A stretch of 64,000 nt of DNA, from NCBI GenBank assembly GCA_965250195.1, contig OZ252295.1:2586887-2650886 (forward strand). Reading direction: 5' to 3'. This DNA is from Dehalococcoidia bacterium. Its GTDB lineage: Bacteria > Chloroflexota > Dehalococcoidia > Lucifugimonadales > UBA2962. Both the position numbers and the translations under genes were made by a program. Positions 1-64,000 of this stretch are shown one piece after another (within the stretch, counting starts at the first letter, position 1; the number at the start of each line of letters is the position of its first letter). The notes under the pieces are model-generated. The model did not search any database. It was not told the origin of the DNA and worked only from the letters and a program-made list of their open reading frames with translations.

Positions 1-632
1 GCGATGCCGTCGCCGGTGCAAATGAGGGCGTTGGTGCTGGGCTCGAAAACTCGCCCCAGTCCACCGGACGCGACGATGACGGCCTTGGCACGGAGGTAAT
101 GAAGGTCGCCGGTGCGCATGTCCATGGCCACGGCCCCGGTGCACCGCCCGTCATCCATGACGAGGGTGGTGACGAACCACTCTTCGTAGACCTGGACTCC
201 GGACTTAAGGACCTGCTCGTGCAGTACGTGCAGCAGGGCCTGGCCGGTGAAGTCCGCCACGAAGAAGGTGCGGGCCTCACGCTGGCCTCCGAAGGCCCGG
301 ACGCCGAGTCGGCCCTCCTCGTCACGGTTGAAGGCGGCGCCCATGTGCTCCATGCCGATGACTTCGTCGCCGGCCTCTCGGGCCATTACTTCTACCGCGT
401 CCTGGTCGGCGAGGTAATCCGAACCCTTTATGGTGTCGAAGGCGTGGTCTTCCCAACTGTCGCCCCGGTCGGTGAGGGCGGCGTTGATGCCCCCCTGGGC
501 GGCGTTGGAGTGGCTGCGGACGGGGTAGACCTTGGTGACGACGGCGACGTTGACCCCGTTTTGGGCGGCGGAAAGGGCGGCTCTCATGCCGGCGAGACCG
601 GCCCCGATGACGAGTACGTCGTGGTCAAACAT
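1..632 (-). CDS. sdhA: succinate dehydrogenase/fumarate reductase flavoprotein subunit, N-terminal part (continues past window start)
   Basis: Own minus-strand translation from ATG (632-630): [60 protein letters not shown]. Shows GxGxxG FAD fold and the RSHxxAAQGG covalent-FAD His motif. Absent from ORF track because it runs off the edge. Confidence 0.8.
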
Positions 633-790
633 TGGTCGAATAATATCAGACGGCTATGGCCCGGACAAGGCACTTGTGCCGGCGTTCACACACTCACGAG
701 CGCCGGTGCGCCGCGGACCGTGAGGAATGGGCACTCATCAAGTAAGATGACCGGCGCAGGCCCTGTTCGAAGAGGCCGCAGGAGGAACTT

Positions 791-1747
791 TTGCCGCATC
801 CAAACAACAACGCATGGCTTTCACTGCTGGTCGGTGAGGAGATCGATCCGCCCCCCCTGACGTCGCCCGATGAGCTGCCTTTCGTGCGCGAGGCGATAGA
901 TATGAGCGGACTCGCCGTGGATCTGCCGAGTATGGCCGAGACGCATGAGCGGGTCCTGATAAGAGAGCGCGATGGCTGGGACCTGACCGCTGAGATCTAT
1001 GTCCCGCATGGCGACGGACCGTTTCCGGTGATTCTCTATATCCACGGAGGAGCCTGGGCCGTGGGCTCGACCATGGGCGTGCGGCGCAAGACCATGCGGA
1101 TCGCCGAGCACGGCTTTGTAATTGTGAACGTGGACTACTCTCTTGCACCCGAGAGACCGTTCCCAAACGCGCCCGAGGACGTGGTCTATACCGCACGCTG
1201 GATTACTCAGAACATCGCCCAGTTCTCCGGTGACGCCAGCAGACTGGTCGTTAGTGGAGACTCGGCCGGGGGCAACCTGTCGGCGGTGGCGATGCACACA
1301 CTGCACGGCGACCCGGACGCGGTGGACGGCGGGGACCTGGCCGGGGTGCCTGTGCGGTTCGTGGGGGCGGTGCTGTATTACGGGGTCTTCGACTTCCCCC
1401 TGGCGCTGGCCGAGCCGCTGTCGAATAAGGAGTGGGTGGAGATTGTCTGGCACCGGGCGTATCTGGGACCGGACTATCTAAAACGCAACAGGGACCCGGT
1501 CGTCAGCCCGATCTTTTCGCCTCATTTAGAAAAATTCCCGCCCTGCTACCTGGTATGCGGGGACGAGGACTCGCTGCTAAGTAACACACTCGCGATGACG
1601 AAAGCCCTGGCGAACGCGAACGTGCCGGTCACCGTGTCGATACCGGGAGGGCTGGACCACACGTTTGACTACGTGGAGCATAAGCTCGAAGGGGTGACGC
1701 CGGAGATCGAGCGCATCATCGGCTGGCTCAAGACCGTTACCGCTTAG
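791..1747 (+). CDS. alpha/beta hydrolase fold-3 esterase/lipase (HSL-like family IV)
   Basis: HGGAW oxyanion motif, GDSAGGNL nucleophile elbow, C-terminal DxxxH region. TTG start, so exact start is uncertain. Confidence 0.75.
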   Translation: MPHPNNNAWLSLLVGEEIDPPPLTSPDELPFVREAIDMSGLAVDLPSMAETHERVLIRERDGWDLTAEIYVPHGDGPFPVILYIHGGAWAVGSTMGVRRKTMRIAEHGFVIVNVDYSLAPERPFPNAPEDVVYTARWITQNIAQFSGDASRLVVSGDSAGGNLSAVAMHTLHGDPDAVDGGDLAGVPVRFVGAVLYYGVFDFPLALAEPLSNKEWVEIVWHRAYLGPDYLKRNRDPVVSPIFSPHLEKFPPCYLVCGDEDSLLSNTLAMTKALANANVPVTVSIPGGLDHTFDYVEHKLEGVTPEIERIIGWLKTVTA

Positions 1748-1783
1748 GGAGAGGTCGCAGGCGCCGCGACGGAGCGGAATTAG

Positions 1784-2014
1784 TTAGGAACGCCCGGCCT
1801 TGCCGGTCCAGGTTTGCAGGTACTCCGAGAGGACGGCCTGGATGTTGGTGTCCTCTTGGACGCACTTGATCTTGACCGACTTCCACAGGTCGGTCGGGAC
1901 GCGGACGGTCAGCGCCTTGGAATCCTGATTGGGGCTGTCCCCCGCCCTGTCTGACACTGGGCGGCCCTGGGACGGTTTGCCTTGCCTGCTCGTTGTCGTC
2001 ATGACGCGTTGCAT
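1784..2014 (-). CDS. small hypothetical protein, possibly ribbon-helix-helix DNA-binding
   Basis: 76-aa ORF. The C-terminal half, LTVRVPTDLWKSVKIKCVQEDTNIQAVLSEYL, looks like a beta-strand plus two helices of CopG/ParG type. Call is weak. Confidence 0.4.
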   Translation of the reverse strand: MQRVMTTTSRQGKPSQGRPVSDRAGDSPNQDSKALTVRVPTDLWKSVKIKCVQEDTNIQAVLSEYLQTWTGKAGRS

Positions 2015-2128
2015 TTTACACGTGTTGACAGTTCGAAGGCAATACTTTTATACTGTTTAACGTCAAATCAACAAGACGTTTTTACGGGCTGGCGCATCGG
2101 CTCAGAGCCGCCACGACGGCGGATCGCA

Positions 2129-2455
2129 ATGGCGACGCCAAGTCATGACGAAAAGCTATATAAGGCGGCCAAGATGACCGACGCAGCGATGCTGGTGGAC
2201 TTGCTCAAGGCCGAGCTCGAGACGCTGAAGGCCACCGATCCTACTCTCGACTGGACGATTCTCGACCGCCTGCACGCCTCGGTCGCCACCGACGTTTACA
2301 TGGACGAGATGTACGGCCCTCGCATCGACGATCAACATAAAGAGATGCACGCCCTGCTGGACGAGGCCAAGGACCTGGGCCGCGAGGTGCAGGCGTTCAT
2401 GGCCGCCGGGGTGCGGGCCTTCCAGGCACTGGAGGCCAGGCAGCCCGCACGCTAA
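2129..2455 (+). CDS. hypothetical helical protein
   Basis: Internal ATG (MATPSHDEKLYKAAK...) of ORF 1982..2455. No recognisable motif. Confidence 0.35.
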   Translation: MATPSHDEKLYKAAKMTDAAMLVDLLKAELETLKATDPTLDWTILDRLHASVATDVYMDEMYGPRIDDQHKEMHALLDEAKDLGREVQAFMAAGVRAFQALEARQPAR

Positions 2456-2488
2456 CGCCCTGGCCCAGGCGCTGACGACGAGGGCCCG

Positions 2489-3310
2489 TTAGTTGCTGAT
2501 CAACATGCCCGGTTGGCAGCTGCGGCAGTATGAGGTGATGCGCCGGTTCGCCGTCACCTCGGTTATGTTGCCTCCGCACACGGGGCACGGTTCCCCTCCC
2601 CTCCTGTGGACCAACAGGAAGTCGCGAATCTTTTGATGGATTCGGTCCCCGGTGCGCTCGCGCACTTCCTCGATGGCCTTTCTGATTACGTTCGGCATGG
2701 CGAGCCTTAGTCGGTCGAGATCGGCATCGGAGAGCGCTTTCTTTTTTTTGAACGGGTAGATTTTGGCGTCGAAGAGGATTTCATCGGCGTAGGCATTGCC
2801 GATTCCAGCTACCATCTGACCACGCGTGAGGATGCCCTTTATCTCGCCCCGGAACGGCTGAAGCCTGTCTTTTAGCTCGGACAACGACATGGGGTCCAGT
2901 ACGTCGGGCACGCCGGTCGCCAGCCTGGGGATGTCGGCGAGCTGCTCACGGGTGGCGTAGTAGGCCATGCCCATCTGCTTTTCGTCTAAATAGCGCAACT
3001 CTGAGCCAGACGACATGCTCAGTACAAAGCAGGTTTTCTTCAGAACCCGGTCGCCGGGGTCGGCGTACTGGAGCAGGCCCGTGAGCATCATGTGCAGGGC
3101 GATGGCCCGGCCGCCGGACAGGCCGAAGACGAGCATCTTGCCCCTGCGGTCCAACGACTCGAAGGTACGTCCGGGCAGGTCGCCTTCGAAGTCTCCGGCG
3201 AGTGAACGAAGCACGCTGGGCTTCAAGACGCGGGCAGCCGTCACCCGCTCCCCGACCAGCCGGGGGGTGAGGAATTCTCTGACTACCTCGAGGTCCGGGG
3301 CCTCCGGCAT
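2489..3310 (-). CDS. Fpg/Nei family DNA glycosylase (formamidopyrimidine-DNA glycosylase/endonuclease VIII)
   Basis: N-terminal MPEAPDLE (catalytic Pro2/Glu3). C-terminal zinc finger CPVCGG..N17..CRSCQ. Length 273 aa. Confidence 0.85.
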   Translation of the reverse strand: MPEAPDLEVVREFLTPRLVGERVTAARVLKPSVLRSLAGDFEGDLPGRTFESLDRRGKMLVFGLSGGRAIALHMMLTGLLQYADPGDRVLKKTCFVLSMSSGSELRYLDEKQMGMAYYATREQLADIPRLATGVPDVLDPMSLSELKDRLQPFRGEIKGILTRGQMVAGIGNAYADEILFDAKIYPFKKKKALSDADLDRLRLAMPNVIRKAIEEVRERTGDRIHQKIRDFLLVHRRGGEPCPVCGGNITEVTANRRITSYCRSCQPGMLISN

Positions 3311-3498
3311 CTCCTTTGACTTCCTTCCGATTGCCCAATTGCGGGCCTGTCACACGTCCCCTGTCAACTCCGTCCGGGCTCATGGTACACTCCCTCGCAT
3401 CTACCCGTCTGGCGCGTCCACCTGTCTGTAGACCGGCGCGCCCGGTTTCACCCGATGTGGATAGTTGACCTCGTCGATAGTTCGCCAAGAGGAGAGAA

Positions 3499-4551
3499 AT
3501 GGTGTCGGAGAGAACGGGAAAGGTGCAGTCCGTACTCAGGCTAATTGACCCATCCGAACTTGGCATGACCTCCATGCATGAGCACGTGCTGATCGACCTG
3601 CGCTGCTATTTCGAGATGGCCGAGGAGGCGACGGAGCGCTGGTATATCGACGCACCGTTCACGATGGACATCCGGGGCAATATCGGCAAACGCTGGTGGT
3701 ACAACTCCGACGTTAACCTCTTGCTTGACGAGAGCACACAGCGCTACGAGCTTCGAAAATGGTTCCTGGCGGGAGGCGGCTCGATCGTGGACACGACGAG
3801 TATCGGCATCGCACGCGACCCGCTGGCGCTGGCACGCATCGCGCGGGCGACGAGCATCAACATTGTGATGGGGGCGTCTTACTACGTCCCGCCCTCTTAC
3901 CCGCCTGATATGGATGATCGGCCTGAAGATGAGATCACGCAGTCGATCGTCCGCGACATCACCGTCGGCGTCGGTGACACCGGGGTCAAGGCCGGTATCA
4001 TCGGCGAGGTCGGGAACCTCTGGCCGACGAATGAGACGTCTCGAAGAATCCTCCGGGCGTCAGCCCGTGCGTCGGTCGAGACAGGCGCGCCCATCTCGAT
4101 CCACCCCGGCTTCCACGACGACGCGGTGATGCACCACATGAAAGACCTGCTCGACGCCGGAGCGGACCCGTCCCGCATCATCATGGGCCACCTGGATTCC
4201 ATCGGCATGGACGCGGTGAGGGAGGTTGCGAAGACCGGCGCCTACATCCAGTACGACACCTTCGGGTTCAAGGACACCATGTGGAGCGAGATCGCCGGTC
4301 AGGTGTCACCTATACCCACCGACGTGCAGCGAATGGAGCGGTTGCAGCAATTGATGGAGTGGGGCTACGAGGACCGGCTGCTGATCGCCCACGACGTGTG
4401 CTTCAAGTCCGGGATTACACGGTACGGGGGCAAGGGTTACGGGCACATCATCAATTCCATCATTCCCCGTATGCGCCGTAGAGGATTTACTCAGCAAACC
4501 GTCGACAACATACTGGTCGAGAACCCGAAGTGCGTCCTGGCTTTCGCGTAG
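3499..4551 (+). CDS. phosphotriesterase-related protein (PHP/PTER family amidohydrolase), tandem paralog 1
   Basis: HEHVLIDL, KAGIIGEVG (Glu bridging ligand as in E. coli Php), ISIHPG, MGHLD, IAHDVC, GGKGYGHI, C-terminal ENPKCVLAF. GAGGAG Shine-Dalgarno sequence (SD) upstream of the ATG. Confidence 0.85.
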   Translation: MVSERTGKVQSVLRLIDPSELGMTSMHEHVLIDLRCYFEMAEEATERWYIDAPFTMDIRGNIGKRWWYNSDVNLLLDESTQRYELRKWFLAGGGSIVDTTSIGIARDPLALARIARATSINIVMGASYYVPPSYPPDMDDRPEDEITQSIVRDITVGVGDTGVKAGIIGEVGNLWPTNETSRRILRASARASVETGAPISIHPGFHDDAVMHHMKDLLDAGADPSRIIMGHLDSIGMDAVREVAKTGAYIQYDTFGFKDTMWSEIAGQVSPIPTDVQRMERLQQLMEWGYEDRLLIAHDVCFKSGITRYGGKGYGHIINSIIPRMRRRGFTQQTVDNILVENPKCVLAFA

Positions 4552-4559
4552 AGGCTCAC

Positions 4560-5615
4560 GTGGCGATAACACCGACAGGAAAGATACAGACCGTTCTCGG
4601 GCCGATAGACCCGTCGGACGCGGGGATCACCCATACGCACGAGCACGTGCTGATAGACCTGTCCTGCTATTCGTGGGTACCGGAGGCTGCCTCCGATCGG
4701 TGGTACATCAACGCGCCAATCACCATGGACATACTCGGCCGTGCGGAGCCGCGCTGGCAGAACAACCTCGACAATCGGCTGCTATTGGACGAAAGCCACC
4801 AGACAGAGGAGCTGCGCCACTTCGCCGTCGCCGGCGGCGGGACGCTGGTGGACACCACCAGCATAGGCATCGGCCGCGACCCCCTGGCGCTGGCGCGCAT
4901 GTCCAGGGCGACCGGCGTGAACCTGGTGATGGGAGCCTCCCACTACGTCCCTCTGACATACACCGAGGAGCTCAAGGCAAGGTCGGAGGACGAGATTTGT
5001 CGATCTATTGTCCGGGATATAACCGTCGGCGTCGGCGAGACCCAGATCAAAGCTGGGGTTATTGGCGAAGTCGGCAACTTCTGGCCGACCAACGACGTCT
5101 CCCGGCGCATCCTCCGGGCGTCCGGGCGGGCGTCGAAGGAGACCGGGGCCTCGGTGATCGTGCACCCCGGCTACGGCGTCGAGGCTCTCACGCAGCACGC
5201 CAACGACCTGATGGAGGGCGGTGCCGAGCCGTCGCGCATCGTCATCGGCCACCTGGACATGTTCCACGACCTCGCCGCCATTCGCAGCCTGGCCGAGACG
5301 GGAGTCATGCTGGAGTACGATGCGTTCGGCATGGAGGACACGAACCTGGGCGACGTAGGTGGACAGGCCGTTACGCTACCTACCGACGCCGAGACCATCG
5401 GACGGCTGGCCCAGCTGATGGAGTGGGGTCTGGGCGACCGGCTGGTGATCGCCCACGACGTGTGCCGCAAGCCTCACCTGACCAGCCACGGCGGCAACGG
5501 CTACGCCCACATAATCGAGAGCATCGTGCCCCGGATGAGTATGCGCGGCTTTTCACAGGACGAAATCGACACTATTCTCGTTCGGAACCCGGCCCGGGTT
5601 CTGACACTCGCCTAG
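4560..5615 (+). CDS. phosphotriesterase-related protein, tandem paralog 2
   Basis: Same motif set (HTHEHVLIDL, KAGVIGEVG, VHPG, IGHLD, AHDVC). GTG at 4560 gives an N-terminus (AITPTGKIQTVLGPIDP) matching the paralogs. The track start at 4530 would overlap paralog 1. Confidence 0.8.
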   Translation: MAITPTGKIQTVLGPIDPSDAGITHTHEHVLIDLSCYSWVPEAASDRWYINAPITMDILGRAEPRWQNNLDNRLLLDESHQTEELRHFAVAGGGTLVDTTSIGIGRDPLALARMSRATGVNLVMGASHYVPLTYTEELKARSEDEICRSIVRDITVGVGETQIKAGVIGEVGNFWPTNDVSRRILRASGRASKETGASVIVHPGYGVEALTQHANDLMEGGAEPSRIVIGHLDMFHDLAAIRSLAETGVMLEYDAFGMEDTNLGDVGGQAVTLPTDAETIGRLAQLMEWGLGDRLVIAHDVCRKPHLTSHGGNGYAHIIESIVPRMSMRGFSQDEIDTILVRNPARVLTLA

Positions 5616-5669
5616 CCCGGGTTTTTGTTGACTCAGCCCGGGTTTTTGTTCACTTAGCAGGAGGAGAGA

Positions 5670-6725
5670 TTGGCCAAGTCGGAGCGCAGCGGAAAAATTC
5701 AGACGGTCCTGGGGCTGATAGAGCCTGAGGCCCTTGGCACCACCGTCACGCACGAGCACGCACTGATCGACCTGTCGTGCTATTTCACGATGCCGGAAGA
5801 GGCCACGGAGCGCTGGTACATAGACGCCCCGTTGACCATGGATATACGGGGAAACATTGGCAAGCGCTGGGCTCACAACAAGGACGTGCAGCTATTGATC
5901 GACGAGAAGGTGCAGACGGAGGAGATTTACAAGTTCTATCTCGCCGGCGGCCAGTCGATTGTGGACACGACGTCCATCGGCATCGGCCGCGACCCGCTGG
6001 CCCTGGCGCGCATGTCCAGGGCGACGGGCCTCAACCTGGTATTGGGCTCTTCGTTCTACGTCCCGGTTTCCTACCCGGCCGATATCGACGACCGCTCGGA
6101 GCAGGACATCACCGATCTGATCATCCACGACGTGACGGTTGGGGTTAAGGACACGGGGATAAGGGTAGGCATCATCGGCGAGGTGGGCAACTTTTGGCCC
6201 ACTATCGAGACGTCACGAAAGATTCTGCGGGCGTCTGCACAGGCGTCGAAAGAGACCGGGGCGCCGATTCTCATTCACCCCGGCTTCCACCCCGACGCGC
6301 TGCTGCACCATATGAACGACCTGATCGAGGCGGGGGCCGACCCCACCCGCATCATCATGGGCCACCAGGACACGGCCAAGCTTGACGTAGTCAGAGAGGT
6401 GGCAGAGACCGGCGCCTACATTGAGCACGATATCTTCGGCTCGGAGGACACGGTCTGGGGCGCGGTCGCCGGCCAACAAATCGCCATTCCCACGGACGTT
6501 CAGCGCATGCAGCGGCTGGAGCAGCTTATGACGTGGGGCTACGAGGACAGGCTCGTGATCGCCCAGGACATTTGCTTTAAGACGGGCCTCACCCGCTACG
6601 GCGGCAAGGGCTACGCGCACATCGTCGAGAGTATCGTGCCCAGGATGCGCAGACGCGGGTTCTCGCAGCAAAACATCGACAACATCCTGATTGAAAACCC
6701 GAAGCGCATTCTAACCTTCGAATAG
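5670..6725 (+). CDS. phosphotriesterase-related protein, tandem paralog 3
   Basis: THEHALIDL, GIIGEVG, IHPG, MGHQD, AQDIC. TTG start 5 nt after AGGAGG. Confidence 0.85.
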   Translation: MAKSERSGKIQTVLGLIEPEALGTTVTHEHALIDLSCYFTMPEEATERWYIDAPLTMDIRGNIGKRWAHNKDVQLLIDEKVQTEEIYKFYLAGGQSIVDTTSIGIGRDPLALARMSRATGLNLVLGSSFYVPVSYPADIDDRSEQDITDLIIHDVTVGVKDTGIRVGIIGEVGNFWPTIETSRKILRASAQASKETGAPILIHPGFHPDALLHHMNDLIEAGADPTRIIMGHQDTAKLDVVREVAETGAYIEHDIFGSEDTVWGAVAGQQIAIPTDVQRMQRLEQLMTWGYEDRLVIAQDICFKTGLTRYGGKGYAHIVESIVPRMRRRGFSQQNIDNILIENPKRILTFE

Positions 6726-6734
6726 GAGGCCGCG

Positions 6735-7793
6735 CTGCCCAAGTCCGAGCGCAGCGGGAAGATCCAGACGGTTCTCGGGCTGATCGAGCCCGACCGGCTC
6801 GGTGTGACCATTACCCACGAGCACGCCCTCATCGACCTGTCGCCCTTCTTCGTGATGCCCGAGGAGGCGTCGGAACGCTCGTACATCGACAGGCCGTTCG
6901 CCATGGACATTCGGGGCAATATCGGCAGGCGCTGGTCGCACAACCGGGACATCCAGCGACTCGTGGACGAGCGCGTCCAGACCGAGGAGGTGCATAAGTA
7001 CTTCCTCGCCGGCGGCCGGTCCATGGTCGACACCACGAGCCTGGGCATAGGTCGAGACCCTTCGGCTCTCGCCCGTACCTCAAGGGCCACCGGGCTTAAC
7101 ATCGTGATGGGCGGCTCGCACTACATCCCGCTGGTACATCCACCCGACATGGAGGGGCGGTCTGAAGACGAGATCGTCGAGGAGATCGTGCGGGATGTCA
7201 CGGTCGGTGTGAGGGACACCGGCATAAAGACCGGCATCATCGGCGAGATCGGCAACGTCTGGCCCACAACCGAGGCCTCGCGCAAGATCCTGCGCGCTTC
7301 GGCCCGCTCATCGGTCGAGACCGGCGCGCCGCTGCTCATCCACCCCGGCTTCCATCCCGACGCACCTCTGCATCACATCGACGATCTCGTTGGCGCCGGT
7401 GCGGACCCGTCGCGGATCGTCATGGCCCATCTCGACACCTTCGCCGACATGGGTCTCATAAGGGAGATCGCCGAGACTGGTGTCTATCTGGAGCACGACA
7501 TCCTAGGTTCCGAGGACTCGTTGTGGGGCTCGGTGGCCGACCAGCCCATCGCCGTGCTCACCGACGCGCAGCGCATGGACAGGCTGGAGCAGTTCATCGC
7601 CTGGGGATACGAGGACAGGCTGGTGATCTCCCACGACGTGTGCTTCAAGATCGGCCTTACACGCCTGGGCGGCAGGGGCTACGCGCACATCCTCGAATCC
7701 ATAGTCCCGCGTATGCAGCGTAGAGGTTTCTCGCAACGCAGCATCGACAAAATCCTGGTGGAAAACCCCAAACGGATTCTGACCTTCGAGTAA
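6735..7793 (+). CDS. phosphotriesterase-related protein, tandem paralog 4 (probable CTG start; first canonical start is GTG 6804)
   Basis: Same motif set. The 23 codons upstream of GTG 6804 encode LPKSERSGKIQTVLGLIEPDRLG, matching the paralog 3 N-terminus with mostly synonymous differences. AGGAGG lies 5 nt before CTG 6735. Confidence 0.75.
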   Translation: MPKSERSGKIQTVLGLIEPDRLGVTITHEHALIDLSPFFVMPEEASERSYIDRPFAMDIRGNIGRRWSHNRDIQRLVDERVQTEEVHKYFLAGGRSMVDTTSLGIGRDPSALARTSRATGLNIVMGGSHYIPLVHPPDMEGRSEDEIVEEIVRDVTVGVRDTGIKTGIIGEIGNVWPTTEASRKILRASARSSVETGAPLLIHPGFHPDAPLHHIDDLVGAGADPSRIVMAHLDTFADMGLIREIAETGVYLEHDILGSEDSLWGSVADQPIAVLTDAQRMDRLEQFIAWGYEDRLVISHDVCFKIGLTRLGGRGYAHILESIVPRMQRRGFSQRSIDKILVENPKRILTFE

Positions 7794-7840
7794 GGGGGCT
7801 CTCCGCTCACGGGGTTCGCCCGTCAGGGCTTCTTCGACAC

Positions 7841-8554
7841 ATGGCCTCATCGCTTCCGCAATTGACGTTCCGAGTCGCGCTGGTTGCGTTTGCCGTCGTC
7901 GCGCTGACAGCTTGCGCTGAACCGCCGCTCGGCAACAAGCCCCTGGTTATTGACGAGCCTTCGTGGACGGCCGAGCGGGTGCGGGCGACGGTAATCGCGC
8001 ACTTGATTCGCGCCGAGTCGGAAGGCGACGACACACGGGCACGCGAACTCTTGAGCCGGGTAGTACGAGGCTCGGAAGATTGGGACGTCGACTACGGGGC
8101 GCGCGGGGTGTGGCAGGTGCGGGACGGGCGCATAGGCCGCGCCGCACGCGAGGTGCCCGCCCCGACGTTCACGCCGGTCCCCTGCTCGGACGCGGGGGTC
8201 AACACGCGGTGCAATACCTCTCCGAGCGAGCGCGGCGAGGAGCTAACGGCCGATGTCTGGTCGCAGTACCCCGGCCAGTTCTTTCGTGAGGGAGACGCCT
8301 GGATGGAGTGGGGGCCGGCCCAGGGCGTGTTCAACGTGTACGAGGCGTCGGGTCAGGTGGTGCCCGCCAACGCCGCGGCCGCCACTTTTTTGACCTGCTT
8401 TGCCGATTACGACCTCGACGTGTGCACGACCAGGGCCGCGAGAGTGGCCCCCCGGCTATGCGTCGATACGCCGGGCGGCGTAATCCGGCTGCGACCGCCG
8501 CGCAGCCAGCACGACACGCCGTACCTGATTCAGGACGGTTTTTGCGAGAACTAG
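7841..8554 (+). CDS. hypothetical lipoprotein
   Basis: Signal peptide with lipobox (VVALTAC). No recognisable domain. Confidence 0.5.
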   Translation: MASSLPQLTFRVALVAFAVVALTACAEPPLGNKPLVIDEPSWTAERVRATVIAHLIRAESEGDDTRARELLSRVVRGSEDWDVDYGARGVWQVRDGRIGRAAREVPAPTFTPVPCSDAGVNTRCNTSPSERGEELTADVWSQYPGQFFREGDAWMEWGPAQGVFNVYEASGQVVPANAAAATFLTCFADYDLDVCTTRAARVAPRLCVDTPGGVIRLRPPRSQHDTPYLIQDGFCEN

Positions 8555-8570
8555 CGGGCCTCGGGCGACG

Positions 8571-9047
8571 CTAGCCTCGGGATTTTTTGCCCGGCCAGAC
8601 GGCGGCCTCGTAGATGTGGTGCTCGGACCGGTGCATGCCCAGCGACTCGTAGGTGGCCTGCGCGCTGTCGTTGCCGTAGTAGACGTAGAGCTTGATGCCG
8701 CGCACATTGCCGTCGGACTGCGCCATGGCGATAACGTGGTCGTACAGGGCCCGGTAGACGCCCTGCCTGCGGTGCTCGGGAGCTACGTAGACGCTCTGGA
8801 TCCACCAGTACATGGCGTTGGACCAGTCGCTCCATTCGTAGGTGATCATGAGCGAACCGGCTAGCTCGCCGTCCGTTTCGGCGATCAGATAAAAGCCGAG
8901 CGACGAGTCGTCGAACACCGCAGTCGCGCCGGGCAGCGCGTTCTCTTCCGGCAGAACGATGTCTTCGGTCTCGATGGACATGGCGGCGTTGAAGGCGGCG
9001 ATGGCGGCCGCATCAGTCCCGGCAGCCGTGCGTACGTCTATCGTCAT
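8571..9047 (-). CDS. GNAT family N-acetyltransferase
   Basis: Acetyl-CoA binding motif A, QSVYVAPEHRRQGVYRALY. Length 158 aa. Confidence 0.75.
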   Translation of the reverse strand: MTIDVRTAAGTDAAAIAAFNAAMSIETEDIVLPEENALPGATAVFDDSSLGFYLIAETDGELAGSLMITYEWSDWSNAMYWWIQSVYVAPEHRRQGVYRALYDHVIAMAQSDGNVRGIKLYVYYGNDSAQATYESLGMHRSEHHIYEAAVWPGKKSRG

Positions 9048-9056
9048 GGGAGTCGA

Positions 9057-9551
9057 TTAAACGTCAGCGGGCCGGGTGCGGTTCTGGGTGATGGTGAAGG
9101 GACTGGCCTTCTGCACTTCGTCTTGCACCAGCTCTATCCAGTTGCCGTCGGGGTCCTGCAGGTAGCAGGCCCAGACGGTGTCGTAGGCCTGGACGACGGG
9201 GTTGAGCTGGGTGCCGCCCAGGGCTATACAGCGCTCAAGGGCCGCCTCGGCATCATCGACCATGAAGCCGAGGTGCGCGGCGCCGACCATGGCACGAGGG
9301 TTCTGCTGCTCCTCGTCGCGCCGCACGCCCTTTGGCGTTAAGTACTGGAGCAATTCTAAGATGTGCCCATCGTTAGCCTTGAGCATGACGGCGTGGATGT
9401 GGGCGTCTTCGTAGCCCACGACCCGCTGGAGGCCGTAGCCGTGCAGGTCCATGTCGACGTCGACGGTGAGGCCGACGCCCTCTGTGTAGAACTTGACGGA
9501 CCGGTCCATGTCTTCGACCACGAATCCGGTGTGGTACATCGTCAGTGCCAT
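9057..9551 (-). CDS. VOC/glyoxalase family protein, tandem paralog 1
   Basis: N-terminal YHTGFVVEDMDRSVKFY and C-terminal DPDGNWIEL, typical of the vicinal-oxygen-chelate fold. Confidence 0.75.
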   Translation of the reverse strand: MALTMYHTGFVVEDMDRSVKFYTEGVGLTVDVDMDLHGYGLQRVVGYEDAHIHAVMLKANDGHILELLQYLTPKGVRRDEEQQNPRAMVGAAHLGFMVDDAEAALERCIALGGTQLNPVVQAYDTVWACYLQDPDGNWIELVQDEVQKASPFTITQNRTRPADV

Positions 9552-9564
9552 TGCTTCCCCTTTT

Positions 9565-10056
9565 TTAGTCAGGCAGGGCCTGTATTTGCCGTATAACGAA
9601 TTGCTGCTGGTTGTGGCGCTCGTCGGAGGTGATCTCTATCCAGTTACCGTCCGGGTCCTGCATGTAGCACTCCCACATGCCGGGCAGCACTTCTATCGGG
9701 TCGTTGAGCGCCGTGCCGCCAATGCTCACCAGGCGCTTCCAGACGGCTACGGAGTCCTCGACGAAGAAGGCCAGGTGGGTACCGCCGATGCGCCGCCGCT
9801 CGTACAGGATGGGGTCAGCGGTGTCGAGGGTGGGCGGGTCGACGTACTGGATGATCTCCAGCATGTGCCCGTCCGCCCCGGCGAGCATGGAGGCGTAGAT
9901 GCGGGCATTGGGGTAGCCAACGACCTGCCCCAGCTCTTCGCTCTGGATGTCGAATTTTCTAAGCTCTTCCAGGCCAAGGCCCTCGATGTAGAACTTGCGG
10001 GACACTTCGAGGTCTTTGACGACGAAGCCGGTGTGGTTCATTACTACTCTGGTCAT
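9565..10056 (-). CDS. VOC/glyoxalase family protein, tandem paralog 2
   Basis: NHTGFVVKDLEVSRKFY ... DPDGNWIEI. Confidence 0.75.
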   Translation of the reverse strand: MTRVVMNHTGFVVKDLEVSRKFYIEGLGLEELRKFDIQSEELGQVVGYPNARIYASMLAGADGHMLEIIQYVDPPTLDTADPILYERRRIGGTHLAFFVEDSVAVWKRLVSIGGTALNDPIEVLPGMWECYMQDPDGNWIEITSDERHNQQQFVIRQIQALPD

Positions 10057-10059
10057 TGG

Positions 10060-10560
10060 TTACTTCTCCTGACGTGCAACGGGTATTCCAAGGTTCTGGC
10101 GGGTGGTGAAGGGCTGGCGCTTGTGCACCTCGTCCTCGATTAGCTCTATCCAGTTGCCGTCCGGGTCCTGCAGGTAGCAGGCGCTCAGGCCGTCGAAGAC
10201 GGGCACCGGGGGGTTCAGTTTCGCGCCGCCCAGTTCGAGCAGCGCGGCGTACGTGGCGTTGATGTCGCGCACGACGAAGCACAGGTGCGCCGCCCCAAAG
10301 CGAGCACGCGTCCGCTGGGAGCCGGGTTCGAAGGGCTCGCCGACGGGGCTCAGGTACTGGATGAGCTCCAGCGTGTGGCCGTCTACTCCGACGAGCATGG
10401 CGATATCTAAGACCGCGTCCTCGTAGCCCACGACGCTCCTGACGCCGGGGCTGTCGGACAGGACGTGGTTGTATTGCTCAAGGCCGAGACCCTGGGTGTA
10501 AAAACGCACAGAACGGTCCAGGTCTTGGACTGCGAATCCGGTGTGATGCAGTGTGGTCAA
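10060..10560 (-). CDS. VOC/glyoxalase family protein, tandem paralog 3
   Basis: In-frame TTG at 10560-10558 preceded by GGAGGA gives LTTLHHTGFAVQDLDRSVRFY ... DPDGNWIELI. The longer track ORF (to 10791) has a non-homologous extension. Confidence 0.7.
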   Translation of the reverse strand: MTTLHHTGFAVQDLDRSVRFYTQGLGLEQYNHVLSDSPGVRSVVGYEDAVLDIAMLVGVDGHTLELIQYLSPVGEPFEPGSQRTRARFGAAHLCFVVRDINATYAALLELGGAKLNPPVPVFDGLSACYLQDPDGNWIELIEDEVHKRQPFTTRQNLGIPVARQEK

Positions 10561-10746
10561 ATTGCGCTTCCTCCAGGCCTGCGGCCATTTTATGGAGTCC
10601 CCGTGCCGTGTCAACGAAGCTGGTCTGGCCGGGCTATTGAAATGCCGGGTCGGCGGGATTACCTTAAGGCCGGTCAAAAGAATCGCCGTCCGGTCCCGAC
10701 CAAGAAGGAACGAGGAGCCGGGGGCGCAACTGGAGGAAACGAGACG

Positions 10747-11916
10747 ATGACTATTATCGACCTGAAGGCGAGCCCGGTTTTTGACGTGCACTGCTTTGCC
10801 TACCGAAACGCGGCGATGACCCGCGACGACCTGGCCGGGCAGTACGCGATGGTGGGGACGTCGCTTCCCAACATGAGCGAGGCTGAACGGATCGCGACGG
10901 CGACCCGGCAGGGCTTAACGACGGGCGCCTTGAACAAGCGTATAAAGGACCTGGCCCGGTATCTGGGCACGGAGGCGACTATAGACGCCGTCATTGCAGA
11001 GCGCGAAAGGCGGCGAGAGGCCGATTTCGACGGTTATGTGGCCGGGATGTGGGACGACCAGGCGATAAAGGGCCTGGGCGTGGATATGGCGCTCGGTACG
11101 CTGGCGGACGTCGATGCGTTCGACGCAACGTACCCTGGCTTCGTGCGCAAGGTCTACCGGCTCACGACTCTTGTACGCGACTTGCTGGAGAGTTCCAACA
11201 GCTTCGAAAACCTGGTTGCGGACTACGACGCGGCGATGACGAAGGCTGTGCGGGAGGACGGCGCGGTGGCCTTTAAGTCGATCATTGCCTACCGAACCGG
11301 CCTGGACATAAAGAAGGTGACCGAAGGCGACGCCGCCGCCGCCTTCGCCAGGCGCAAGGACGAGCCGACCTGGTTCGGGTACCGAGTCAAGGAACTAAGG
11401 GATTTCCTGCTCCGACGGGCCGTCCTGAACTCTATCGACCTGGATGCGATGGTGATGATTCACACCGGACTCGGCGACAGCGAGATCGTGGCCAAGGCGT
11501 GCAGTCCGATCAACCTGTGGGACCTGCTCAGGGACGACGAGACGATGGCCTGTAAGACGATGCTCATTCACGGCGGCTTCCCCTACACGAACGAGGCGAT
11601 CTATATGACGAGCGTCCTGCCGAATCTGTATTTCGACCTGTCAGCCGGGACGGGACCGGCGTTTTTGGAGAAGGCTGTCGGACCCGATAGGTTTGGAGAC
11701 ATTATGCGCTCCGCCCCGAACGAGAAGATCATGTACAGCTCGGACGCGGGCGAGGGCGGGCCGGAGACGATGTGGCACGACTGCCTGACGGCCAAGCACG
11801 CGCTCGGGACGGCGCTGGGACGCATGGTCGATGAGGGGTACTACACCGAGGCAGAGGCGAAGGCCGCCGGCGAGGGCGCACTGTACGGCAACGCGGCCAG
11901 GGTGTTCGGCTTCTAA
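10747..11916 (+). CDS. amidohydrolase-family (TIM-barrel metal hydrolase) protein
   Basis: ATG at 10747 (MTIIDLKASPVFDVHCFAY). Later IHTGLGD and LIHGGFPY...DLS resemble amidohydrolase-2 motifs. Its stop overlaps the ggt start (TAATG). Confidence 0.55.
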   Translation: MTIIDLKASPVFDVHCFAYRNAAMTRDDLAGQYAMVGTSLPNMSEAERIATATRQGLTTGALNKRIKDLARYLGTEATIDAVIAERERRREADFDGYVAGMWDDQAIKGLGVDMALGTLADVDAFDATYPGFVRKVYRLTTLVRDLLESSNSFENLVADYDAAMTKAVREDGAVAFKSIIAYRTGLDIKKVTEGDAAAAFARRKDEPTWFGYRVKELRDFLLRRAVLNSIDLDAMVMIHTGLGDSEIVAKACSPINLWDLLRDDETMACKTMLIHGGFPYTNEAIYMTSVLPNLYFDLSAGTGPAFLEKAVGPDRFGDIMRSAPNEKIMYSSDAGEGGPETMWHDCLTAKHALGTALGRMVDEGYYTEAEAKAAGEGALYGNAARVFGF

Positions 11917-13523
11917 TGAGCGACTACGACCACACGGAAATTGCGGTCCGCGATGCCCGGGGCGGCGAGGGCATGGTGTCCTCAGGCAGCGGGTACGCCT
12001 CTGAAGCAGGGGCCAGGGTGCTGCGAGAGGGCGGCAACGCCGTGGACGCGGCCGCAGCGACGTCGCTGGCTCTGTCGGTCGCCGCAACACCGTATTCAGG
12101 CGTGGGCGGCGGCGGGTTCATGCTGGTGCATATGGAAGAGCGGGGCAAGAGCCTGATGCTCGACTACCGGGAGAATTCTCCGGCAGGGGCCCCAGGTGAT
12201 TTATTCAACCTCGACGCCGACGGGAATGTGACGGGCGACGAGAATCATCTCGGGGTGAAAGCACCGGCGGTCCCAGGCACTTTCGCTGGCATGGCGATGG
12301 CTTTGGAAAAATTCGGCACGATGAGCCTTGCGCAGGTGGCCGAACACGCCGTTGCCTACGGGCGCGACGGCTTTGCCATTACGCCGTTCCTGGGCTGGGT
12401 GCTGAGTAATGACGTGGACATGGCCGAGTCGAAGTTCAGCCGCAGCGAAGACGCCTCGGAAATATGGCTCAAGGCCGACGGCTCGGGCTACAAGACGGGC
12501 GAGGTTTTCTACAACACTCAGCTGGCGAACACGATTGAGGCCGTCGCTACCAAGGGCGTTGGGGAGTTTTACGAGGGGCCGGTGGCCGAAAGCGCCGGGC
12601 GCTACATGGAGGCCAACGGCGGGCCGATGCGGGCGTCCGATTTTGCTGCATATCGGCCGATTCTTCGAACACCGATTCGGGGGACGTTCAAGGGGCTGCG
12701 CTACGTGACGTCGGCGCCGCCCAGCTCGGGCGGCATCGCCATGAATCAGCTTTATCGGCTGCTCGAACCCTATGACCTGGCCGCGACGGGCCACAACACG
12801 GTCGAGACTATCGACACGATGTGCAAGGCGTACAAGCAGGTGTACGCGGCGCGCGACCTGATCGCCGACCCGGACTATGAGCCGATCGACATTAACAGGC
12901 TGACTTCCGATGCATTCCTCGCTGACCTGCGCACCAACGCAGGCCTCATCCCGGCTTCGCCGGGGGGCGACGGTAGCCAGACGTCGCACTTCTCGACGGT
13001 CGACAGCCGGGGCAACGCGGTGGCGAGCACGGAGTCGCTGGAGGCGTTCTTCGGCTCCGGTGTGGTGATTCCAGGCACGGGCGTGTTCCTGAACAACACG
13101 ATGGGCGACTTCGACCCGGTGCCGGGCAGGCTCAACTCGATTGTCGGGGGCAAGCGGCCCCGCTCAGCGATGAGCCCGATTATCTTCTTGCGCGACGGCA
13201 AGCCGGTACTGGTGGTGGGCTCCGCCGCCGGGCCACGCATCATCACGGTGGTTTCGCAGGTGGTGTTAAACGTGCTGGTGCACGGGATGGACGTTCAGTC
13301 GGCCATTGTTGCGCCGAGGTTCCATTACGACGGCGCGGAGCTACACGTGGAGGGACGCATCGGACAGGACGTGCGCGACGGCCTGACGGCGAGGGGCTAC
13401 AAGATTGCGGTGGCCGACCCGATCACGTTCGAGTTCGGCGGGGTGCACGCGATCACGGTGGGCCCGGACGGCACCCACGGGGGCGCAGACCCGCGCCGCG
13501 ACGGCGTAGCCAAGGCGCAGTAG
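11916..13523 (+). CDS. ggt: gamma-glutamyltranspeptidase family protein
   Basis: 535 aa. Autoprocessing/nucleophile region GSQTSHFSTVDSRGNAVA. C-terminal GGADPRRDG. Confidence 0.85.
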   Translation: MSDYDHTEIAVRDARGGEGMVSSGSGYASEAGARVLREGGNAVDAAAATSLALSVAATPYSGVGGGGFMLVHMEERGKSLMLDYRENSPAGAPGDLFNLDADGNVTGDENHLGVKAPAVPGTFAGMAMALEKFGTMSLAQVAEHAVAYGRDGFAITPFLGWVLSNDVDMAESKFSRSEDASEIWLKADGSGYKTGEVFYNTQLANTIEAVATKGVGEFYEGPVAESAGRYMEANGGPMRASDFAAYRPILRTPIRGTFKGLRYVTSAPPSSGGIAMNQLYRLLEPYDLAATGHNTVETIDTMCKAYKQVYAARDLIADPDYEPIDINRLTSDAFLADLRTNAGLIPASPGGDGSQTSHFSTVDSRGNAVASTESLEAFFGSGVVIPGTGVFLNNTMGDFDPVPGRLNSIVGGKRPRSAMSPIIFLRDGKPVLVVGSAAGPRIITVVSQVVLNVLVHGMDVQSAIVAPRFHYDGAELHVEGRIGQDVRDGLTARGYKIAVADPITFEFGGVHAITVGPDGTHGGADPRRDGVAKAQ

Positions 13524-13542
13524 AGACCGCCCAATTGCGAAA

Positions 13543-13590
13543 GCGATGAGGCCAACAGCCGAAGAGCCCTAGAGCGCGCCACGCGCGGAG
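13543..13590 (+). repeat. direct repeat copy 1 (about 48 nt) bracketing the MBL gene
   Basis: GCGATGAGGCCAACAGCCGAAGAGCCCTAGAGCGCGCCACGCGCGGAG. Near-identical copy at 14349-14396. Contains a GCGCG-N3-CGCGC hairpin. Confidence 0.8.
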
Positions 13591-13596
13591 GACCTA

Positions 13597-14355
13597 ATGC
13601 AGTTATTACCCGATCTCTATTTGCTCAATGGCTTCGCCTATGCGACCCACGCCAACTTCTACCTGCTGCGTAGCGACGAGGGGAACGTTCTCATCGACTC
13701 GGGGACGTTCCCTTCAGACTTGGAGAGTGCGGAGCGGCAGCTTGCGGTCTGGGGGCTGAACCTGGATTCGGTGGATCACCTGCTGCTGACGCACGCCCAC
13801 TACGACCACGTCGCCAACGCGGCTACTCTGCGGGAGCGGGGTGCGACAGTGGTGGCGGGGCCGGGGGACGCAGAGGGGATTGCGCTGGCCGATAACCGCA
13901 CCCTGCCCTATGTGGGCTACCCCGTACAGCCGTGCGAGGTGGACAGGGTCGTCAGGGACGGCGATGTGATCGAGGCGGCGGGCTTTCGCATTACGGCGAT
14001 TCACGCGCCGGGACACACGGATGGGTGCATCATCTACGAGGTGGATCACGCCGGGCGCAAGGTCTGGTTCACCGGCGACGTGCTGATGGCACCGGCAGAG
14101 GATTTCGAAGCCCAGCTAGGGTGGGAGGGTTCCGAAGAGTTCGACCGGGAGACCTATATCGAGAGCCTGAAACGACTGGCGGCGATGAGGCCGGACGTGG
14201 TGCTGGCCGGCCACTTCATCCCTTACCTGCGGGACGGCTGGAGGCTGGTGGGTCGCGCCTACATGAAGGCGCTGCTGGAGTGGCGCGGCCCCAGCGCCCG
14301 GTCCGGGGCGGTACCGGCGTCGTCAAAGGTGGACGTGGACGGCCAAAGCCGATGA
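13597..14355 (+). CDS. MBL-fold metallo-hydrolase
   Basis: HAHYDHV (HxHxDH) motif and downstream HAPGHT. Confidence 0.8.
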   Translation: MQLLPDLYLLNGFAYATHANFYLLRSDEGNVLIDSGTFPSDLESAERQLAVWGLNLDSVDHLLLTHAHYDHVANAATLRERGATVVAGPGDAEGIALADNRTLPYVGYPVQPCEVDRVVRDGDVIEAAGFRITAIHAPGHTDGCIIYEVDHAGRKVWFTGDVLMAPAEDFEAQLGWEGSEEFDRETYIESLKRLAAMRPDVVLAGHFIPYLRDGWRLVGRAYMKALLEWRGPSARSGAVPASSKVDVDGQSR

Positions 14356-14396
14356 GGCCAAGAGCCGAAGAGCCCTAGAGCGCGCCCCGCGCGGAG
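14349..14396 (+). repeat. direct repeat copy 2 bracketing the MBL gene
   Basis: CCGATGAGGCCAAGAGCCGAAGAGCCCTAGAGCGCGCCCCGCGCGGAG. Overlaps the MBL stop codon and ends 4 nt before the stop of the convergent DUF2652 gene. Confidence 0.8.
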
Positions 14397-14399
14397 AGC

Positions 14400-15575
14400 C
14401 TAGCTTGTCAGGGCGCCGCCCACGGCCTCTTTGACCTCTTCGGGGCTTATCTCGACCGGTGACTGCGCCGCTTCGGGATCGACGACGAGGCCGCTGGCCA
14501 GGTCCTGTTTCAGTCTCTCGTCCAGGGCGCGGCAACCTTTCGCAACGGTGCCGGTGATGACGAACCGACAGTACAGGTCGGAAATGAAGCGACCCAGGAA
14601 AAAGCCCCCCTGGCCGCGACCGAAATAGGCGGTGGTTTTGGTCTTTCGCCCGCCGTCCACCGGGACCAGTTTTATCGTGGCCAGGACCTTGCTATCCATA
14701 ATGGTGGGACTCATGAATGAGTACTCTTGCGGCGGCCGCCAGTCGACGATGGTTTGAGGAAAAACGGAGTCGCCGTGGGCGCAGTAGTAGGTGGTGTCGG
14801 GCCCGAGTCGGCCTTCTGCCTGGCCGCCGATCTTGCTGTCGTCGGAGTCCATGAGAATCGCCCGAAATTCGGGCTTGGTCGCGTAGTCCCAGACCAAGCC
14901 CGCGCTGACTCCGAACGTGTACTCGATTGTCGCCACCGCATCGGCACGATCGACGGAGATGCGGGCGCGGTCGCGCTCACGCTCCCATACGGCGCTCATG
15001 TCCTGGACGAGGAGCCCCACTTCGCCGAGGTGCTCGTAGCGCTCAGTGTGCTTGATCATGCCGCCGCACATTTCGGCGGCGTCCAGGGCACTGACGGCGG
15101 CCTCGGTGTAGGCGGCGTAGGCGGCGAACCCGGTGGTCTCGGTGATGGTGTTTTTGGTCAGCCGTTACAACAGCGTTACGTCGGTGCCGACAAGATCGAC
15201 CCGTGAGCCAAGCTTCTGGATGGCGAACTCGCCGTGGTGGACGAAGAATTTCAGGTCGAGGCTGGGGATGTTTTTGCAGGCGTTGCAGGTGCAGGTGGTG
15301 TTGAGCACCATCTGTTCCAGAGCGCGCCGGAAGACCACATAAGTCTGTTCTATCGCCTCGATCAGGGTCTGGCCCTGGACGAAGGTGCCCTCCACGGCGT
15401 AGGTGAAGATGGCGTCGCCCTCCAGATTGGCGACTTTTAGCGGTGGCCTGGTCTCGCTTAGAAGTAGGTTGAGCAGGCTACTCAGGCTGTCGCGAGCATG
15501 TTCGAGCTCGGAACCGCTGAGAAAGGCCGTGTACCCGGTGATGTCCGCTATTACCAGAGTGCCGTTTTGCGCCAT
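14400..15575 (-). pseudogene. DUF2652-type protein (N-terminal nucleotide-cyclase-like domain plus SRPBCC-like C-terminal domain) interrupted by one in-frame TAA
   Basis: ORFs 15165..15575 and 14400..15071 are in the same frame. My translation across the gap reads ..GTDVTLL*RLTKNTITETTGFAAYAAYTEAAVSALDAAEMCGGMIKH.. with a single TAA at 15167-15165. N-terminus is MAQNGTLVIADITGYTAFL. Confidence 0.65.
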
Positions 15576-15610
15576 ATCGCTCTCCCTGGGTTAGCCCTTC
15601 ACGCTAACGG

Positions 15611-16981
15611 TTAGTACTTGTTGTAGTGCCGCTTTAGCTCGAAGTCGAGGTCGTGAGCCGCGAAGTGCCCCTGCTCGAATTTGCGCAGGATTACGAACGG
15701 CTCGCCGAGCAGCGGGCCCATGGCGTTGACGAGGATCTCGTCGCGTTCCAACGCCTCTATCGCCTCGGGCAGGCTCGCAGGCAGGTGGGTGATGCCGCGC
15801 TCCAATCTCTCGGTCCGCGACAGGGTGGCCGGGTCGATGTCGGCGAACTGGGACGGCCTGGGCTTGAGCTCGCGGTCGATGCCGTCCAGCCCGGCCGTGA
15901 TGATGGCACCGATGGCGAGGTAGGGATTCGCACTGTTGTCGGCGGGCTTTATCTCGATGTTCGCGCTAGCCATCTCGTTGCCCTTGTACTGGGACGGTAT
16001 GCGTATAGGGGATTCACGGTTGTCAGAACCATACGTAAGGTATTCTCCCCCGCTCCACGAACCTGGGTGGAATCTGCGATAACTGTTCACGCTGGGGGCG
16101 ATGATGGCCATGAGACCCGGCAGGTGTTCTACCACACCGGCCAAGAAGTGGCTGCCCATGGTACTGAGGGAATATGGCCCCTGCTTGCCGTAGAAGAGGT
16201 TGGTCTTGCCGGACGAGTCGACGGCGCTGACGTGGATGTGGCCGCCGGCGCCCGCCTGGTCAGGGAACGGCTTGGGCATAAACGTTGCCGCCAGACCGTG
16301 GGCGTAAGCGGTGTTGCGGACGGCCTCGCGGTAGAAGATGTGGTTGTCTGCCGCCCGCAGGGCGGGCTCGGGGCGCACGGTGACCTCGACGTGGCCGGGG
16401 CCGGACTCCGGGTAGTAGGTCTCTACGTCCATTCCCAACGTCTCCAGGTTGGCAAGCAGCTCGTCGATGAACTCGACGTACGGGGTGTAGCCGGGCAGGT
16501 GGAAGGACTGGCTGTCTTCGATGGGCCGGTAGTAGTCGGTCTCCGGGTCGTAGCGGCCCACGTACCACTCGGGCTCCAGGCCGACCCGCATGTCCAGGCC
16601 ACGGTCCTGTGCGTTGGAGATTTGTTGTTTCAGGAATGTGCGGGGACACGACCAGGGGGTCATATCGAGCTGCAGCAGGTCACCCATGATCATCGCGCGA
16701 GATGGTGCCCAAGGGAGCGGCACGAAGGCGTCCATTGACTCAATGTCGGGGAAGATGCGCGCCTCGCCCGCCGGACCCATGCTATCGATTGTCGCCAACA
16801 GGTCCAGGTCGGTGGCCGCCTGCTGGCCGACGGTCAAACCGATGCCCGAGTCGAGCCTGCGAGCGAGATGCCGGACGTGGGTGGCCTTGCCCCGAATGAG
16901 GTTGGCGTTGTCACAGTAAGCGAAGATGACCAGCTTTACGCCGGACTCTTCCGCTATGCGTACGACGTCTTGTTTCTTCAA
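15611..16981 (-). CDS. glutamine synthetase family protein (type I-like; possibly a gamma-glutamyl-amine ligase)
   Basis: 456 aa. GS beta-grasp N-domain and catalytic domain signatures (GLEPEWY, GPGHVEVT, GAGGHIHVS, NSYRR). Confidence 0.8.
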   Translation of the reverse strand: MKKQDVVRIAEESGVKLVIFAYCDNANLIRGKATHVRHLARRLDSGIGLTVGQQAATDLDLLATIDSMGPAGEARIFPDIESMDAFVPLPWAPSRAMIMGDLLQLDMTPWSCPRTFLKQQISNAQDRGLDMRVGLEPEWYVGRYDPETDYYRPIEDSQSFHLPGYTPYVEFIDELLANLETLGMDVETYYPESGPGHVEVTVRPEPALRAADNHIFYREAVRNTAYAHGLAATFMPKPFPDQAGAGGHIHVSAVDSSGKTNLFYGKQGPYSLSTMGSHFLAGVVEHLPGLMAIIAPSVNSYRRFHPGSWSGGEYLTYGSDNRESPIRIPSQYKGNEMASANIEIKPADNSANPYLAIGAIITAGLDGIDRELKPRPSQFADIDPATLSRTERLERGITHLPASLPEAIEALERDEILVNAMGPLLGEPFVILRKFEQGHFAAHDLDFELKRHYNKY

Positions 16982-16990
16982 TCTGCCCCT

Positions 16991-17515
16991 CTAGACGAAC
17001 CGGGCCGATGCCATGGCGCCCACGCCGACGAGGGTGAGAACGGCGGTGGACCGGCCGGCGATTTTCAGCCGCTGACTGAGCGCCGCCATGCGAGCCAGCA
17101 ACTCTGGCGGGGGCGGACCGTCGGCCGCCTTCACCTGCGCGCCCAGCTTGGCCATCCCATTGGCCGCAATCCCGGTGGTTATGCCGGTGCCGAATGCCAG
17201 TACCGAGACGATGAAGCCGAGGAGGATGGCGACTCCCCAGGCCGAGTCGAAGACGACGCGTTTGGTGGCCTCCAGCCTGAACGCCAGCGCGATGCCCACA
17301 CCGATGGTGAGGGTCGCGACGATCCCGATCATAGGGCCCATTTTTCTGCTCAGGGAACTCATTACCGGGCCCTTGATGCTGGGCCCGAGTTTTTCCAGCG
17401 TGGGCTCGAGTATGAGGGCGAGGAACACCGAGGCGCCGACCCAGATTGATCCGGCGACGATGTGGAGTGTACGTAGGACTACGAACTCTGGTTCAGACAA
17501 TGTGTGACCCCTCAA
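16991..17515 (-). CDS. integral membrane protein (about 4 TM), function unknown
   Basis: Hydrophobic segments throughout the 174-aa ORF. No specific motif. Confidence 0.5.
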   Translation of the reverse strand: MRGHTLSEPEFVVLRTLHIVAGSIWVGASVFLALILEPTLEKLGPSIKGPVMSSLSRKMGPMIGIVATLTIGVGIALAFRLEATKRVVFDSAWGVAILLGFIVSVLAFGTGITTGIAANGMAKLGAQVKAADGPPPPELLARMAALSQRLKIAGRSTAVLTLVGVGAMASARFV

Positions 17516-17611
17516 TTGCGGTTGAGGCGCTAGTTTATCATCGCGCTTTTCGCCGTGGCGTCGCGGGGCCCGCTGGTCTGGCGAATGCCCACGGGGGACC
17601 GTCGGGCCAAA

Positions 17612-18343
17612 CTATCTGGCGGCGGCCGCTAGCTCGGCGTCGATGGCGTGACGGAAGACTTCGATGGGGCGGGCCCCCACGAGCCGTTTGCCGTTGATGA
17701 AAAATGTCGGGGTGCCGTCAGCGCCAAAGCGCTGACCGTTCTGGATGTCGCTGACGACGAGGTCGCGCTTGGATTCGTTCTCAAGACACTGGATGAAGGC
17801 CGGTACGTCGAGACCGAGCCCGGCCGCGATGGCGACGAGGGTGTCGGGCACGAGGGAATCGGGGGAACTGAACAGGGCCTCGTTGTAGTCCCAGAAACGA
17901 CCCTGGTCGTGGGCGCACTCGGCGGCGAGACTGGCCGTGAACGCCAGTGGATGTATTGAGGTGAGGGGGAAGTTGACGGCGACGTAACGGATGCGGTCGC
18001 CATATTCGTCCAGTAGCAACGGCAAGACCTGGCTGTGGTGACGACGGCAGAACGGGCACTCGTAGTCGGTCATTTCTACGATTGTCACAGGGGCATCGGC
18101 GCTGCCCAGCGTGGGACGTTCCGACAGGTCGAGGTCGAAGACGACCGGTTGGGCCGATTGGGCGAATTGGGCCTGGTCGCCAGTTTCCGGAGTTGTGTCC
18201 CCGCCGCCGTCGACGAAGGCCAGCGCGTAGCCGATGCCGCCGGCGAAGCCGACGACGAGCGCGACGACGACGAACATGGCGGTCCGGTAGGACTGGCTCT
18301 CAGTCGCCTTGTCGGCGGCGCGCCTGTGCGATTTTCGTGCCAC
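17612..18343 (-). CDS. DsbA-family thiol:disulfide oxidoreductase, membrane anchored
   Basis: N-terminal TM helix and a thioredoxin-fold CPFC active site (YECPFCRRHH). Confidence 0.8.
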   Translation of the reverse strand: MARKSHRRAADKATESQSYRTAMFVVVALVVGFAGGIGYALAFVDGGGDTTPETGDQAQFAQSAQPVVFDLDLSERPTLGSADAPVTIVEMTDYECPFCRRHHSQVLPLLLDEYGDRIRYVAVNFPLTSIHPLAFTASLAAECAHDQGRFWDYNEALFSSPDSLVPDTLVAIAAGLGLDVPAFIQCLENESKRDLVVSDIQNGQRFGADGTPTFFINGKRLVGARPIEVFRHAIDAELAAAAR

Positions 18344-18430
18344 AGTCTTCAGATACGGGCAGGGTGGACCGGATGCGCCCAGGCCGGATGCGGCCGAGGC
18401 GACTGCGCCGGCGCCAGCGTCGGGGTTCCC

Positions 18431-18790
18431 TCAGGCCGTCGGCTTACCGGAAGTCTCGCCGTTGGTCAGGTCGCGCTCGAGCGAGGTGGCCAGGTCGCGC
18501 AGGTCGATGTCGCCGCCCTCCTCCAGCCGCCCCACCGGGACGGCCGGGAGGGTTGCCACGTGCAGGCCGCCCCGCACGCCCAGTTCGAGGGAGAAGCGGG
18601 CGATGGCGTCGTTGTCCGGCGCTCGCACGACGGAGATGAAGTCGTACTGGCCCAGAATGGCGTAGCAGCTCAGGACCTGGGTTTCCCCGACCGCGATGTC
18701 GTCCTGTATCTGCAAGACGTGGTCGGGGTCTTCGAGGGCCATTTCGCGGCCGCCCTGGGTCAGGGTCAGCAGCAGGATGTAGGTAGACAG
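18431..18790 (-). CDS. GYD-domain protein (start uncertain)
   Basis: GQYDFISVV core. The family N-terminus (STYILLLTLTQGG) lies upstream of the first ATG (18742). The only candidate start there is CTG 18790, after GGAGAA. Confidence 0.55.
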   Translation of the reverse strand: MSTYILLLTLTQGGREMALEDPDHVLQIQDDIAVGETQVLSCYAILGQYDFISVVRAPDNDAIARFSLELGVRGGLHVATLPAVPVGRLEEGGDIDLRDLATSLERDLTNGETSGKPTA

Positions 18791-18835
18791 AACTCGTTCT
18801 CCAAGCTTGTTAAGCGCTACTCAAGCTTAACCGAG

Positions 18836-19756
18836 TCAGACCTGGCCTACCCAATTGTCGTTGAAATTATCCCAGCGGCGGTATAGCTCTTCGACGGCGC
18901 TTTCGGGTATCCCGACTCCACGCTCCAAGAGCGCGAGGTTGGAGCGCATGTGGGCGGGGTTGCGTGTGCCAACCAGGGCGATGTCGACCTCGTCATGGGC
19001 GAAGACGAAGCCCACGGCTGCCGCCACGCTGTCTTGTGGCAGACCGGGTATGGGACCGGGACCTGCCATGATCCGGGCCCTGCGCCAGTACTCGTCGGCG
19101 TAGTCGGCACCCCACTTGTAGCCCGCTGTCGGGCTGGCGGCCGAACCCCAGGCGGCGTTTGCCAGGGGCCGCTTGATTATGACTCCCATGCCTTTTTCTT
19201 TGGCCGCCGTTAACAGGCCAAGCCTGGGCCCCTGATCGGTGAGGTTAAATGACCATTGCAGGGTGTCGAACACCCCGCTGTCGACGGCCCACGCGGCAGC
19301 CTCGTTGTCGCCAGAGTAGCCCACGAAGCGGGTTTTCCCGGAATCTTTGGCCCGTTCGACCGCCTCTATCGCTTCGCCGCGTTCCAGAACGTCGAGCCCG
19401 CAGCTATGTAGCTGCAGCAGGTCTACATGGTCGGTGCGCAGGCGGCGAAGGCTCTCTTCTACGGAACTGGTGATTTCTTCTTGCGACCAGGCCGACTCTG
19501 CGGCGCCACGGGTGTGGCCGCACTTGGTCGCCAGGACGAACTCGCTGCGACGATGCCCGACGGCACGGCCCAGCATCTCTTCGCTGTCGAGGTAGCACTC
19601 GGCGGTGTCGAGGAGGTTGATGCCGGAGTCGAGCGCGGCGGCCAGCGTGCCTTCCACCGCGGTCAAGTCGTCCAACGATTCCTGGGCGAGGGCGGCCAGC
19701 CCGCCGCCGATGCGGCTGACTGTGAGACCGGTGTTTCCCAATATCGTGGTTTCCAA
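18836..19756 (-). CDS. aldo/keto reductase
   Basis: AKR signatures: GGxxL N-terminus, DTAExY, LATKCGH, DLLQLH, GYS. Confidence 0.8.
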   Translation of the reverse strand: METTILGNTGLTVSRIGGGLAALAQESLDDLTAVEGTLAAALDSGINLLDTAECYLDSEEMLGRAVGHRRSEFVLATKCGHTRGAAESAWSQEEITSSVEESLRRLRTDHVDLLQLHSCGLDVLERGEAIEAVERAKDSGKTRFVGYSGDNEAAAWAVDSGVFDTLQWSFNLTDQGPRLGLLTAAKEKGMGVIIKRPLANAAWGSAASPTAGYKWGADYADEYWRRARIMAGPGPIPGLPQDSVAAAVGFVFAHDEVDIALVGTRNPAHMRSNLALLERGVGIPESAVEELYRRWDNFNDNWVGQV

Positions 19757-19757
19757 A

Positions 19758-20951
19758 TCAGGCTCCTGATTGTCTGGTTGCGGCGTGGTCCCAAGGGCTT
19801 ATCCACTCCTCGGCGATCTCCATGCCGAAGCCGGGGGCGTCCGACGGGGTGACGTAGCCGTCTTTGGGCATGGGCATGCCCGGTATGGGGCACACTTCGT
19901 CGAGCGGGATGCCGGGGTCGGAGCCCATCCAGAACTCGGCCATTGGCGACTCGGGCATGGCGATGGAGAAGTGCTGACCCCAGGGGGTGTCGACTCCTGT
20001 ATGAGGAATGGTTATGAGCCCGGCCGCCTCACCGAGAGTGTAAATCTTGAGCGCCTCTGACAGGCCGCCGCACCACTCGATATCGGGCTGCAAAACATCT
20101 ACTGCCCGTTGCTCTATTAGCTGCCGGAACGTCCAACGACCGTGGTGGTCTTCGCCGGTGGCGATGGGCATCCAGGGGATGCGCTTGCGCAGCTCTGCGT
20201 GGCCCTCCAGATCGGACGGTACGAGGGGCTCATCGAACCAGCGCAGACCGTAGGGCCGCAGCCGCTCCGCCATGCGGACGGCAAATTCGACGTTGAATGA
20301 CATGACGGGGTTGTACATCAGTTCCGCGTTGGGACCGACGGTGTCACGGGCCGCGGCGATTTTTTCTTCTACCTCGTTGAGACCCGCAATGCCCGAATCG
20401 TAGTGGGCGGGGTTGGAGACCTTGAAGTGCTTGAAGCCAAGCTCTTTTGACCAGTCCAGGTCGTCGGAGGTGACGTAGCACAGGATCTTTTCTCTACTCG
20501 GCCCACCAAGCAGGCGATAGACGGGCTGGCCCAGCGCCTTGCCCTTCAGGTCCCACAGCGCCAGGTCGATGCCCGACTGGGCGACGGCGGCCAGTCCTCC
20601 GGCTCCAAAGCGCTGGGTGGAGCGCCACATCAGGTCGTTGAGGTATTCCAATGCCATGCAATCGCGACCTTCGAGCAGGGGCGCGAAGTGGCTGTCGATG
20701 AGGGTTGCGGTGATTTCGCCAAAACTGGTTTGGCCGAGCCCCCAGCTACCGTCCTCTGCGATCACCTGTACCCAGGTGTCTTCGAATGCATTGGCTCCCG
20801 GCATTTTGCTGTGAGTGGTCGGGAACTCGGGGTATTTGTTGATGGGCAGCGCCCTGAGGGCGTGCGCGTTCCAGTTGGGCCGACGCGACGCGGAGCGCGG
20901 CGGCACGAGGGGAATGGCGACCTGAACGGCCCGGACGGCCTTGATCTTCAC
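19758..20951 (-). CDS. enolase-superfamily acid-sugar dehydratase (mandelate racemase/muconate lactonizing family, rhamnonate-dehydratase-like)
   Basis: GIDLALWDLKGKALGQPVYRLLGG plus metal-ligand regions. GTG start at 20951 (VKIKAVRAVQV). Only 1 nt separates it from the downstream AKR. Confidence 0.75.
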   Translation of the reverse strand: MKIKAVRAVQVAIPLVPPRSASRRPNWNAHALRALPINKYPEFPTTHSKMPGANAFEDTWVQVIAEDGSWGLGQTSFGEITATLIDSHFAPLLEGRDCMALEYLNDLMWRSTQRFGAGGLAAVAQSGIDLALWDLKGKALGQPVYRLLGGPSREKILCYVTSDDLDWSKELGFKHFKVSNPAHYDSGIAGLNEVEEKIAAARDTVGPNAELMYNPVMSFNVEFAVRMAERLRPYGLRWFDEPLVPSDLEGHAELRKRIPWMPIATGEDHHGRWTFRQLIEQRAVDVLQPDIEWCGGLSEALKIYTLGEAAGLITIPHTGVDTPWGQHFSIAMPESPMAEFWMGSDPGIPLDEVCPIPGMPMPKDGYVTPSDAPGFGMEIAEEWISPWDHAATRQSGA

Positions 20952-20970
20952 TTTTGGGTTCGTGTACTGG

Positions 20971-22695
20971 CTATCGAGGCTTGCGCCACTCGACGATGGC
21001 CAGCGTGGCGATGGGGTCGCTGGAGTCACCCGCAAGGGCAGGATCAACGGCGATCAACGCCACGGAAAACTTGCCGATCCTCTTCACCGAAGGCAATGTC
21101 TGGTCGCCCCGCAGGATGAGTGTGGTGGTCCCAAATTCGAAGTCCAACTGGCGCATGAGGACGACTATCTCCACCTGGCCGGGGTCGTCGCAGGGAACGC
21201 CGGAGGCACAGCGGGTGTCGGAGACGACCTCGATGAACTCTGCACCGAGCCCGGTCGAAAGACTGGGGCTAACCACAAGTTCGCCTATGTGCAGCCTGAC
21301 CGGCTGGCCGGTCGGGACCTGGTTGGCATCCCCGCTACCAATGGCGTCGATGGGAGCCTCCAGCGGGCCTTCGAAAAGGTCTATGACGACGGCGTCGGGG
21401 TCGGGCGTGGGCTCAGGGGTGGGTTCCACGAATCCGACCGGGGTCGGCAACTGGGGGTCGGCGGTGCCGGTGCGCACGGACGCTGCAACCTCGGCACCGA
21501 TACCGATGGAGAAGATCTCGGCCTTGGCCAGTATGCCCTCGGCCCCGTTGCCGCCCATGATGATGATGCGACCGTCCTGCAATAGCTCGCCGAGGTGGCG
21601 GTAGCGACCGATCTGCAGGTCGCCCGCCTTTGACCAGGTATTGGTGGCCGGGTCCCAGACCTCTATGGAGGTGCGGCTGCCCGTCCCACCGGCGACGAGA
21701 ACCCGCCCGTCGGGCATGAGCAGGGCCGCGTGTTCGGACCGGGGTTCGATCATGTCGGCTAGCTCGCCCCAGCTATTGTCGGCCGGGTCGTATATTTCCG
21801 AGGTCTGGCGCTTGCCCCTGCCGCCGACGACGAGAACGCGGCCATCTTTTAGCAAGGTCGCCGTGTGTTGGGTCCGGCCGATGGTCATGTCTCCGGCGGA
21901 GAACCACTCGTTGGCGGCCGGGTCGAAGATTTCGGTGTTTTTGATGTAGGGGCCGTCGGGGTCGCCGCCGCCCACGATCAGCACCCGGCCGTCGCTGAGG
22001 AGCGTGCCAGTGTGCCAGATGCGGTCGGTGGACATGCCGCCGACCAGGGTCCAGGTATTCAAAGCAGGATCATAGACCTCAGCTATGGCGGTCGGGGCGT
22101 AGTCCCGGTCCGATCCCCCGGTCACGATTACCCGGCCGTCGTCCATGACGACCATGGGAAAGGACTCGTGGGCGACGTTCATTGTCGCCACGGCCGTCCA
22201 CTTGCCGGTGGCCGGGTCCCAGATCTCGGCATGGTTGGTGCCGGTGTTTTTTATGTCCCGACCTCCGGCCGACAGCACGCTGCCGTCTTTTAGCACGGCC
22301 ATTGTGTGGGAAAAGCGCTCGTCGACCATGTCGTCGATGAACTCCCAGACCTCCGGTCCCGGTGTCCACAATTCCGCTGTCTTTACCGCGCCCGCGGCGA
22401 ACTGGGGCTGGTTGCCGCCGGTGACCAGGACGCGCCCGTCGGGCAGCGCCACGGAGGCGGAGCGCATGCGCTGGGCCCGCAGGTCGTCTATCAGCACGGA
22501 GGTGCCGGAGTCCGAAGCTACGCCGCTCGCCACGGATTCGGAACCGCCCGAACTTGTGTCGGTGTCGATCGCGGTGTCGGACGCACCGGAGCTGCTGCAA
22601 GCGGCGGCCACGAGGCCGACGGCTACCAGGATCATTCCGATAAGCAAGAGCCTCTTCACCGATGCACCTCCACCGAGCCGTGCGTGACTGGTCAT
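20971..22695 (-). CDS. Kelch-repeat beta-propeller lipoprotein with extra C-terminal domain
   Basis: Lipobox (LVAAAC). At least 7 repeats of the DGRVL(V/I)(T/V)GG...E(I/V)(Y/W)DPxxxxW type. About 170-aa unrelated C-terminus. Confidence 0.75.
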   Translation of the reverse strand: MTSHARLGGGASVKRLLLIGMILVAVGLVAAACSSSGASDTAIDTDTSSGGSESVASGVASDSGTSVLIDDLRAQRMRSASVALPDGRVLVTGGNQPQFAAGAVKTAELWTPGPEVWEFIDDMVDERFSHTMAVLKDGSVLSAGGRDIKNTGTNHAEIWDPATGKWTAVATMNVAHESFPMVVMDDGRVIVTGGSDRDYAPTAIAEVYDPALNTWTLVGGMSTDRIWHTGTLLSDGRVLIVGGGDPDGPYIKNTEIFDPAANEWFSAGDMTIGRTQHTATLLKDGRVLVVGGRGKRQTSEIYDPADNSWGELADMIEPRSEHAALLMPDGRVLVAGGTGSRTSIEVWDPATNTWSKAGDLQIGRYRHLGELLQDGRIIIMGGNGAEGILAKAEIFSIGIGAEVAASVRTGTADPQLPTPVGFVEPTPEPTPDPDAVVIDLFEGPLEAPIDAIGSGDANQVPTGQPVRLHIGELVVSPSLSTGLGAEFIEVVSDTRCASGVPCDDPGQVEIVVLMRQLDFEFGTTTLILRGDQTLPSVKRIGKFSVALIAVDPALAGDSSDPIATLAIVEWRKPR

Positions 22696-22786
22696 CTGGG
22701 AATCTTACCCGCATTCACCTTTGCACTGCCGATCTCATTTCCGCCTAGAATGGCGCCATCTCCAGATTCATGAGGCCGGAGGGACT

Positions 22787-23338
22787 ATGCGGGACTACCT
22801 GAAGCTACTACCGGTGTTATTGGCGCTGCCCGTGATCGCGCTACTGGCGGTCGGCTGTACGGGACAGTCGCCTGCCTCAGACGTCGGCGATTCCGCTCAA
22901 CCCACGGCTTCACCCATCCCCGGCCGCCCGAGCACGGCCGCGACCGCCGAGGCGGTGCGAAAATCGTCGGCGGGCGATTGCGAGATCGGGGCGGGCGCCC
23001 AGTGCGAGGGGGCCGACTTTGAGGGCAAGGACCTGGCCGCCGAGCAGATACACATGGGTCTGGGCGAAGGTGTGGACCTCAGTGGGGCGAACCTGAGATT
23101 CGCCAACCTCAAGGGAGTGAACCTGCTACTGGCAGACCTTAGCGAAGCCGATCTCACCGGTGCGGACCTGACCGGCGCCAACCTCAATAACGTCAACTTC
23201 AAGGACGCCGTGCTGAGAGACGCCGACCTGACCGACGCGAACCTGTCCTGGGCGATTCTCAAGGACGCCGACATGGAGGGCGCGATTATGTGCAACACGC
23301 TGATGCCGGACGGCGGCACCGCGAACTCCGGGTGTTAG
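22787..23338 (+). CDS. pentapeptide-repeat lipoprotein, paralog 1
   Basis: ATG 22787 after GGAGGG. Lipobox LAVGC. Run of A(D/N)LxG/ADLxx pentapeptides. Conserved CEGADFEG and C-terminal CNTLMPDGGTANSGC. Confidence 0.75.
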   Translation: MRDYLKLLPVLLALPVIALLAVGCTGQSPASDVGDSAQPTASPIPGRPSTAATAEAVRKSSAGDCEIGAGAQCEGADFEGKDLAAEQIHMGLGEGVDLSGANLRFANLKGVNLLLADLSEADLTGADLTGANLNNVNFKDAVLRDADLTDANLSWAILKDADMEGAIMCNTLMPDGGTANSGC

Positions 23339-23350
23339 GCCTGCGCTAAC

Positions 23351-24523
23351 TCAGGGGGTAAATATCTCGGTGGTCGGCGTGATCCGATCTTCGCTCAACC
23401 CACCGATGACCATGACCTGCCCGGAAGCCAGATTCAGCGCGGTAAAACGGTAACGAGTTTCGGACATGGTGTCGGCGGCGGACCAGGTGTTGGTCACCGG
23501 ATCGTAAAGCTCGGCGGTGGCGATGCGGCCGATGCCACCGGCCACCAGGATACGCCCGTCGGACAGCAGCACGGCCTGGTGCTCGGAGCGCGGGTCGACG
23601 GTGTCCCCTGCTGAGGACCAGGTGCCGGCGGCCGGATCGTAAACCTCGGCGGATTTCTTTTTGCCCTTGCCGCCCACTACCAGCACGCGACCGTCGGCTA
23701 GTAGCGTCGCGGAGTGGAACGCCCGGCTCACAGCCATCGAACCCGTCGCTTCATATGACCCGGTGGCGGGGTCGTAAATCTCGGCGGTCTTCAGGTGCGG
23801 GCCGTCCAGCTTGCCACCGCCGACTACCAGCACGCGACCGTCGGCTAGAAGAGTGGCGGTGTGGTTGGAGCGGACCTCGACTGTCTCTCCCGCCTCTGCC
23901 CAGACGCCTTCGACCGGGTCGTAGGTCTCGGACATTGGGAGCTGGCGCAGGAGCAGGTTACGACCCCCTACGACGAGGACTTTCCCGTCGTTGAGCAGAA
24001 TGGCACGGTGGCCCTCCCGGGCCTCGACCGGATCGCTGGTGGGCGTCCAGATGCCGGTGGCCGGGTCGAAGATTTCGGGGCCTCCGGGCAGCTCTTTCAG
24101 ACGGTTGATGCCGCCCGCTACGAGGACACGACCGTCCCCCAGCAACGTGGCCGAGGCGGCCTCGCGTTCCAGTGCCATCGTGCCCGCTGACGTCCAGGTC
24201 GCGGTCGCAGGGTCATAGATTTCCGCGTTGTCGTGGACGGTGGCGTACCGGCCCAGGCCCTTGCCACGCCCGCCAATGACCAGCAATCGGCCGTCGGCCA
24301 GGACAACACCGACGGGGAAGACGCGCTCGACGGCCATCTCCTCGCCGTACTCGAAGAGGCCCGGCCCGGATGGAGCAACCTCTGCCACGGCCTCGGTGAC
24401 GGTGTCTTCGCTCTCCGGCACCGCGTCGGAGATGTCTCTGGCGGCGGGGACGGAGTCTGCTCCGCAGGCCAGCGCCAAGAACGTCAAAACGGGCAGCGCT
24501 AGTAACAGGCTTCGGCGGAGCAT
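23351..24523 (-). CDS. Kelch-repeat beta-propeller lipoprotein
   Basis: Start at MLRRSLLLALPVLTFLALAC (lipobox). Six to seven DGRVLVVGG / EIYDP repeats. Confidence 0.75.
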   Translation of the reverse strand: MLRRSLLLALPVLTFLALACGADSVPAARDISDAVPESEDTVTEAVAEVAPSGPGLFEYGEEMAVERVFPVGVVLADGRLLVIGGRGKGLGRYATVHDNAEIYDPATATWTSAGTMALEREAASATLLGDGRVLVAGGINRLKELPGGPEIFDPATGIWTPTSDPVEAREGHRAILLNDGKVLVVGGRNLLLRQLPMSETYDPVEGVWAEAGETVEVRSNHTATLLADGRVLVVGGGKLDGPHLKTAEIYDPATGSYEATGSMAVSRAFHSATLLADGRVLVVGGKGKKKSAEVYDPAAGTWSSAGDTVDPRSEHQAVLLSDGRILVAGGIGRIATAELYDPVTNTWSAADTMSETRYRFTALNLASGQVMVIGGLSEDRITPTTEIFTP

Positions 24524-24712
24524 CACGGCCTCCTCTACTGCTTCGGGGCCTGGTCCAGCGACGAACTGACGCACACGCTGCCTGGCAGCGCCAAATAGGC
24601 TGCGACGGCTTCTGGGAGCGGATGCTATCAGATTGCCTCGTCGGCGGCCGTCGATTCGCCACACCGCTCCGACAAGAAGCTTTCCGCCGCATGGTGGTAC
24701 GATGCGCCAACT

Positions 24713-24907
24713 TTGCGTAAACGGTTGTGGTTGTTCGGGCTGGTCGGGGTCGCACTGGTACCGGCCGCGTGCGGGGGCGTGGCGAGTACACCGAACTCTT
24801 CTGGAGTCGGGGACGCGGACGCGGACGCGGACGCGGAGGCCACGGTCCGGGCAAGGGTGGAGTTGGCGCTAGTAGGGACCGACGGTGTCCAACGACCCAT
24901 TCGATAA
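24713..24907 (+). CDS. possible small lipoprotein with (Asp-Ala)4 repeat
   Basis: TTG start. MRKRLWLFGLVGVALVPAAC signal/lipobox. Low-complexity GDADADADAE encoded by the hexanucleotide repeat. Overlaps the HAD start by 23 nt. Confidence 0.3.
   Translation: MRKRLWLFGLVGVALVPAACGGVASTPNSSGVGDADADADAEATVRARVELALVGTDGVQRPIR
24811..24834 (+). repeat. hexanucleotide tandem repeat (GGACGC)x4
   Basis: Read directly: ggacgcggacgcggacgcggacgc. Confidence 0.9.
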
Positions 24908-25592
24908 CGTTACGACGTTGACGTTCGATATTTTCGGCACGGTGCTCGACCTGGCCGGGAGCCTGGTGCCGCCCACTAGCCGATTCCTTGGAGACCACGG
25001 CGCGGCCGTTGACGGGGATGCGTTCTGGGGGCAGTGGCGGGCACGGCAACGCATCGAGCAGTACCAGGACAACATTCTGATGCTGGGTCACTCCGGCTAC
25101 CTGGAGACGTGCAAGCGGGCGTTCGTGTACTGCCTGAGAACGAATGAGGTGGAGTTTTCCGACGACGAGGTCGCGGACTTCATGACCGCTTACCAATATT
25201 TGGACCCCTACCAGGATGCGATAGAGGGGCTGAATCGTCTGGCGGCCCGGTTCAAGCTCGTCGCACTGTCTAACGGGGAGCAGGACTATCTTGGGCACCT
25301 GGTGGCAAACCGGATCGGGGTCGATTTCGATGCGGTGATCTCGGTTCAGCACGCGGGGGTGTTTAAGCCGCATCCTGCCGTTTATCGGACGGCGGCCGAG
25401 ATGCTGAATTCGGAGCCGGACGAGTTGATGATGGTGGCCGCTCACGCTTTCGACATTCTCGGCGCCCGCGCGTGCGGGTACCGAGGAGCCTACGCAAACC
25501 GGTATGACCTCCCATCGGAAGTTCGAGCCTATCCACCGGACGTTGAAGTGCGAGATTTCATTGAGCTGTCCGACCGGCTGCTAGGAGCGTAG
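24885..25592 (+). CDS. HAD-superfamily hydrolase (haloacid dehalogenase type II-like)
   Basis: N-terminal FDIFGTVLD (DxxGT nucleophile motif), LSNG, KPHPAVY. Length 235 aa. Confidence 0.7.
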   Translation: MSNDPFDNVTTLTFDIFGTVLDLAGSLVPPTSRFLGDHGAAVDGDAFWGQWRARQRIEQYQDNILMLGHSGYLETCKRAFVYCLRTNEVEFSDDEVADFMTAYQYLDPYQDAIEGLNRLAARFKLVALSNGEQDYLGHLVANRIGVDFDAVISVQHAGVFKPHPAVYRTAAEMLNSEPDELMMVAAHAFDILGARACGYRGAYANRYDLPSEVRAYPPDVEVRDFIELSDRLLGA

Positions 25593-25597
25593 TTAAG

Positions 25598-26143
25598 TTG
25601 GCGATCAGACACCTGAATTGGACCGGAGCACTCTTGCTCAGCATCGCGGCGCTGGCGCTGGCCGTCGCGTGCACGTCTACTCCGGCGACTTCCTCGGACG
25701 CCTCCTCACCTACTGCCATACCGGAGAGCGAGAGCGTGTTCGCCACCGCCGAGGCGCAGCGTAAATCGGCGGTGGGCGACTGCACTATCGAACCGGGGGC
25801 ACAGTGCGAGGGAGCCGACTTCGAGGGCATGGACCTGGCGGCGGAGCAGCTAGGGAATCACCTGCAAAAGGACGGCGTGGACCTGACGGGGGTCAATCTG
25901 CGGTCCGCGAACCTGCGCGGGGTCGACCTGTATCTGGCCGATCTTACGGATGCCGACCTGACGGGGGCGGACATGACGGGCGCCAATCTGAATAACGTGA
26001 ATTTTAAGAACGCCGTGCTAAGAAACGCCAACCTCAAGGACGCCAACCTGGCGTGGGCGAATCTGCGGGGCGCGGACCTGGAGGGCGCGCTCTACTGCAA
26101 CACGGCGATGCCGGACGGCAGCACCAAAAACGACGACTGCTGA
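25598..26143 (+). CDS. pentapeptide-repeat lipoprotein, paralog 2
   Basis: Lipobox LAVAC, CEGADFEG, pentapeptide run, C-terminal CNTAMPDGSTKNDDC. Confidence 0.75.
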   Translation: MAIRHLNWTGALLLSIAALALAVACTSTPATSSDASSPTAIPESESVFATAEAQRKSAVGDCTIEPGAQCEGADFEGMDLAAEQLGNHLQKDGVDLTGVNLRSANLRGVDLYLADLTDADLTGADMTGANLNNVNFKNAVLRNANLKDANLAWANLRGADLEGALYCNTAMPDGSTKNDDC

Positions 26144-26159
26144 CGCCCCCGGGGCCGGC

Positions 26160-27399
26160 CTACTCTTCGTCGGGCCTGTACGCGACCTCGCCGTGCTGTG
26201 AGTGGTCGAGGCCCTGCTCTTCTTCTTCTTCTTTGACCCTGAGCCCGATGGTGAACTTGAGAGCGAACAGGATGACGACGGTCATGCCGAAGGCCCAGCC
26301 CCAGGCGGCACCGATGGCCCCCAACTGACGCAGGATTTGCCCTCCCCTATCGACTCCCGGTAGCACCAAATCGGAGATGCCCAAGAACCCGATGCCCACA
26401 AAGAGCCCGGCGGCGAGCATCCCCCAAGTTCCGCCGACGCCGTGGACGGCGAAGACGTCGAGGGAGTCGTCCAGCCTGACCCTCTTGGCCAGCTTTACGG
26501 CGAAGAAGCAGAACGCACCGGCTCCTAACCCGATGACCAGGGCTGGCATGGGCCCGACGAACCCGGACGCGGGAGTGATGGTGGCCAGCCCCGCGACGGC
26601 GCCGGTGGCCAGACCGACGGCGCTGACTTTGCGGTTAATGGACCAGTCGAGCGCGCCCCAGGTGAGGGCGGCCATGGCGGCGGCGGTGTTGGTCACGACG
26701 AAGGCGTTGGTGGCGCTGCCACCGGAGACAAGAGCGCTACCGGCGTTGAAGCCGAACCATCCAAACCAGAGCAATGATGCACCGAGTATGACGAACGGGA
26801 TGTTGTGGGGCTCCATTGCTCGTTTGCCGTAGCCCAGCCTGCGGCCGAATATGATGGCAGCCGCCAGCGCGCCCGCACCGGAACTGACGTGCACGACGGC
26901 TCCACCGGCGAAGTCCAGCGCGCCCCATCCGTTGAGCCCCAACCAACCATCGACGCCCCAGACCCAGTGGGCGAGCGGCGCGTAGACGACAGTGGACCAG
27001 ATGACGGTGAACAGGACGAGGGTGCTGAACTTGATCCGCTCGGCGAAGGCCCCGGTAATGAGCGCTGGGGTGATGATGGCGAACATGGCCTTGAAGATCA
27101 TGAAGGCCTGGTGAGGGATGGTTGACGAGTACGGACCGGCCTCGGTTGCCGACACGTTCCGGAGACCCAAGTAATTGAGGTTGCCGATGAAGTGGCCGAC
27201 GTCCGGCCCGAAGGCCAGGGAGTAGCCCCATAGCACCCACACGACGCTGACGAGCGCGATCGCGACGAAGCTGTGCATCAGCGTGCCAGCGACGTTCTTG
27301 GAGCGAACGAGGCCGCCGTAGAAAAATGCCAACCCCGGGCACCATGAGCAGCACCAGCGCGGACGAGATGAGCACCCAGGCGGTGTCTCCACTATCCAT
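26160..27399 (-). pseudogene. amt: ammonium transporter Amt with a 1-nt frameshift near codon 23 (or a homopolymer assembly error)
   Basis: N-terminus MDSGDTAWVLISSALVLLMVPG is in the frame of ATG 27399. The rest (LAFFYGGLVRSKNV...) is in the frame of ORF 26160..27392. Deleting one C from CCCC 27333-27336 restores MVPGLAFFYGG. Confidence 0.8.
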
Positions 27400-27512
27400 G
27401 CGGTTTCCTCCTGCCAGAGATCGGAGCCGTTGGCCGCGTTGACGCGGGTTGCCTGTCTATCGGTTTCGAGCCAATCAATTTCCGGGCGAGGTTATCAGGT
27501 CGGCCCCGCGCC

Positions 27513-27773
27513 CTACTCGCCCGGGGGTTCGTCCAACTGCCCGCGCAGGCTGGCTAGCCGCTCGGTCAGGACCTGTTTTTGTCGCACCAAGGCGTCCCGG
27601 TCGTAGGGGGTGTTGGCGAATTCCCAGGTCTTTGGATCGCTCAACCAACGTTCGACCATCTCGAGCCGGTGCTCGAAGTCCTTGATCGCATCGTCGATGG
27701 CGCGAGTGTCGCTCATGGCCTCAGATGAGCAAAAGGATACCTGATCGCGCTCCTCCGGCGTGGCCGGGCGCAT
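27513..27773 (-). CDS. hypothetical protein, start abuts the GrdB-like stop codon
   Basis: 86-aa ORF. Its ATG directly follows the TAG of the upstream gene (TAGATG). No motif recognised. Confidence 0.4.
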   Translation of the reverse strand: MRPATPEERDQVSFCSSEAMSDTRAIDDAIKDFEHRLEMVERWLSDPKTWEFANTPYDRDALVRQKQVLTERLASLRGQLDEPPGE

Positions 27774-28664
27774 CTATGTTGTGCGGATTCGACCCTCCGA
27801 CTTGCGTCTGGCCTGATTCTCCCGGCGCTCCCTACCCACCTGCCGCAACTTCTCGATGTTGGTCTCGTCGACCCGCATGTAGTTCTCTCGCCAATCGGAA
27901 CCGTGAGGCCAGACGAAGGGTGTCTGGACAGTGGTTCGCGGCGCTACCGCCTCGCTGAGCAGATCGATCGCCATTTCGAGCGTGGCGCGCTGCATTTCGC
28001 TGTCGTAGGGCACGCCCATGGGATTGCCCAGCGGGAAGTCCTGGAACAGGAACCGGGGCACGGCGCAGCGCTCAACGATGTCACGAGCCGAACCGATGAC
28101 GACGGTGGGGATGCCATTCGCCTCGAGATGCCTGGCCGTCAAACTGACGGACTGGTGGCAAACCGGTCAGATGGGGATGAGAACGGCGAGGTCGATCCTG
28201 TCCTGCCGACAAAGCCGTAGGACTTCGGGCGCATCTACTTCGCGGGTACGGCGCTGGCTGTAGCCGGTCGGCACGCCGTAGAAGCGCTCCGAGGCGCTGC
28301 CGATGCGGCCCGTCGAAGCGAGCGACCCGAGGGCGCGTATGGGCAGGAAGGTCTCGACGTCGCGGGTGTGGGTCGCCGCCTTGTCCCACGACAGGTCGGC
28401 CGTGTACATGGTGTCGGGCATGGGATTGGAGGGCGCGGCGTAGGCGACCTTGGGCGCCCGCAAGTCGGGGTCGGTTTCGGTCGTCTCACCGGGGTCAAGT
28501 GGAGTCGTGGTGGTCACGAGGCCGACCCTGCATTGTCTGAGCGGCTTTGGAAGAGCGGCGAAGGGCGCTTCGTCGTTGGCGGCCCATCGGTATGACCAAC
28601 GGTAGCCTTGCGCTGCGTAGTAGCGCCGTGATTTATCGACATAATCGACGGGCCGGTGGCTCAC
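27774..28664 (-). CDS. GrdB/PrdB-family (glycine/sarcosine/betaine/D-proline reductase selenoprotein B-like) protein, predicted selenoprotein with in-frame UGA
   Basis: ORFs 28167..28664 and 27774..28142 are in one frame, joined by TGA (28169-28167). Read-through gives ..DLAVLIPI-U-PVCHQSVSLTARHLEANGIPTVVIGSARDI.., i.e. a UxxC redox motif followed by a SECIS-like hairpin. Confidence 0.65.
28129..28160 (-). promoter_or_regulatory. candidate bacterial SECIS stem-loop
   Basis: RNA is UGCC-ACCAGU-CCGUCA-GUU-UGACGG-CCA-GGCA: a 4-bp lower stem, internal loop, 6-bp upper stem and GUU apical loop. The loop starts 22 nt after the UGA. Confidence 0.5.
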
Positions 28665-28734
28665 GTCGCCCTTGCCGCGGCGAAAAGGGAGGCTGCGAAC
28701 ACTAAGCTCATGGAGGCATTCTAGATGGGAATCA

Positions 28735-28801
28735 TGGGCAGGAGGTTTGTGCGGCCGGTTACATCGTCGCTAAAGCCGCCGCCCTGTCTCAACCGGCGGG
28801 G
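28735..28801 (+). repeat. array repeat R1 (degenerate left half)
   Basis: ..GGTTACATCGTCGCTAAAGCCGCCGCCCTGTCTCAACCGGCGGGG. Confidence 0.6.
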
Positions 28802-28823
28802 TAACTTCGGCTACGGTGTACTG

Positions 28824-29348
28824 TCAGCAGCTCTCATTCGCGGTGCCTCCATCCGGCATCAATGTGTTGCACAGAATCGCCCCTTCCATGTCCGCGCCCC
28901 TCAAGTTCGTAAAGGAGAGGTTGGCGTTGGTCAGGTTTACGTTGCGTAGCACGGCGTCCTTAAAGTTGACGTTGTTCAGGTTGGCGTCCGTCAGATCTGC
29001 TCCGGTGAGGTCCGCACCTGTCAGGTCCGCGAGATAGAGATCGACGCCCTTCATGTTCGCCGACCGCAGGTTCGCCCCGGTCAGATCTAAGCCGTCATTT
29101 CGGTTATTCCCCAAGAACTCCGCTCCCAGGTCCACACCTTCCAGGTCGGCACCTTCACACTGAGCATTTGGCTCGATGGTGCAGTTGCCAGCAGCAGATT
29201 TGCGCTCGGCCTCAGCGGTGGCGAACACGGCCATGCTTTCTGCAACGACGGTGGGCGTCAGGACGTCGGAGGGCGATCCCGCACCAGACGCGCAGGCCAC
29301 CACTAGCATCGTCGCCAGCAGGGCCATCGTGGGAAACAGCTGTCGCAT
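28824..29348 (-). CDS. pentapeptide-repeat lipoprotein, paralog 3
   Basis: Start at MRQLFPTMALLATMLVVAC (lipobox), CEGADLEG, pentapeptide run, C-terminal CNTLMPDGGTANESC. Confidence 0.7.
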   Translation of the reverse strand: MRQLFPTMALLATMLVVACASGAGSPSDVLTPTVVAESMAVFATAEAERKSAAGNCTIEPNAQCEGADLEGVDLGAEFLGNNRNDGLDLTGANLRSANMKGVDLYLADLTGADLTGADLTDANLNNVNFKDAVLRNVNLTNANLSFTNLRGADMEGAILCNTLMPDGGTANESC

Positions 29349-29486
29349 GGGCGAAGTGTAGCTGGGATTATCGGCGAACGAATCGTGCTGGACCGCCAAA
29401 GCCGCGATAGTCGCCGCCAAAACCGACACGGCTTTTATTTTGGGAGTACGTGGCCTCGACTAAGGGCCACCCTGGCTTGACTGCAA

Positions 29487-30149
29487 TCAAGGGCTACGTT
29501 CAACAATGCGCGCGCTGATCCGTAAGGCCTCTGACCCGGCCAAATCTCGTTCCCTCGTCGCAACCTCGATGAAATTTTCGGCCGCATCATCGTTTCCCGC
29601 GCTCGCATGGGCCACTGCCTCTACGAAGGCTGCGGCTGATAAAGCCAGGTGATCGGTTTGTGCTATGAAGCCGGCCTTTATGTCATCCCAACCCGAGGGA
29701 GCATCGATTGCTTCGAAACCTCTCCTGACTTCCACCAACCGCGCTCCGAGGTCTTCCAGTGCCGATAACCAGCCGGGATCGTCGAGCTTCAATGAAAGGC
29801 TGCGCGTCCTCAGTTCTTGATTGATGTTGGCCCATTCACTAATCAGCGGCTGAACGCTGTTGAGGTAAACCGCTGAATCTGTCGAGTCGTTGGAATCCCC
29901 ACTGAGTACATTTGCCAAAACGGCAATGACGATCACAGAGGCGACAACCACCAACACGATCCAGGTCGCCCTTAGAAACCGGGGCTGCGTAGCGATCTCA
30001 AGGTCCTCAGAATCGGTCGGGAGGGCAACGTTTGTCTTTGCCGGTCGACATACGCGGGATGGTATATCTAACGGCCCCAGCTCACCGATGACCCCGAGTT
30101 CCTGCCCCCGCTCAACCCGTGACGGCCTGCTCCTGGGCGGACGGGGCAC
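29487..30149 (-). CDS. hypothetical membrane-anchored protein (start uncertain)
   Basis: One TM helix (WIVLVVVASVIVIAVLANVL) followed by a helical domain. The track start overlaps the cupin gene by 38 nt. Confidence 0.4.
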   Translation of the reverse strand: MPRPPRSRPSRVERGQELGVIGELGPLDIPSRVCRPAKTNVALPTDSEDLEIATQPRFLRATWIVLVVVASVIVIAVLANVLSGDSNDSTDSAVYLNSVQPLISEWANINQELRTRSLSLKLDDPGWLSALEDLGARLVEVRRGFEAIDAPSGWDDIKAGFIAQTDHLALSAAAFVEAVAHASAGNDDAAENFIEVATRERDLAGSEALRISARIVERSP

Positions 30150-30513
30150 CCCAAATGATGGTCAGCTTCAACGGGTCGTCGCCTGTGTTACGGAACCCAT
30201 GATCCACACCCGGAGGAATAAGTATGGCGTCACCGGCAGCCACCGGAACGTCTTCGTCACCGACCCACATCACACCCTTTCCGCTGATGAAGTAGTAGAT
30301 CTCCTCCAGGGTATCGTCTCCTTCATGGATGTGGCTCCCTTCGCTGACGCCAGGGTCCAATTCCCACGCTTGGAACTTGATCGGAAGCCTGCTTAACTCT
30401 TCAAAAAACCCACGTGTCTTTATCTCGCCGTCGCCTTCGTGGATGCTGTAGGTCGTGACGTCTGTTGAGTCGTTTTCTTTCCAGTAGTAATGCATATCGA
30501 TACGGTGGCCCAC
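30112..30513 (-). CDS. cupin-domain protein
   Basis: GSHIHEGDDTLEEIYYFISG..N..PPGVDHGFRN two-motif cupin signature. Confidence 0.75.
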   Translation of the reverse strand: MGHRIDMHYYWKENDSTDVTTYSIHEGDGEIKTRGFFEELSRLPIKFQAWELDPGVSEGSHIHEGDDTLEEIYYFISGKGVMWVGDEDVPVAAGDAILIPPGVDHGFRNTGDDPLKLTIIWGAPSAQEQAVTG

Positions 30514-30611
30514 CTCCGATTCCTGACCTACGTGTCATCTTAGCCCCGTGAGAGAGACGTAGGGTCCGGCAGCCGGCGTGGTCTGCGTCGCACGGGTTAC
30601 TTCCCGGCATC

Positions 30612-30669
30612 GGCTCAATTTCGTGCGCGCGGGTACGCGCCTCAACAAGGGGCCGCCCTGGCTCAACCG
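30612..30669 (+). repeat. array repeat R2
   Basis: GGCTCAATTTCGTGCGCGCGGGTACGCGCCTCAACAAGGGGCCGCCCTGGCTCAACCG. Confidence 0.7.
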
Positions 30670-30689
30670 ACCCTCGCCCGCGCGTGACC

Positions 30690-30856
30690 GCGCACACGCC
30701 CGCGCATTGGACCCCCTATCGCTCCCTGAAGCAGTCCTGGGCAACCTATGTATTTGTCGGGGGTCCTTGACGGGGCTTTACTGGGGTAATCCTGGGACAA
30801 ATGTGTGGTGGAGACGGGGGAGGGTCGAACTACTCCTGCAACACGGGCAGGAGTCC
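30690..30856. repeat. non-coding element X, copy A (ends with a tRNA-3'-end-like sequence and an 8-bp hairpin)
   Basis: Most of it recurs at 44694-44813 and 44933-45018. The minus strand of 30806-30832 reads TAGTTCGACCCTCCCCCGTCTCCACCA. Hairpin ACTCCTGC-N7-GCAGGAGT at 30832-30854. Confidence 0.6.
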
Positions 30857-31023
30857 ATGTAGTGGCGAAGTCAGTTTAGCCGTCGGCAACCTCGGGAACG
30901 GCCTCCGCCTGGCAGGCACGGAGGAGCGCCCCAGTTTCATATGCGGAAGGGGTTCAGACAATCATGCCCGGAGATTCGGGCTCTGTTGCCGCCTGTTGAA
31001 GGAATCGCTTTTTAGAGCTGTGG

Positions 31024-31524
31024 CTACCAGAACTTCCACCAAGGCACGGACTCTTCGACAACCAGGGAGTCGCCTGCGTCGGCTTCCGCCGGTAACGCAA
31101 CGCCGGGCATTGAGCGGAACACCTTGGGGTCCATCTCCGCCAGCAATGTCAACTGTGCGGTGTCGTAATTCATGGAGACGGTTTGGTCCATGATGGCGTG
31201 TCTCATCGCGATCTTACCCGGCATACCATCTATGACGGCCTGAAAATCGCCCGCAATCTGCTTGGCCTTGCCCTTGTCCATCGCTAGCCACGAGTTCAGT
31301 CTGGCCTTTGACATCTCGGCCATTACCTTGTCACCCATATCGAATTCCTCGGTGATGATGACGGTCATCTTGGCTTTCCGATCCACCTCGGTGTCCGAGA
31401 GCATGTTGGTGAACAGTTCAGCCATCTTCGCCGTCTTTTCTTCTTCAGAGAGCTCAACGAGCTTTTTCACATCTATCGGGGCTGCATCGGTAGATTCGGT
31501 CATGACTGCCTCCTGATGTTTCAC
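31024..31524 (-). CDS. hypothetical protein
   Basis: 166-aa ORF with coding-like composition and an acidic helical N-terminal half. No motif recognised. Confidence 0.45.
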   Translation of the reverse strand: MKHQEAVMTESTDAAPIDVKKLVELSEEEKTAKMAELFTNMLSDTEVDRKAKMTVIITEEFDMGDKVMAEMSKARLNSWLAMDKGKAKQIAGDFQAVIDGMPGKIAMRHAIMDQTVSMNYDTAQLTLLAEMDPKVFRSMPGVALPAEADAGDSLVVEESVPWWKFW

Positions 31525-31688
31525 CTGGCGCCCTGAAACTGATCGGGACGAATTGGGTCGATGCTATCACGCACGTTGATGCCATCCCACAGTGACGGCA
31601 CTGATCCAAGAGGGAGTCCTTTTGGAGCGGCCGAATTCGAGGCTCCGGTAGGTTCAGCCGGTGGCCCACCCTTTTGGAGCCCCCAAAT

Positions 31689-31753
31689 AGCTCAGTTTCC
31701 CGCGCGGGGGCACTCAATCCCTAGGACAGGCCGCCCCGCCTCAATCGGCGGGG
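31689..31753 (+). repeat. array repeat R3
   Basis: AGCTCAGTTTCCCGCGCGGGGGCACTCAATCCCTAGGACAGGCCGCCCCGCCTCAATCGGCGGGG. Here the 3' hairpin is 8 bp (GCCCCGCC/GGCGGGGC). Confidence 0.8.
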
Positions 31754-31800
31754 CTACCGGCGCGCGCAGTCGCTGGATGGATCGTCAGACCGGGCTTGGG

Positions 31801-31917
31801 TCAGCGGCGGGGACGGCGAAGGTTTGACCTCCCTGGGAGGGGCTGAGACATGCGCTTGGACCCACCGCCAAACATCGCACTCAACACCCAACGGATGATG
31901 CTGAAGAACCTTTGCAT
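31801..31917 (-). CDS. possible 38-aa small protein
   Basis: Own translation: MQRFFSIIRWVLSAMFGGGSKRMSQPLPGRSNLRRPRR. AAGGAGG sits 7 nt upstream of the ATG. It is the only ORF in the 280-nt module between R3 and R4. Confidence 0.3.
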   Translation of the reverse strand: MQRFFSIIRWVLSAMFGGGSKRMSQPLPGRSNLRRPRR

Positions 31918-32039
31918 TTTTCCGTCCTCCTTAACGATCTCCGGTTCACAATCATATCGCTAGTCTAGAGATGACCTTGAGGGCACGAGGGGACGAGGTG
32001 CTCATCTTTCGGCCCACCTGCTAGTGCTGACCGGGGACG

Positions 32040-32102
32040 AGCCCAGTTTCCCGCGAGCAGCCACATAGCCTCTAAGAGGGGCCGCCCCACCTCAACCGAC
32101 GG
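32040..32102 (+). repeat. array repeat R4
   Basis: AGCCCAGTTTCCCGCGAGCAGCCACATAGCCTCTAAGAGGGGCCGCCCCACCTCAACCGACGG. Confidence 0.8.
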
Positions 32103-32115
32103 ATTAGTGCCTCTC

Positions 32116-32340
32116 CTAGCCGGATGGGCTTTGTGGCCGTAGGCGCGGTCGGACTCTCCTCGTAAATGCCAATCGAAATCCAAACACCTTGAGCCCAGCA
32201 AAATTCGAATCACACTCGTTGCAGGCGAAACTGTTAACCATCGCTCGAACGGTCTTTAGGACATGGTGAGATCCACATGCCGGACAAGACCGACGATGAG
32301 ATGCCGCGGCAACAACTAACGGGCAGATCAACCTGAGCAT
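32116..32340 (-). CDS. possible small zinc-ribbon protein
   Basis: Internal ATG of ORF 32116..32517: MLRLICPLVV..SCPACGSHHVLKTVRAMVNSFACNECDSNF (CxxC..N17..CxxC). The upstream part of the track ORF is just a translation of repeat R5. Confidence 0.35.
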   Translation of the reverse strand: MLRLICPLVVAAASHRRSCPACGSHHVLKTVRAMVNSFACNECDSNFAGLKVFGFRLAFTRRVRPRLRPQSPSG

Positions 32341-32400
32341 TTCGGCTTGATCGCATCGAGCGTTACTCACGAAGTTCTCACCGAGGAGATATCTGTAACC

Positions 32401-32443
32401 CCGCATAGCCCCCGGCAGCCGCCGCCCTGGCTCAACCGGCGGG
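32401..32443 (+). repeat. array repeat R5 (right part only)
   Basis: CCGCATAGCCCCCGGCAGCCGCCGCCCTGGCTCAACCGGCGGG. Confidence 0.65.
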
Positions 32444-32473
32444 AGGAACTGGTCCCTCTGTTTCTGCCAAGTC

Positions 32474-33583
32474 CTAGTTGTGGCAGCCTCGCGAGGGTAT
32501 GGAGATGACCTCTTCAACCACCCCGTTCCGCACGGCGATGAAGTTGTCGTACCGGTTGACAGTCAGGTCTTGCTGCGAGCTGCGCATCTGAAACTGGTCG
32601 CCGACCTTCAGAGGCATCTCGCCTTCGGAATTAAGCACACACAACTCGTCGCCCAGTGAGACGAACTTAACGCCGGGCACACCCTCCACCTCCGGGTCGT
32701 GTTTGCTGAGGCTGCTACCGATCGCTCGGTATCCGACATCACCGATGGCTATGCCGGGCCTGGGGGTGCTGACCACCGTACCCAGCACCTTTCCAGCATA
32801 CTGAAAGTGGCTCTCCATATAGGGCATCGAAGTGCTCATCAACGCGTACGACCCACCCTCGACGTCGGTGATTCCGGGCACCTGCGCCGCCATGTCATAC
32901 GAGTAGGTCTCTCCCGCGGAAACCATCTCCACTTCGATGCCCTCGGCCCGGATCGCCTCGGCCAGGTCCATGGTCTGACGGTAGTACTTGATGGCGTTGG
33001 AGATGCGCTCCTCTTCATCCTTTGGGGCGACGCGCACGGCCGAATGGCTCATGACCCCCATAAATTTTATCCCGGGCATTCCGCTCGCCACCCGGGCGAG
33101 GTGAACACCTGCTTCTACGCTACGGACGCCCGCCCTCCCCATGTTGGTGTCCACCTCAACTGATACACCTACAATCGATCCTTGCTGGCAGGCGATCCTG
33201 GAGATGTCACGCAGATTCTCCTCGCTGTCGATACCTATGGTGACGGTGGCTCGCTTGGCTAGAGCCGCGACGCGCGCGATCTTGTCGTCGGTCACGATCT
33301 CGTTGGCTATCAGCACGTCTGGGATGCCGCTCTCCACCATCACTTCCGCCTCTGCTACTTTGGCGGTACAGACGCCGCCCATCGAGCCTCCCGCCCGGAT
33401 CTGCATGTGAGCCAGCAGCGGGCTCTTTATGTTCTTGGTGTGCTCTCTGATCTTGACGTCGGTGTCTCTGTAAGTGTCGGCGATGTGCTGGAAATTGTGC
33501 TCCAGGGCGTCCATATCTAAGAGAAGGCACGGGGTATCCAACTCTCCGATCGGGGTGCCTACCGGTGGTCTGTATTGGTCCAT
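32474..33583 (-). CDS. PLP enzyme of the alanine-racemase-N fold (D-serine dehydratase/D-threonine aldolase-like, DSD1 family)
   Basis: Start at MDQYRPPVGTPIGELDTPCLLLD. PLP-lysine region REHTKNIKS. C-terminal beta-domain. Confidence 0.65.
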   Translation of the reverse strand: MDQYRPPVGTPIGELDTPCLLLDMDALEHNFQHIADTYRDTDVKIREHTKNIKSPLLAHMQIRAGGSMGGVCTAKVAEAEVMVESGIPDVLIANEIVTDDKIARVAALAKRATVTIGIDSEENLRDISRIACQQGSIVGVSVEVDTNMGRAGVRSVEAGVHLARVASGMPGIKFMGVMSHSAVRVAPKDEEERISNAIKYYRQTMDLAEAIRAEGIEVEMVSAGETYSYDMAAQVPGITDVEGGSYALMSTSMPYMESHFQYAGKVLGTVVSTPRPGIAIGDVGYRAIGSSLSKHDPEVEGVPGVKFVSLGDELCVLNSEGEMPLKVGDQFQMRSSQQDLTVNRYDNFIAVRNGVVEEVISIPSRGCHN

Positions 33584-33695
33584 CAGGTCTCCAGCGTTTC
33601 CTTGCGATACATGCCGCGCGCAACGACGTTGAGTACGCCCTCCGGTCATGATTCTGACCTTTCGCGGCAAACCACATTCTAGTCTGCGAGTTTCT

Positions 33696-33759
33696 GCGCA
33701 GTTTCCCGCGAGGAGGTACATAGCCCCTAAGAGGGGCCGCCAAGGCTCAACCGGCGGGG
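33696..33759 (+). repeat. array repeat R6
   Basis: GCGCAGTTTCCCGCGAGGAGGTACATAGCCCCTAAGAGGGGCCGCCAAGGCTCAACCGGCGGGG. Confidence 0.85.
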
Positions 33760-33777
33760 CCGCCCCGGCAACTGTAT

Positions 33778-34065
33778 TTAACTGTCGGCAAATTCGATGG
33801 TGTAGTTACCTTCTGTGAGGCTCAGGGTGCAAAGTTGGCTACCATTTTCCACGCTGATGCCGCCCCGCTCGGCCAACATTCGCCCGGTTGAGGTTGAGTA
33901 AAAGCCGATTACCCAGACTCTTTTGGTGATAATCGTGGGCGGCACCAGCCGCGTGCCGGTTCCACCATTGGGGGGCACATCCCTCTCATAATGAGCAGGC
34001 CAGGCGTCGCAATGGGCTACGGTTGCTTCGTTCGGTTTGTTCAGGAAATGTATGCCGTAAGCCAA
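33778..34065 (-). CDS. hypothetical protein
   Basis: 95-aa ORF with no motif. Confidence 0.4.
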   Translation of the reverse strand: MAYGIHFLNKPNEATVAHCDAWPAHYERDVPPNGGTGTRLVPPTIITKRVWVIGFYSTSTGRMLAERGGISVENGSQLCTLSLTEGNYTIEFADS

Positions 34066-34130
34066 TGATTCTTCCTTTATCAGCGGTGACCTGGCCGCCG
34101 TGGCTCACGGCGGGGGTGAAACGAACGCTG

Positions 34131-34853
34131 CTATGCCCTCGCGATAGATAGCAGGTGCTGAACCAACCCTTCCGGCATCGAAAGAGCGGGCGAGTGGTCG
34201 GTGTCCAGGGTCAGCACCTCCTCGCACGGCGAGGCGGCAACCATCGCCCTCTGAATGCCGGGCAGAATCAGCCCGTCCCGTTCGCATCCGATGTAGTAGC
34301 GGGGAACTCTCCCATATCTGTCGGCCGACAACGAGACCGGCTCCGCCAGGACGGCGATCGGCTGGGGACCAAGTCGAGCCATCGCCCAATCGGCGTCCTC
34401 CTCCGAGGAGGCCCCGTACAGGGCTCTCCTTGCTCCTTCCCCCTGGACGACGGTGCTGTAAACGCCGTCGTCGGACACCGTCATGTACGGAGCGAAGAAC
34501 TCGTAGCGCTCCGCCAGCCACTCTTCCCCATTTTCTCCGTCCCTGAGGAGGCCCGCACTGACATACACGAGGGCACGTACCGTTACCGGACACCTTTCCG
34601 CCGCCTGGGAAATGGTGTTGCCTCCCAGGCTGTGGCCAACCAGGATGACCGGCTCAGACTGGGCCGAGGTCTGCTGGCAGGTGCGCTCTACATATGCATC
34701 GAGCGTCACCAGTTCCAGAGGAGTTTCATCCTCGCCTTGGCCCGGAAGATCGAACGCCACAGCACGGTGCCCGGCGGCCTCTAGCAGAGGTACAACGTGA
34801 TCCCAAGCCCATGAGCCATGCCATGCTCCGTGTACCAGGACGAACGTGGCCAT
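34131..34853 (-). CDS. alpha/beta hydrolase (methylesterase/SABP2-like)
   Basis: ATG 34853 after AGGAGG: MATFVLVHGAWHGSWAW. GHSLGG nucleophile elbow. C-terminal DHSP. The longer track ORF N-terminus is a translation of repeat R7. Confidence 0.75.
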   Translation of the reverse strand: MATFVLVHGAWHGSWAWDHVVPLLEAAGHRAVAFDLPGQGEDETPLELVTLDAYVERTCQQTSAQSEPVILVGHSLGGNTISQAAERCPVTVRALVYVSAGLLRDGENGEEWLAERYEFFAPYMTVSDDGVYSTVVQGEGARRALYGASSEEDADWAMARLGPQPIAVLAEPVSLSADRYGRVPRYYIGCERDGLILPGIQRAMVAASPCEEVLTLDTDHSPALSMPEGLVQHLLSIARA

Positions 34854-34896
34854 GCTGAGGACCTCCTGCCGTGTTCCAAGCGAATCATCGCACACC

Positions 34897-34942
34897 GGCA
34901 GTTGGCCGCCCATCAACCGCCGCCCTGGCTCAACCGGCGGGG
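34897..34942 (+). repeat. array repeat R7 (rearranged left half)
   Basis: GGCAGTTGGCCGCCCATCAACCGCCGCCCTGGCTCAACCGGCGGGG. Confidence 0.65.
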
Positions 34943-34987
34943 TATCGGACGAGTAGCTCTTAGCGGCACGCATCGTACGTCCAGGCC

Positions 34988-35914
34988 GTGGCCCTATACT
35001 TGTCGGCTATGGACTGGATAATGGCCTCCCTCGGCACAGCAGTCGGGTTTGCCGCCGTCAACGTTCTGGACAAGATAATCCTGGAGCGACACGTCGCCTC
35101 AGTCCCAGTCTTCATCGTCTTCGCCGGCCTTATGCAGCTCCCCAGCGGGATCGTGGCACTGGCGTTCGTGGCCTTTCCGGGCTACCCAGTCGAGACCTGG
35201 CTGCTGGCAATCGGGTCGGGAGGCGGACTCGGCCTCTCCCTGGTGCTTATGTTCTTCGTTTTGCGGCGACAGGACGTCTCGCTTGTAACCGCCGTTTTCC
35301 AGACCGCCCCGGTTTTCGTGGCCATCTTTGCCGTCGTCTTCCTGTCCGATCATCTCTCCGCCTGGCAATGGGTCGCCATCTTCCTCACCGTGGCCGGGGC
35401 GGTCCTGATCTCATTGCGACGCACCGCAGGGGCCCGCAGGCCCACCCTGGGTCTCTGGTTCTTCCTCATGTTGGGCTCTAGCGCCATGCTTGCCGCCGGC
35501 CTGATCCTCTCAAAGGCGGCTCTCGACGACGGCATGTCACTGTGGAATCTCCATACGGTGCGCAGCATAGCGATGGCGACCGCGATGGTGTTGCCGATGA
35601 TCCGGCGGAACACTTTCCCAGAGCTAAAGATGCTCATGCGCAACACCACCGGCCTGTCTCTTTTCGTGTTTACAGAAGGAGGCCTCGCATTCGCCTCGTT
35701 TTACCTGACCACGCTGGCCTTCCAACTAGGCCCGGTGGCTCTTGCCACCACGGTAATGGCGTCCAGGCCGTTGTTCGCGTTCCTGATCGGAGTTCTCCTC
35801 AGCCTGGGAGTGCTAAAGGTCCTCTCCGAGCCTCTCGACCGTGGTTCGCTCGTCCAACGAGGGGCCGCGATCGCCATGATCGTCGCCGGTATATCAGCTA
35901 TTTCCCTTTTATGA
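34988..35914 (+). CDS. EamA/DMT-family transporter
   Basis: About 10 TM segments in two EamA-like halves. Length 308 aa. Exact start uncertain. Confidence 0.65.
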   Translation: MALYLSAMDWIMASLGTAVGFAAVNVLDKIILERHVASVPVFIVFAGLMQLPSGIVALAFVAFPGYPVETWLLAIGSGGGLGLSLVLMFFVLRRQDVSLVTAVFQTAPVFVAIFAVVFLSDHLSAWQWVAIFLTVAGAVLISLRRTAGARRPTLGLWFFLMLGSSAMLAAGLILSKAALDDGMSLWNLHTVRSIAMATAMVLPMIRRNTFPELKMLMRNTTGLSLFVFTEGGLAFASFYLTTLAFQLGPVALATTVMASRPLFAFLIGVLLSLGVLKVLSEPLDRGSLVQRGAAIAMIVAGISAISLL

Positions 35915-35927
35915 GGGTCGCATGTCT

Positions 35928-35993
35928 AAGCTCAGTTTCCCGGGCGGGGTCACATAGCTCTTAGAAGGGCCCGCCCTGGCTCAACCGGCGGGG
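35928..35993 (+). repeat. array repeat R8
   Basis: AGCTCAGTTTCCCGGGCGGGGTCACATAGCTCTTAGAAGGGCCCGCCCTGGCTCAACCGGCGGGGG. Confidence 0.85.
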
Positions 35994-36253
35994 GCTCTAC
36001 GGCACTGGAAGCACCGCCTCACAGGTGCCTGGCGGCGGCCAGCACTAACGGTGGCTCGCCAAATCCCCTTGATTGTCAAAAACTACCGCAACCAATAATG
36101 CCCTGGAGAACGGGGCGGACATTGCCAAGACCCCAGGGATGATTGGGCCATGCTAACGTGTCCACCGCCTGGCTCTATGACCGGGGAAAATCAAAACCCG
36201 AAGATTGCCCAACCTTCAAAGTGAAGTATTAGCTTCTGTAACTAAGGCGAGGA

Positions 36254-36529
36254 ATGAGTCAAGAACCTAACCGTACTAATCAACAACTAAGCGTCTGGAT
36301 GGCCATTGGCATAAGTGTCGGCGTCGCCCTAGGGGCCGTGTTTGACAACGTTGGCTTGGGCATTGCCCTTGGCGTCGCGATAGGGGCAGGGTTGGGATCG
36401 GCCTTTAGCGCGAGAATGCAAAGCAAGTCAGCTGAACCTGCCCGCTTTTTAGTTCTTGCGGGTAGGTTCGGCGGTTGGTTTGTAGCGGCGGCAGGAATCG
36501 TAGGTGTGGTACTCCTAATTGTTGATTGA
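36254..36529 (+). CDS. small membrane protein (glycine-zipper-like)
   Basis: 91 aa. GxxxG-rich helices (IGISVGVALGAVF, LGIALGVAIGAGLGSAF). Confidence 0.45.
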   Translation: MSQEPNRTNQQLSVWMAIGISVGVALGAVFDNVGLGIALGVAIGAGLGSAFSARMQSKSAEPARFLVLAGRFGGWFVAAAGIVGVVLLIVD

Positions 36530-36583
36530 AATGGTCCTGAGCAAGTACATCCAGGCCACGCATAATCAGGCGTTCAGGAAGCT

Positions 36584-36622
36584 TCACAGCCCCTAAGAGA
36601 GGCCGCCCTGGCTCAACCGGCG
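36584..36622 (+). repeat. array repeat R9 (right part)
   Basis: TCACAGCCCCTAAGAGAGGCCGCCCTGGCTCAACCGGCG. Confidence 0.7.
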
Positions 36623-36653
36623 AGCCAAGGGAGTACTACCCATTCACTAGACA

Positions 36654-36800
36654 ATCCTGAAATCCTTTTTCCCTATCCCTGGGCAGGAGGACCCGTATCC
36701 GCTGGTGTCCAAATCTTCGAGGGGGTGTGCCGTATCTGCTAAGGTGCCGTCACACTCAAATGCCAATAAATAGGCTTAGGTCGGCTACTCAACCGGCGGG
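36654..36800 (+). repeat. array repeat R9b, split copy
   Basis: The left arm ATCCTGAAATCCTTTTTCCCTATCCCTGGGCAGGAGG matches the left arm of R10. The right arm CTCAACCGGCGGG (36788-36800) supplies the GGGAGG Shine-Dalgarno sequence for the ATG at 36812. Confidence 0.5.
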
Positions 36801-36811
36801 AGGTATTACCT

Positions 36812-37102
36812 ATGAATAAGCTACTGGCGGCCTTGACCGTAGGGATAATTGGTGCGTTCGCGGTCGCCACGACCGCATTGGCGGCCCAGGGCGTTATTAC
36901 TGAAGTCAATCCTTCCGGGGTGACCGGAATCATTGTTGAGGACGGCACCCGAGATGAAGTGAGGTTTATCAACCCACCCAAGAACGATGTGAGCCTGAGC
37001 GTAGGTCAGTGGGTGGAGTTCACTAAGTCGACCAACAAAGGCGGCAGGCACTTGACCTTCTCGGCCAGTCCGTTAGAGGGTGACCCAGGAGGCGGACGCT
37101 AG
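36812..37102 (+). CDS. small secreted protein
   Basis: Signal peptide MNKLLAALTVGIIGAFAVATTALAAQG. Length 96 aa. Confidence 0.5.
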   Translation: MNKLLAALTVGIIGAFAVATTALAAQGVITEVNPSGVTGIIVEDGTRDEVRFINPPKNDVSLSVGQWVEFTKSTNKGGRHLTFSASPLEGDPGGGR

Positions 37103-37124
37103 CTCGTAGCTGCGTCACGTGGCC

Positions 37125-37181
37125 TATCCTGAAATCCTAGTTTCCTGGGCAGGACCAGACCGCCTTCGCTCAACCGGGGGG
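37125..37181 (+). repeat. array repeat R10 (middle hairpin deleted)
   Basis: ATCCTGAAATCCTAGTTTCCTGGGCAGGACCAGACCGCCTTCGCTCAACCGGGGGGG. Confidence 0.55.
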
Positions 37182-37317
37182 GCCTGCACGTAGCTAGCAT
37201 GGCTTGCAAGAGGCGCTGCACGGCTGCCTGCGGGAGGCTATGGCTTATGTGCGGACGTGCCTGGCTCTCAGAGGCGGCTAGCCATGGGAAGACCCGCGGG
37301 GTTGTTATTCACCCGAG

Positions 37318-37566
37318 CTATGGCCTGATCTCTCTAGCCCACTGACCCGCCAATGCTCTCACCTCGTCGATGTTGGTCAGGGACTGCTTCTCGTGGCTTG
37401 GCGAGCTGACCTTCCACACCTTCATGAGGTCGTCCCACCAAACTTTGACGGAGGTCTGAACGTCGCCGTAGACCACGATCTGCTTGTGGGCCTGACCCGA
37501 TTTGTCCGGGATGTAGGTGATCTCGGGGTCCATAGTCCGCATTCTAGCAGCGTAGAAAACCGCCAC
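37318..37566 (-). CDS. hypothetical small protein
   Basis: 82-aa ORF with no motif. Confidence 0.4.
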   Translation of the reverse strand: MAVFYAARMRTMDPEITYIPDKSGQAHKQIVVYGDVQTSVKVWWDDLMKVWKVSSPSHEKQSLTNIDEVRALAGQWAREIRP

Positions 37567-37583
37567 GGCATTTAGTCTGGGGG

Positions 37584-37626
37584 TGCATAGCCCTTAAAGA
37601 GGGCCGCCCTGGCTCAACCGGCGGGG
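37584..37626 (+). repeat. array repeat R11 (right part)
   Basis: TGCATAGCCCTTAAAGAGGGCCGCCCTGGCTCAACCGGCGGGG. Confidence 0.75.
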
Positions 37627-37679
37627 GCAAGGTCGAATAACAATTCAGACTTTGAGTGCCTTACCAATGCCCATAACCT

Positions 37680-38846
37680 ATGCTAACGGCCAATGGGATG
37701 AGGAGAGTCAAGAGAATAGCCAAGATCGCCGCCAAGTCCTTCCTGGTCTTGCTCATCCTGGCGATAATTTTGATCGTGGCCACGCCCCAGGGCCGGACCG
37801 GCTCTCGGGCCGCCATGTTCGTGATGCAGGTCATACCTGCAGTCCCGATCAAGCCCTTGACCTGGTTTACCGGGGACCCGGAACGACGCCCCATACAGTT
37901 CGAAGGTGCGGTAGGAGAGTTGGAGGCGGACCTCTACATCCCCGGTGGTGACGGCCCGTTCGATGCGGTTCTGCTGTTCCTTGGGGTCAACCCGGCTGGT
38001 AGAGACGATAGCCGAGTGGTCAATCTGGCCGAAGGGCTGGCCAGGACAGGCAGGGTGGTGATGATCCCCTGGTCGGACGACATGACGGCCAAGCGCATTG
38101 TCCCGGGCGAGGTCGACAACATTGTGTTGGCCTTCGAGCACCTAGCTGGCCTCGACTTCGTAGACCCCGATCGAGTAGGGATGGCTGGCTTCTGCGTAGG
38201 TGCGTCTCTAGTCGCCGTGGCCGCCGAAGACCCTCGGATCTCAGACCGAGTCCGATACATCAATTTCTTCGGCGGGTACTTCGACGCGGCCGACCTCGTC
38301 AAGTCAGTGGTGACCAAGTCGAGATCCTATGATGGCGTCGTCGAGGCCTGGGATCCGGACTCCCTGGCCGTTGAGGTGGTGCGCCTTCACCTCATTGAAG
38401 GCCTGTCCGACCCAGCCGAGCGTGAGCTGTTGGAGAGCGCCTTCCTCAGAGGGGAGAGCGTGACCAGGGCAGAGGTTGTAAACCTCTCGGAGGAGGGGAC
38501 GGCGGTGTTCGATCTACTGATGGGGCCAGAGCCCGATGAGGTCGATGTAATTTTCGAACGGCTGCCATCGGCGGTGCACGAGTCGCTTCGACGGATTTCC
38601 CCCAGCACCGGTATCGACCGGTTAAACGCACGGCTTTTGATCATGCATGATCGCGAGGACAACCTGGTGCCATCCTACGAGTCTAGACGCCTCTTCGACG
38701 TCGTTGACGACCGCGGGAACACGTACTACACCGAGTTTTCGTTCTTCTCCCATGTCGACCCCACCGAGCAGGTCGGGTTCACCGGTTACATCACCGAGGG
38801 ATTCAAGCTCTTCCTGCACCTATACAACATGTTCCGGACGTTCTAG
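37680..38846 (+). CDS. membrane-anchored alpha/beta hydrolase (dienelactone-hydrolase-like)
   Basis: N-terminal TM helix. GFCVGAS nucleophile elbow with Cys, as in DLH. Late HDREDNLVP and SHVD. Confidence 0.6.
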   Translation: MLTANGMRRVKRIAKIAAKSFLVLLILAIILIVATPQGRTGSRAAMFVMQVIPAVPIKPLTWFTGDPERRPIQFEGAVGELEADLYIPGGDGPFDAVLLFLGVNPAGRDDSRVVNLAEGLARTGRVVMIPWSDDMTAKRIVPGEVDNIVLAFEHLAGLDFVDPDRVGMAGFCVGASLVAVAAEDPRISDRVRYINFFGGYFDAADLVKSVVTKSRSYDGVVEAWDPDSLAVEVVRLHLIEGLSDPAERELLESAFLRGESVTRAEVVNLSEEGTAVFDLLMGPEPDEVDVIFERLPSAVHESLRRISPSTGIDRLNARLLIMHDREDNLVPSYESRRLFDVVDDRGNTYYTEFSFFSHVDPTEQVGFTGYITEGFKLFLHLYNMFRTF

Positions 38847-38882
38847 CCCTTAGCGTTTGACGAGTTTGACTGGGGTAGACAT

Positions 38883-38945
38883 CCCAGTTCCCCGCGAGCA
38901 GCTACACAGCCCTTAGAAGGGGCCGCCCAGGCTCAACCGGCTGGG
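38883..38945 (+). repeat. array repeat R12
   Basis: CCCAGTTCCCCGCGAGCAGCTACACAGCCCTTAGAAGGGGCCGCCCAGGCTCAACCGGCTGGG. Confidence 0.8.
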
Positions 38946-38973
38946 TGCGGAGGGGGTTTCGTGGGGGGTCTAT

Positions 38974-40062
38974 TCAAAGAGGCCCGTAAAGGTCGTAGGC
39001 GGCAGCGTGCTCCGGCTGGTCCCGACGGAACGTGTCGGGGTTGGTGCCGCACTCCTGCGCCAGCCAGTAGGTAAATAGCTGCAGCGGAGGCAGGTAGACG
39101 ATGGGCGTGAGGAAATCAGCCGCGACCGGTAGCTCAAGCGTGGCGTCGGCCGAGCCAAATTCGCCGTCTCCAGTCTGCACCAGCGCCGCGACATGCGCGC
39201 CCGTTGCCTCGGCGGCTCGTGCGACCTGGACGGCCCGGGCGTGGTACGGGCCGGGTGGTGCGATCAGCGTCACCAAACAACCAGTAGTTGTGGCGACGAA
39301 GGGGCCATGCAGGAACTGCTCCATCTCGAAACCGGTAGTGACTAAATATGCCGCTTCGTTGATCTTGAGCGCCGCCTCATAGGCCGTCGCAGCGTTTGGG
39401 CCGCCTCCGGTAAACGCCAGCCAGCGGGAGTTTACAAAGCGTTTGGCCAGCGCCTGGGCCTGGTCGTCTGTCGCTAACGCGACACTGATTACGTCAGGCA
39501 GAGCCCTGATCGCGTCGAGCGCACCGTCCGAGGACGTGCCCGAGATCGACGCCGCTACAAGCGCCATCGCTGTAATGGCCGAGGTGTGGCTGACGGTGTA
39601 GGTGGCCGACCGGTCGGGTCCTCCGGTGGTGAGCACGATGTCGACTAAGGACAGGTCGGCCACGGTATCGTCGCAGGTCACCAGCGCCGTTACCGCTCCC
39701 GCACCATGTGCCAGCTCCAATGCCCGTCGGGAGATCGCCTTGCGACCGGTGTGGCTGAGGACGACTACGACGTCTTCGCTAAGCAACTCGGGTGGGTTAC
39801 TCACGAACTCGTGGGCGTTCCAGGCGCGGGCGTCGTGGCGCTCGCCGACCGCTCTGAGCAGGTGTTCGGAGACGAGCGCCGCATGCCAGGACGTGCCGAT
39901 GCCTACGATGTGCACGCGGGCGGCGGTCTCTATGCGCGCGGCCAGTTCCGCCGCAGCCAGTGACTGGGTGTCGATGACGCGTGCGATTGCGCTCGGCTGC
40001 TCGCGGATGCACTCGTACATGTGAAACGGGTGGGCTGATCGGGGTGGGGGGCTTTGAGCCAT
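38974..40062 (-). CDS. double-SIS-domain sugar-phosphate isomerase/aminotransferase-like protein (GlmS C-terminal/FrlB/AgaS-like)
   Basis: Two SIS repeats (VHIVGIGTSWHAA...; LAFTGGGPNAATAYEAALK). Length 362 aa. No glutaminase domain. Confidence 0.65.
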   Translation of the reverse strand: MAQSPPPRSAHPFHMYECIREQPSAIARVIDTQSLAAAELAARIETAARVHIVGIGTSWHAALVSEHLLRAVGERHDARAWNAHEFVSNPPELLSEDVVVVLSHTGRKAISRRALELAHGAGAVTALVTCDDTVADLSLVDIVLTTGGPDRSATYTVSHTSAITAMALVAASISGTSSDGALDAIRALPDVISVALATDDQAQALAKRFVNSRWLAFTGGGPNAATAYEAALKINEAAYLVTTGFEMEQFLHGPFVATTTGCLVTLIAPPGPYHARAVQVARAAEATGAHVAALVQTGDGEFGSADATLELPVAADFLTPIVYLPPLQLFTYWLAQECGTNPDTFRRDQPEHAAAYDLYGPL

Positions 40063-40110
40063 CGGTCTATCCTATGCGAGCCCTAACTGGAGTTCCAACG
40101 ACGCGGGGTA

Positions 40111-40173
40111 CCTCAGTTTCCCGCGAGCTGGCACATCGCCCCTAAGAGCGGCTGCCCTGGCTCAACCGGCGGG
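40111..40173 (+). repeat. array repeat R13
   Basis: CCTCAGTTTCCCGCGAGCTGGCACATCGCCCCTAAGAGCGGCTGCCCTGGCTCAACCGGCGGG. Confidence 0.85.
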
Positions 40174-40232
40174 CTGTACGGCCCTGCGCATTCATGTAGC
40201 TATCGACACATTGGCATATCATTCGCGGCACG

Positions 40233-43200
40233 ATGCCTAGTGAGCGTGTTCAACGCCAGATTGACCGGCTGCTCGACGAAGCCGAGCAGGCAATGGGTTT
40301 GCTCGAGTGGCAAATCGTCAGGCAACGTGTCGGGGCAGTCTTCGCTCTCGACCCCGAAAACGAGGACGCTACCACCTACATGGCCGCCGCCGAGCGTGCT
40401 GAGTCGGGTCACGCTGGCGCACCGGGGCCGCCGGAAGCAACCAAACCAGCTACCGAGTCTGAAACACCTACGTCGTTCTCCAACGGCCGCTACACCGTCA
40501 AGAAGTTCGTCGGCGAGGGCGGCAAAAAGAAAGTCTACCTCGCCCACGACGCTCAGCTCGACCGTGACATCGCCTTCGCGCTGATCAAGACCGAGGGCCT
40601 CGACGAAGCTGGCCGTGAGCGCATCACCCGCGAGGCCCAGTCCATGGGAAGGCTCGGGGCGCACCCACACATAGTCACGGTCTTCGAGTACGGGGATGAG
40701 GGCGGAGCGCCGTTCCTGGTCACCGAGCTGATGGGTGGGGGCGACGTCGAGGGGATTCTGGAAGACGCGCCAGATAACCGCGTTCCCCTGGAGCAGGCGC
40801 TAGAAATCGCCGGAGCCACCTGCCGGGGACTGGAGTTCGCCCACAGCCGGGGTATAGTCCACCGCGACCTCAAGCCCGGCAACGTGTGGCTGACGGCCGA
40901 CGGCGTTGCGAAGATCGGCGACTTCGGCCTGGCGGTCGCCATCGACCGGTCCCGGCTCACACAGCACGGAATGATGGTCGGGACAGTCTCGTACATGCCC
41001 CCAGAGCAGGCCCTCGGGGGCGAGGTCACACCGAAAGCCGACCTGTACTCGCTGGGCGCGATGCTTTACGAGATGGTCACCGGCCGACCGCCCTTTCTCG
41101 GTGACGACTCGGTCGCCATCATCGGCCAGCACATCAACACCGCGCCCGTTGCTCCGTCGTGGCACTGCTCGTGCCCGAAGCCACTAGAAGCGTTGATACT
41201 GCGGCTGCTATCGAAAGATCCGGCCGAGCGACCTGAGTCAGCCTCCGACGTGCTGGCCGCGCTGGTTGCGATCGACCCGACGGTTGTCGACACTACGGTC
41301 GAAGAGCAGGAGAACGTCCTCGACAGCCTGGCAGGCGGAGTGTTCGTTGGCCGCAGGGCCGAGATGGACCAGCTCAAAGCTGCATTGGAGGAGGCCCTCT
41401 CGGGCAAAGGTCGCCTGGTGACCCTTGTTGGTGAGCCGGGCATAGGTAAAACCCGCACGGCACAGGAACTGGTGACGTTTGCCAGCATGCGCGGCATGCA
41501 GGTGCTGTGGGGCCGCTGCTACGAGGAACAGGGCGTGCCGCCCTACTGGCCCTGGGTACAGGCGATCCGGGAATACGTGCACGAACGCAACGCCGACGAG
41601 CTTCGCAGTGAACTTGGCTCTGCCGCCGCCGTGATCGCGGAGATCGTGACCGATGTCAGGGATGCCCTGCCGGGCTTGCAAGCGCCGCCTGAAGTGAGCC
41701 GGGAGGAGGCCCGGTTCCGCCTTCTCGACTCTGTGGCCACTTTCCTAAAGAGCGCCTCTCGAAACAAACCGCTGATGCTTGTGCTGGACGACCTGCACTG
41801 GGCCGATGAAGCAACGCTCTCGCTACTCCAGTTCGTTGCCCGGGAGCTGGGCAACGCCAGGGTGCTGGTCATCGGCACCTACCGGGACATGGAGCTGAAT
41901 CGGCAGCACCCTCTCGCTGAGACGCTGGCTGAATTGACCAGAGTACGGCTGTTCGAGCGGGTCCTGCTGCGGGGCCTGAGCGCCGCCGACGTGGGCAGTT
42001 TCATGGAGCTGACCTCCGGTTTGGTGCCGCCCAAAGGCCTGGTGGAAGCCGTCCACAAGGACACCGAGGGTAATCCGCTGTTCGTCACCGAAGTGGTGCG
42101 GCTGCTAGTGCAGGACGGTGAGCTCACCCCGGAGAAAGTGCGGGAGCGTGGAACGGGATCCTGGGAGATTCGCATACCTGAAGGGATACGGGAGGTGATC
42201 GGCCGTCGGCTGAACCGGCTCTCCGAGCGCTGCAACGATGTGCTGACGACCGCCGCCGTGGTGGGACGGGCCTTCGAGATGCGGGTCATGTCCTCGCTGA
42301 TGAGCGACAACATGACCGAGGGCATGCTGCTCGATGTGCTGGAGGAGGCGTTGAACGCTCGGGTGATCGAGGAGCTTTCGGGTTCGGTCGGGCGATACCA
42401 GTTCACACATGCGCTCATACAGGAGACGCTGACCGACGACCTCAGCCTCACCCGTCGCGTGCGCCTGCACGCCCGCATCGCCGAGACGCTGGAAGCGCTT
42501 TACGGCGACCGCACGAAAGACCACGCCGTCGAGCTCGCACATCACTTCGCCCAGGCCGAGGCAATGCTGGGCAGCGACAAGCTGGTCGAGTATTCGCTTT
42601 TTGCGGGCCAGGCGGCTCTGGTGGCGTACGCGTTCGAAGATGCCGAGGCCATCTACCGCCGCGCTCTGAACGCGCTAGAAGGTTCGGAGATGGACGAGTC
42701 GAAGGCGGACCTCACGACCGGCCTGGGCATGGCTCTCGGTGGCAGCCTGCGCTGGGCCGAGGGCTGGCCGATCTTGGAGGAGGCGTTCAACTACTACGAG
42801 GCCGCCGGTCTGAAAGAAAAGGCCCTTGCCATTGTCATATACCCGGACGTTCACGCTCCCTCAAGGGGGCTGTCGGGTGCGAGCTTGGCAATGGAGCGGG
42901 CAGTCGAGCTGGCCGAGCCCGACTCCGCTAAGCGTGCGTACGTTCTGATGCTCTTCGGAGTGTTCGTCTCAGTTGACACGGGGGACGACGACCGTTCAGT
43001 CGAAATTATGGGCCGTGCATTCTCCATCGCTGAGGATCTGGGAGACATGCGGCTCCAGATGGAGGTGTTGGCTGGATGGTCCGAGGTCGACTTCTGGCGA
43101 GCCAAGGCATCGGAGAGCCTGCCGAAGGCGATCCGAGCGGCCAATTTAGCTGTCGAACTCGATGATCCCAACACCGAGTCATTTGCCCGGTTTTACGTGA

Positions 43201-44051
43201 GCATTTGCCGGTGGATCGGCGAGTTGGATATGGAGGCAGCCGTCGCAGAGTCACAGCTTGCCATCAAAGCTGCAGAAAGGGCCATGGGCCGCTCCAGTTT
43301 GCCTGCAACCCTTTATTTACACGGTCTTATCCAAGTGTTCCGAGGTCGTTTCGACGAAGCGGCCGACTTCCTGCAACAAGCCCATGAACTCGCGCCCGAA
43401 GACGAGATTATTCAGGCGTCCATGGCGAATTTTCACAACCAAGCCGGACGACTGGAGTTGGCCGACACATTCTTGGACCGGATGTGGGCAGGTGCCAGCG
43501 GACCTGGCCGAAAGCTCAGGTTGGGCCTTTACGTGTTTGTCGCGAACTACCGGCTAACCGTAGAAGCGGACGAACAAATCATGGCCCGAGTTGAGGAGAT
43601 CACGGAAGAGGCGTCGAACACTCGGATACCGCTCATGCCTCCTGTGATGATCGCCCGGATAAAAGGGCTCATCGCGGAATTGAAAAGCGATGCGGAAGGC
43701 GCGCGGTCTGCGTATGACCGGATCAACGAGGAGATCGGTGACGAGTTATCCGTGGGTGTTGCTGGTCCTCTTTCTAACGTACTCGCCAACCTGGCTGTCG
43801 CTTTCGGCGACCTTGATCTCGCAAATGAGCACTTCACACAGACGTTGCCCATTCTAGAAAGCGGTGGCTTCAGAACTGTCATGGCCCGGGTGCTCTACGA
43901 GTACGGGGACATGCTCCTGACCAGGGACGGCGACGGCGACCGGAAGAAGGCCAACCAGCTACTGGAGAAGGGCCTCCTCCTCTCTCGCGACATCGGCATG
44001 CCCTGGCTCACCGAACGCATCCTGGCGCGCCGGGAGATCCTCAAGGCCTAG
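40233..44051 (+). CDS. Ser/Thr protein kinase fused to an AAA/STAND-type NTPase and TPR-like repeats (PknK-like architecture)
   Basis: Kinase motifs GEGGKKKV..AFALIK, HRDLKPGNV, DFG, SYMPPE. Walker A GEPGIGKT and Walker B LVLDDLHWAD. Long helical-repeat C-terminus. Length 1272 aa. Confidence 0.85.
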   Translation: MPSERVQRQIDRLLDEAEQAMGLLEWQIVRQRVGAVFALDPENEDATTYMAAAERAESGHAGAPGPPEATKPATESETPTSFSNGRYTVKKFVGEGGKKKVYLAHDAQLDRDIAFALIKTEGLDEAGRERITREAQSMGRLGAHPHIVTVFEYGDEGGAPFLVTELMGGGDVEGILEDAPDNRVPLEQALEIAGATCRGLEFAHSRGIVHRDLKPGNVWLTADGVAKIGDFGLAVAIDRSRLTQHGMMVGTVSYMPPEQALGGEVTPKADLYSLGAMLYEMVTGRPPFLGDDSVAIIGQHINTAPVAPSWHCSCPKPLEALILRLLSKDPAERPESASDVLAALVAIDPTVVDTTVEEQENVLDSLAGGVFVGRRAEMDQLKAALEEALSGKGRLVTLVGEPGIGKTRTAQELVTFASMRGMQVLWGRCYEEQGVPPYWPWVQAIREYVHERNADELRSELGSAAAVIAEIVTDVRDALPGLQAPPEVSREEARFRLLDSVATFLKSASRNKPLMLVLDDLHWADEATLSLLQFVARELGNARVLVIGTYRDMELNRQHPLAETLAELTRVRLFERVLLRGLSAADVGSFMELTSGLVPPKGLVEAVHKDTEGNPLFVTEVVRLLVQDGELTPEKVRERGTGSWEIRIPEGIREVIGRRLNRLSERCNDVLTTAAVVGRAFEMRVMSSLMSDNMTEGMLLDVLEEALNARVIEELSGSVGRYQFTHALIQETLTDDLSLTRRVRLHARIAETLEALYGDRTKDHAVELAHHFAQAEAMLGSDKLVEYSLFAGQAALVAYAFEDAEAIYRRALNALEGSEMDESKADLTTGLGMALGGSLRWAEGWPILEEAFNYYEAAGLKEKALAIVIYPDVHAPSRGLSGASLAMERAVELAEPDSAKRAYVLMLFGVFVSVDTGDDDRSVEIMGRAFSIAEDLGDMRLQMEVLAGWSEVDFWRAKASESLPKAIRAANLAVELDDPNTESFARFYVSICRWIGELDMEAAVAESQLAIKAAERAMGRSSLPATLYLHGLIQVFRGRFDEAADFLQQAHELAPEDEIIQASMANFHNQAGRLELADTFLDRMWAGASGPGRKLRLGLYVFVANYRLTVEADEQIMARVEEITEEASNTRIPLMPPVMIARIKGLIAELKSDAEGARSAYDRINEEIGDELSVGVAGPLSNVLANLAVAFGDLDLANEHFTQTLPILESGGFRTVMARVLYEYGDMLLTRDGDGDRKKANQLLEKGLLLSRDIGMPWLTERILARREILKA

Positions 44052-44080
44052 CGCGGCGGATCGTTCGGTCGCGGATTCTG

Positions 44081-44142
44081 GGCAGTTTCTCGAGCGGCGG
44101 TACACGCCTCTAACAGGGGCCGCCCTGGCTCAACCGGCGGGG
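44081..44142 (+). repeat. array repeat R14
   Basis: GGCAGTTTCTCGAGCGGCGGTACACGCCTCTAACAGGGGCCGCCCTGGCTCAACCGGCGGGG. Confidence 0.85.
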
Positions 44143-44200
44143 TCTACGGCACTGCCCATCCATGTAGCCATCGATACATTGGCATATCATTTGCGGCACG

Positions 44201-44347
44201 ATGCCGAGTGATTTCATTCAGAGTCGTATTGATCGACTTCTGGCTCAGGCGGCAGAGGCAGCCGACGAACTCGACTGGGACGGGGTGGTCTCGGCTAAGC
44301 AAAGGGTCGTCACCGTCCAGCCCAAGGTCAAGCCCGCCGAAGAGTAA
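44201..44347 (+). CDS. 48-aa ORF homologous to the N-terminus of the kinase-STAND protein
   Basis: Own translation: MPSDFIQSRIDRLLAQAAEAADELDWDGVVSAKQRVVTVQPKVKPAEE, versus kinase MPSERVQRQIDRLLDEAEQAMGLLEWQIV. The 60-nt leader is also duplicated. Its stop overlaps the next ATG (TAATG). Confidence 0.45.
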   Translation: MPSDFIQSRIDRLLAQAAEAADELDWDGVVSAKQRVVTVQPKVKPAEE

Positions 44348-44673
44348 TGGCGAGGTCACCAACCGCCATGGCAAAGTTCGCTACATCAGCCCTCGTGCTG
44401 GCAGCGTTCGTCCTGGCCGCGTGTGGCGGCAATTCGGCCGTCGCCAGTCCCAGCGCGACCGAAGAGAGCTACCAGAGCTACTACCAGCAGTCAAAAGGCG
44501 ACGTCTGCGACCCCAGCTACCCCGGCGTCTTCATCGCTCCGCCGCCGCCGGACCTGGTGTGCGAGGAGGTGCCCTACCGCAACTTCGCCGTCATCGGCTC
44601 AGACCCGCACGCCTTCGACGCCGACGGCAACGGAATTGGTTGCGAGGGGTGGCTGCACAGTGCCGGCAACTGA
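44347..44673 (+). CDS. excalibur-domain lipoprotein
   Basis: Lipobox VLAAC. C-terminal DADGNGIGCE (DxDxDGxxCE calcium-binding excalibur motif). Confidence 0.75.
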   Translation: MARSPTAMAKFATSALVLAAFVLAACGGNSAVASPSATEESYQSYYQQSKGDVCDPSYPGVFIAPPPPDLVCEEVPYRNFAVIGSDPHAFDADGNGIGCEGWLHSAGN

Positions 44674-44693
44674 CGGCGAGCGAGCGCCTGATC

Positions 44694-44813
44694 GCGCACA
44701 CGGGCGCGCCTTGGACCCCCTATCGCTCTCTGTAGCGGTCCTGGGCTATTCCTGTAACTAAGGGGTGTTGCTTGACGGGGTTTGACGGGGTAATCCTGGG
44801 AGTTTCGTGTGGG
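44694..44813. repeat. non-coding element X, copy B part 1 (interrupted)
   Basis: GCGCACACGGGCGCGCCTTGGACCCCCTATCGCTCTCTGTAGCGGTCCTGGGC...CTTGACGGGGTTTGACGGGGTAATCCTGGGAG aligns with 30690-30797. Confidence 0.6.
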
Positions 44814-44858
44814 CTGGCACATCGTTGTTAGAGAGGCCTCAGGCACGTCAACCGGCGC
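44814..44858 (+). repeat. array repeat R15 (degenerate, lying inside element X copy B)
   Basis: CTGGCACATCGTTGTTAGAGAGGCCTCAGGCACGTCAACCGGCGC, compared with the R13 segment CTGGCACATCGCCCCTAAGAGCGGCTGCCCTGGCTCAACCGGCGG. Confidence 0.45.
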
Positions 44859-44932
44859 TCTGTTTCGACCGAAAGTCCCGGGCCATGGCGGCGAGGGCGC
44901 TTAAGAGCCGCTAGTCACGTATTTAGCACCCC

Positions 44933-45018
44933 CTTGACAGGGCTTTGCTGGGGTCATGCTGGGAGTTGTTGGAGACGGGGGGGTCGAACTACACGTGCAA
45001 CACGGGTGTAGTCCTTTT
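44933..45018. repeat. non-coding element X, copy B part 2 (hairpin plus T-run)
   Basis: CTTGACAGGGCTTTGCTGGGGTCATGCTGGGAG..GGAGACGGGGGGGTCGAACTACAC-N11-GTGTAGTCCTTTT aligns with 30765-30856. Confidence 0.6.
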
Positions 45019-45121
45019 CACTGTCCCCCGAAGTTTTTCCGAATGGTCAGTTGGCCCAGTCTGGTCAGGGGATCAGTATTCGAGTGGCCAGATCGGTCAT
45101 GGCGAACCCCGACTTGCGGAC

Positions 45122-45781
45122 CTACTTCTTAAAGACGGCGACCGTGGCCACGTAGTCCTGGTCAAGGGAGCCCGCCGTCTCCGATGTGGGGTACGGGTCC
45201 AGCGCGGAAAGGGCCACGAAAAAGCCTCCGCCCGGGGTGCCGATGGTGGGATCGACCTGTCCGCCCTCCAGTGAAAGGGTCAGTTCACCCACGTTCTGCC
45301 CGAACCACGAGATGTGTATCTTGATTTTCGCTTCGCCCGTAGTGGCGCAGGTCGCGTCCTGCGGGCAGCGGGAGTCCTCCAACACCTCCAGGAAAGTGAC
45401 CGTCAAGCCGTCGCCCTGGATCGGGCTGGCCATGCGCTCGCCCAGGTCCAGTCGCACCAGCGTCCCCAGCGGAGCCACGGTGACTTCGGTATCGTCGTCG
45501 GCATCCATCACCTCGTTCGAGAAGACGAACTCGGACGCGGGTCTGCCGCTGGTGCTAGAGCCGCCCACCGGCTCCGGGGTGGGCTCGGCCTCCTCTGCCT
45601 GAGCGACCGGTTCCACCCCGACCAGGGTCGATCGGTCGCCTGCCACACCGGTGTCGCTCCGGTTGGTGGCCAGATCCCCGGAGTCGCCGGACGCGGTGGA
45701 GTCTGTGGCGGCCGGCGAGCCGGAGCAAGCCATTGCGATAAAGATCACGACGGCGGCCGAGACGCGCAGAAGTCGAATCAA
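45122..45781 (-). CDS. hypothetical lipoprotein
   Basis: Signal/lipobox VIFIAMAC. No other motif. Lies 25 nt downstream of the Kelch gene. Confidence 0.5.
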   Translation of the reverse strand: MIRLLRVSAAVVIFIAMACSGSPAATDSTASGDSGDLATNRSDTGVAGDRSTLVGVEPVAQAEEAEPTPEPVGGSSTSGRPASEFVFSNEVMDADDDTEVTVAPLGTLVRLDLGERMASPIQGDGLTVTFLEVLEDSRCPQDATCATTGEAKIKIHISWFGQNVGELTLSLEGGQVDPTIGTPGGGFFVALSALDPYPTSETAGSLDQDYVATVAVFKK

Positions 45782-45806
45782 AGGGTCCCCCTGGCGCTCG
45801 ACGGCC

Positions 45807-46991
45807 TTAGGGCACGTACAGTTCGGTCTCGGAATACGCGCCGTCCGGGCCGGTGCCGCCGGTAATCAGCGCCCGGCCGTCGGCCAGTATCGTGACGATG
45901 TGTCGGTATCTCTCATCCAGCAAGTCGGGAGCCACCGTCCAGGTATCCAGCTCCGGATCGTAGATCTCCACCGAGCCGCCCACAGCCAGCCCACCGCTGA
46001 CCATCACCTGTCCGTCGGCTAACAGCACCGCCGAGTGTTCGGACCGTTTATTCGCCAGTTCCGAGACCGGAGAGAACGCGGAGGTCGCCGGGTCCCATAT
46101 CTCTCCCGAATTCTTTGCCTTGCCCTGACCACCGACCACTAGGACCCGGCCGTCAGACAACAGGGTGACCGTGTGCAGTATCCGGCCGACCGACATCTCT
46201 CCGGCGTCCGTCCACGTATCGCTCGCCGGATCGTAGAGTTCTGCTGACTCAAGGTACGGGCCATCCATTTTGCCCCCCCCGACCACCAGCACCCTGCCGT
46301 CCGTGAGCGTGACGGCGACGTGCCGCCTGCGCTTCTCGCTCATCGACGCGGCTTCGGCCCACACACCGGTCGCGGGGTCGTAAATCTCAGTCGAGGCCAG
46401 CGTGCTGAACAGCTCGATATCAAGGCCGCCGGTTACGAGGACGCGACCGTCGTCGAGCACCGCCCAGGCCTCGGTCTCCCGCGCCACCGACAACGAACCG
46501 GTCAGGGTCCAGGTATCGGTTGTCGGGTCCCACAATTCCGCCGTGAGGAAGGGATCCAGGGTCACGCCCACCCCTCCTGCCACCAGTACTGATCCGTTGG
46601 GGAGGGCGGCCACCACCATCTGCCTGCGGCCCTCGACAAGAGAGCCCGTCCTTGTCCACTCGCCGGTTGCCGGATCATAGATCTCGGTCGTGTCGTAAAC
46701 CGTCGCCCGGATGGCCCGGCCGCCCTTGCCCCGACCGCCGATGGCCATCACCCGGCCGTCGGGTAGCGTCACCAAGTTGTGGTAAAAGCGATCATCGTGC
46801 ATCTTACCGGTGCTGGTGAACTCGCCGATCGACCGTGTGAGCTTCGCCGGCTCGTCGGCGCTGTCTGCGTCGCCGCCGGCATCGACGGATGTTGAAGTGG
46901 CAGCAGGTGCGCTGCTGCAGGCGACCAGGGCCATCGCCGCAACCAGGGCCAGCACAAATAGGGCCGCGATAAAGAGAGTCCGACGGTGCAT
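45807..46991 (-). CDS. Kelch-repeat beta-propeller lipoprotein
   Basis: Lipobox MALVAC. Repeated DGRVL(V)(V/T)GG and E(I/L)YDP units. Confidence 0.75.
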   Translation of the reverse strand: MHRRTLFIAALFVLALVAAMALVACSSAPAATSTSVDAGGDADSADEPAKLTRSIGEFTSTGKMHDDRFYHNLVTLPDGRVMAIGGRGKGGRAIRATVYDTTEIYDPATGEWTRTGSLVEGRRQMVVAALPNGSVLVAGGVGVTLDPFLTAELWDPTTDTWTLTGSLSVARETEAWAVLDDGRVLVTGGLDIELFSTLASTEIYDPATGVWAEAASMSEKRRRHVAVTLTDGRVLVVGGGKMDGPYLESAELYDPASDTWTDAGEMSVGRILHTVTLLSDGRVLVVGGQGKAKNSGEIWDPATSAFSPVSELANKRSEHSAVLLADGQVMVSGGLAVGGSVEIYDPELDTWTVAPDLLDERYRHIVTILADGRALITGGTGPDGAYSETELYVP

Positions 46992-47255
46992 CGAATCACC
47001 TCCCGCCGAACCCTATTCAGGTCCGGCGAAGATTCACCCGCGTTCCGTGGTTACAGGTACAAGGCCGACTTTACAGCATGCAGTCAACCCGTATACCGCT
47101 GTGACCTAATCATCTACACCGGAGAAGGTGGCAACGAGGGCGGACGACAGGTCGCCGACCAGCAGTTCACCAAGGGCAACAAGGCGTTTTGGTGCGCCCC
47201 GGCGGCCTCCGGCGCCGGTGGCATCGGTGATACGGCGTATCGGGGGGATACCGAT

Positions 47256-48488
47256 CTATATGGCACCCCGGCCCCTGAGGGCGGCCGCCTCGCCGGCGTC
47301 TATGCCCAGGACCTGGCCAAGTACCTCTTCTGTGTGTTCTGAGAGCAGGGGCGCCGCCGTGACCCGGACCACGTTGCCCTCAACCTTTATCGGGCAGCCG
47401 ATTCCCGTGTAGTCTCCCCGCACCGGGTCGCTTACATCGACCATCATCTCGCGCGCTCGCAGGTGCGGGTCGGTGAGCAGCTCGGCGGTGTCGCGTACCG
47501 CGCTGCACGGGATGCCGATGTCGCTCAGTTCGTCCATCACTTCGTATTTCGTTTTCGTTTTCGTCCAGCGCGACACGATTTCGGCGACCTCTTCCGGTCG
47601 CTCGGCCCTGGCCTGGTCGGTGGCGTAACGCTCGTCGCCGATCAGCTCGGGCCTGCCGGTGACGGCGAGCAGGGCGTCCCAGGCTTCTCCGCCAATGTTT
47701 ATGCTCACGTAGTCGTTTGGGCCGCCGCCCGAGCAGAGGTAGACGAAGTCGGGGATTCCCCAGATCCGGTTGCCGGTTCGCCGCACCGGCTCGCCCGCGG
47801 GCAGCGTCTCCACGTACCTGACCCGAATGAGGTTTAGCACCGCGTCCTGCATCGAGACCTCGACTTTCGGCGCGATACCGGTCTTATCGCGCTGCCGCAG
47901 GGCGGCGAGGATGCCGATGGCGCAGTGCAGCCCAGACCCCGAGTCTGCGATGCCGGACGAGGTAAAGACCGGTGGGCGGTCGGGGAAGCCGTTGGTGCTC
48001 ATCGCCCCCCCGGCCGCCTGTGCGACGTTCTCGTAGCTCTTGAGGTGCGCGTCAGGCCCGTAGGTTCCGAAGCCCTTTATGGACGCGACGACGAGGCGCG
48101 GGAACTCTTCTGACAACGTCTCGGGACCCAGCGCGAAGCTCTCCATGCGGCCGGGGGCGTAGTTCTCCACGACAACGTCGGACTCTGCGGCGAGACGTTT
48201 GAACAGGGACACGCCTTCCACAGACTTGAGGTTGACCGTGATGCCCCGCTTGTTGGCGTTGAAGACGAGGTAGTAGAAGCTGTCGACGTCCGGGCGGTCA
48301 GCCATCTCCCAGCGGGTTCTATCTCCCCGGCCCGGCTCCTCTATTTTGATGACGTCGGCCCCGAGCCATGCCAGTAGCTGGGTGCAGGACGGCCCTGCCT
48401 GCACCTGCGTAAGGTCGAGTATGCGTACGCCCTCTAACGGCCCGGTCCCCGAAGGCCTGGTCATTGGGGACTGTAGCTTCCTTTGCAT
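47256..48488 (-). CDS. CaiB/BaiF family III CoA-transferase (formyl-CoA transferase-like)
   Basis: N-terminal PLEGVRILDLTQVQAGPSCTQLLAWLGADVIKIEEP. Length 410 aa. Confidence 0.8.
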   Translation of the reverse strand: MQRKLQSPMTRPSGTGPLEGVRILDLTQVQAGPSCTQLLAWLGADVIKIEEPGRGDRTRWEMADRPDVDSFYYLVFNANKRGITVNLKSVEGVSLFKRLAAESDVVVENYAPGRMESFALGPETLSEEFPRLVVASIKGFGTYGPDAHLKSYENVAQAAGGAMSTNGFPDRPPVFTSSGIADSGSGLHCAIGILAALRQRDKTGIAPKVEVSMQDAVLNLIRVRYVETLPAGEPVRRTGNRIWGIPDFVYLCSGGGPNDYVSINIGGEAWDALLAVTGRPELIGDERYATDQARAERPEEVAEIVSRWTKTKTKYEVMDELSDIGIPCSAVRDTAELLTDPHLRAREMMVDVSDPVRGDYTGIGCPIKVEGNVVRVTAAPLLSEHTEEVLGQVLGIDAGEAAALRGRGAI

Positions 48489-48584
48489 GGCCCACCTCCG
48501 ATTGACGGGTTCGGCACGACTTGGGGGAAGTTTATGCGATTCCGCACGGCGAGCGGATTACGAAGGCTGGGGGATACCTAGATC

Positions 48585-48649
48585 GGCTCAGTTTCCCGCG
48601 CGGGGCCACACAGCCCCTAGAACGGGCCGCCCTGGCTCAACCGGCGGGG
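48585..48649 (+). repeat. array repeat R16 (last copy, next to the tRNA)
   Basis: GGCTCAGTTTCCCGCGCGGGGCCACACAGCCCCTAGAACGGGCCGCCCTGGCTCAACCGGCGGGG. Confidence 0.85.
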
Positions 48650-48812
48650 TCGAGTGTTCGGCTGTGAGGGCCCCACCTCAGTCGGATACAGCACAACTGG
48701 AAATGAGCCACCTGAGGGCGATAGGTGGGGCTAGGCGGGAAACCAGGGCCGATTGCCCTGTTTCACAACCTCATGCTATGACTGTCAAGCAGTCTATAGG
48801 CGAGAGGAGCGG

Positions 48813-48888
48813 TGGAGCCAACGAGCGGACTCGAACCGCTGACCTGCTGTTTACGAAACAGCTGCTCTACCGACTGAGCTACGTTGGC
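48813..48888 (-). tRNA. tRNA-Thr (anticodon CGU), CCA encoded
   Basis: Minus strand GCCAACG-TA-GCTC-AGTCGGTA-GAGC-A-GCTGT-TTCGTAA-ACAGC-AGGTC-AGCGG-TTCGAGT-CCGCT-CGTTGGC-T-CCA. All four stems pair, and U33 and A37 are present. Confidence 0.9.
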
Positions 48889-48894
48889 CTGCTC

Positions 48895-49404
48895 CTATGA
48901 TATCCGCCCCTCGTCGATCTTGCGCTGGAGATACGCGACGAATTCACCGTCGTATTTCGCCTGCACGTCCGGCCTGTTCCAGTCGCGTCCAGTGACTTTG
49001 CCACGGCAGTCGGTCGCACCACAGGCACACTCCCACTCCCAGTCATCGTCGTCCGTGGTGCCGTAGTCGAACGTCAACTCCTCCCCCTCGGCGATGGGGC
49101 GACGGGCCACGAAGATGACCTGACCCTGCACGGCCAGGTCGGGGTCGCAGGAGTGGTTGAGGTGCAACATCCCACCCTCCCGCTCCCCGTCGCTGGTCGG
49201 GCCCAGGAACAGGTCTTCGGCGATCTGTATCTCTGCTGGGCCGAGCTTCAATGACACCTCGTCGCGCTGATCCCGGTCCATCACATATCCACCTTTCACG
49301 CAGACGACCTCCCCCACCTCGATTGGGTCTGCCGTGAACAGCCCTCGGCCATGCACTCCACTGTCGCGCTTCTCTATCTTCGGCGAGAACCAACTGAGTT
49401 TCAT
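48895..49404 (-). CDS. SET-domain protein (putative lysine methyltransferase)
   Basis: NHSCDPD motif, ELTFDY, and a Cys-rich post-SET region (CACGATDCRG). Confidence 0.7.
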   Translation of the reverse strand: MKLSWFSPKIEKRDSGVHGRGLFTADPIEVGEVVCVKGGYVMDRDQRDEVSLKLGPAEIQIAEDLFLGPTSDGEREGGMLHLNHSCDPDLAVQGQVIFVARRPIAEGEELTFDYGTTDDDDWEWECACGATDCRGKVTGRDWNRPDVQAKYDGEFVAYLQRKIDEGRIS

Positions 49405-49436
49405 GACGGGATCACCATGTGGCGGTCAATTGCCTG

Positions 49437-50597
49437 CTAATGCCCCGTCGGGGCGTCGATGACGCGTTGGGCGATGATGTCGCGCATGATCTCTGAGGTT
49501 CCCGCGGCGATGGTCCATACCCGGTAGTCCCGGGCGAAGCGTTCAACGAATGTCTCTCGCATGTAGCCGTAACCACCGTGCAGTTGGACGGCGTCGTAGC
49601 CGACTTTCACAGCTGTCTCCGAGGCAACGAGTTTGGCCATCGAGACCTCTTTCGCACACTCTTTGCCCGCTGCGAACAGGTCCGCGGCATGGTACGTCAG
49701 ACCCTTCGCAGCCTCTATGCGCGTCGCCATGTCGGCGATCTTGTGCTGCAGGCCTTGTTTTGCGGCCAGTGGCCGACCAAACGCTTGACGTTGCTTGAGA
49801 TAGGCCTGGGTGTCTTCGAGCGCTCGTTCGGAGGCGGAGACGCACATGACTGCGACCATGAGGCGCTCGCGCTGCAGACCGGCGGCGAGCTGGTGGAACC
49901 CCCTGCCCTCCTCGCCCAAGAGGTCGGCGGCGGGTACCCGGACTCCGTCGAAGGTCAGCTCGGCGGTGTCGGAGGAGAGCATGCCGGTTTTGTCCATTTT
50001 CCGGGTGACGATGACGCCGGGCGTATCCCGCTGGACGAGAAATTGGGAGATGCCCCTGTGACGCTTATCTTCGCCAGGAGGTGCGGTCCGAGAGGCCACG
50101 AAGTACAGGTCGCCGTAGACGCCGTTGGTGGTGAAGGTCTTGGCGCCGGTGATGACCCAGTCATCTCCGTCGGGCACGGCTAGGGTCTCAATGCCGGCCA
50201 TGTCGGAGCCGGCGCCGGGCTCGGTGATGGCAAGGGCGCAGACGGTTTCGCCGTTGATGATGCCGGGTAAATAACGGGCCTTTTGGGCTTCGGTACCGAT
50301 GGCCGACAGCCAGGGCGACGACATGTCGGTGTGCACGATGACGGAGAAGGCAACGCCTCCGGCGCGGCAACGGGCAAGCTCTTCGGCCAGCACGACGGAC
50401 ATCCAAAAGTCGGCGCCGCCGCCACCGTATCGCTCGGGGTATTCGACTCCCAGGAAGCCCAGCTCACCCATCTGGCGAAACAGCGAACTGGGAATCTCGC
50501 CCTGCTCTTCCCATTCGTCGACGTTTGGGTCGATCTCCTCGCGCACGAAGCGGCGTACGGCGTCCCTGAAGATCTGGTGCTGGGCTGCAAAACTCAT
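49437..50597 (-). CDS. acyl-CoA dehydrogenase
   Basis: 386 aa. ACAD N-terminal, middle and C-terminal domain signatures (LAITEPGAGSD, GGYGY, TIAAGTSEI). Confidence 0.85.
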   Translation of the reverse strand: MSFAAQHQIFRDAVRRFVREEIDPNVDEWEEQGEIPSSLFRQMGELGFLGVEYPERYGGGGADFWMSVVLAEELARCRAGGVAFSVIVHTDMSSPWLSAIGTEAQKARYLPGIINGETVCALAITEPGAGSDMAGIETLAVPDGDDWVITGAKTFTTNGVYGDLYFVASRTAPPGEDKRHRGISQFLVQRDTPGVIVTRKMDKTGMLSSDTAELTFDGVRVPAADLLGEEGRGFHQLAAGLQRERLMVAVMCVSASERALEDTQAYLKQRQAFGRPLAAKQGLQHKIADMATRIEAAKGLTYHAADLFAAGKECAKEVSMAKLVASETAVKVGYDAVQLHGGYGYMRETFVERFARDYRVWTIAAGTSEIMRDIIAQRVIDAPTGH

Positions 50598-52237
50598 CGC
50601 GCTGGCCGGTCCCGACGGCGCAGTTCGTTGCGGCGTATTTTGCCGCTGACGGTCTTAGGGAGTTCATCGATGAACTCGATCTCCCTGGGGTATTTGTAGG
50701 GGGCCGTTGCCTCGCGCACATGGGCCTGCAACGTTTTTGCCAACTGATCGGACGGAGAGTTGCCCTGAGTCAGGGCGACGAAGGCCTTTACGATCTGGCC
50801 GCGAACGGGGTCGGGCTTGGCCACGACGGCTGCTTCGGCGACGGCCGGGTGCTCCATGAGCGCGGACTCGACTTCGAACGGCCCGATGCGGTACGAGGCA
50901 CTGATGATGAGGTCGTCGCCGCGGCCGAGGAACCAGAAGTAGCCGTCTTCGTCACGGGTGGCCAGGTCGCCGGTGAAGTACCAATCGCCCCTGAACGCTT
51001 TCGCGTTCGCCTCGGGGTCACGCCAGTAGCCCGGGAACAGACCAATTGGCCGCACTGGCGACGTGCGTGCGGCGATCTGGCCCACTTCGCCTGCGGGAAC
51101 CTCACGGCCGTCGTCATCCACTATGGCCAGATCGAATCCGGGGCAGGCAACGCCCATCGAGCCGGGTTTGTGTTGCATCCCTGGAAAAGTTGCCGCCATA
51201 AGGGTCGATTCGGTCTGGCCGTAGCCCTCCCAGATGTGCAGGCCGGTGCCCGCGCGCCAGGCGTCGATTACCTCGCCATCGACGGCCTCACCGGCGGCCA
51301 CGGTGTGGCGCAGCGCTCTGGGGCTGAATTTCGACAGGTCTTGCTGCACCATCATCCGGTAGGCCGTCGGCGGCGCGAAGAAGGTGGTGATGGGGAACTT
51401 TTCCAGGACGTCCAACGCAAGTGCGCCGTCGAAGCGGCTGCGCTGGTCCCAGATGAAGAGGGTCGCACCCATGTTCCAGGGCGCGAAGAAGGCGGTCCAC
51501 GCCGCCTGCGCCCAGCCGGTGTCGGCGAGGGTCCAGTGAAGATCGGTGGGCCGGTTGTCGAGCCAGAATTTTCCGGTGGCCACATGGCCTATCGGGTAGC
51601 TGGCGTGGGTGTTGAGCACCATTTTCGGGTTGCCCGTGGTGCCGGACGTGAAGTAGATCATCAGGGGATCTGTCGAAAGGTTGTTCGGGTGGGGCAGCTC
51701 CGGTGACGCGGCCGCCAACAGGTCTTCGAAACTGTTCGAGCCCTCTCCTCCTACGACGACGACGTCCCGCAAACTGGGGCACTCGCCCTTGACCGACTCC
51801 AGCTTCGAAAAGTTCTCGTGGTCGGTGATCGCCATTGACGCCTCTGACGCTCCGACTCGGTAGGCGATGTCCTTGGCCGTCAACAGCGTGGTGCCCGGCA
51901 CCGGCACGAGGCCCGCACGCATGCACCCGAGCACGATTTCCCACCATTCGACGACGCGGTGGAGCATAAGGAAGACGCGATCGCCCTTTTTCGCGCCCAG
52001 ACCGGTGAGGGCGTTGGCTACGCGCCTGGAACGCTCGGAAAACTCCCGGAACGTGACCTCACGGCAGGCCTGGCCGTCCGGCGCAAGCCAGATCATGGCC
52101 ACCTTTTCCGGGTCGTCGCCCCGGCGGTCGAAGACATCGAATGCCCAGTTGAATTTTTCCGGCACTTCCTGGCTGAAAGTGCGGTAGGTCTCGGCGTAGT
52201 CGCCGACCTGATAATTTTTTTGTTTTGCCGAGGTCAA
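50594..52237 (-). CDS. AMP-forming acyl-CoA synthetase (medium-chain type)
   Basis: YFTSGTTGNPK AMP-binding motif, GYGQTE, and C-terminal SGKIRR. 4-nt overlaps with both neighbouring genes. Confidence 0.85.
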   Translation of the reverse strand: MTSAKQKNYQVGDYAETYRTFSQEVPEKFNWAFDVFDRRGDDPEKVAMIWLAPDGQACREVTFREFSERSRRVANALTGLGAKKGDRVFLMLHRVVEWWEIVLGCMRAGLVPVPGTTLLTAKDIAYRVGASEASMAITDHENFSKLESVKGECPSLRDVVVVGGEGSNSFEDLLAAASPELPHPNNLSTDPLMIYFTSGTTGNPKMVLNTHASYPIGHVATGKFWLDNRPTDLHWTLADTGWAQAAWTAFFAPWNMGATLFIWDQRSRFDGALALDVLEKFPITTFFAPPTAYRMMVQQDLSKFSPRALRHTVAAGEAVDGEVIDAWRAGTGLHIWEGYGQTESTLMAATFPGMQHKPGSMGVACPGFDLAIVDDDGREVPAGEVGQIAARTSPVRPIGLFPGYWRDPEANAKAFRGDWYFTGDLATRDEDGYFWFLGRGDDLIISASYRIGPFEVESALMEHPAVAEAAVVAKPDPVRGQIVKAFVALTQGNSPSDQLAKTLQAHVREATAPYKYPREIEFIDELPKTVSGKIRRNELRRRDRPAR

Positions 52238-53409
52238 CTGCCAACTCCGGGACGAACTGGGCCGAGCGCGCCAGATTGGTGAAGATCTTCGACCTGTTCA
52301 GCGTCGTAACCCAGCTCATTGAGGATCTCGGCTGCGTGTTCGCCCTGCCCCGGCGGGCCCTCGGTCGGGCCGACGGACTGGCCGGAGAGCATGAACGGCT
52401 GTGCAAGAAATCGGCCCTCGCCGATGTTTCGAAAAATGCCCCTGGCCTGGAACTGGGGGTTGTCGAAAAGGTCGGCCAGGGCGGTGACGGGCGCGGCCGG
52501 GACGTCGGCGGCGCACAAAATCGACTCCCACTCAGCGGCGGGACGCTTCGCAAACGCCGCTCGCACGGCCTCGGTGATCGGCGTGCCACGCTCAACGCGC
52601 TCGGGGTAAGTCAGATCCGCCAGGTCCGCGAGACCGGCGGCCTGGCAAAAGCGGCGCCAGAAGTGGTCTTCGTCGACGATGCCCAGGCTGAACCAGCGCC
52701 CGTCGGCGCATTCGAAGGCGCCGTAGTGCGGGATGAACGTCACGTTCGGTTTCCCGTCGGCCTCACCGGTTCCGACACGGCCGATCTCGGGCGCCAGCAA
52801 TGCGAGCGTGGAGTCGGCCATCGACAGGTCTATGTAGGAGCCTCGCCCATTCGAACCGCGCTTAACGAGCGCCGCCAGCACCGCGATGGCCGCGTAGTGC
52901 GCGGAAGCGAGGTCGGAGATCAATACGGGGGGCGCCCAGGGGCGGCCCTCGAACCCTATCTGCGCTTGGAGATAGCCGCTAATGGCCAGGAGGTCGATGT
53001 CGTGGGCGGGCCGGTCGGCCCAGGGGCCGTCTTGCCCGAAGCCGGAGATTGCGCAGTAGACGAGGCCCGCGTTGCCCGCTGAAAGGGTCTCGTAGTCCGC
53101 GCCGAGGCGTTTCGCCACGCCGGGTCGCCATCCCTCCAGCACGACGTCAGCTTTGGTGCCAAGTCGTTTAAGAACGTCGCGGCCGCCCCCGGTCTTGAGG
53201 TCGAGGGTGATGCTGCGCTTGCCACGGTTGAGGCCCGACCACATGCCGGGAGCAAGACGGAGAGGGTCTCCGGCGGGCGGTTCGACCTTTACGACGCTGG
53301 CACCGAGGTCTGAGAGGATGGACGAACAGAACGGGCCCGGCACGTTCACGGTCAGGTTGATGACCGTCAGTCCGTCTAAGGGGAGCCGGTTCGCTGAGGG
53401 GTCAGCCAT
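52234..53409 (-). CDS. CaiB/BaiF family III CoA-transferase
   Basis: PLDGLTVINLTVNVPGPFCSSILSDLGASVVKVEPPAGDP. Length 391 aa. Confidence 0.8.
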   Translation of the reverse strand: MADPSANRLPLDGLTVINLTVNVPGPFCSSILSDLGASVVKVEPPAGDPLRLAPGMWSGLNRGKRSITLDLKTGGGRDVLKRLGTKADVVLEGWRPGVAKRLGADYETLSAGNAGLVYCAISGFGQDGPWADRPAHDIDLLAISGYLQAQIGFEGRPWAPPVLISDLASAHYAAIAVLAALVKRGSNGRGSYIDLSMADSTLALLAPEIGRVGTGEADGKPNVTFIPHYGAFECADGRWFSLGIVDEDHFWRRFCQAAGLADLADLTYPERVERGTPITEAVRAAFAKRPAAEWESILCAADVPAAPVTALADLFDNPQFQARGIFRNIGEGRFLAQPFMLSGQSVGPTEGPPGQGEHAAEILNELGYDAEQVEDLHQSGALGPVRPGVGS

Positions 53410-53418
53410 GATCCGCGT

Positions 53419-54363
53419 CTATTGAGGCGTCTGCGGCACCCCGGCCGCGCAGACTTCACGTTCGGCGTCGGTCAGTTCGATGTCCAGGGCCGACAGCGCG
53501 CCTTCGAGCTGCTCGGAACTTCGCATGCCGACGATGGTGGCGTCGAGCCGGGGCTGCTCTAGTAGCCACGCCAGGGCGGTCTGGGTGAGGGTGTGGCCCG
53601 CCCCGTCGGACGCGGCCTTGAGGCGTTCGACAAATTCGAACGCCCGCTCCTGCCAGTAGAGCCGGCGGTAGTTGAGGCCGCTGTTTAGCTTGTCTCCTTT
53701 GACGGGCTCGTGGCGGTCGAGGTACTTGCCGGTGAGCATGCCCCCGGCGAGCGCGCCGTAAGGGTAGATGGAGATGTCGTCATCGACGCAGAACGGAATT
53801 ACTTCGGCCTCTATGTCGCGCTCCAATAAGTTGTACCTGGGCTGGATGCACTCGAACCGGGCCAGCTTGCGGACGTCGGCTGTCCACTGGGATTTTGCGA
53901 TCTGCCATGCCGGGAAGTTGGAGCAGCCGAGATATCGCACTTTGCCCTGCCGCACGAGGTCGCCGAAGGCTTCCATGGTCTCTTCGATGGGGGTTGCAGG
54001 GTCGGGCTTGTGGGCGTAGAGGATGTCGACGTAGTCGGTGCCGAGGCGGCGCAATGTGCCCTCGATCTCGTGCATGATGTGCTTCCGGCTGAGGGTGGCG
54101 ATGTTCAGGCCGAAGGGCCCGGCGCCGACCTTGGACGCGACGATTGTTTCGTAGCGGCGACCTTCGATCGCCTTTCCCAAAATCTCCTCGGTCCGGCCCT
54201 CGTTGTAGGAGTTGGCGGTGTCGAAGAAGTTGACGCCCTCCCCGACTGCTCGGTCGATCAGCGCGAGCGACTCGGGCTCGTCGAGCCGCTCGCCGAACGC
54301 GACGGAGCCGAAGCAGATGCGGGAGACGAACAAGCCGGTGCGGCCTACCTGGCGGTGTTGCAT
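53419..54363 (-). CDS. aldo/keto reductase
   Basis: FDTANSY, VASKVG, DILYAHKPD, GCSN. Confidence 0.8.
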   Translation of the reverse strand: MQHRQVGRTGLFVSRICFGSVAFGERLDEPESLALIDRAVGEGVNFFDTANSYNEGRTEEILGKAIEGRRYETIVASKVGAGPFGLNIATLSRKHIMHEIEGTLRRLGTDYVDILYAHKPDPATPIEETMEAFGDLVRQGKVRYLGCSNFPAWQIAKSQWTADVRKLARFECIQPRYNLLERDIEAEVIPFCVDDDISIYPYGALAGGMLTGKYLDRHEPVKGDKLNSGLNYRRLYWQERAFEFVERLKAASDGAGHTLTQTALAWLLEQPRLDATIVGMRSSEQLEGALSALDIELTDAEREVCAAGVPQTPQ

Positions 54364-54374
54364 TCAGCTGGTCC

Positions 54375-55439
54375 TTACTCGAAGGCTAGGGCCTTCGCAG
54401 GGTTTTTTATCAGGATCTTGTCGATCAGGTCTTGTGAGAAGCCTCGCTTTTTCATCCGCGGCACTATGCCCTCCAGCATGTGGGCGTAGCCGGGGCCGCC
54501 GTAGCGCTCCAGATGGATGAGGGAGCAGCGGTCCTGAACGACGAGTAACTGGTTTTCATGACCATGCTCGATGAGGTGCTCCAGGCGCTCGATGCGCTGG
54601 GCGTCGGATATCTGGCCGCCGATACGACCCAGATATTCGTGGTTGGTCGACTCGTAACCGAATAGATCGTGCTGGATGTAGCAACCCGAAGACGCCAAGT
54701 CCCGAAGTGCTCCGGGGTCTTTTACGACCGGGCCGAGGTGACCCATGATGATCTGTTTTGGATCGGCTCCGGCCTCAACGAGTACGTCGAGTATCTCGGC
54801 AGGGCTGGACTGCTCGAAGCCGGGATGGATGGTGATGGGCGCACCGGTGCGGACTGACGCCCGCGCAGACGCCCTGAGTACTTTGGTCACGTTGTCGTCG
54901 AGCGGGGCCATGCAGCCGATCTCGCCGATGACGCCGGAGCGCAGGCCGGTGTCGCCGACGCCGACGGTGATGTCGCGGACGATCTCGTCTTCGATGGCAC
55001 CCTGTTCGCGCTCGTCCATGTAGGCGGGGTGAAACATGGGGATGTAGTAGCTGCCGCCCATGACGACGTTGAGCCCGGTGGCACGGGATATGCGTGTTAG
55101 GGCGAGGGGGTCGCGGGCGATGCCGATGCTGGTCGTATCGACCATCGAGTCGCCACCAGCGTGCCTGAAGCGCAGGGCCTCTTTGATGGCCAGTTGCTCG
55201 TCCAGCACGCGCAGGTTGGCGTGGTTGCGTAACCACAGCTTGCCCATCTTTCCCAGAATGTCGATTGTCACCGGTTGATTTTCGTGGTGACGCGTCGACG
55301 CCTCTTCAGCCTGACAGAAGTAGCCGTCCAGGTCGATCAGAAGGTGCTCGTGGGTGAGGGTGACGCCCATCTGCTCGGGCTCGATTGGCCCCAGCACGGT
55401 CTGAACCTTCCCTTTCGTGGCCCCATCTGGGCCTTTCAT
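54375..55439 (-). CDS. phosphotriesterase-related protein (PHP/PTER family), fifth paralog
   Basis: ATG 55439 gives MKGPDGATKGKVQTVLGPIEPEQMGVTLTHEHLLIDL. Also GVIGEIG, IHPG, MGHLG, VQDRC. Confidence 0.8.
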   Translation of the reverse strand: MKGPDGATKGKVQTVLGPIEPEQMGVTLTHEHLLIDLDGYFCQAEEASTRHHENQPVTIDILGKMGKLWLRNHANLRVLDEQLAIKEALRFRHAGGDSMVDTTSIGIARDPLALTRISRATGLNVVMGGSYYIPMFHPAYMDEREQGAIEDEIVRDITVGVGDTGLRSGVIGEIGCMAPLDDNVTKVLRASARASVRTGAPITIHPGFEQSSPAEILDVLVEAGADPKQIIMGHLGPVVKDPGALRDLASSGCYIQHDLFGYESTNHEYLGRIGGQISDAQRIERLEHLIEHGHENQLLVVQDRCSLIHLERYGGPGYAHMLEGIVPRMKKRGFSQDLIDKILIKNPAKALAFE

Positions 55440-55528
55440 TTCGCTATCGGGCAAGACTTTCCTCCTCTTCGCCGGGGCGAGTTTACCACCCCCAACACTC
55501 TGCAAAGAGAACCTATAATGGCGACCCC

Positions 55529-56302
55529 ATGAATACCCAAAATATGCGTGGCAAGGTGGCGCTGGTAACGGGCGCCAGCACCGGCCTAGGAGAAGCGGTC
55601 GCACGTGCCTTCGCCCGCCGGGGAGCGGCGGTCGTGACCGTCGCCCGGCGCGAGGCGGAGGGCGAGGCGGTGGCCCACGGCATTAGGGACGAGGGCGGCA
55701 GGGCGCTGTTCGCGCGCGGCGATGTCTCGGTCTCCGGGGACATGGAAAACGCCGTCGCTGTCGGGATCGAAAGCTTCGGGCGGCTGGACTACGCGGTCAA
55801 TAACGCCGGGATTACCGGCGAGGCAGCACTGACGGCCGACGCGACTTTGGAAAACTGGGACGCGGTGATGGCGATCAACCTCAGAGGGGTGTTCCTGTCG
55901 CTGAAGGCGGAGATTCCGGCGATGCTCAAGACGGGAGGCGGTGCGATTGTGAACGTGTCGTCGGGGGTGGGCATGTATGGCGTGCCGACGATTCCCGCCT
56001 ATGTCGCCAGCAGACACGCGGTGGTGGGCCTGACGAAGGCCGCCGCGCTGGAGTACGCCCCGCTGGGCATTCGGGTGAACTCGATCTGCCCCGGCTCTAT
56101 CACCACGCCGATGCACTACGCGCTCTGGGGCCAGGGCCGAACGGCCCAACAGACTGACGCCTACATCGCCGAGCTGCACCCGGCCGGGCGGGTGGCCAGC
56201 CCGGAGGAGATCGCCGACACGTGCGGGTGGCTGTGCTCGGACGCGGCGTCCTACGTTACCGGCTCGCCGCTGGTGAACGACGGCGGCTGGGCCTCGCGCT
56301 AG
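55529..56302 (+). CDS. short-chain dehydrogenase/reductase (SDR)
   Basis: TGASTGLG cofactor motif, NNAG, and catalytic YVASRHAV (YxxxK variant with R). Start ATG 55529. Confidence 0.8.
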   Translation: MNTQNMRGKVALVTGASTGLGEAVARAFARRGAAVVTVARREAEGEAVAHGIRDEGGRALFARGDVSVSGDMENAVAVGIESFGRLDYAVNNAGITGEAALTADATLENWDAVMAINLRGVFLSLKAEIPAMLKTGGGAIVNVSSGVGMYGVPTIPAYVASRHAVVGLTKAAALEYAPLGIRVNSICPGSITTPMHYALWGQGRTAQQTDAYIAELHPAGRVASPEEIADTCGWLCSDAASYVTGSPLVNDGGWASR

Positions 56303-56380
56303 AACGTCTCTCCGCTCACTCCGTTCGCGCCTGGGGCTTCTTCGCGGGAGCGCTCATCGCTTTGACCTTGGTCCGCTCCG

Positions 56381-58645
56381 CTACCCGGAGGTCGCTTTTA
56401 TGATGGCTTGCGGGTTCATCGGCAGGCTGCGCAGGCGGGTGCCGGTGGCGGCGTTGATGGCGTTGGCCAGCGCGGCTAATGGCGCCGAGATGGACGCCTC
56501 CCCCACGCCTTTGACCCCGTAGGGATGGTTGGGGTTGGGCACCTCGATCATGACGGCCTCGATCATGGGCAGATCGAGCGAGGTCGGCATGCGGTAGTCG
56601 AGTAGCGAGGCGTTTTGCATCGCTCCCTCGTCGTTGAGGAAGTACTCCTCGTTCAGCGCCCAGCCGATCCCCTGGGCGATTCCGCCCTGTATCTGCCCCT
56701 CTACGTATGCCGGGTGGATGGCGGTGCCCACGTCTTGAAAGGCGGTGGCACGAAGCACGTCGGTCTTGCCCGTCTCGGGGTCGACTTTTACGTCGACTAT
56801 CAACGCTGAATAGGAACCCGCCGCGCCGCCGGGGTTGAGGTTGGCCCGCCCAACGATGGGCCCGCCGGTGGAGTTGGCGTTGGCCGCGATCTCTTTGAAA
56901 GTGGTCTCCAATTCCGGGTCGGAGACGTGGCGGACCGCGCCGTCTGCGTATTCGACCTGATTGACGGCGACGTCCCACACCCGGGCCGCTCGCTCGATGA
57001 CCTGGCGCTTGACGTCGTTGGCAGCTTCGTACGCCGCCCAGCCCGACTTGTACGTCACGCCGCTGCCCCCGGTGACAGAAGTGTAACCGATGGCTTCGGT
57101 ATCGCCGACGCTGGGGAGCACATCCTCCACCGGCAACGCCAACACCTCGGCGAACATCTGGGCGACGGCCGTGCGGCTGCCGCCGATGTCCATCGAGCCC
57201 TCGACGAGGGAGACACGGCCGTCTGCCAGCACGTTGCCGACAGCGCAGGCAGGCCCGGCGTTGTTGCGGCAAAAGCCCAGGCCCACTCCCCTGCCGACGC
57301 CGTCCCCGTCCAGAGGCGACGAGTAATGGGGGTGTGCCTTGATGGCCTCCATAGTCTCAAGCGCACCGATGGCGCCGTTCATGACGCCGTCCGCCCGCCT
57401 GTCGCCCTCCCTAGCCGCGTTAAGTATGCGCAGGTCTACCGGGTCGATGCCCAGTTTTTCAGCGAGCTCGTCCATGACGGACTCGGCGGCGAAGGCGACT
57501 ATGGGCGCTCCCGGCGCCCGGTACGGCGCGACCTTGGGCTTGTTGTTGAGTACGTCGTAGCAGTCGATGCGCACGTTCTCGATTTTGTACGGCGCGAAGA
57601 TGGCCGCCGCCGCACCGGTGATGGGCGAAGGTGGGAACGCGCCCGCCTCGAAGGCGAACATGGCGTCGGCGCCGGTGATGCGGCCATCCTTCGTGGCACC
57701 GATCTTCACCCGGACGAGGCTGCCGGAGGTAGGCCCGGTGGCCTCCAACACTTCCGCGCGGGACATTGTGAGTTTGACGGGCTGGCCGGTCTTGCGGGAA
57801 AGAACGGCGGCCAATGGCTCGACGTAGGCCGGCAATTTGCCGCCGAAGCCGCCGCCGATCTCCATGGGCACGACGCGCACGTCCGAGACGGGGATGCCGA
57901 GGACGACGCCTAGCTGGTCACGGATGCCAAAGTGGCCCTGGCTGGAGCACCACACGGTGAGTTTGCCGTCCTGCGACCACGACGCCGTGCCGTTCTGGGG
58001 CTCGATGTAGCCCTGGTGCACGGCGGTGGTCCTGAACTCTCGTTCAACGATGACGTCTGCCGAACCAAACCCGGCATCGAGATCGCCGAGGACGTACTGC
58101 TCGCGGCCCACGACGTTGGGCGGGAAGTCGTCTACCGGGCCCAGGCTGTAGGGCAGCATGTCTTCGTGAACTATTGGGGCGCCGGGCGCCATGGCCGATT
58201 CGACGTCGAGCACCGCCGGGAGCTTTTCGTACTGCACGTCGATCAGTGCGAGAGCCTCCTGCGCCGCATGTACGCTCGTAGCCGCGACGGCGGCCACGGC
58301 GTGGCCCCTGTACAGCACCTTACCCCGGGCCATGACGTTGCCGGGGTGGTTCTGGCCGGGCAGGATGCCGGTGCCGACGGGGGCGCCCGGCATAAGGTCG
58401 GCCGAGGTCATGACGCCTCGTACGTCTGGGTGAGCCTCGGCACCTGACGTGTCGATGGACACGATGCGGGCGTGGGCGTGGGGGCTGCGCAGCACCGCGC
58501 CGTAGAGGGTGCCGGGCAGGGTGATGTCGGCCCCGAAACGGGCGCGGCCGGTTACCTTGTCGGCACCGTCGTGCCTGATCGGGCGGGTGCCAACTACCCT
58601 GTAGGCCTGGGATTTGGGGAAGTCTCGTTTGGTCTCGGTCGCCAT
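56381..58645 (-). CDS. xanthine dehydrogenase/aldehyde oxidase-family molybdopterin-binding large subunit
   Basis: Start at MATETKRDFPKSQAYRVVGTRPIRHDGADKVTGRARFGADI. Also GGGFGGK and a C-terminal GVGE region. Length about 754 aa. Confidence 0.8.
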   Translation of the reverse strand: MATETKRDFPKSQAYRVVGTRPIRHDGADKVTGRARFGADITLPGTLYGAVLRSPHAHARIVSIDTSGAEAHPDVRGVMTSADLMPGAPVGTGILPGQNHPGNVMARGKVLYRGHAVAAVAATSVHAAQEALALIDVQYEKLPAVLDVESAMAPGAPIVHEDMLPYSLGPVDDFPPNVVGREQYVLGDLDAGFGSADVIVEREFRTTAVHQGYIEPQNGTASWSQDGKLTVWCSSQGHFGIRDQLGVVLGIPVSDVRVVPMEIGGGFGGKLPAYVEPLAAVLSRKTGQPVKLTMSRAEVLEATGPTSGSLVRVKIGATKDGRITGADAMFAFEAGAFPPSPITGAAAAIFAPYKIENVRIDCYDVLNNKPKVAPYRAPGAPIVAFAAESVMDELAEKLGIDPVDLRILNAAREGDRRADGVMNGAIGALETMEAIKAHPHYSSPLDGDGVGRGVGLGFCRNNAGPACAVGNVLADGRVSLVEGSMDIGGSRTAVAQMFAEVLALPVEDVLPSVGDTEAIGYTSVTGGSGVTYKSGWAAYEAANDVKRQVIERAARVWDVAVNQVEYADGAVRHVSDPELETTFKEIAANANSTGGPIVGRANLNPGGAAGSYSALIVDVKVDPETGKTDVLRATAFQDVGTAIHPAYVEGQIQGGIAQGIGWALNEEYFLNDEGAMQNASLLDYRMPTSLDLPMIEAVMIEVPNPNHPYGVKGVGEASISAPLAALANAINAATGTRLRSLPMNPQAIIKATSG

Positions 58646-58677
58646 TTTTCCTCTTTCAGTCAGATTCGATGTTTTTA

Positions 58678-59598
58678 TCAGTCGATGCTGCGCCAGTCGG
58701 CCCCAACGTCGTCGTAGCGCCGGTGCAGGTCGGTGACCACGCCTTCGTCTAAAGGCAGGCGCTGATCGACGATGTCGATGTTGGACTGCATGTGGTCGGG
58801 GTTGCGTGTGCCGACGATCGCGGTGTCGACCTCGGGGTGCGCCAGCACGAAGCCGAGCGCGGTCTCGATGCGGTTGTCGGGCTCTCCAGCGATCGGGCCA
58901 CCGGCCTGCATTTTCTGGGAGCGCTGGCCCAGTCTCCGGGCCACGGTGTCTTCGTAGTGGTCCTCTGAACGGAATTCCCGGCCCCACATGCCGTTGCCGA
59001 TGGGGCGCTTGGCGATGATGCCGATGTTGGCCGCTTTCGCCGCTGCGAAGATCCCATGCCTCGCCCGCTGATCCATAATGGAAAAGGCGGTCTGGAGGGT
59101 GTCAAAGAGCCCGCTCTCGATGGCCCACATGGCCTCTTCGTTCTCCTGGCTGTAACCGACGAAGCGCGTCTTGCCCGCTTTCTTGGCGTCCAGGACGGCC
59201 TCGATTACGTCGTTGGGAGGCTGGCCGAAGATGTCGTAGGCGTGTACCTGCAGCAGGTCGACATGGTCGGTCTTGAGGCGTTTGAGGCTGCGTTCGATAC
59301 TCTTTCGCACGATATCACCGGTGAACCGGGGGCCCTCAGTACCGAAGCTGGGGTGGCCGACTTTGGTTGCCAGTATGAAGTCGTCACGCCGATGAGAGAT
59401 TGTGGCGCCGATGAGGTCTTCGGAGATGCCGTAGCACTCCGCGGTGTCGAAGAAGTTGATGCCGCCGTCGAGTGCAATATTCAGTAGACGTCCAGCAAGG
59501 TCAACTTCACCCTCGCTCAGCTGGAAGCCGATTTCTACGAGTCCTACCCCCAGTCGGCTCACCTTCAGCCCGGTCCTGCCGAGCGTCGCCATCTCCAT
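58678..59598 (-). CDS. aldo/keto reductase
   Basis: FDTAECYG, LATKVGH, DLLQVH, GYS. Paralogous to 18836..19756. Confidence 0.8.
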   Translation of the reverse strand: MEMATLGRTGLKVSRLGVGLVEIGFQLSEGEVDLAGRLLNIALDGGINFFDTAECYGISEDLIGATISHRRDDFILATKVGHPSFGTEGPRFTGDIVRKSIERSLKRLKTDHVDLLQVHAYDIFGQPPNDVIEAVLDAKKAGKTRFVGYSQENEEAMWAIESGLFDTLQTAFSIMDQRARHGIFAAAKAANIGIIAKRPIGNGMWGREFRSEDHYEDTVARRLGQRSQKMQAGGPIAGEPDNRIETALGFVLAHPEVDTAIVGTRNPDHMQSNIDIVDQRLPLDEGVVTDLHRRYDDVGADWRSID

Positions 59599-59713
59599 TT
59601 ATATCTCCTTGTCACGCCTGGGTCGGGCCTGCCCATAGCCGATTTTACAGAGGGGGGTCGGCCCGGGCAATGCGCCCCGTGGCAGACGATAGTATGCCAA
59701 CACGCACACGGTT

Positions 59714-61102
59714 ATGATGCGATCTATGCTGCTCCAGACCGGACCGACCGGGCACACCGGGCGAGCCCGGCTCGTCGGCGCCGTTGCAACCGCCCTACTG
59801 ATTACGGCGCTGGCGGCCGTCGCCTGCATTCCCGAGTCGCCGGGAACGGCCAATGAGGGGGGTGCGGATCGCCTGGCCGGTGTCGAGTGGTCGGACGAGC
59901 TGGACGGCGGTAGCGGGATTACCGCCCTCGCCGTCGCCCCGGACGGGGCGCTGTACGTCGCCGGTTGGACGACGACGGCGCTTGCGACAGGCTCTGGAGC
60001 AGGGGGCCGCGATGGGTTCGTTCGACGCTACTCCCAAGACGGCGAGGTGATCTGGACTCGCCAGTTCGGGGCCAATGGAGACGACAACGCCGAGGACCTC
60101 GCGGTCGACGACGCCGGCAACGTTTACGTCGCGGCCCGGGTTAGTGGGCCGGTCGGCCAAAACCCCGGCAGTGGGGGCCGGGACGCGTACGTGGCCGCCT
60201 ACGACCCGGAAGGCCTGGAGATGTGGTCTCAACAGTTCGGCACGCCGGAGGTGGACTGGGCGGATTCGCTCGCCGTTGCAGAGGATGGGACGGTCTTCGT
60301 CTCCGGCTCGACCACCGGGTCTTTCAAGGGGTTTAGCAACGGGGGAGTCACGGATAACTTCTTGGCCGGGATCGATTCGGGGGGCCGGTTGGTATCGATG
60401 GTCCAGTTCGGATCGGCCGAGGGTATGGGCGCGACGGCGCTTGCGTCCTCAGGCGGGCGGCTCTATCTCACCGGCTCGACGCTGGGGCCGCTATCTGACA
60501 GGCCTACCGGCAAAGAGCACGCTGGCTCCGCCGACCTTTATCTGCGGGTGTACGAGCCCAATGGGGACGTCCTGCGGACGTGGACTTTCGGGTCCAATAA
60601 CGCCGACACGGCGCTGGACCTGGCGGTAGACACGGAGGGATCTGTCTTCCTCGTCGGGACGACACGTGCCACGCTGCCCAACCCGATTGTCGGGATCGGC
60701 GCCCGTATTGGAGGGTTCCTCGACGCGTTCGCCATCGGTCTGACCGCAGATGGGGACGTTAGATGGGTTTCGCAGTTCGGCACTGACGAGTCGGACGTGG
60801 CCTCGGGTGTGGCCCAGGGAACGGACGGCGTGCTGTACGTGGCCGGGAGGACGAGCGGCGCCTTTCCGACTTTCTCGGCAACGGGAGAGTTCGACGTTTT
60901 CGTCAGCGCCTACAGCGCAGACGGCCGGGCGCTTTGGACGCGCCAGATGGGCTCGACGGCGGAGGACTTCGCCTACGCAATGGCGGTCGGGCCGGGCAAG
61001 AACCTGTTCGTGGCCGGGTCGGGCGGCCTGGTGGGCGGCGGGGGCCGCGGCTTCGGTGACGAGCGTGGCTGGGTTATCCGCATGGCGGTCCCCGCAGAGT
61101 AG
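59714..61102 (+). CDS. secreted SBBP-type beta-propeller repeat protein
   Basis: Signal/lipobox-like LAAVAC. About 7 repeats of the D-A-x-(L/V)A-V-D-x-x-G-x-V(Y/F)V(A/S/T)G type. Confidence 0.65.
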   Translation: MMRSMLLQTGPTGHTGRARLVGAVATALLITALAAVACIPESPGTANEGGADRLAGVEWSDELDGGSGITALAVAPDGALYVAGWTTTALATGSGAGGRDGFVRRYSQDGEVIWTRQFGANGDDNAEDLAVDDAGNVYVAARVSGPVGQNPGSGGRDAYVAAYDPEGLEMWSQQFGTPEVDWADSLAVAEDGTVFVSGSTTGSFKGFSNGGVTDNFLAGIDSGGRLVSMVQFGSAEGMGATALASSGGRLYLTGSTLGPLSDRPTGKEHAGSADLYLRVYEPNGDVLRTWTFGSNNADTALDLAVDTEGSVFLVGTTRATLPNPIVGIGARIGGFLDAFAIGLTADGDVRWVSQFGTDESDVASGVAQGTDGVLYVAGRTSGAFPTFSATGEFDVFVSAYSADGRALWTRQMGSTAEDFAYAMAVGPGKNLFVAGSGGLVGGGGRGFGDERGWVIRMAVPAE

Positions 61103-61221
61103 CCCCCTACGGGCGGCGCGGGCCGCTCTAGAGACCCGGAAAAGGCGTCTCTATTCCACTTGTACAGCGCTGACGGGCGGGCCAATACTTGTTTTGCGGC
61201 CGATTGCGCCGCGTGCCTGTT

Positions 61222-62349
61222 ATGGACGAACGCCTTACATTCGGTCGATTTTTCGACCAGATAGTCGCCTGGGAGTCGCTGATTGCCCTGGGCTTGTTCG
61301 CCGCCTTCATGGTCGGCGCGTTCGTTCTACGCTTTGTCCTCAAGAAGGTCACCGAGCATCTGGAGGAGCGTGCGCCCGATAGCTTCGTCGCCCAGATGAT
61401 CAACGCTGCCCGTGGCCCGGCGGTACTGTTTGTATTCATACTGGGCCTCTACCTGGGCATTATCGCCCTGCCCATAGAGGGCGGTGGTTGGCGACAGGGT
61501 GTCACCTCGGCCTGGACCATCGGGGTGGTGGTCGTAATGGTGCAGGCGGCCGCCAGCGCCGTGCGGTTCTCAATCAACTGGTACCTGAAAGTGGTCGCGC
61601 CCAAGACGGCGACGCCGCTCGACGACAAGATGCTGCCCCAGGTGCGGCGCATCCTGCTGATCGTCGTTTACGGCATCGGCTTCCTCATTGCCCTGGACGC
61701 ACTCGGCGTATCCATCAGCCCGCTGCTAGGCGGTCTCGGTATTACTGGTATAGCAGTTGCCCTGGCGCTACAGCCCACGCTAAGCAACTTCTTCGCCGGA
61801 ACCTACGTCATGTCGGACGGTGCGATGGATGTGGGCGACTACATTGAGCTGACCGGGGGCCCCGCCGGGTATGTCGCCGACGTGGGCTGGCGCAGCACCA
61901 AGATACGGACCATCTACAACAACCTGGTAATCATTCCCAACTCGGTCCTCGCCGACACGATTTTCACCAATTACCAGACACCCAGCACCGCCGTCAGCGT
62001 GAGGGTGGACTGTGGGGTGAGCTACGACAGCGACCTTCAGCACGTCCAGGACGTTGCCCTTGCGGCCTCCCGTAAGGTGATTTCCGAGAGCGCTAATGCC
62101 GTCGAGTTCGACCCGATCGTGAACTTTAAGACGTTCGGCGACTCGAACATCGATTTTTACATTTTCGCCCGGGCCAGGGACCGCATTTCCAGTTTCAGAC
62201 TGACCAGCGAGTTGATCAAGGCCATCCACGCCCGCTTTACCGAGGAGGGCATTGAGATCAACTACCCGGTGCGCAAGATCGTCTACGAGGGCGGCCAGAA
62301 GCTACCGGTGGAACTGACGACCGTCCCCCCTAATGGCCAGGGGGCCTGA
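61222..62349 (+). CDS. MscS-family mechanosensitive channel
   Basis: TM helices followed by GITGIAVALALQPTLSNFFAG and the beta-domain GYVADVGWRSTKIRT..NNLVIIPNS. Confidence 0.8.
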   Translation: MDERLTFGRFFDQIVAWESLIALGLFAAFMVGAFVLRFVLKKVTEHLEERAPDSFVAQMINAARGPAVLFVFILGLYLGIIALPIEGGGWRQGVTSAWTIGVVVVMVQAAASAVRFSINWYLKVVAPKTATPLDDKMLPQVRRILLIVVYGIGFLIALDALGVSISPLLGGLGITGIAVALALQPTLSNFFAGTYVMSDGAMDVGDYIELTGGPAGYVADVGWRSTKIRTIYNNLVIIPNSVLADTIFTNYQTPSTAVSVRVDCGVSYDSDLQHVQDVALAASRKVISESANAVEFDPIVNFKTFGDSNIDFYIFARARDRISSFRLTSELIKAIHARFTEEGIEINYPVRKIVYEGGQKLPVELTTVPPNGQGA

Positions 62350-62380
62350 GAAGCCGGTACGACCCCTTTCTTCGAGCCGG

Positions 62381-64000
62381 CTAGAGCCGGCGGCCGAGCA
62401 TGTGGCCTTCGTAGACGGCGGCCTCGACGTCCCTGGGTTGCACGCAGTCGCCGATGGCGTGCAACTCCCCTACCCTGCCCTCTAGCTCGCGGTACAGGCC
62501 GTCGCGGGCCCTTCCCCCGGCCGCGAACACGACGGTGTCGACGCCTTCCAGGGTCCACTGTTTGGGGGAGTAGACGGCGTCTCTGACCGAGACCGAGCTC
62601 TCGCCGATAGCCGTCACTTCGGTCAGCGGAGACAGCGTGACTCCGGCTTTTAGAAGATCTTCGTAAAGGTGGCGCCAGACGCCCGCCTGGATGTGCTCGC
62701 CGATGACGGGCATGCCGGTGACGAGGGTCACGTTTTTGCCCCGACCGGCCAGGTGGTTGGCGACGTCGCAACCCTCGCGCAGGCCCTGAGTGTCGATGAC
62801 CACCACGCTCTGGCCGACAGGTGCGTCGCCCGACATGACGTCGTGGGCGGAGATGACGTTAGCGCCCTCTGCACCAGGCATCTCGGGGATGTACGGGGAC
62901 GCGCCGGTGGCCAAGACGACGGCGTCGGGCGACCCGGCGATCACGGTTTCGGCCGTGGCCTCGACGCCGGTGCGGATGTTCACACCGGCGCGCCGGGCCC
63001 GGGCGTCCATGTAGCGAGCGATGTCGCCCCACTCCGACCTGCCTGGGGCCATAGCGGTGACGATGGTCTGACCGCCGGTGCGGTCGGCGCGCTCCAGTAA
63101 CGTGACCCGGTGGCCGCGCTCGGCCGCGATGGTCGCCGCTTCGAGCCCGGCCGGGCCACCGCCGATGACCACTACGCGTTTTGGGGCTTCGGCCGCCGGA
63201 AGCTCGCTTAGCGCAGCCTCCCTGCCCGCCACCGGGTTGTAGACGCAGGTGATGGGCAGGCGACGCGCCTGCCTGCCTTTGCAGCTCTGGTTGCAGGCGA
63301 TGCAGGGACGGATCTCGCTCGCCCTGCCCCCCATAGCCTTTGCCGGGAGAAAGGGGTCGGCGATTAGCTCGCGTGCCATGCCGACGAGGTCCATCCGGCC
63401 GTCTCGCACGAGCTGGTCGGCGAGTTTGGGAGTATTGATGCGGCCCGACCCGATGACCGGTACCTGAGCGACCGCCTTGACCCGAGCGGCGAGACCGGAA
63501 AACTGGCCGGGTTGGTGGTAGTGGGACGGGATGATGCTGGCGGCGCTCTTGAGGTCGTAATTGGTTCCGGCGGTCAGGCTGACGTAGTCGACCTGCTCGG
63601 GCCGACACAGGCTCGGGATCCATTCGAGAACATCGTCAATGTTTTGGCCGTAATCCAGGTCATCGTCCGTATAGCGGACGCCGAGGATGCTTTCGGGGCC
63701 GATCGCCTCTCGTACCGAGGCGAGGCACTCCTTCGCGAAGGTCATACGGCCTTCAAGGTCGCCGCCGTAGCGGTCGGTCCGCCGATTGGCGTGCTCGGAC
63801 AGGAACTGGGGGATGAGGTTGCCAAAGGCGATGGCGATCTCTACGCCATCGAAGCCCGAACGCACGACGCGCTCGGCCGCCGCACCAAAGGCACTGACGA
63901 TGTCCTCAATCTCACCGACGGACAGTTCGTGCGGCATGACTCGGCCGAAGTGGACCGAGGGCGCGGGCAGGGCCGAGGGGGCGACGGTGACGGTCTCGGA
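62381..64000 (-). CDS. NADH:flavin oxidoreductase (OYE TIM barrel) fused to an FAD/NAD(P) oxidoreductase domain, 2,4-dienoyl-CoA reductase-like. N-terminus lies beyond the window end.
   Basis: FDGVEIAIAFGNLIPQFLS..RTDRYGG, 4Fe-4S CIACNQSCKG, and GGGPAGLEAA dinucleotide fold. The reading frame stays open to position 64000. Confidence 0.8.
   Translation of the reverse strand, partial: SETVTVAPSALPAPSVHFGRVMPHELSVGEIEDIVSAFGAAAERVVRSGFDGVEIAIAFGNLIPQFLSEHANRRTDRYGGDLEGRMTFAKECLASVREAIGPESILGVRYTDDDLDYGQNIDDVLEWIPSLCRPEQVDYVSLTAGTNYDLKSAASIIPSHYHQPGQFSGLAARVKAVAQVPVIGSGRINTPKLADQLVRDGRMDLVGMARELIADPFLPAKAMGGRASEIRPCIACNQSCKGRQARRLPITCVYNPVAGREAALSELPAAEAPKRVVVIGGGPAGLEAATIAAERGHRVTLLERADRTGGQTIVTAMAPGRSEWGDIARYMDARARRAGVNIRTGVEATAETVIAGSPDAVVLATGASPYIPEMPGAEGANVISAHDVMSGDAPVGQSVVVIDTQGLREGCDVANHLAGRGKNVTLVTGMPVIGEHIQAGVWRHLYEDLLKAGVTLSPLTEVTAIGESSVSVRDAVYSPKQWTLEGVDTVVFAAGGRARDGLYRELEGRVGELHAIGDCVQPRDVEAAVYEGHMLGRRL

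Follow-up and report, generated by a model that had tools for sequence, protein, structure and literature searches.

The D-proline reductase subunit PrdB of Peptostreptococcales, for which Kabisch et al. (1999) is reportedly the reference, is encoded in the reference prd operon (L148) after prdA and a small open reading frame (ORF). A selenoprotein family named 'Proline reductase PrdB' (UXXC) was described by Zhang, Fomenko and Gladyshev in 2005 with 42 Sargasso Sea selenoprotein sequences (PMC1088965), and in 2008 Zhang and Gladyshev placed it among the most abundant families, with 235 Sec and 110 Cys GOS sequences (PMC2398784). In GrdB, the corresponding motif is U-x-x-C-x-x-C (PMC13188914). 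The gene described below is a further member of this known selenoprotein family, given its U-PVCHQ motif and its 44% identity (E = 3e-48, with Sec aligned) to the GOS sequence JCVI_READ_189537, labeled '#Proline reductase'; GOS Dataset S1 has 93 occurrences of the string 'UPVCH'. The 2005 and 2008 papers already report this family together with its Sec site and U-x-x-C motif, none of which is a discovery of this work. Our literature search returned nothing useful on PrdB-like proteins or on selenocysteine in SAR202.

We analyzed a 64-kb stretch of DNA, hereafter called the window, in which the minus strand from 28664 to 27774 forms a single reading frame whose sole interruption is a TGA at 28169..28167. 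Two predicted ORFs, 28167..28664 (165 amino acids) and 27774..28142 (122 amino acids), lie in this same minus-strand frame; an earlier note made from the letters alone had described them as one frame split solely by this TGA, and both the coordinates and the frame were verified. The complete predicted selenoprotein gene (27774..28664, minus strand) begins with a GTG at 28664, comprises 296 codons including one Sec codon, and ends with a TAG at 27776..27774. Its in-frame UGA (28167..28169, minus strand) is codon 166, predicted to encode selenocysteine, and read-through yields the product ...RIDLAVLIPI-U-PVCHQSVSLTARHLEANGIPTVVIGSARDIVERC..., in which U-P-V-C-H-Q starts at the UGA; the codon thus opens a U-x-x-C motif, here U-P-V-C, as the same note had claimed. 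The N-terminal part, residues 1-165 (28170..28664, minus strand), carries the family-specific motifs YxDKSRxYY, PYRWA, and YSQR+T. The C-terminal part, residues 167-296 (27777..28166, minus strand), is made only upon UGA decoding, and alignment with homologues revealed that it, too, harbors conserved motifs, i.e., ARHLEANGIPTV, GSARDIVE, and VPRFxFxDFPLGNP. Since TGA terminates 15 of the 57 stop-ended predicted ORFs in the window, one of these being the truncated N-terminal half of the selenoprotein gene itself, the standard genetic code applies; a reassignment of UGA was rejected because TGA serves as an ordinary stop in the window. Altogether, we conclude that the locus is very probably one 296-residue selenoprotein gene of the GrdB/PrdB superfamily, with its UGA read as selenocysteine.

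The assignment to this superfamily, proposed in the earlier note, is supported by the NCBIfam PrdB model TIGR04483, which matched the read-through protein at E = 1.2e-23 over nearly its full length (profile positions 19-233 of 238). A large protein collection contained 3316 homologues, the majority of 285-300 residues (full-length proteins being ~290-300 amino acids), and the column of the UGA was occupied by Cys in 53 of 53 aligned full-length homologues, within an invariant C-P-V-C-H-Q. The closest full-length database matches are Cys forms, and RefSeq names the Cys-form relatives 'glycine/sarcosine/betaine reductase selenoprotein B family protein'. Three matches (P0008, P0030, and P0087) are 165 residues long and end precisely where the UGA lies. 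P0008, 99% identical, is the public-database record of the gene, and this 165-residue product bears out the expectation that gene callers would split or truncate it. When the PrdB of Peptoclostridium acidaminophilum (...FTAG-U-GTCHRS...) was aligned with the window protein (26% identity, E = 3e-19), its Sec fell on the window UGA, TAG-U-GTCH being matched with IPI-U-PVCH, so that Sec stands in a U-x-x-C at the homologous position. This agrees with the earlier statement that selenocysteine sits here in GrdB/PrdB-like reductases. The comparison with homologues that had been suggested as a check therefore placed Cys or Sec at the UGA column, whereas the Pfam family named for it, PF07355, did not match the read-through protein, for which the Pfam scan gave nothing at E <= 0.1; a precomputed PF07355 match is present in a few homologues.

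The TGA is shared by two orthologous genes of 296 codons, L002 (82% identical) and L122 (74%), and the window gene is colinear without indels with both of them and with full-length Cys homologues. In L002, the 122-residue C-terminal half was likewise called as an ORF of its own. Nei-Gojobori estimates from the three pairwise comparisons gave a dN/dS of 0.14-0.19 (dS 0.48-1.09) for the portion 5' of the UGA and 0.11-0.20 (dS 0.42-1.28) for the portion 3' of it. Both gene halves are under equal purifying selection, with heavily diverged synonymous sites; the downstream half, for which a lack of homology to the family had been named as grounds for abandoning the prediction, is homologous to the family and under purifying selection. 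We also searched one genome per species for a Sec-form-specific DNA pattern (TGA-CCN-GTN-TGY-CAY-CAR then ...ARHLE) and detected the TGA form at at least 119 genome loci from many phyla. The hosts among the matches listed include Acidimicrobiales and other Actinomycetota, Dehalococcoidia and other Chloroflexota, Alpha-, Gamma-, and Deltaproteobacteria, Binatia, Myxococcota, and Spirochaetales, and hosts of the TGA form are apparently aerobic heterotroph lineages. Among metagenome relatives, 14 of 15 had TGA and one had TGC.

These comparisons bear on the possibility that the TGA arose by faulty sequencing or through a recent nonsense mutation, the locus being an artefact or pseudogene of a Cys-type homologue. 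Such a reading can draw on the Cys forms being the nearest full-length database matches and on a probable homopolymer frameshift nearby, at a GGGG near 27331-27334 in the ammonium transporter gene (26160..27399, minus strand), a same-strand neighbor. However, conversion of TGC or TGT to TGA requires a substitution instead of a homopolymer indel, the same TGA recurs in the independent assemblies with 82% and 74% identity and in the 119 or more genomes, and the dN/dS downstream of it remains low at dS up to 1.28. This explanation is already largely refuted, and we assign it next to no probability. Alternatively, translation could terminate at the UGA to give a 165-residue protein, with the downstream part left untranslated or started at the TTG at 28142. 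Gene callers yield exactly these two ORFs, and the TTG is available as a start; yet the latter is a conserved Leu codon within the hairpin described below, and termination would cut both the invariant CPVCHQ and a single confidently predicted domain (pLDDT 91). The Cys homologues, moreover, are all single proteins of ~290 residues, and the equal selection on the two halves speaks against termination as well, which we hold to be extremely unlikely. On the selenoprotein reading, merging both ORFs restores a conserved redox enzyme; the practical value is an annotation fix, and the same splitting error probably affects TGA forms in many other metagenome-assembled genomes.

Published bSECIS criteria call for a loop of 3-9 nt with a G within its first two positions, an upper stem of 4-16 bp, a UGA-loop spacing of 16-37 nt, and a minimum free energy (MFE) of <= -7.5 kcal/mol (PMC13188914). 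A SECIS-like hairpin is found at 28129..28160 (minus strand), consisting of a lower stem UGCC/GGCA (28160-28157 paired with 28132-28129), an upper stem CCGUCA/UGACGG (28150-28145 paired with 28141-28136), and an apical GUU loop (28144-28142) located 22 nt past the UGA. The fold matched the stem-loop with a GUU loop and bacterial SECIS geometry noted earlier, and all of the above constraints hold for it (3-nt GUU loop, 6-bp stem, 22-nt spacing, and -12 kcal/mol). The Rfam search gave no SECIS-type match at the gathering threshold or at E <= 10. The hairpin sequence is identical in L002 and variant in L122. Its stability is modest, with a z of -1.0 and 33 of 200 shuffles equally stable; because the window hairpin is unremarkable when taken alone, the case rests on the comparison with relatives.

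In most members of the family, the hairpin takes the form ACCAGAC-CGUGA-GUCUGGU, begins 13 nt past the UGA, and has its loop G at +22 (register A). Among 121 sequences, 94.6% of register-A cells were paired, compared to 23-32% with slid partners, and double-sided changes were counted in 48 cells versus 16.7 ± 2.9 in shuffles, none of 500 of which reached 48. Pair 21-37 joins the third base of a His codon (CAC/CAT) with the first base of a Val or Ile codon (CG 67, UA 29), and pair 24-34 joins the third base of a Gln codon (CAG/CAA) with the first base of a Leu codon (CTG/TTG; GC 103, AU 12), both changes in the latter being synonymous; a third covarying pair is AU in 104 sequences and UA in 6. 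With covarying pairs at such codon positions, coding cannot account for the link between the bases. Naive Fisher tests on these pairs, which make no correction for phylogeny, gave p values of 1e-6 to 6e-13. At the conserved G-U, every codon is xGT, be the residue Ser, Gly, or Cys. In one member, L003, the register-A hairpin reaches -23.2 kcal/mol with a z of -3.5. Cys-form DNAs, of which there were only 4 distinct sequences, keep 3-6 of the 7 register-A pairs, too small a set for a firm control, and a scan of viral contigs for Cys-form hairpin controls found none.

Register A is not formed in the window, L002, L122, and about 14 other members, mostly Actinomycetota, which instead pair 4-6 nt further on and place the loop G at +26 (register B). 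Here, pair 27-39, at third-codon positions on both sides, is GC in 11 members and CG in the 3 of the window clade, and pair 28-38 is GC in 8, GU in 6, and AU in 3. Paired cells amount to 96%, a figure that is inflated because the subset was selected by its pairing, so that the information lies in the compensatory swaps. Compared with the hairpin usual in the family, that of the window is weaker and shifted in position. Altogether, it is this comparative evidence, i.e., the invariant Cys in homologues, the kept TGA, and the compensatory changes in the hairpin, that carries the weight of the selenoprotein case.

The same evidence can be set against a reading in which a tRNA for Trp or Cys, near-cognate or suppressor, decodes the UGA in place of the selenocysteine system. 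That no Sec machinery was found within the window would fit such read-through: NCBIfam scans of ~50 ORFs detected no selA, selB, or selD in the 64 kb, ARAGORN reported a tRNA-Thr alone and no tRNA-Sec, and tblastn with an approximate E. coli SelD query sequence found nothing in the window or the fetched loci. Non-specific read-through, however, has no need of a family hairpin with compensatory changes at synonymous sites, TGA acts as an ordinary stop in the window, and authentic PrdB has Sec at this very site. We therefore consider suppression very unlikely. A mechanical scan of the window for further coding frames split by TGA gave no second convincing case, and a thioredoxin-like '(seleno)lipoprotein' of the Rcas_1661 family at 17612..18343 was rejected as a selenoprotein, being a Cys form with CPFC.

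If the UGA is decoded as selenocysteine, SelB with Sec-tRNA(Sec) would bind the hairpin as the ribosome arrives at the UGA, leading to selenocysteine insertion. By analogy with PrdB and GrdB, the selenolate of Sec166 may then attack a bound substrate or an oxidized partner, Cys169 may resolve the adduct to form a selenide-sulfide, and a thiol system of the thioredoxin or glutaredoxin type could reduce this bond.

The ATG of a coding-like ORF of 86 residues (27513..27773, minus strand), judged by its GC3, directly abuts the selenoprotein stop codon (TAGATG). An 84.5% identical copy lies directly after the L002 orthologue; no match was detected at E <= 0.01 in L122 or the other fetched loci except L002, and none in Pfam or NCBIfam. 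This ORF is possibly a co-translated partner of the selenoprotein. On the other side, the same-strand neighbor is a pentapeptide-repeat lipoprotein gene (28824..29429, minus strand). Those relatives of a gamma-glutamyltransferase of this genome that carry names belong to Chloroflexi and SAR202 metagenome-assembled genomes, so that the DNA probably stems from a marine member of the Chloroflexota. When ORFs around the 119 Sec-form loci were clustered, no conserved neighbor emerged; genes for enoyl-CoA hydratase, family-III CoA-transferase, SDR, acyl-CoA dehydrogenase, and acyl-CoA ligase each occurred at no more than 13 of the 119 loci, and a small glutaredoxin gene was located directly 3' in 9 of them. 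The contexts of Cys-form genes were equally variable.

For P0001, the nearest Cys homologue, AlphaFold confidently predicted an alpha/beta fold, with a pLDDT of 91.3. A Foldseek search of the PDB with this model returned no match at E <= 0.001, the best but weak matches being to flavodoxin-like B12-binding domains at a TM of about 0.3, and no sequence relative of the window protein was found in the PDB.

We then considered whether the gene might encode a genuine PrdB subunit of D-proline reductase, with PrdA encoded elsewhere in the genome. The name has a history: the best NCBIfam match is to PrdB, many homologues carry the PrdB name at JGI and NCBI, and the papers of 2005 and 2008 placed the family under proline reductase (PMC1088965, PMC2398784). 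The TIGR04483 score of 83.8 bits, however, falls short of the curated threshold of 300 for PrdB, and identity to authentic PrdB is 24-29%. The GrdB/GrdF/GrdH models gave weak matches (E 6.7e-08 to 2e-03) in the ~160 residues at the C terminus, TIGR01918 (GrdB) reaching 23.7 bits against a cut-off of 65.45 and likewise failing its threshold. As both scores are far under the PrdB and GrdB cut-offs, the protein represents a separate subfamily. Neither the window nor the ~1.14 Mb surrounding family members yielded a PrdA with the L148 query (tblastn, E <= 1), and a scan of ~50 ORFs in the window revealed no prdA, grdA, or other grd genes, grdE included. The lack of a conserved neighbor and the apparently aerobic heterotroph host lineages also speak against a proline reductase, and we regard a genuine PrdB as unlikely. 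Judging from the failed model cut-offs, the protein's own 296-residue architecture and motifs, and the lack of a nearby PrdA or any conserved neighbor, the window protein is unlikely to be a true D-proline reductase. The D-proline reductase name of this highly abundant marine selenoprotein family is thus unsupported by sequence scores and gene neighborhoods.

A broader proposal, to which we give about an even chance, denies proline reductase activity to the abundant 'PrdB' found in marine and soil heterotrophs and sees in it a stand-alone selenoenzyme that lacks both a pyruvoyl partner and a structurally solved relative; its SECIS would have moved, within one conserved coding sequence, between the overlapping registers at +22 and +26. 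If this is true, the family constitutes a natural experiment on the UGA-to-SECIS spacing tolerated by SelB.

Compared with known systems, the window protein resembles the PrdB of Peptostreptococcales (TIGR04483) in its homology over nearly the whole of PrdB and in its predicted Sec within U-x-x-C-H, followed by a similar E-x-x-G-I-P-T segment. It differs in having 296 residues versus ~240, being ~55 residues longer with an extra conserved N-terminus, in carrying YSQR+T where PrdB has GFMGGGG, and in being encoded outside any prd operon and away from an adjacent prdA. Relative to GrdB, GrdF, and GrdH, it is ~140 residues shorter, falls under every cut-off, and has no grdA or grdE nearby; with U-P-V-C-H-Q-S, it also lacks the third Cys of the GrdB motif. 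The window hairpin shares with the E. coli fdhF SECIS and the bSECISearch consensus a stem-loop straight after the UGA, a small loop starting with G-U, the spacing, and the energy, without resembling them in sequence. The loop G of the fdhF SECIS lies at +23; counted from the U of the UGA, that of the window lies at +26 versus +22 in the family's main register. With the marine 'Proline reductase PrdB' U-x-x-C family, the window protein has in common the U-PVCHQ motif, the N-terminal motifs, and the Sec/Cys pairing; there is no difference in kind, and the window copy stands apart by its shifted SECIS register.

Two overlapping SECIS registers were found within one orthologous selenoprotein family, with the loop G placed at either +22 or +26 from the UGA, as seen in columns 20-40 of the family alignment A2 (window 28156..28136). 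The +26 register occurred mainly in Actinomycetota and in the clade to which the window belongs, and nearly every sequence carries a conserved G-U at each of the two loop positions.

The selenoprotein gene is directly followed on the minus strand by an 86-aa ORF (27513..27773), whose ATG abuts the selenoprotein TAG (TAGATG). A counterpart with 84.5% identity occupies the same position in the orthologue locus L002 (1019..1270); searches of Pfam and NCBIfam with the 86-aa ORF returned no match. This small protein may be a clade-specific partner of the selenoprotein. Immediately 3' of the TGA-form gene and on the same strand, 9 Sec-form loci encode a small glutaredoxin (CAPC motif, PF00462), located, for example, approximately 386 nt past the UGA in L075, one of these loci from other genomes. 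It is plausible that this glutaredoxin serves as the reductant of the U-x-x-C center in the lineages of those 9 loci; the window does not contain it.

An ORF in the window (17612..18343, minus strand) also matches the Rcas_1661 family of thioredoxin-like (seleno)lipoproteins (E = 8.7e-31, below the cut-off), and here it is the Cys form with a CPFC motif. The TGA at 18433..18431, 90 nt upstream of this ORF, proved to be merely the stop codon of a GYD-domain gene. In this genome of 63% G+C, TGA would usually be expected to dominate among stop codons; across the window, the commonest stop was instead TAG, terminating 32 of the 57 predicted ORFs with a stop codon, followed by TGA (15) and TAA (10).

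The ammonium transporter gene (26160..27399, minus strand) carries a frameshift near 27331-27334. Its frame begins at ATG 27399 and encodes MDSGDTAWVLISSALVLLMVPG up to a GGGG run (CCCGGGGTTGGCA), which puts the expected LAFFYGGLVRSKN into a different frame. Either the homopolymer was missequenced or this is a pseudogene.

Around the selenoprotein locus lie three paralogous pentapeptide-repeat lipoprotein genes (22721..23338 and 25598..26143, plus strand; 28824..29429, minus strand) with similar C-terminal tails (NT[LA]MPDG..., the last residue being Cys in each), interleaved with genes for Kelch/GlxA-like repeat proteins (20971..22695, 23351..24664, and 45807..46991). Four phosphotriesterase-related paralogues are arranged in tandem at 3499..7793 (plus strand), with a fifth copy away from them at 54375..55604 (minus strand), and several CoA-transferase, acyl-CoA dehydrogenase, and acyl-CoA ligase genes occupy 47256..53409. 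The expansion of these phosphotriesterase-related and CoA-transferase/acyl-CoA dehydrogenase/acyl-CoA ligase paralogues fits a SAR202-like Chloroflexota genome.

Follow-up and report, generated by a model that had tools for sequence, protein, structure and literature searches.

The window analysed here, a 64-kb stretch of the chromosome of a marine, SAR202-like member of the Chloroflexi, carries downstream of a tRNA-Thr gene an array of ~16 modules of 0-3 genes each (28738..48649), divided by co-oriented copies of a 64-nt repeat on the + strand. The tRNA gene, tRNA-Thr(CGT) (48813..48888, - strand), points its 3' end at the array, with 163 nt between it and the final repeat copy, and had been overlooked in the first-pass annotation of this DNA. 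The modules encode pentapeptide, cupin, DSD1-like PLP enzyme, alpha/beta hydrolase, EamA, SIS, kinase-AAA-TPR, Kelch and CoA-transferase proteins, bearing out an earlier cargo list of pentapeptide, cupin, DSD1-like PLP enzyme, SIS and Kelch proteins in which the hydrolases had been called esterases, EamA a DMT transporter and the kinase-AAA-TPR protein a kinase-STAND. The array has a G+C of 0.59-0.60 against 0.63-0.65 in the flanks, and its GC3 is also lower than theirs; GC skew on the + strand is positive over most of the window. As stated in the first pass, the window encodes no recombinase gene, and about 60 kb of related arrays likewise contain none.

A profile search with nhmmer, based on 7 full copies, recovered 15 significant copies in the window (E<0.01), all on the + strand and intergenic, with no match better than E=4 on either strand outside 28.7-48.7 kb; co-orientation, intergenic placement and absence from the remainder of the 64 kb, all claimed earlier, are thus upheld. 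By chance, 15 of 15 copies would share one orientation with a probability of 6e-5 and would all fall inside 31% of the window with a probability of 2e-8. The best-conserved segment is a 21-24-nt core, CCGCCCTGGCTCAACCGGCGG; its 23-nt form is matched 13 times at no more than 3 mismatches (0 expected from shuffles), and many copies retain the 3' 24 nt only. At the distal end of the array, the first copy (28738..28801, E=1e-6) has a diverged 5' part and an intact core, CCGCCCTGTCTCAACCGGCGGGG, and the second (30612..30675, E=2e-9) is full length with its final ~8 nt diverged. Full copies follow at 31690..31753 (E=1e-16), 32041..32104 (E=2e-14), 33696..33759 (E=2e-19, nearest to the consensus) and 35930..35993 (E=7e-19), interspersed with one that keeps the 3' half only (32381..32444, E=1e-5) and one consisting of the exact 24-nt core alone (34919..34942, projected 64-nt start 34879). 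The copies at 36562..36625 (E=3e-10) and 37563..37626 (E=6e-10, core exact) comprise the 3' two thirds. Nearer the tRNA gene lie full copies at 38882..38945 (E=9e-18, preceded by a TTGAC..TTGAC..GGGGTA extension), 40111..40174 (its downstream 110 nt duplicated after the next copy) and 44079..44142 (E=2e-16), a degenerate one at 44797..44860 (E=0.009) and the last, tRNA-proximal copy, full and near consensus, at 48586..48649 (E=6e-19). Beyond these there are one or two weak or split copies, also on the + strand: a possible split copy at 36646..36806 (~36654/36788, E about 1), in which ~100 nt separate a variant 5' part (..CCTGAAATCCT..CCTGGGCAGGA..) from a right half (CTCAACCGGCGGGAGG), and a short variant at 37125..37182 (E=0.14), with AGTTTCC ahead of the core CCGCCTTCGCTCAACCGGGGGGG. 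An ORF-less linker module follows at 37186..37234 (+ strand, ACGTAGCTAGC..., E=9e-6). The earlier tally of at least 17 co-oriented copies therefore stands as to positions, which agree within a few bases, and as to 15 significant members, the rest being weak or split. Start-to-start distances run from 340 to 3968 nt (mean 1.3 kb), and most copies sit 15-100 nt from a gene end. The gene map of the window confirms that the flanking genes lie on both strands despite the fixed repeat orientation, about half of the array genes being antisense to the repeat sites; such mixed gene orientation beside a fixed site orientation is what one would predict were orientation set by the site rather than by transcription.

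The first-pass annotation had described the repeat as structured, with two hairpins, and had hinted that GGTTGAGCC fits an integron core. Both hairpins are indeed present in the consensus (75% and 93% of cells paired), but folding energies are no better than those of shuffles (z = 0 to -1.2) and no helix shows covariation across copies above shuffled controls, so the structure is unproven. The integron-core hint is not supported: on either strand the repeat unit has GTT...AAC, the reverse of the required order, and the 64 kb contain no complementary RYYYAAC...GTTRRRY pair, in line with the lack of attC inverted symmetry already remarked upon. Nor was a partner box seen beside 9 full or near-full copies, save for a GTTGAG located 128-134 nt downstream of one of them. 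A canonical attC site was accordingly rejected (boxes absent, fold at shuffle level, no covariation, no Rfam match for the repeat). Also rejected were a partial tRNA, since the repeat, compared with five tRNAs, resembles them no more than shuffles do and the window holds no tRNA fragments, and a terminator or sigma-70 promoter, neither consensus being found at any copy. The repeat does contain a conserved ACAYAG block immediately 5' of its short hairpin, and three window and two metagenome copies carry a -10-like TAGAAT motif on the opposite strand, 21-23 nt from the repeat 5' end.

When metagenome contigs were searched for exact 21-mer matches, 24 loci came up, and 20 of these, on marine contigs, are true family members. 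Nearly all matches sit in clusters, and at every locus with at least two copies these are co-oriented and 0.1-4.5 kb apart; no inverted pairs were seen, nor any copy in three further SAR202-like contigs (L141-L144, about 60 kb in all) or in a viral contig scan. Cargo is entirely different from array to array and includes defence nucleases, dehydrogenases and other functions that flexible islands commonly hold (GIY-YIG, HSDR_N, Mrr, HEPN-Swt1/M50, trypsin-like protease, SDRs, amidase, PTE and ADH). Each of the five captured array ends adjoins a tRNA gene (one Thr, one Pro, two Ala and one Gly), always in one and the same relative arrangement, with the tRNA-proximal junction sequence conserved among the Pro, Ala and Gly arrays; at least one repeat site, L122, has no tRNA. 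The ORF-less linker is common to the window and five metagenome arrays, and in those too it comes after a copy of the core. Core-only copies, together with the occurrence of the linker behind five different upstream modules (window included), show that the core by itself suffices to mark a junction.

Comparison among these arrays places changes of context at the repeat. A GIY-YIG module is 98% identical between loci L121 and L125, whose neighbours differ, and the identity stops in the core between CCCTGGCT and (C/T)AAC. The module is absent from L139, which represents the same tRNA-Ala locus; relative to L139, the newest module of L125 is tRNA-proximal, and the right half of the proximal repeat copy has diverged. 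Between L120 and L123, identity of 99-100% falls to about 70% at the core, the breakpoint starting about 8 nt to its left, and L136 exceeds L140 by one ADH module. After de-duplication, 16 pairs of copies are alike in one 40-nt flank (at least 70% identity) and not in the other (<55%). Module presence, absence and context changes in metagenome contigs thus coincide with the repeat, as the cassette reading had anticipated, with most breakpoints resolvable only to within the conserved repeat. The mosaic evidence comes from short-read contigs and the join of GIY-YIG to tRNA-Ala from a single contig, so some junctions at repeats may be assembly chimeras.

We give a probability of roughly 0.5 to the reading of this locus as a hypervariable, tRNA-linked cassette array whose repeats act as crossover sites for a recombinase encoded elsewhere. 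The initial cassette proposal gains from the G+C drop, the co-oriented relatives with different cargo and the switches at the repeat, and sheds its integron core and its claim to proven structure; its fallbacks, a different site-specific cassette system or an orientation-biased REP family, were rightly named, and the evidence favours the former. In such a system, one co-oriented copy of a lineage-specific repeat would stand at each module junction, modules would be joined within the 21-24-bp core, between CCGCCCTGGCT and CAACCGGCGG, and the variable ~40 nt 5' of the core would move together with the upstream module. The most likely process would be conservative site-specific recombination at the core, with circular or donor-borne modules inserted into or excised from existing sites; we infer a dedicated recombinase rather than RecA behind the switches, a crossover inside the core and a free module intermediate. 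Counting against this model, breakpoints within the conserved repeat would equally be given by homologous recombination, and neither the window nor about 60 kb of related arrays yielded a recombinase gene; furthermore, the core is unlike a textbook dimeric recombinase site because its inverted repeat is only 5 bp. Such a system would follow the logic of integrons or of SCC composite islands, yet the site is not attC and cargo orientation is free. Staphylococcal SCC composite islands are tandem modules at rlmH with short co-oriented direct repeats between them, in which cargo orientation is free and many modules, having no recombinase of their own, are mobilised in trans. Our array may be likened to them in its tandem modules at one chromosomal anchor, co-oriented direct repeats and free cargo orientation; it differs in its anchor (a tRNA 3' flank, not rlmH), in modules 10-50 times smaller, in showing no Ccr-like serine recombinase and in a longer repeat with an optional 40-nt 5' part.

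A live rival, though in our view a clearly less likely one, is that the repeat is a REP- or MITE-like selfish or structural intergenic element of this lineage, spread (e.g., by an HUH/RAYT-type enzyme that works on one DNA strand) or kept in a flexible island, with module gain and loss a by-product of RecA recombination among direct repeats of 24-64 bp or of foreign DNA being taken up by way of anchoring homology. REPs are dispersed genome-wide and often form inverted pairs within one intergenic region. Like REP/BIME elements with their RAYTs, our repeat is short, G+C-rich, intergenic and species-specific, with a small hairpin and a conserved 5' block; its conservation lies in sequence rather than structure, ACAYAG before the hairpin may loosely recall the REP GTAG-plus-hairpin, and co-orientation over 20 kb fits a replication-strand bias under the mostly positive + strand skew. 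Breakpoints that mostly resolve no further than to the repeat and the lack of a dedicated recombinase nearby would also suit such an element. However, there is one strictly co-oriented copy per junction, confined to arrays in all sequence examined: none occur in the 44 kb (about 45 intergenic regions) flanking the array in the window or in the other SAR202-like contigs, metagenome matches are clustered without inverted pairs, and arrays end repeatedly at tRNA genes. Moreover, core-only copies mark junctions although 24 nt is at the lower length limit for efficient RecA recombination. Perhaps the repeat is instead a cis-regulatory or RNA element (terminator, promoter, insulator, RNA-processing or protein-binding site) in an island that varies for an unrelated cause. 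Its fixed position, 13-60 nt from gene ends, and the opposite-strand TAGAAT would agree with this, but an orientation independent of the genes, the absence of a terminator or sigma-70 consensus, Rfam match or conserved structure, and switch points that are left unexplained make it very improbable.

The tRNA link could also mean that the modules are remnants of repeated insertions of small integrative elements at tRNA-linked att sites (tycheposon, Dehalococcoides ssrA or SCC-like), the repeat being an att scar and the integrases lost or on other elements. This alternative, which we consider rather improbable, overlaps the cassette reading, the main difference being whether each module once bore its own integrase. 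It accounts for the fixed geometry beside the tRNA 3' end at four different genes, the conserved tRNA-proximal junction, the tRNA-proximal newest module of L125 with its diverged repeat half, and the island-type cargo. In Prochlorococcus tycheposon islands, to which ours compares in its marine host, its flexible island adjoining a tRNA gene and its defence and nutrient cargo, each repeat copies part of the tRNA belonging to that island, and integrases reside on the elements (bioRxiv 10.1101/2020.12.28.424599). Newer insertions likewise appear to displace older ones from the tRNA here, but the repeat is unrelated to tRNAs, an identical family occupies four tRNA loci and a tRNA-less site, modules are only 0.1-4 kb, integrases and their remnants are absent, and viral contigs yielded no copy. 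Dehalococcoides has ssrA-linked tandem islands whose repeats reportedly copy the ssrA 3' end and each of which is said to be many kb long and to have its own serine recombinase; these three traits set them apart from our array, which belongs to the same phylum and similarly accretes modules in tandem downstream of a tRNA-like gene, between co-oriented direct repeats. The least probable reading is a true integron cassette array with very divergent attC sites and IntI encoded elsewhere, i.e., a CALIN, a cluster of attC sites unaccompanied by an integrase gene (Cury et al. 2016, PMC4889954). Chloroflexi are among the bacteria with known integrons (PMC4889954), GCTCAAC matches RYYYAAC, and the array is CALIN-like in its small modules of unrelated function, one co-oriented repeat per junction (spacing about 1 kb, all below 4 kb), ORF-less mini-modules, lineage-specific repeats (cf. 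VCRs in sedentary integrons), content that differs among relatives and an integrase that is not nearby. Yet the site has no R''/L''-L'/R' symmetry, AAC...GTT boxes or fold signal, no R''/R' pair exists in the window or forms with the flanks, conservation resides in a 21-24-nt sequence core, genes are as often antisense to the sites as not, and the anchor is a tRNA gene, not intI/attI.

The presence of this repeat beside other genes in related ocean bacteria suggests an integron-like swapping of genes that uses a different kind of site.

The array in the window reads best as a repeat-delimited cassette array. An nhmmer profile built from seven full copies and run across the 64-kb window recovers 15 copies of the repeat at E<0.01, all on the + strand between 28738 and 48649, and a short variant copy (37125-37182) and a split copy (~36654/36788) lie among them. 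Outside the array nothing matches the profile better than E=4, the 44 kb of flanking sequence in the window holds 0 copies, and the 23-nt core alone gives 13 matches at <=3 mismatches in the window versus 0 in 100 shuffles. Both the shared orientation of the copies (15/15, p=6e-5) and their confinement to 31% of the window (p=2e-8) depart strongly from chance. All copies are intergenic, usually 15-100 nt from a gene end, with start-to-start spacings of 340-3968 nt; like a CALIN, the array thus has at least two co-oriented sites <4 kb apart (15-17 copies). The genes flanking the copies lie on both strands in roughly equal numbers, about half of them antisense to the repeat, and antisense genes likewise make up about half in the related metagenome contigs L118, L121 and L136. 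By Pfam the cargo is mixed and functionally unrelated; over its left two thirds the array has a G+C of 0.59-0.60, versus 0.63-0.65 outside, and many array genes have lower GC3 than the flanking genes. The first-pass annotation had described an array of co-oriented, intergenic copies with mixed cargo, and the profile, gene map, spacing, orientation, G+C and Pfam results bear out that description, including the copy positions.

Several features of genes in and around the array are worth recording in their own right. A tandem run of four phosphotriesterase-family paralogues (~350 aa each, DNA identity 63-75%) occupies 3499-7793 of the window, with a fifth at 54375-55604, and a further paralogue (DNA 76% identical) is carried as cargo inside a metagenome array (L118, 2080-3159). 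The Kelch and pentapeptide-lipoprotein genes at 20971-26143, immediately left of the array, share repeat families with the pentapeptide and Kelch genes inside it (28824-29429 and 45807-46991), and the profile finds no copies of the intergenic repeat in that left-hand region, which might be an older, decayed stretch of array. In the kinase-AAA-TPR gene, the ~60-nt leader and first ~20 codons (40175-40292) are duplicated with 78% identity at 44143-44260, directly following the next repeat copy; this second 5' copy, whose ATG lies at 44201, looks like a short remnant. The 175-aa ORF at 44208-44735, which has atypical codon-position G+C and no Pfam match, is probably spurious. At 27774-28664 on the - strand, two same-frame ORFs, neither with a Pfam match, are split by a TGA in the context ..LIPI-TGA-PVC.., which from sequence looks like the UxxC selenocysteine site of a GrdB/PrdB-like reductase subunit; this UxxC-like context suggests that the two ORFs are probably one selenoprotein gene.

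The full 64-nt unit reads GCTCAGTTTCCCGCG-AGnnGn-CACATAGCCCCTAAGAGGGGCCGCCCTGGCTCAACCGGCGGGG and is conserved very unevenly, the 3' 21-24 nt (CCGCCCTGGCTCAACCGGCGG) being nearly invariant and the 5' 40 nt variable and, in several copies, wholly missing. These core-only copies show that the 24 nt of the core suffice to mark a junction, the 5' 40 nt being part of the module upstream. The first-pass annotation had called the repeat structured, and its consensus does hold two small palindromes, GCCCC-N5-GGGGC and CCGCC-N11-GGCGG, but neither fold stability nor covariation exceeds that of shuffled sequence. Specifically, when four copies were folded as single-stranded DNA, both strands of each, stability did not exceed that of dinucleotide shuffles (z +0.07 to -1.16), RNAalifold on 22 full copies from the window and metagenomes yields only five weak pairs, and pair counts for five candidate helices place neither paired cells nor compensatory changes above column shuffles; a few anecdotal compensatory variants occur, such as CTAT/ATAG in place of CCCC/GGGG in the middle hairpin. 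What the family conserves is sequence rather than structure, a pattern that points to a protein-recognised DNA site or a recently spread element.

Two sequence features accompany some copies on their left side. Copies with a minus-strand gene start on their left all have the 8-mer CATTCTAG 21-23 nt to the left of the repeat's 5' end (window 28717, 33675 and 37540; L118 ~4870; L125 ~2995), and three of the four + strand occurrences of this 8-mer in the window are at such gene starts. Its minus-strand reading is TAGAAT, which resembles a -10 hexamer; at 28717 and 33675 it lies in another frame than the ORF and so does not serve as the start codon of either. Some copies are preceded by an upstream extension with a pair of direct TTGAC(N)GGGG-like half-sites (TTGACGGGGYTTTRCTGGGGTAATCC; window 38850-38881, 44770-44796 and 44935-44975; L127 1125-1162), and an 89-nt noncoding block at window 44879-44967 is 91% identical to its counterpart in L127, another metagenome contig.

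Relatives were found by an exact 21-mer scan of metagenome contigs, which returned 24 loci, 20 of them marine contigs with genuine copies. The other four (L129, L130, L134 and L135) were rejected as chance matches: there the 21-mer seems to lie in signal-peptide-like coding sequence, where it would be translated as ..ALAQPAA... Once overlapping contigs are merged, about eight independent arrays remain; copies are always co-oriented and 0.1-4.5 kb apart in contigs with at least two, and the metagenome matches are nearly always clustered. The genes of these arrays differ from those of the window and include GIY-YIG, HSDR_N, Mrr and HEPN-Swt1/M50 proteins, a trypsin-like protease, several dehydrogenases, an amidase and a phosphotriesterase paralogue. 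No copy was found in three other SAR202-like contigs (~60 kb) and no core in the viral contigs scanned, and the loose pattern CCGCCNNNNCTCAACCGGCGG, run against a genome collection, gave no family member by profile among the matches listed (L001-L116). The window's nearest relatives by SET-domain homologues are <=65% identical, not syntenic, and carry no repeats. Judged by its enzyme content and by the names of database matches, the window probably belongs to SAR202-type Chloroflexi. A second co-oriented repeat family of ~85 nt, type B (..CTACATACCT..hairpin..GGGTGTACCCCCACCCCTGGCTACCTT), is absent from the window and occurs in L118, L119, L121, L124-L126, L128, L136, L138-L140 and L145; it shares CCCTGGCT with the main repeat and sometimes runs straight into the main core.

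Module turnover at repeat boundaries, which the first-pass annotation had proposed to look for, is seen among these metagenome contigs, in comparisons that rest on short-read assemblies and on modules other than the window's own, with most breakpoints placeable only somewhere inside conserved sequence and one starting ~8 nt left of the core. One 0.7-kb module, a GIY-YIG gene together with the repeat downstream of it, occurs at 98% identity in L118/L121 and in L125, where its neighbours differ on either side. On its right side, identity runs through the repeat and ends between CCCTGGCT and [C/T]AAC; past that break L125 continues with a diverged right half (TAACTGGCGAGG) and then a tRNA-Ala junction, and L139 has the same tRNA-Ala locus without the module. 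A search for further contexts of this module returned the known context only. Furthermore, L120 and L123 agree at 99-100% identity as far as the core of one copy and at ~70% past it, L136 has one ADH module more than L140, and an ORF-less 'linker' module, present in the window too (37186-37234), follows a core copy behind five different upstream modules. With duplicates removed, 16 pairs of copies match in one 40-nt flank (>=70% identity) and are unrelated in the other, and only one pair matches in both.

The arrays are also tied to tRNA genes. The window array stops 163 nt from the 3' end of a tRNA-Thr(CGT) gene on the - strand (48813-48888), which the first-pass annotation had missed, and a tRNA gene adjoins all five array ends captured: Thr in the window, Pro in L120, Ala in L125 and L139 (one tRNA-Ala locus in two strains) and Gly in L132. 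The geometry is the same at all five, the tRNA lying opposite to the repeat's + orientation with its 3' end toward the array. At the Pro, Ala and Gly loci a terminator-like hairpin comes after the tRNA, and next to it a conserved stretch with TTGGGAGCAA-TG-TTGGGAGCAAC, an exact 23-mer with an internal direct repeat (L120 2017-2039, L125 3126-3148, L132 7431-7453 and L139 626-648) that sits between the terminator and the first repeat. This tRNA-proximal motif, which was not found in the window, may represent either a primary site akin to attI or one end of the island. A small array without a tRNA lies between housekeeping genes at 3502-4892 of L122, a 486-kb contig (= L137, L146), where two co-oriented copies surround a 406-aa ORF that has no Pfam match, with an MFS transporter on one side and housekeeping genes on the other. 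Its downstream copy retains the left part only (..GGGCTGCCCT) and then gives way to unrelated sequence; the locus looks like a one-module insertion away from any tRNA, and a search for the empty site by MFS homologues returned the filled site (L146) and non-syntenic relatives only.

Integron cassette arrays follow the same logic as proposed here, with a different site, and the first-pass annotation's hint of an integron core is not supported: judged by box scan, folds and helix pair counts, the repeat is not a canonical attC. A regular-expression scan of both strands of the 64 kb for complementary RYYYAAC (R'')...GTTRRRY (R') pairs 45-150 nt apart, at <=1 mismatch, gives 0; the GTT...AAC of the unit runs in reverse order relative to the attC boxes on both strands; and within 150 nt, eight of nine full or near-full copies lack both an upstream GRAAAC and a downstream GTTRRR. 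The folds, RNAalifold and pair counts yield no long imperfect hairpin of the attC type with conserved structure, the ORFs are not mostly co-oriented with the sites as integron cassettes are, and intI and attI were not found beside the first cassette in the window. Integrons have been recorded in Chloroflexi (PMC4889954), and the window case does not match them; even a divergent integron, which the CALIN-like spacing of co-oriented sites might suggest, is the least probable of the readings we weighed.

Other identities of the repeat were tried and rejected. The window has 10 terminator-like sites and 1 promoter-like site, both counts below shuffle means, and no repeat copy carries any of them, so that the repeat is not an intrinsic terminator or sigma-70 promoter; Rfam reports only the tRNA-Thr above gathering threshold in the window, with no match on any repeat at E<=5. 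A purely regulatory element is very improbable, if slightly less so than a divergent integron. No 20-mer of the tRNA-Thr recurs in the window at <=3 mismatches, and local alignments of the repeat to 5 tRNAs score in the shuffle range (p=0.08-0.68), so a tRNA-derived att site was likewise rejected. Inverted repeat pairs of the REPIN type are absent, copies being co-oriented in the window and in every multi-copy locus.

We consider it roughly an even chance (a probability of about 0.5) that the array was built by conservative site-specific recombination at the core, carried out by an enzyme that would act in trans. Several features fit this reading: site orientation is fixed and gene orientation free, copies are clustered, the array has a chromosomal anchor, relatives carry different cargo, flanks are shared on one side only, and the terminal copy is a hybrid. 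SCC composite islands follow the same recombination logic. The first-pass annotation's statement that the window lacks a recombinase holds: of its 52 substantial ORFs, 40 were scanned with Pfam, without a recombinase, transposase or RAYT among them, and the other 12, judged from translations alone, looked unlike recombinases. Neither recombinases, integrase remnants nor RAYTs (Y1 HUH transposases) were found in the related metagenome arrays examined. The main rival, which we regard as unlikely, holds that the repeat is a REP-like element of the lineage and that its direct copies promote deletion through RecA and acquisition anchored by homology; it accounts for the sequence conservation and the missing recombinase, and less well for the clustering and tRNA anchoring. 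That anchoring (Thr, Pro, Ala twice, Gly) would instead suit an accretion of once-autonomous tRNA-targeting elements, a still less likely origin given that the repeat is not a partial tRNA and that neither the window nor the related arrays hold an integrase or its remnants. The island adjoins a tRNA as tycheposon-type islands do, but the partial-tRNA junction repeats and the integrase of such elements were not found in it; the tRNA-linked islands of Prochlorococcus, with their partial-tRNA repeats (bioRxiv 10.1101/2020.12.28.424599), do not match the window case. Full-text searches of the literature on SAR202/Chloroflexi integrons and tRNA-linked genomic islands gave no account of such arrays.

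Building on trans-acting recombination at the core, we propose more tentatively, and as something short of probable, that marine Chloroflexi (SAR202-like) carry a previously undescribed, non-integron cassette system, an independent solution to the integron problem. In such a system, a recombinase (tyrosine, serine or HUH type) whose gene lies outside the arrays would recognise the ~21-24-bp core, CCGCCCTGGCT followed by CAACCGGCGG with the proposed join point between them, and would insert, excise and shuffle promoter-bearing mini-cassettes there, so that cassette insertion would build co-oriented arrays downstream of several tRNA genes.

To our knowledge, integrons are the sole well-understood system that stockpiles single-gene cassettes in chromosomal arrays. 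Integron detection relies on the attC fold and IntI, and an integron-like architecture with a different, sequence-defined site would escape IntegronFinder-type tools. Even if the repeat proves to be of the REP type, short direct repeats would still be shown to organise module turnover in a tRNA-linked island. If the cassette system is real, it would point to a new recombinase, possibly a useful tool, and the core would serve as a simple DNA tag with which to fish the mobile gene pool of these bacteria from metagenomes. The host group is among the most abundant bacteria of the deep ocean, and such a system would explain in concrete terms how these organisms could come by their large flexible gene pool and their paralogue expansions.

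Follow-up and report, generated by a model that had tools for sequence, protein, structure and literature searches.

The repeated non-coding element X, which occurs twice in a 64-kb stretch of DNA from a Dehalococcoidia bacterium (the window, by which we mean the whole of the stretch analysed), is probably a mosaic of recombination-site DNA made of two parts, and not a gene. Its right part (30806-30846, sense on the minus strand) would be a displaced attachment site of the ssrA-specific genomic islands of Dehalococcoidia, and its left part, X-L, would be a spacer, non-coding and free of ORFs, that belongs to the tRNA-anchored cassette arrays. X travels with single cargo genes between these arrays, and two such transfers are recent. 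We consider it likely that this two-part reading, a displaced ssrA island site joined to an array spacer and moved along with cargo, is correct as a whole.

Copy A of X spans 30676-30856, and whole-genome BLAST places further copies at 44684-44813 together with 44933-45012, (Table 1), and at five or more additional places in the genome; the left part is found seven times and the right part about 20 times. The preliminary description of this DNA, made from its letters, had reported a recurrence of some 165 nt at the second locus, and this is borne out: copy A (30690-30856) matches 44684-44813 at 80% over 118 nt and 44933-45012 at 82% over ~80 nt, and the survey of copy number shows that the similarity extends beyond the two loci. 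The sequence features that it listed are likewise as described, namely, minus strands reading ...GCAGGAGTAGTTCGACCCTCCCCCGTCTCCACCA in copy A and ...GTGTAGTTCGACCCCCCCGTCTCCAACA in copy B, the spaced G-runs GGGGG-N8-GGGG-N7-GGGG-N7-GGG at 30760-30796, an inverted repeat GGACCCCC/GGGGGTCC at 30710-30717/30760-30767, and TTTT at 45015-45018, just past copy B. It took the second locus to be one copy with a duplicated segment and an inserted array repeat. The locus is better read as two adjacent units, X-L with an array repeat (44684-44870) and a short unit with a degenerate ssrA repeat (44880-45012), only the first of which is common to a 90.6%-identical copy in the tRNA-Thr(tgt) array (genome 97655-98504).

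Table 1. Features of the two X loci and their surroundings (window coordinates)
Feature	Position	Strand	Remarks
Array repeat r30652, truncated on the right (...GGCCGCCCTGGCTCAACCGACCCT)	30612..30675	+	immediately before X copy A
X-L copy A, non-coding spacer unit including the GGACCCCC/GGGGGTCC inverted repeat	30676..30805	+	3'-terminal 32-nt G-run module CTTGACGGGGCTTTACTGGGGTAATCCTGGGA (30766-30797)
ssrA direct repeat, 26 nt copied from the 3' end of the genome's tmRNA gene	30806..30831	-	minus strand AGTTCGACCCTCCCCCGTCTCCACCA
Island-side half-site, plus strand ACTCCTGCAACACGG	30832..30846	-	family consensus ACTACWCCTGCAACACGG overlaps the end of the ssrA copy
Hairpin ACTCCTGC-AACACGG-GCAGGAGT	30832..30854		inner arm within the half-site, outer arm formed by the first 8 nt on the cargo side
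Recently duplicated unit	30674..31707		X copy A, cargo ORF 31024-31524 (-), 166 aa, and the opening 17 nt of the array repeat that follows
X-L copy B1	44684..44813	+	module 44771-44801; after ORF 44347-44673 (+)
Diverged array repeat (...GGCACGTCAACCGGCG)	44814..44870	+	in place of copy A's ssrA-type site
Short ORF-less unit	44880..44965	+	second G-run module (44933-44964) at its end
Degenerate ssrA repeat 44967-44990, half-site 44991-45005, and hairpin ACTACAC/GTGTAGT	44967..45012	-	CCA changed to ACA; G-run minus 2 nt
tRNA-Thr(CGT)	48813..48888	-	anchor of the cassette array with both X copies; only tRNA in the window

The evidence for the right part comes from the genome's own tmRNA gene, called by ARAGORN at genome 2360434-2360788, to whose 3' end positions 30806-30831 are identical at 26/26 nucleotides. 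The first of these nucleotides, 30806-30824, are also identical to TGGTGGAGACGGGGGAGGG, the primer published for the Dehalococcoides ssrA repeat (PMC3146451). From the T-loop onwards the tmRNA sequence is replaced: the copy of the ssrA 3' end is joined there to a half-site, ACTACWCCTGCAACACGG, where ssrA itself continues as ...GAACTCCCCGTCC. The half-site of copy A matches the consensus, and the half-site is kept at 25 distinct sites other than ssrA in this genome and in eight relatives. The sequence common to these sites, CG.GtTTgTGGTGGAGACGGGGGAGGGTCGAACTACaCCTG.AACACGG, loses its conservation abruptly on either side, on one side right after AACACGG. The block so delimited is ~48 nt long, which fits an attachment site of a large serine recombinase, since these sites span 40-50 bp (10.1101/2024.06.11.598349). 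In copy B the ssrA repeat is degenerate, with 24 nt, 2 nt lost, and one substitution in the complement of CCA.

A candidate source of the enzyme lies beside the tmRNA gene, on the strand opposite to ssrA, in an integration module at genome 2355009-2358947. The module encodes a 516-aa Resolvase, Recombinase, and zinc-ribbon protein (2357397-2358947), a 209-aa resolvase, ParB_N, Mom, and a primase-like gene, and its gene order is the DsiB, DsiA, ParB, Mom order of PMC3146451. Judged by its architecture, size, gene order, and position, the 516-aa recombinase is a putative orthologue of the DsiB type; its top homologues are 51-60% identical and ~470-680 aa long, the named ones coming from Dehalococcoidia/Chloroflexi MAGs. 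At 497017 and 573053, two paralogues that are 88% identical to the ssrA-side recombinase adjoin further copies of the site, and the second one retains its small resolvase; no recombinase gene lies within the 64-kb window. In the mechanism that we propose, a DsiB/DsiA-type serine recombinase would integrate an island within the 3' end of ssrA; this island would supply a new ssrA 3' end while the old end is pushed to the far border, and islands stacked in this manner would leave one hybrid site between each pair. Such serine recombinases presumably made the ssrA-type sites and may still use them.

The distribution of the sites calls for a further step. About 20 ssrA-type sites are dispersed over the genome, some of them directly behind tRNA genes; they are scattered in both orientations, and simple accretion at ssrA is therefore insufficient as an explanation. 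The four repeats found up to 45 kb downstream of ssrA point the opposite way from that gene. The X copies, upstream of ssrA at distances of 257 and 271 kb and within the tRNA-Thr array, lie outside a tandem, co-oriented layout within ~100 kb downstream of it. Such a tandem, co-oriented series directly downstream of ssrA is seen in the same-genus complete genomes G003 and G007, and largely so in G006. The ssrA-type sites would have reached the tRNA-anchored arrays via recombination or rearrangement. We also considered the ssrA-type site and the array repeat as diverged forms of one site and rejected this, the best local alignment of their consensus sequences having a score of 10, which was reached by 4700/5000 shuffles.

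The left part, X-L, is ~130 nt long, and all seven of its copies lie within tRNA-anchored arrays. Next after it comes an ssrA-type site in four copies and the array repeat in three. The core CTCAACYG precedes X-L in the three other copies with a following ssrA-type site, as it does in copy A, and the arrangement of X-L and array repeat in copy B1 recurs at genome 98279 and 1664890. A small protein encoded in X-L was entertained and rejected: one minus-strand frame is open in most copies, as is expected because the copies are 85% identical and GC-rich, and no frame is open in all of them. The possibility that X-L is the end of a recombinase gene that extends into the site, as dsiB does, was likewise dismissed, its plus-strand translations being unlike the C-termini of the genome's serine recombinases when compared by eye. 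The covariation term for X-L is +2.08, a penalty, with 1/27 pairs changed on both sides, in one sequence, and no compensatory changes are present. We infer that X-L does nothing in its own right except to serve as a repeat or a possible protein-binding site.

Cassette arrays extend behind about ten tRNA genes of the genome, punctuated by a 70-nt repeat element that copies no tRNA. More than one core of this repeat is found in only 3/401 sampled genomes of the order, and none is found in the same-genus complete genomes G003, G006, and G007. The anchoring tRNA-Thr(CGT) has the orientation of both ssrA repeats and of all the array repeats. Two recent duplications connect these arrays. Copy A is identical over 1027 nt to genome 2147144-2148170 in the tRNA-Lys array, inside a wider BLAST match of its unit (genome 2147128-2148235, 97.8% over 1111 nt), and its cargo ORF, 31024-31524 (166 aa), has no Pfam match. 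The first unit of the second locus, aligned with genome 97655-98504, shows one 1-nt gap and zero substitutions from ~44166 to ~44742 (~575 nt), and then 71-84% identity inside X-L; in this cassette pair, the neighbouring ORF is 100% identical and X-L with its module is lower, at 71-78%, which reflects a recombination boundary, not constraint. In each of the two duplications, one end falls at X-L or within it and the opposite end falls in an array repeat or close to one, and to this extent the earlier suggestion of a recombination hotspot tied to the array stands.

It could be argued that X-L, or the 32-nt module at its end, is a working part of the arrays, either an accessory protein-binding site by the crossover site, comparable to the direct repeats of attI, or an outward promoter carried on an ORF-less cassette, so that X would be a functional junction. 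The module always abuts a recombination-type site, whether ssrA-type or the 70-nt array repeat, its three G-runs follow one another at 11-nt intervals, close to one helical turn, and it contains TTGACG or TTGACA after an A/T-rich stretch. A MAG from another family, moreover, carries 32-33 nt of it at 100% identity, within a 190-nt ORF-less unit between two array repeats, and this identity across families suggests a recent transfer or a function. We nonetheless hold a working module to be unlikely. No sigma-70-type promoter is called and TTGACG stands 14 nt from TAATCC; transcription in copy A would be antisense to the one gene close by; X-L does not occupy a constant place in the arrays; and in the 90%-identical cassette pair, X-L and the module are less well preserved than the neighbouring ORF. 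The array repeat is itself rare in the order, and the exact degenerate pattern of the module is found in public collections in one MAG contig and two metagenome contigs, all of the same sequence. All exact matches beyond this genome thus come from one organism or population, and the conservation may therefore merely reflect recent transfer. The short unit at 44880-44965 differs at ~8/86 positions by eye (~91% identity) from an ORF-less unit that sits between two array repeats in the MAG CAUZHS010000045.1 and is also present in two metagenome contigs. A working module would be compatible with an ssrA scar in the right part. More broadly, the ssrA-type sites and the 70-nt array repeats might bound cassettes interchangeably within a single integron-like gene-capture system behind tRNA genes in a few marine Dehalococcoidia lineages, with X-L as a functional accessory element (a landing pad for a recombinase or partner protein, or a cassette promoter) and X as the junction of serine-recombinase ssrA islands and tRNA arrays; this we regard as a speculative extension with a low probability.

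Other readings take X to be an RNA gene or what is left of one. The hairpin beside the half-site had been put forward as conserved in structure and variable in sequence, and stems do exist at both window copies: 8 bp with a 7-nt loop at 30832-30839/30847-30854 in copy A, and 7 bp with an 11-nt loop at 44988-44994/45006-45012 in copy B. The two use different base pairs, however, in registers that are 3 nt apart and therefore do not represent pair-by-pair compensation, and the hairpin is limited to copies A and B and the exact duplicate of A. It was rejected as a general trait of the site family, the other checked copies (~23 distinct ssrA-type sites) having stems of at most 6 bp outside the half-site. 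That it adjoins both window copies yet not the other checked sites is an observation which the scar reading does not explain. A plus-strand small RNA starting past the TTGAC box and ending at this hairpin would begin with 26-30 nt complementary to the 3' end of tmRNA (acceptor and T arm) and might regulate it; in copy A the 26-nt complementarity is perfect, copies A and B both continue into the hairpin, B with TTTT behind it, and a 66-nt plus-strand piece folds somewhat better than its shuffles (z = -2.2). Such an anti-tmRNA regulator is nevertheless highly improbable. Its complementarity is fully accounted for by an att-site origin, and the intervals 30500-31100 and 44600-45200 contain no called sigma-70-like promoter and no called intrinsic terminator. 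A U-run is absent in copy A, 2 nt and the complement of CCA are missing from copy B, and the third and fourth X-L/ssrA-site copies (genome 1676548 and 1683523) have no hairpin. No Rfam family matches X or X-L at gathering or E<=5 thresholds, and the other fold z-scores range from -1.3 to +1.0. With the unfavourable covariation added, the small RNA gene that the preliminary description had listed as an option finds no support, and the identity of the right part as an ssrA scar therefore removes this candidate. The same description had proposed decayed att-site remnants of tRNA-targeting elements. An origin of X as what is left of a tRNA gene, or of an island with a tyrosine integrase that targeted one, would agree with the T-loop-like GTTCGA, the 7-nt acceptor-like run, discriminator A, and CCA, with the location in a tRNA-anchored array, and with the nine tyrosine integrase genes of the genome, several of which lie beside tRNA genes, but we give it next to no credence. 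The 3' end of X is carried by 0/52 called tRNA genes of the genome and exactly by the tmRNA gene; ARAGORN and Rfam, hits to E<=5 included, report no tRNA or pseudo-tRNA at X; GGAGACG is absent by eye from the 100 nt upstream on the minus strand; the T arm is unpaired, the 5 nt before TTCGACC not pairing with the 5 nt after it as read from the sequence; and the window holds no integrase gene and no PF00589 match. What survives of that proposal is an island att scar, with ssrA in place of a tRNA gene as its target, a DsiB/DsiA-type serine recombinase of Dehalococcoidia ssrA islands in place of a tyrosine integrase as its probable enzyme, and decay in copy B alone.

Read as a displaced ssrA island site, the puzzle of a tRNA end without a tRNA becomes a routine scar of tmRNA-gene islands. 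The docking-site scar that serine-recombinase islands leave at ssrA is already known in Dehalococcoidia, and X is mostly known in kind. Its interest lies in extending the Dehalococcoides island family, with the full recombinase/ParB/Mom module, to a marine SAR202-type genome, and in suggesting that ssrA scars can land far from the tmRNA gene, in arrays of single-gene cassettes behind tRNA genes. Furthermore, the recent copying of two X-bearing cassettes from array to array indicates that this small genome still shuffles accessory genes via these repeats. Were the 32-nt module a working part of the tRNA-anchored arrays after all, these would constitute a new gene-capture system.

Among known systems, the ssrA-specific islands of Dehalococcoides mccartyi, with their ssrA direct repeats (attL/attR) and DsiB/DsiA integration module, are the closest parallel (McMurdie et al. 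2011, PMC3146451; McMurdie et al. 2009, PMC2764846). In both, the repeat is the 3' end of the organism's own tmRNA gene, here with its first 19 nt equal to the published primer, and the island-side flank is conserved among the repeats and unlike ssrA. Both also have a serine recombinase of ~520-540 aa, a 200-aa resolvase, ParB, and Mom by ssrA on the opposite strand, and integrase-less cargo modules bounded by repeats. The differences are of extent and layout. Identity to ssrA covers 26 nt here and 20 there; the published repeats are all tandem within 100 kb downstream of ssrA, whereas X lies on the other side, 257-271 kb off, in a tRNA-Thr array; the ~20 copies here are dispersed, some in one orientation and some in the other; the recombinase gene overlaps ssrA there, and here 1.5 kb separates its end from ssrA; and X-L has no counterpart in the published description. 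The closest outside relative reported in that work was a deep-sea fosmid.

McMurdie et al. themselves liken the ssrA islands to the staphylococcal cassette chromosome (SCC), whose integration-site repeats are made by CcrAB (PMC3146451). As in SCC, the genes for a large serine recombinase and a small one lie together, insertion occurs at the 3' end of a single-copy essential gene, and short direct repeats bound stacked elements, some of which lack a recombinase. The target there is rlmH and here ssrA, the phylum and the sequences differ, and the roles of the Dehalococcoidia enzymes are putative.

In the Islander islands, which are integrated by tyrosine integrases (PMC4383910), and in the Prochlorococcus tycheposons (10.1101/2020.12.28.424599), a displaced 3' fragment of the target gene marks the far border of the island, and marine bacteria with small genomes build up tandem arrays at their tRNA/tmRNA genes. 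Their repeats lie at the gene that was copied and the present system differs, its ssrA fragment standing at a tRNA locus and its tRNA arrays being punctuated by a repeat that copies no tRNA. The tycheposons, like the Islander islands, use tyrosine recombinases. X-L recalls an ORF-less integron cassette in being a short non-coding unit between two recombination-type repeats of an array, its spaced direct repeats next to a core site recall attI, and the surrounding array consists, like that of an integron, of single-gene cassettes. Unlike an integron, the window has no integron integrase, and by eye the array repeat carries an RYYYAAC-like GCTCAAC with no paired GTTRRRY in its conserved part, as attC/attI would have; the genes, moreover, lie on both strands, and the arrays begin behind tRNA genes.

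In this genome, which is a single 2.65-Mb contig (C1) that includes the window at positions 2586887-2650886, the recurrence of the element X is borne out: 30676-30856 (copy A, plus strand) is related to 44684-44813 and 44933-45012 (copy B). The preliminary description is also right about the set of four G-runs, the inverted repeat formed by GGACCCCC and GGGGGTCC, the TTTT that follows copy B, and two hairpins: one of 8 bp around a 7-nt loop (30832-30839/30847-30854), the other of 7 bp around an 11-nt loop (44988-44994/45006-45012). The similarity extends well past these two loci, with whole-genome BLAST recovering the left part (X-L) in seven copies and the right part in about 20. Copy B is two units, not one (Table).

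The tRNA-3'-end-like sequence noticed in X is a real resemblance, but its source is the tmRNA gene (ssrA) and no genomic tRNA. The ARAGORN calls for the genome comprise 52 tRNA genes and a single tmRNA gene; none of the 52 has the 3' end found in X, and the minus strand of 30806-30831 is identical to the last 26 nt of the tmRNA gene. Thus, the "acceptor, discriminator, CCA" of X are tmRNA features. Upstream of the T-loop, X departs from tmRNA and reads CCGTGTTGCAGGAGT instead, a sequence that also stands beside the ssrA piece in the other copies that this genome carries, as well as in numerous genomes from the order's other families. Among 25 distinct non-ssrA sites aligned from this genome and eight relatives, the conserved block is CG.GtTTgTGGTGGAGACGGGGGAGGGTCGAACTACaCCTG.AACACGG, about 48 nt centred on the T-loop, with a sharp end of conservation on both sides. 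Many of the relatives used for comparison have incomplete assemblies. This length fits a large serine recombinase site, since such sites are put at 40-50 bp (10.1101/2024.06.11.598349). Copy A, with 26/26 ssrA identity and a consensus half-site, could still be a usable recombinase substrate; copy B, which has lost 2 nt and carries a mutated CCA complement, probably no longer is.

Coordinates of the features discussed (C1 positions unless marked as window)
Feature	Position	Strand	Description
Copy B unit 1	44684-44870 (window)		X-L + array repeat
Copy B unit 2	44880-45012 (window)		short unit with second module + degenerate ssrA site
tmRNA gene (ssrA)	2360434-2360788	minus	ends ...GGGGAGTTCGACCCTCCCCCGTCTCCACCA
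Recombinase, 516 aa	2357397-2358947	opposite to ssrA	Resolvase + Recombinase + zinc-ribbon domains
Resolvase, 209 aa	row beside ssrA	opposite to ssrA	
ParB_N protein	row beside ssrA	opposite to ssrA	
Mom-family protein	row beside ssrA	opposite to ssrA	
Primase-like protein	row beside ssrA	opposite to ssrA	
Array-repeat loci	92688-99634, 492692-494306, 1145267, 1618429-1620953, 1665741-1690482, 1693935-1694288, 1899607, 1947107, 2148158-2151839		
Array-repeat locus	28700-48700 (window)		
tRNA-Ala(GGC)	492398		with ~200-nt stretch
tRNA-Pro(GGG)	1617998		with ~200-nt stretch
tRNA-Ile	1690814		with ~200-nt stretch
tRNA-Gly(GCC)	1898427		with ~200-nt stretch

No tyrosine integrase gene lies near ssrA in this genome. 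The gene row on the strand opposite ssrA begins 1.5 kb from the ssrA 3' end (Table). Such an arrangement is that of the ssrA-specific islands of Dehalococcoides (McMurdie et al. 2011, PMC3146451), in which the module begins at attL with DsiB (540 aa, serine recombinase) and DsiA (200 aa), followed by a small RecF-like gene and then ParB and Mom (PMC3146451). We infer that the recombinase of this genome is orthologous to DsiB. Two paralogues, 88% identical to the ssrA-side recombinase, adjoin other site copies at 497017 and 573053, the latter retaining the small resolvase beside it, and the flanks past the CCA end of both copies resemble the flank downstream of ssrA. The surrounding region, C1 497000-598000, measures about 100 kb and lies downstream of tRNA-Ala(GGC). 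It contains nine ssrA-type sites, some in each orientation, along with two genes for DsiB-like recombinases, of which one has a small resolvase (567149-569553); a more distant third large serine recombinase (588829-590310) stops 18 nt short of a site. ARAGORN calls an unusual tRNA-like gene whose anticodon has 2 nt (504191-504265, minus strand); it lies 1.6 kb past the recombinase gene at 501018-502553, and a pseudo-tRNA has been reported inside the mom gene of the Dehalococcoides integration module (PMC3146451).

The window harbors X within a different setting. At ~28.7-48.7 kb it carries a gene row in which most genes stand singly, unrelated to one another and on either strand; among them are pentapeptide, cupin, racemase-like, hydrolase, EamA, peptidase, SIS, kinase-STAND, Kelch and CoA-transferase genes. 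Co-oriented 70-nt array repeats separate the genes, and the row ends at tRNA-Thr(CGT). One cassette (40233-44051, plus strand) encodes a 1272-aa protein that combines kinase, AAA_16 (STAND-type ATPase) and TPR domains. The array repeat has 39 genome copies, some reduced to a 25-nt core GGCCGCCCTGGCTCAACCGGCGGGG; 38 are clustered immediately behind about ten tRNA genes and invariably run in the tRNA's direction, and the sole unclustered copy, at 2337209, has no tRNA gene nearby. Of the order's 401 sampled genomes, only 3 have more than one core, namely this genome (29) and its relatives G002 (7) and G056 (2), and six further genomes have a single match with at most two mismatches. Four tRNA loci (Table) share a conserved ~200-nt stretch (...GGGGGAGGGGGTGCGTACC...GGCAACCGGTCAACCGCTGAGAGCAAGCGCGTGCCATAGGC...GGGCAACCGTTCAACC...) that separates the tRNA terminator from the first array repeat, and a near-identical terminator hairpin, TATAGACGGCTCGC...GCGGGCCGTTTTC, lies directly 3' of most tRNA genes examined on C1. 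The five ssrA-type sites inside arrays share the array repeats' orientation relative to the tRNA, and further sites lie just behind tRNA-Ala(CGC), tRNA-Pro(CGG) and the tRNA-Ala(GGC) array. Two tRNA-oriented sites have no intervening array repeat: C1 1190553-1190599, 45 nt behind tRNA-Pro(CGG), and C1 323427-323473, ~465-510 nt behind tRNA-Ala(CGC). A consensus comparison of the ssrA-type site with the array repeat gives no significant similarity.

All seven X-L copies reside inside cassette arrays. X-L terminates in a 32-nt module, CTTGACGGGGCTTTACTGGGGTAATCCTGGGA, with G-runs at 11-nt spacing. Four copies (copy A, its duplicate, and the genome copies at 1676548 and 1683523) have the ssrA-type site behind the module; the other three (the first stretch of copy B and the copies at 98279 and 1664890) have a diverged 70-nt array repeat there. 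In the ssrA-site group, X-L is preceded by the array-repeat core CTCAACYG. A MAG of another family carries an ORF-less 190-nt unit between two array repeats (CAUZHS010000045.1); its module is 100% identical to that of copy A, and the short unit of copy B differs from it at ~8 of 86 positions (~91% identity, by eye).

Two transfers between arrays are recent. The unit 30674-31707 consists of copy A, an ORF of 166 aa and the opening 17 nt of the array repeat that comes next; over 1027 nt it is exactly identical to a unit in the tRNA-Lys array. From ~44166 to ~44742, spanning the region after the array repeat r44119, a 108-aa ORF and the first half of X-L, there are zero substitutions and one 1-nt gap when the stretch is aligned with a unit of the tRNA-Thr(TGT) array; beyond ~44742, within X-L, identity falls to 71-84%. 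Both transfers have a sharp left boundary 10-30 nt past an array-repeat core and a right boundary inside a repeated element. They show that X travels together with cargo genes and that exchange can take place at X-L; they do not identify the enzyme responsible.

We propose that a DsiB/DsiA-type island inserted at the ssrA T-loop, displacing the old 3' end; that stacked islands would have left sites flanked by island DNA on either side; and that sites and neighbouring cargo may later have been relocated into the tRNA-anchored arrays, whether through activity of these recombinases at secondary sites, through a putative recombination system belonging to the arrays or through recombination between repeats. 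Derivation of X from a tRNA or through a tyrosine integrase is contradicted by the exact tmRNA match; we regard this origin as exceedingly improbable. Reading X as a scar of ssrA islands does not account for X-L, for the hairpin or for how widely the sites are scattered. The hairpin had been described as structure-conserved. Stems do exist in both copies, each with its outer arm just outside the 48-nt block and paired to the inner portion of the half-site on the island side, but their registers are offset by 3 nt with no base pairs in common, and a comparable stem is absent from the other ssrA-type sites checked (~23 distinct). Both stems could derive from one longer palindrome, ACTACACCTGC-N7-GCAGGTGTAGT, via small deletions.

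Could X instead encode an RNA? The suggested small RNA gene finds no support in X-L, which has no Rfam match, no called promoter or terminator, ordinary fold energies and an unfavourable covariation term (both sides change in 1 of 27 pairs); no reading frame is open in all copies, and no sign of protein coding emerged either. An anti-tmRNA small RNA is very unlikely, if slightly less so than the tRNA origin; a U-run follows the hairpin only on the plus strand of copy B and never on the minus strand. A functional accessory site or promoter in X-L, which would be compatible with the ssrA-island origin of the right part, is conceivable though doubtful.

In Dehalococcoides, ssrA islands form tandem stacks, many without their own integrase, and the nearest outside relative of dsiB is on a deep-sea fosmid (PMC3146451). 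Three complete genomes of the genus studied here have this classical layout, with sites co-oriented in series directly downstream of the tmRNA gene. In the present genome, the 45 kb downstream of ssrA contain four ssrA-type sites (C1 2315310-2350861), all of them inverted relative to ssrA, which suggests inversion between sites. The Dehalococcoides repeat primer TGGTGGAGACGGGGGAGGG (PMC3146451) is identical to 30806-30824 of the window. By sequence, flank conservation and presence of the module, the right part of X belongs to the published family of ssrA-island repeats, but it lacks their tandem position within 100 kb downstream of ssrA.
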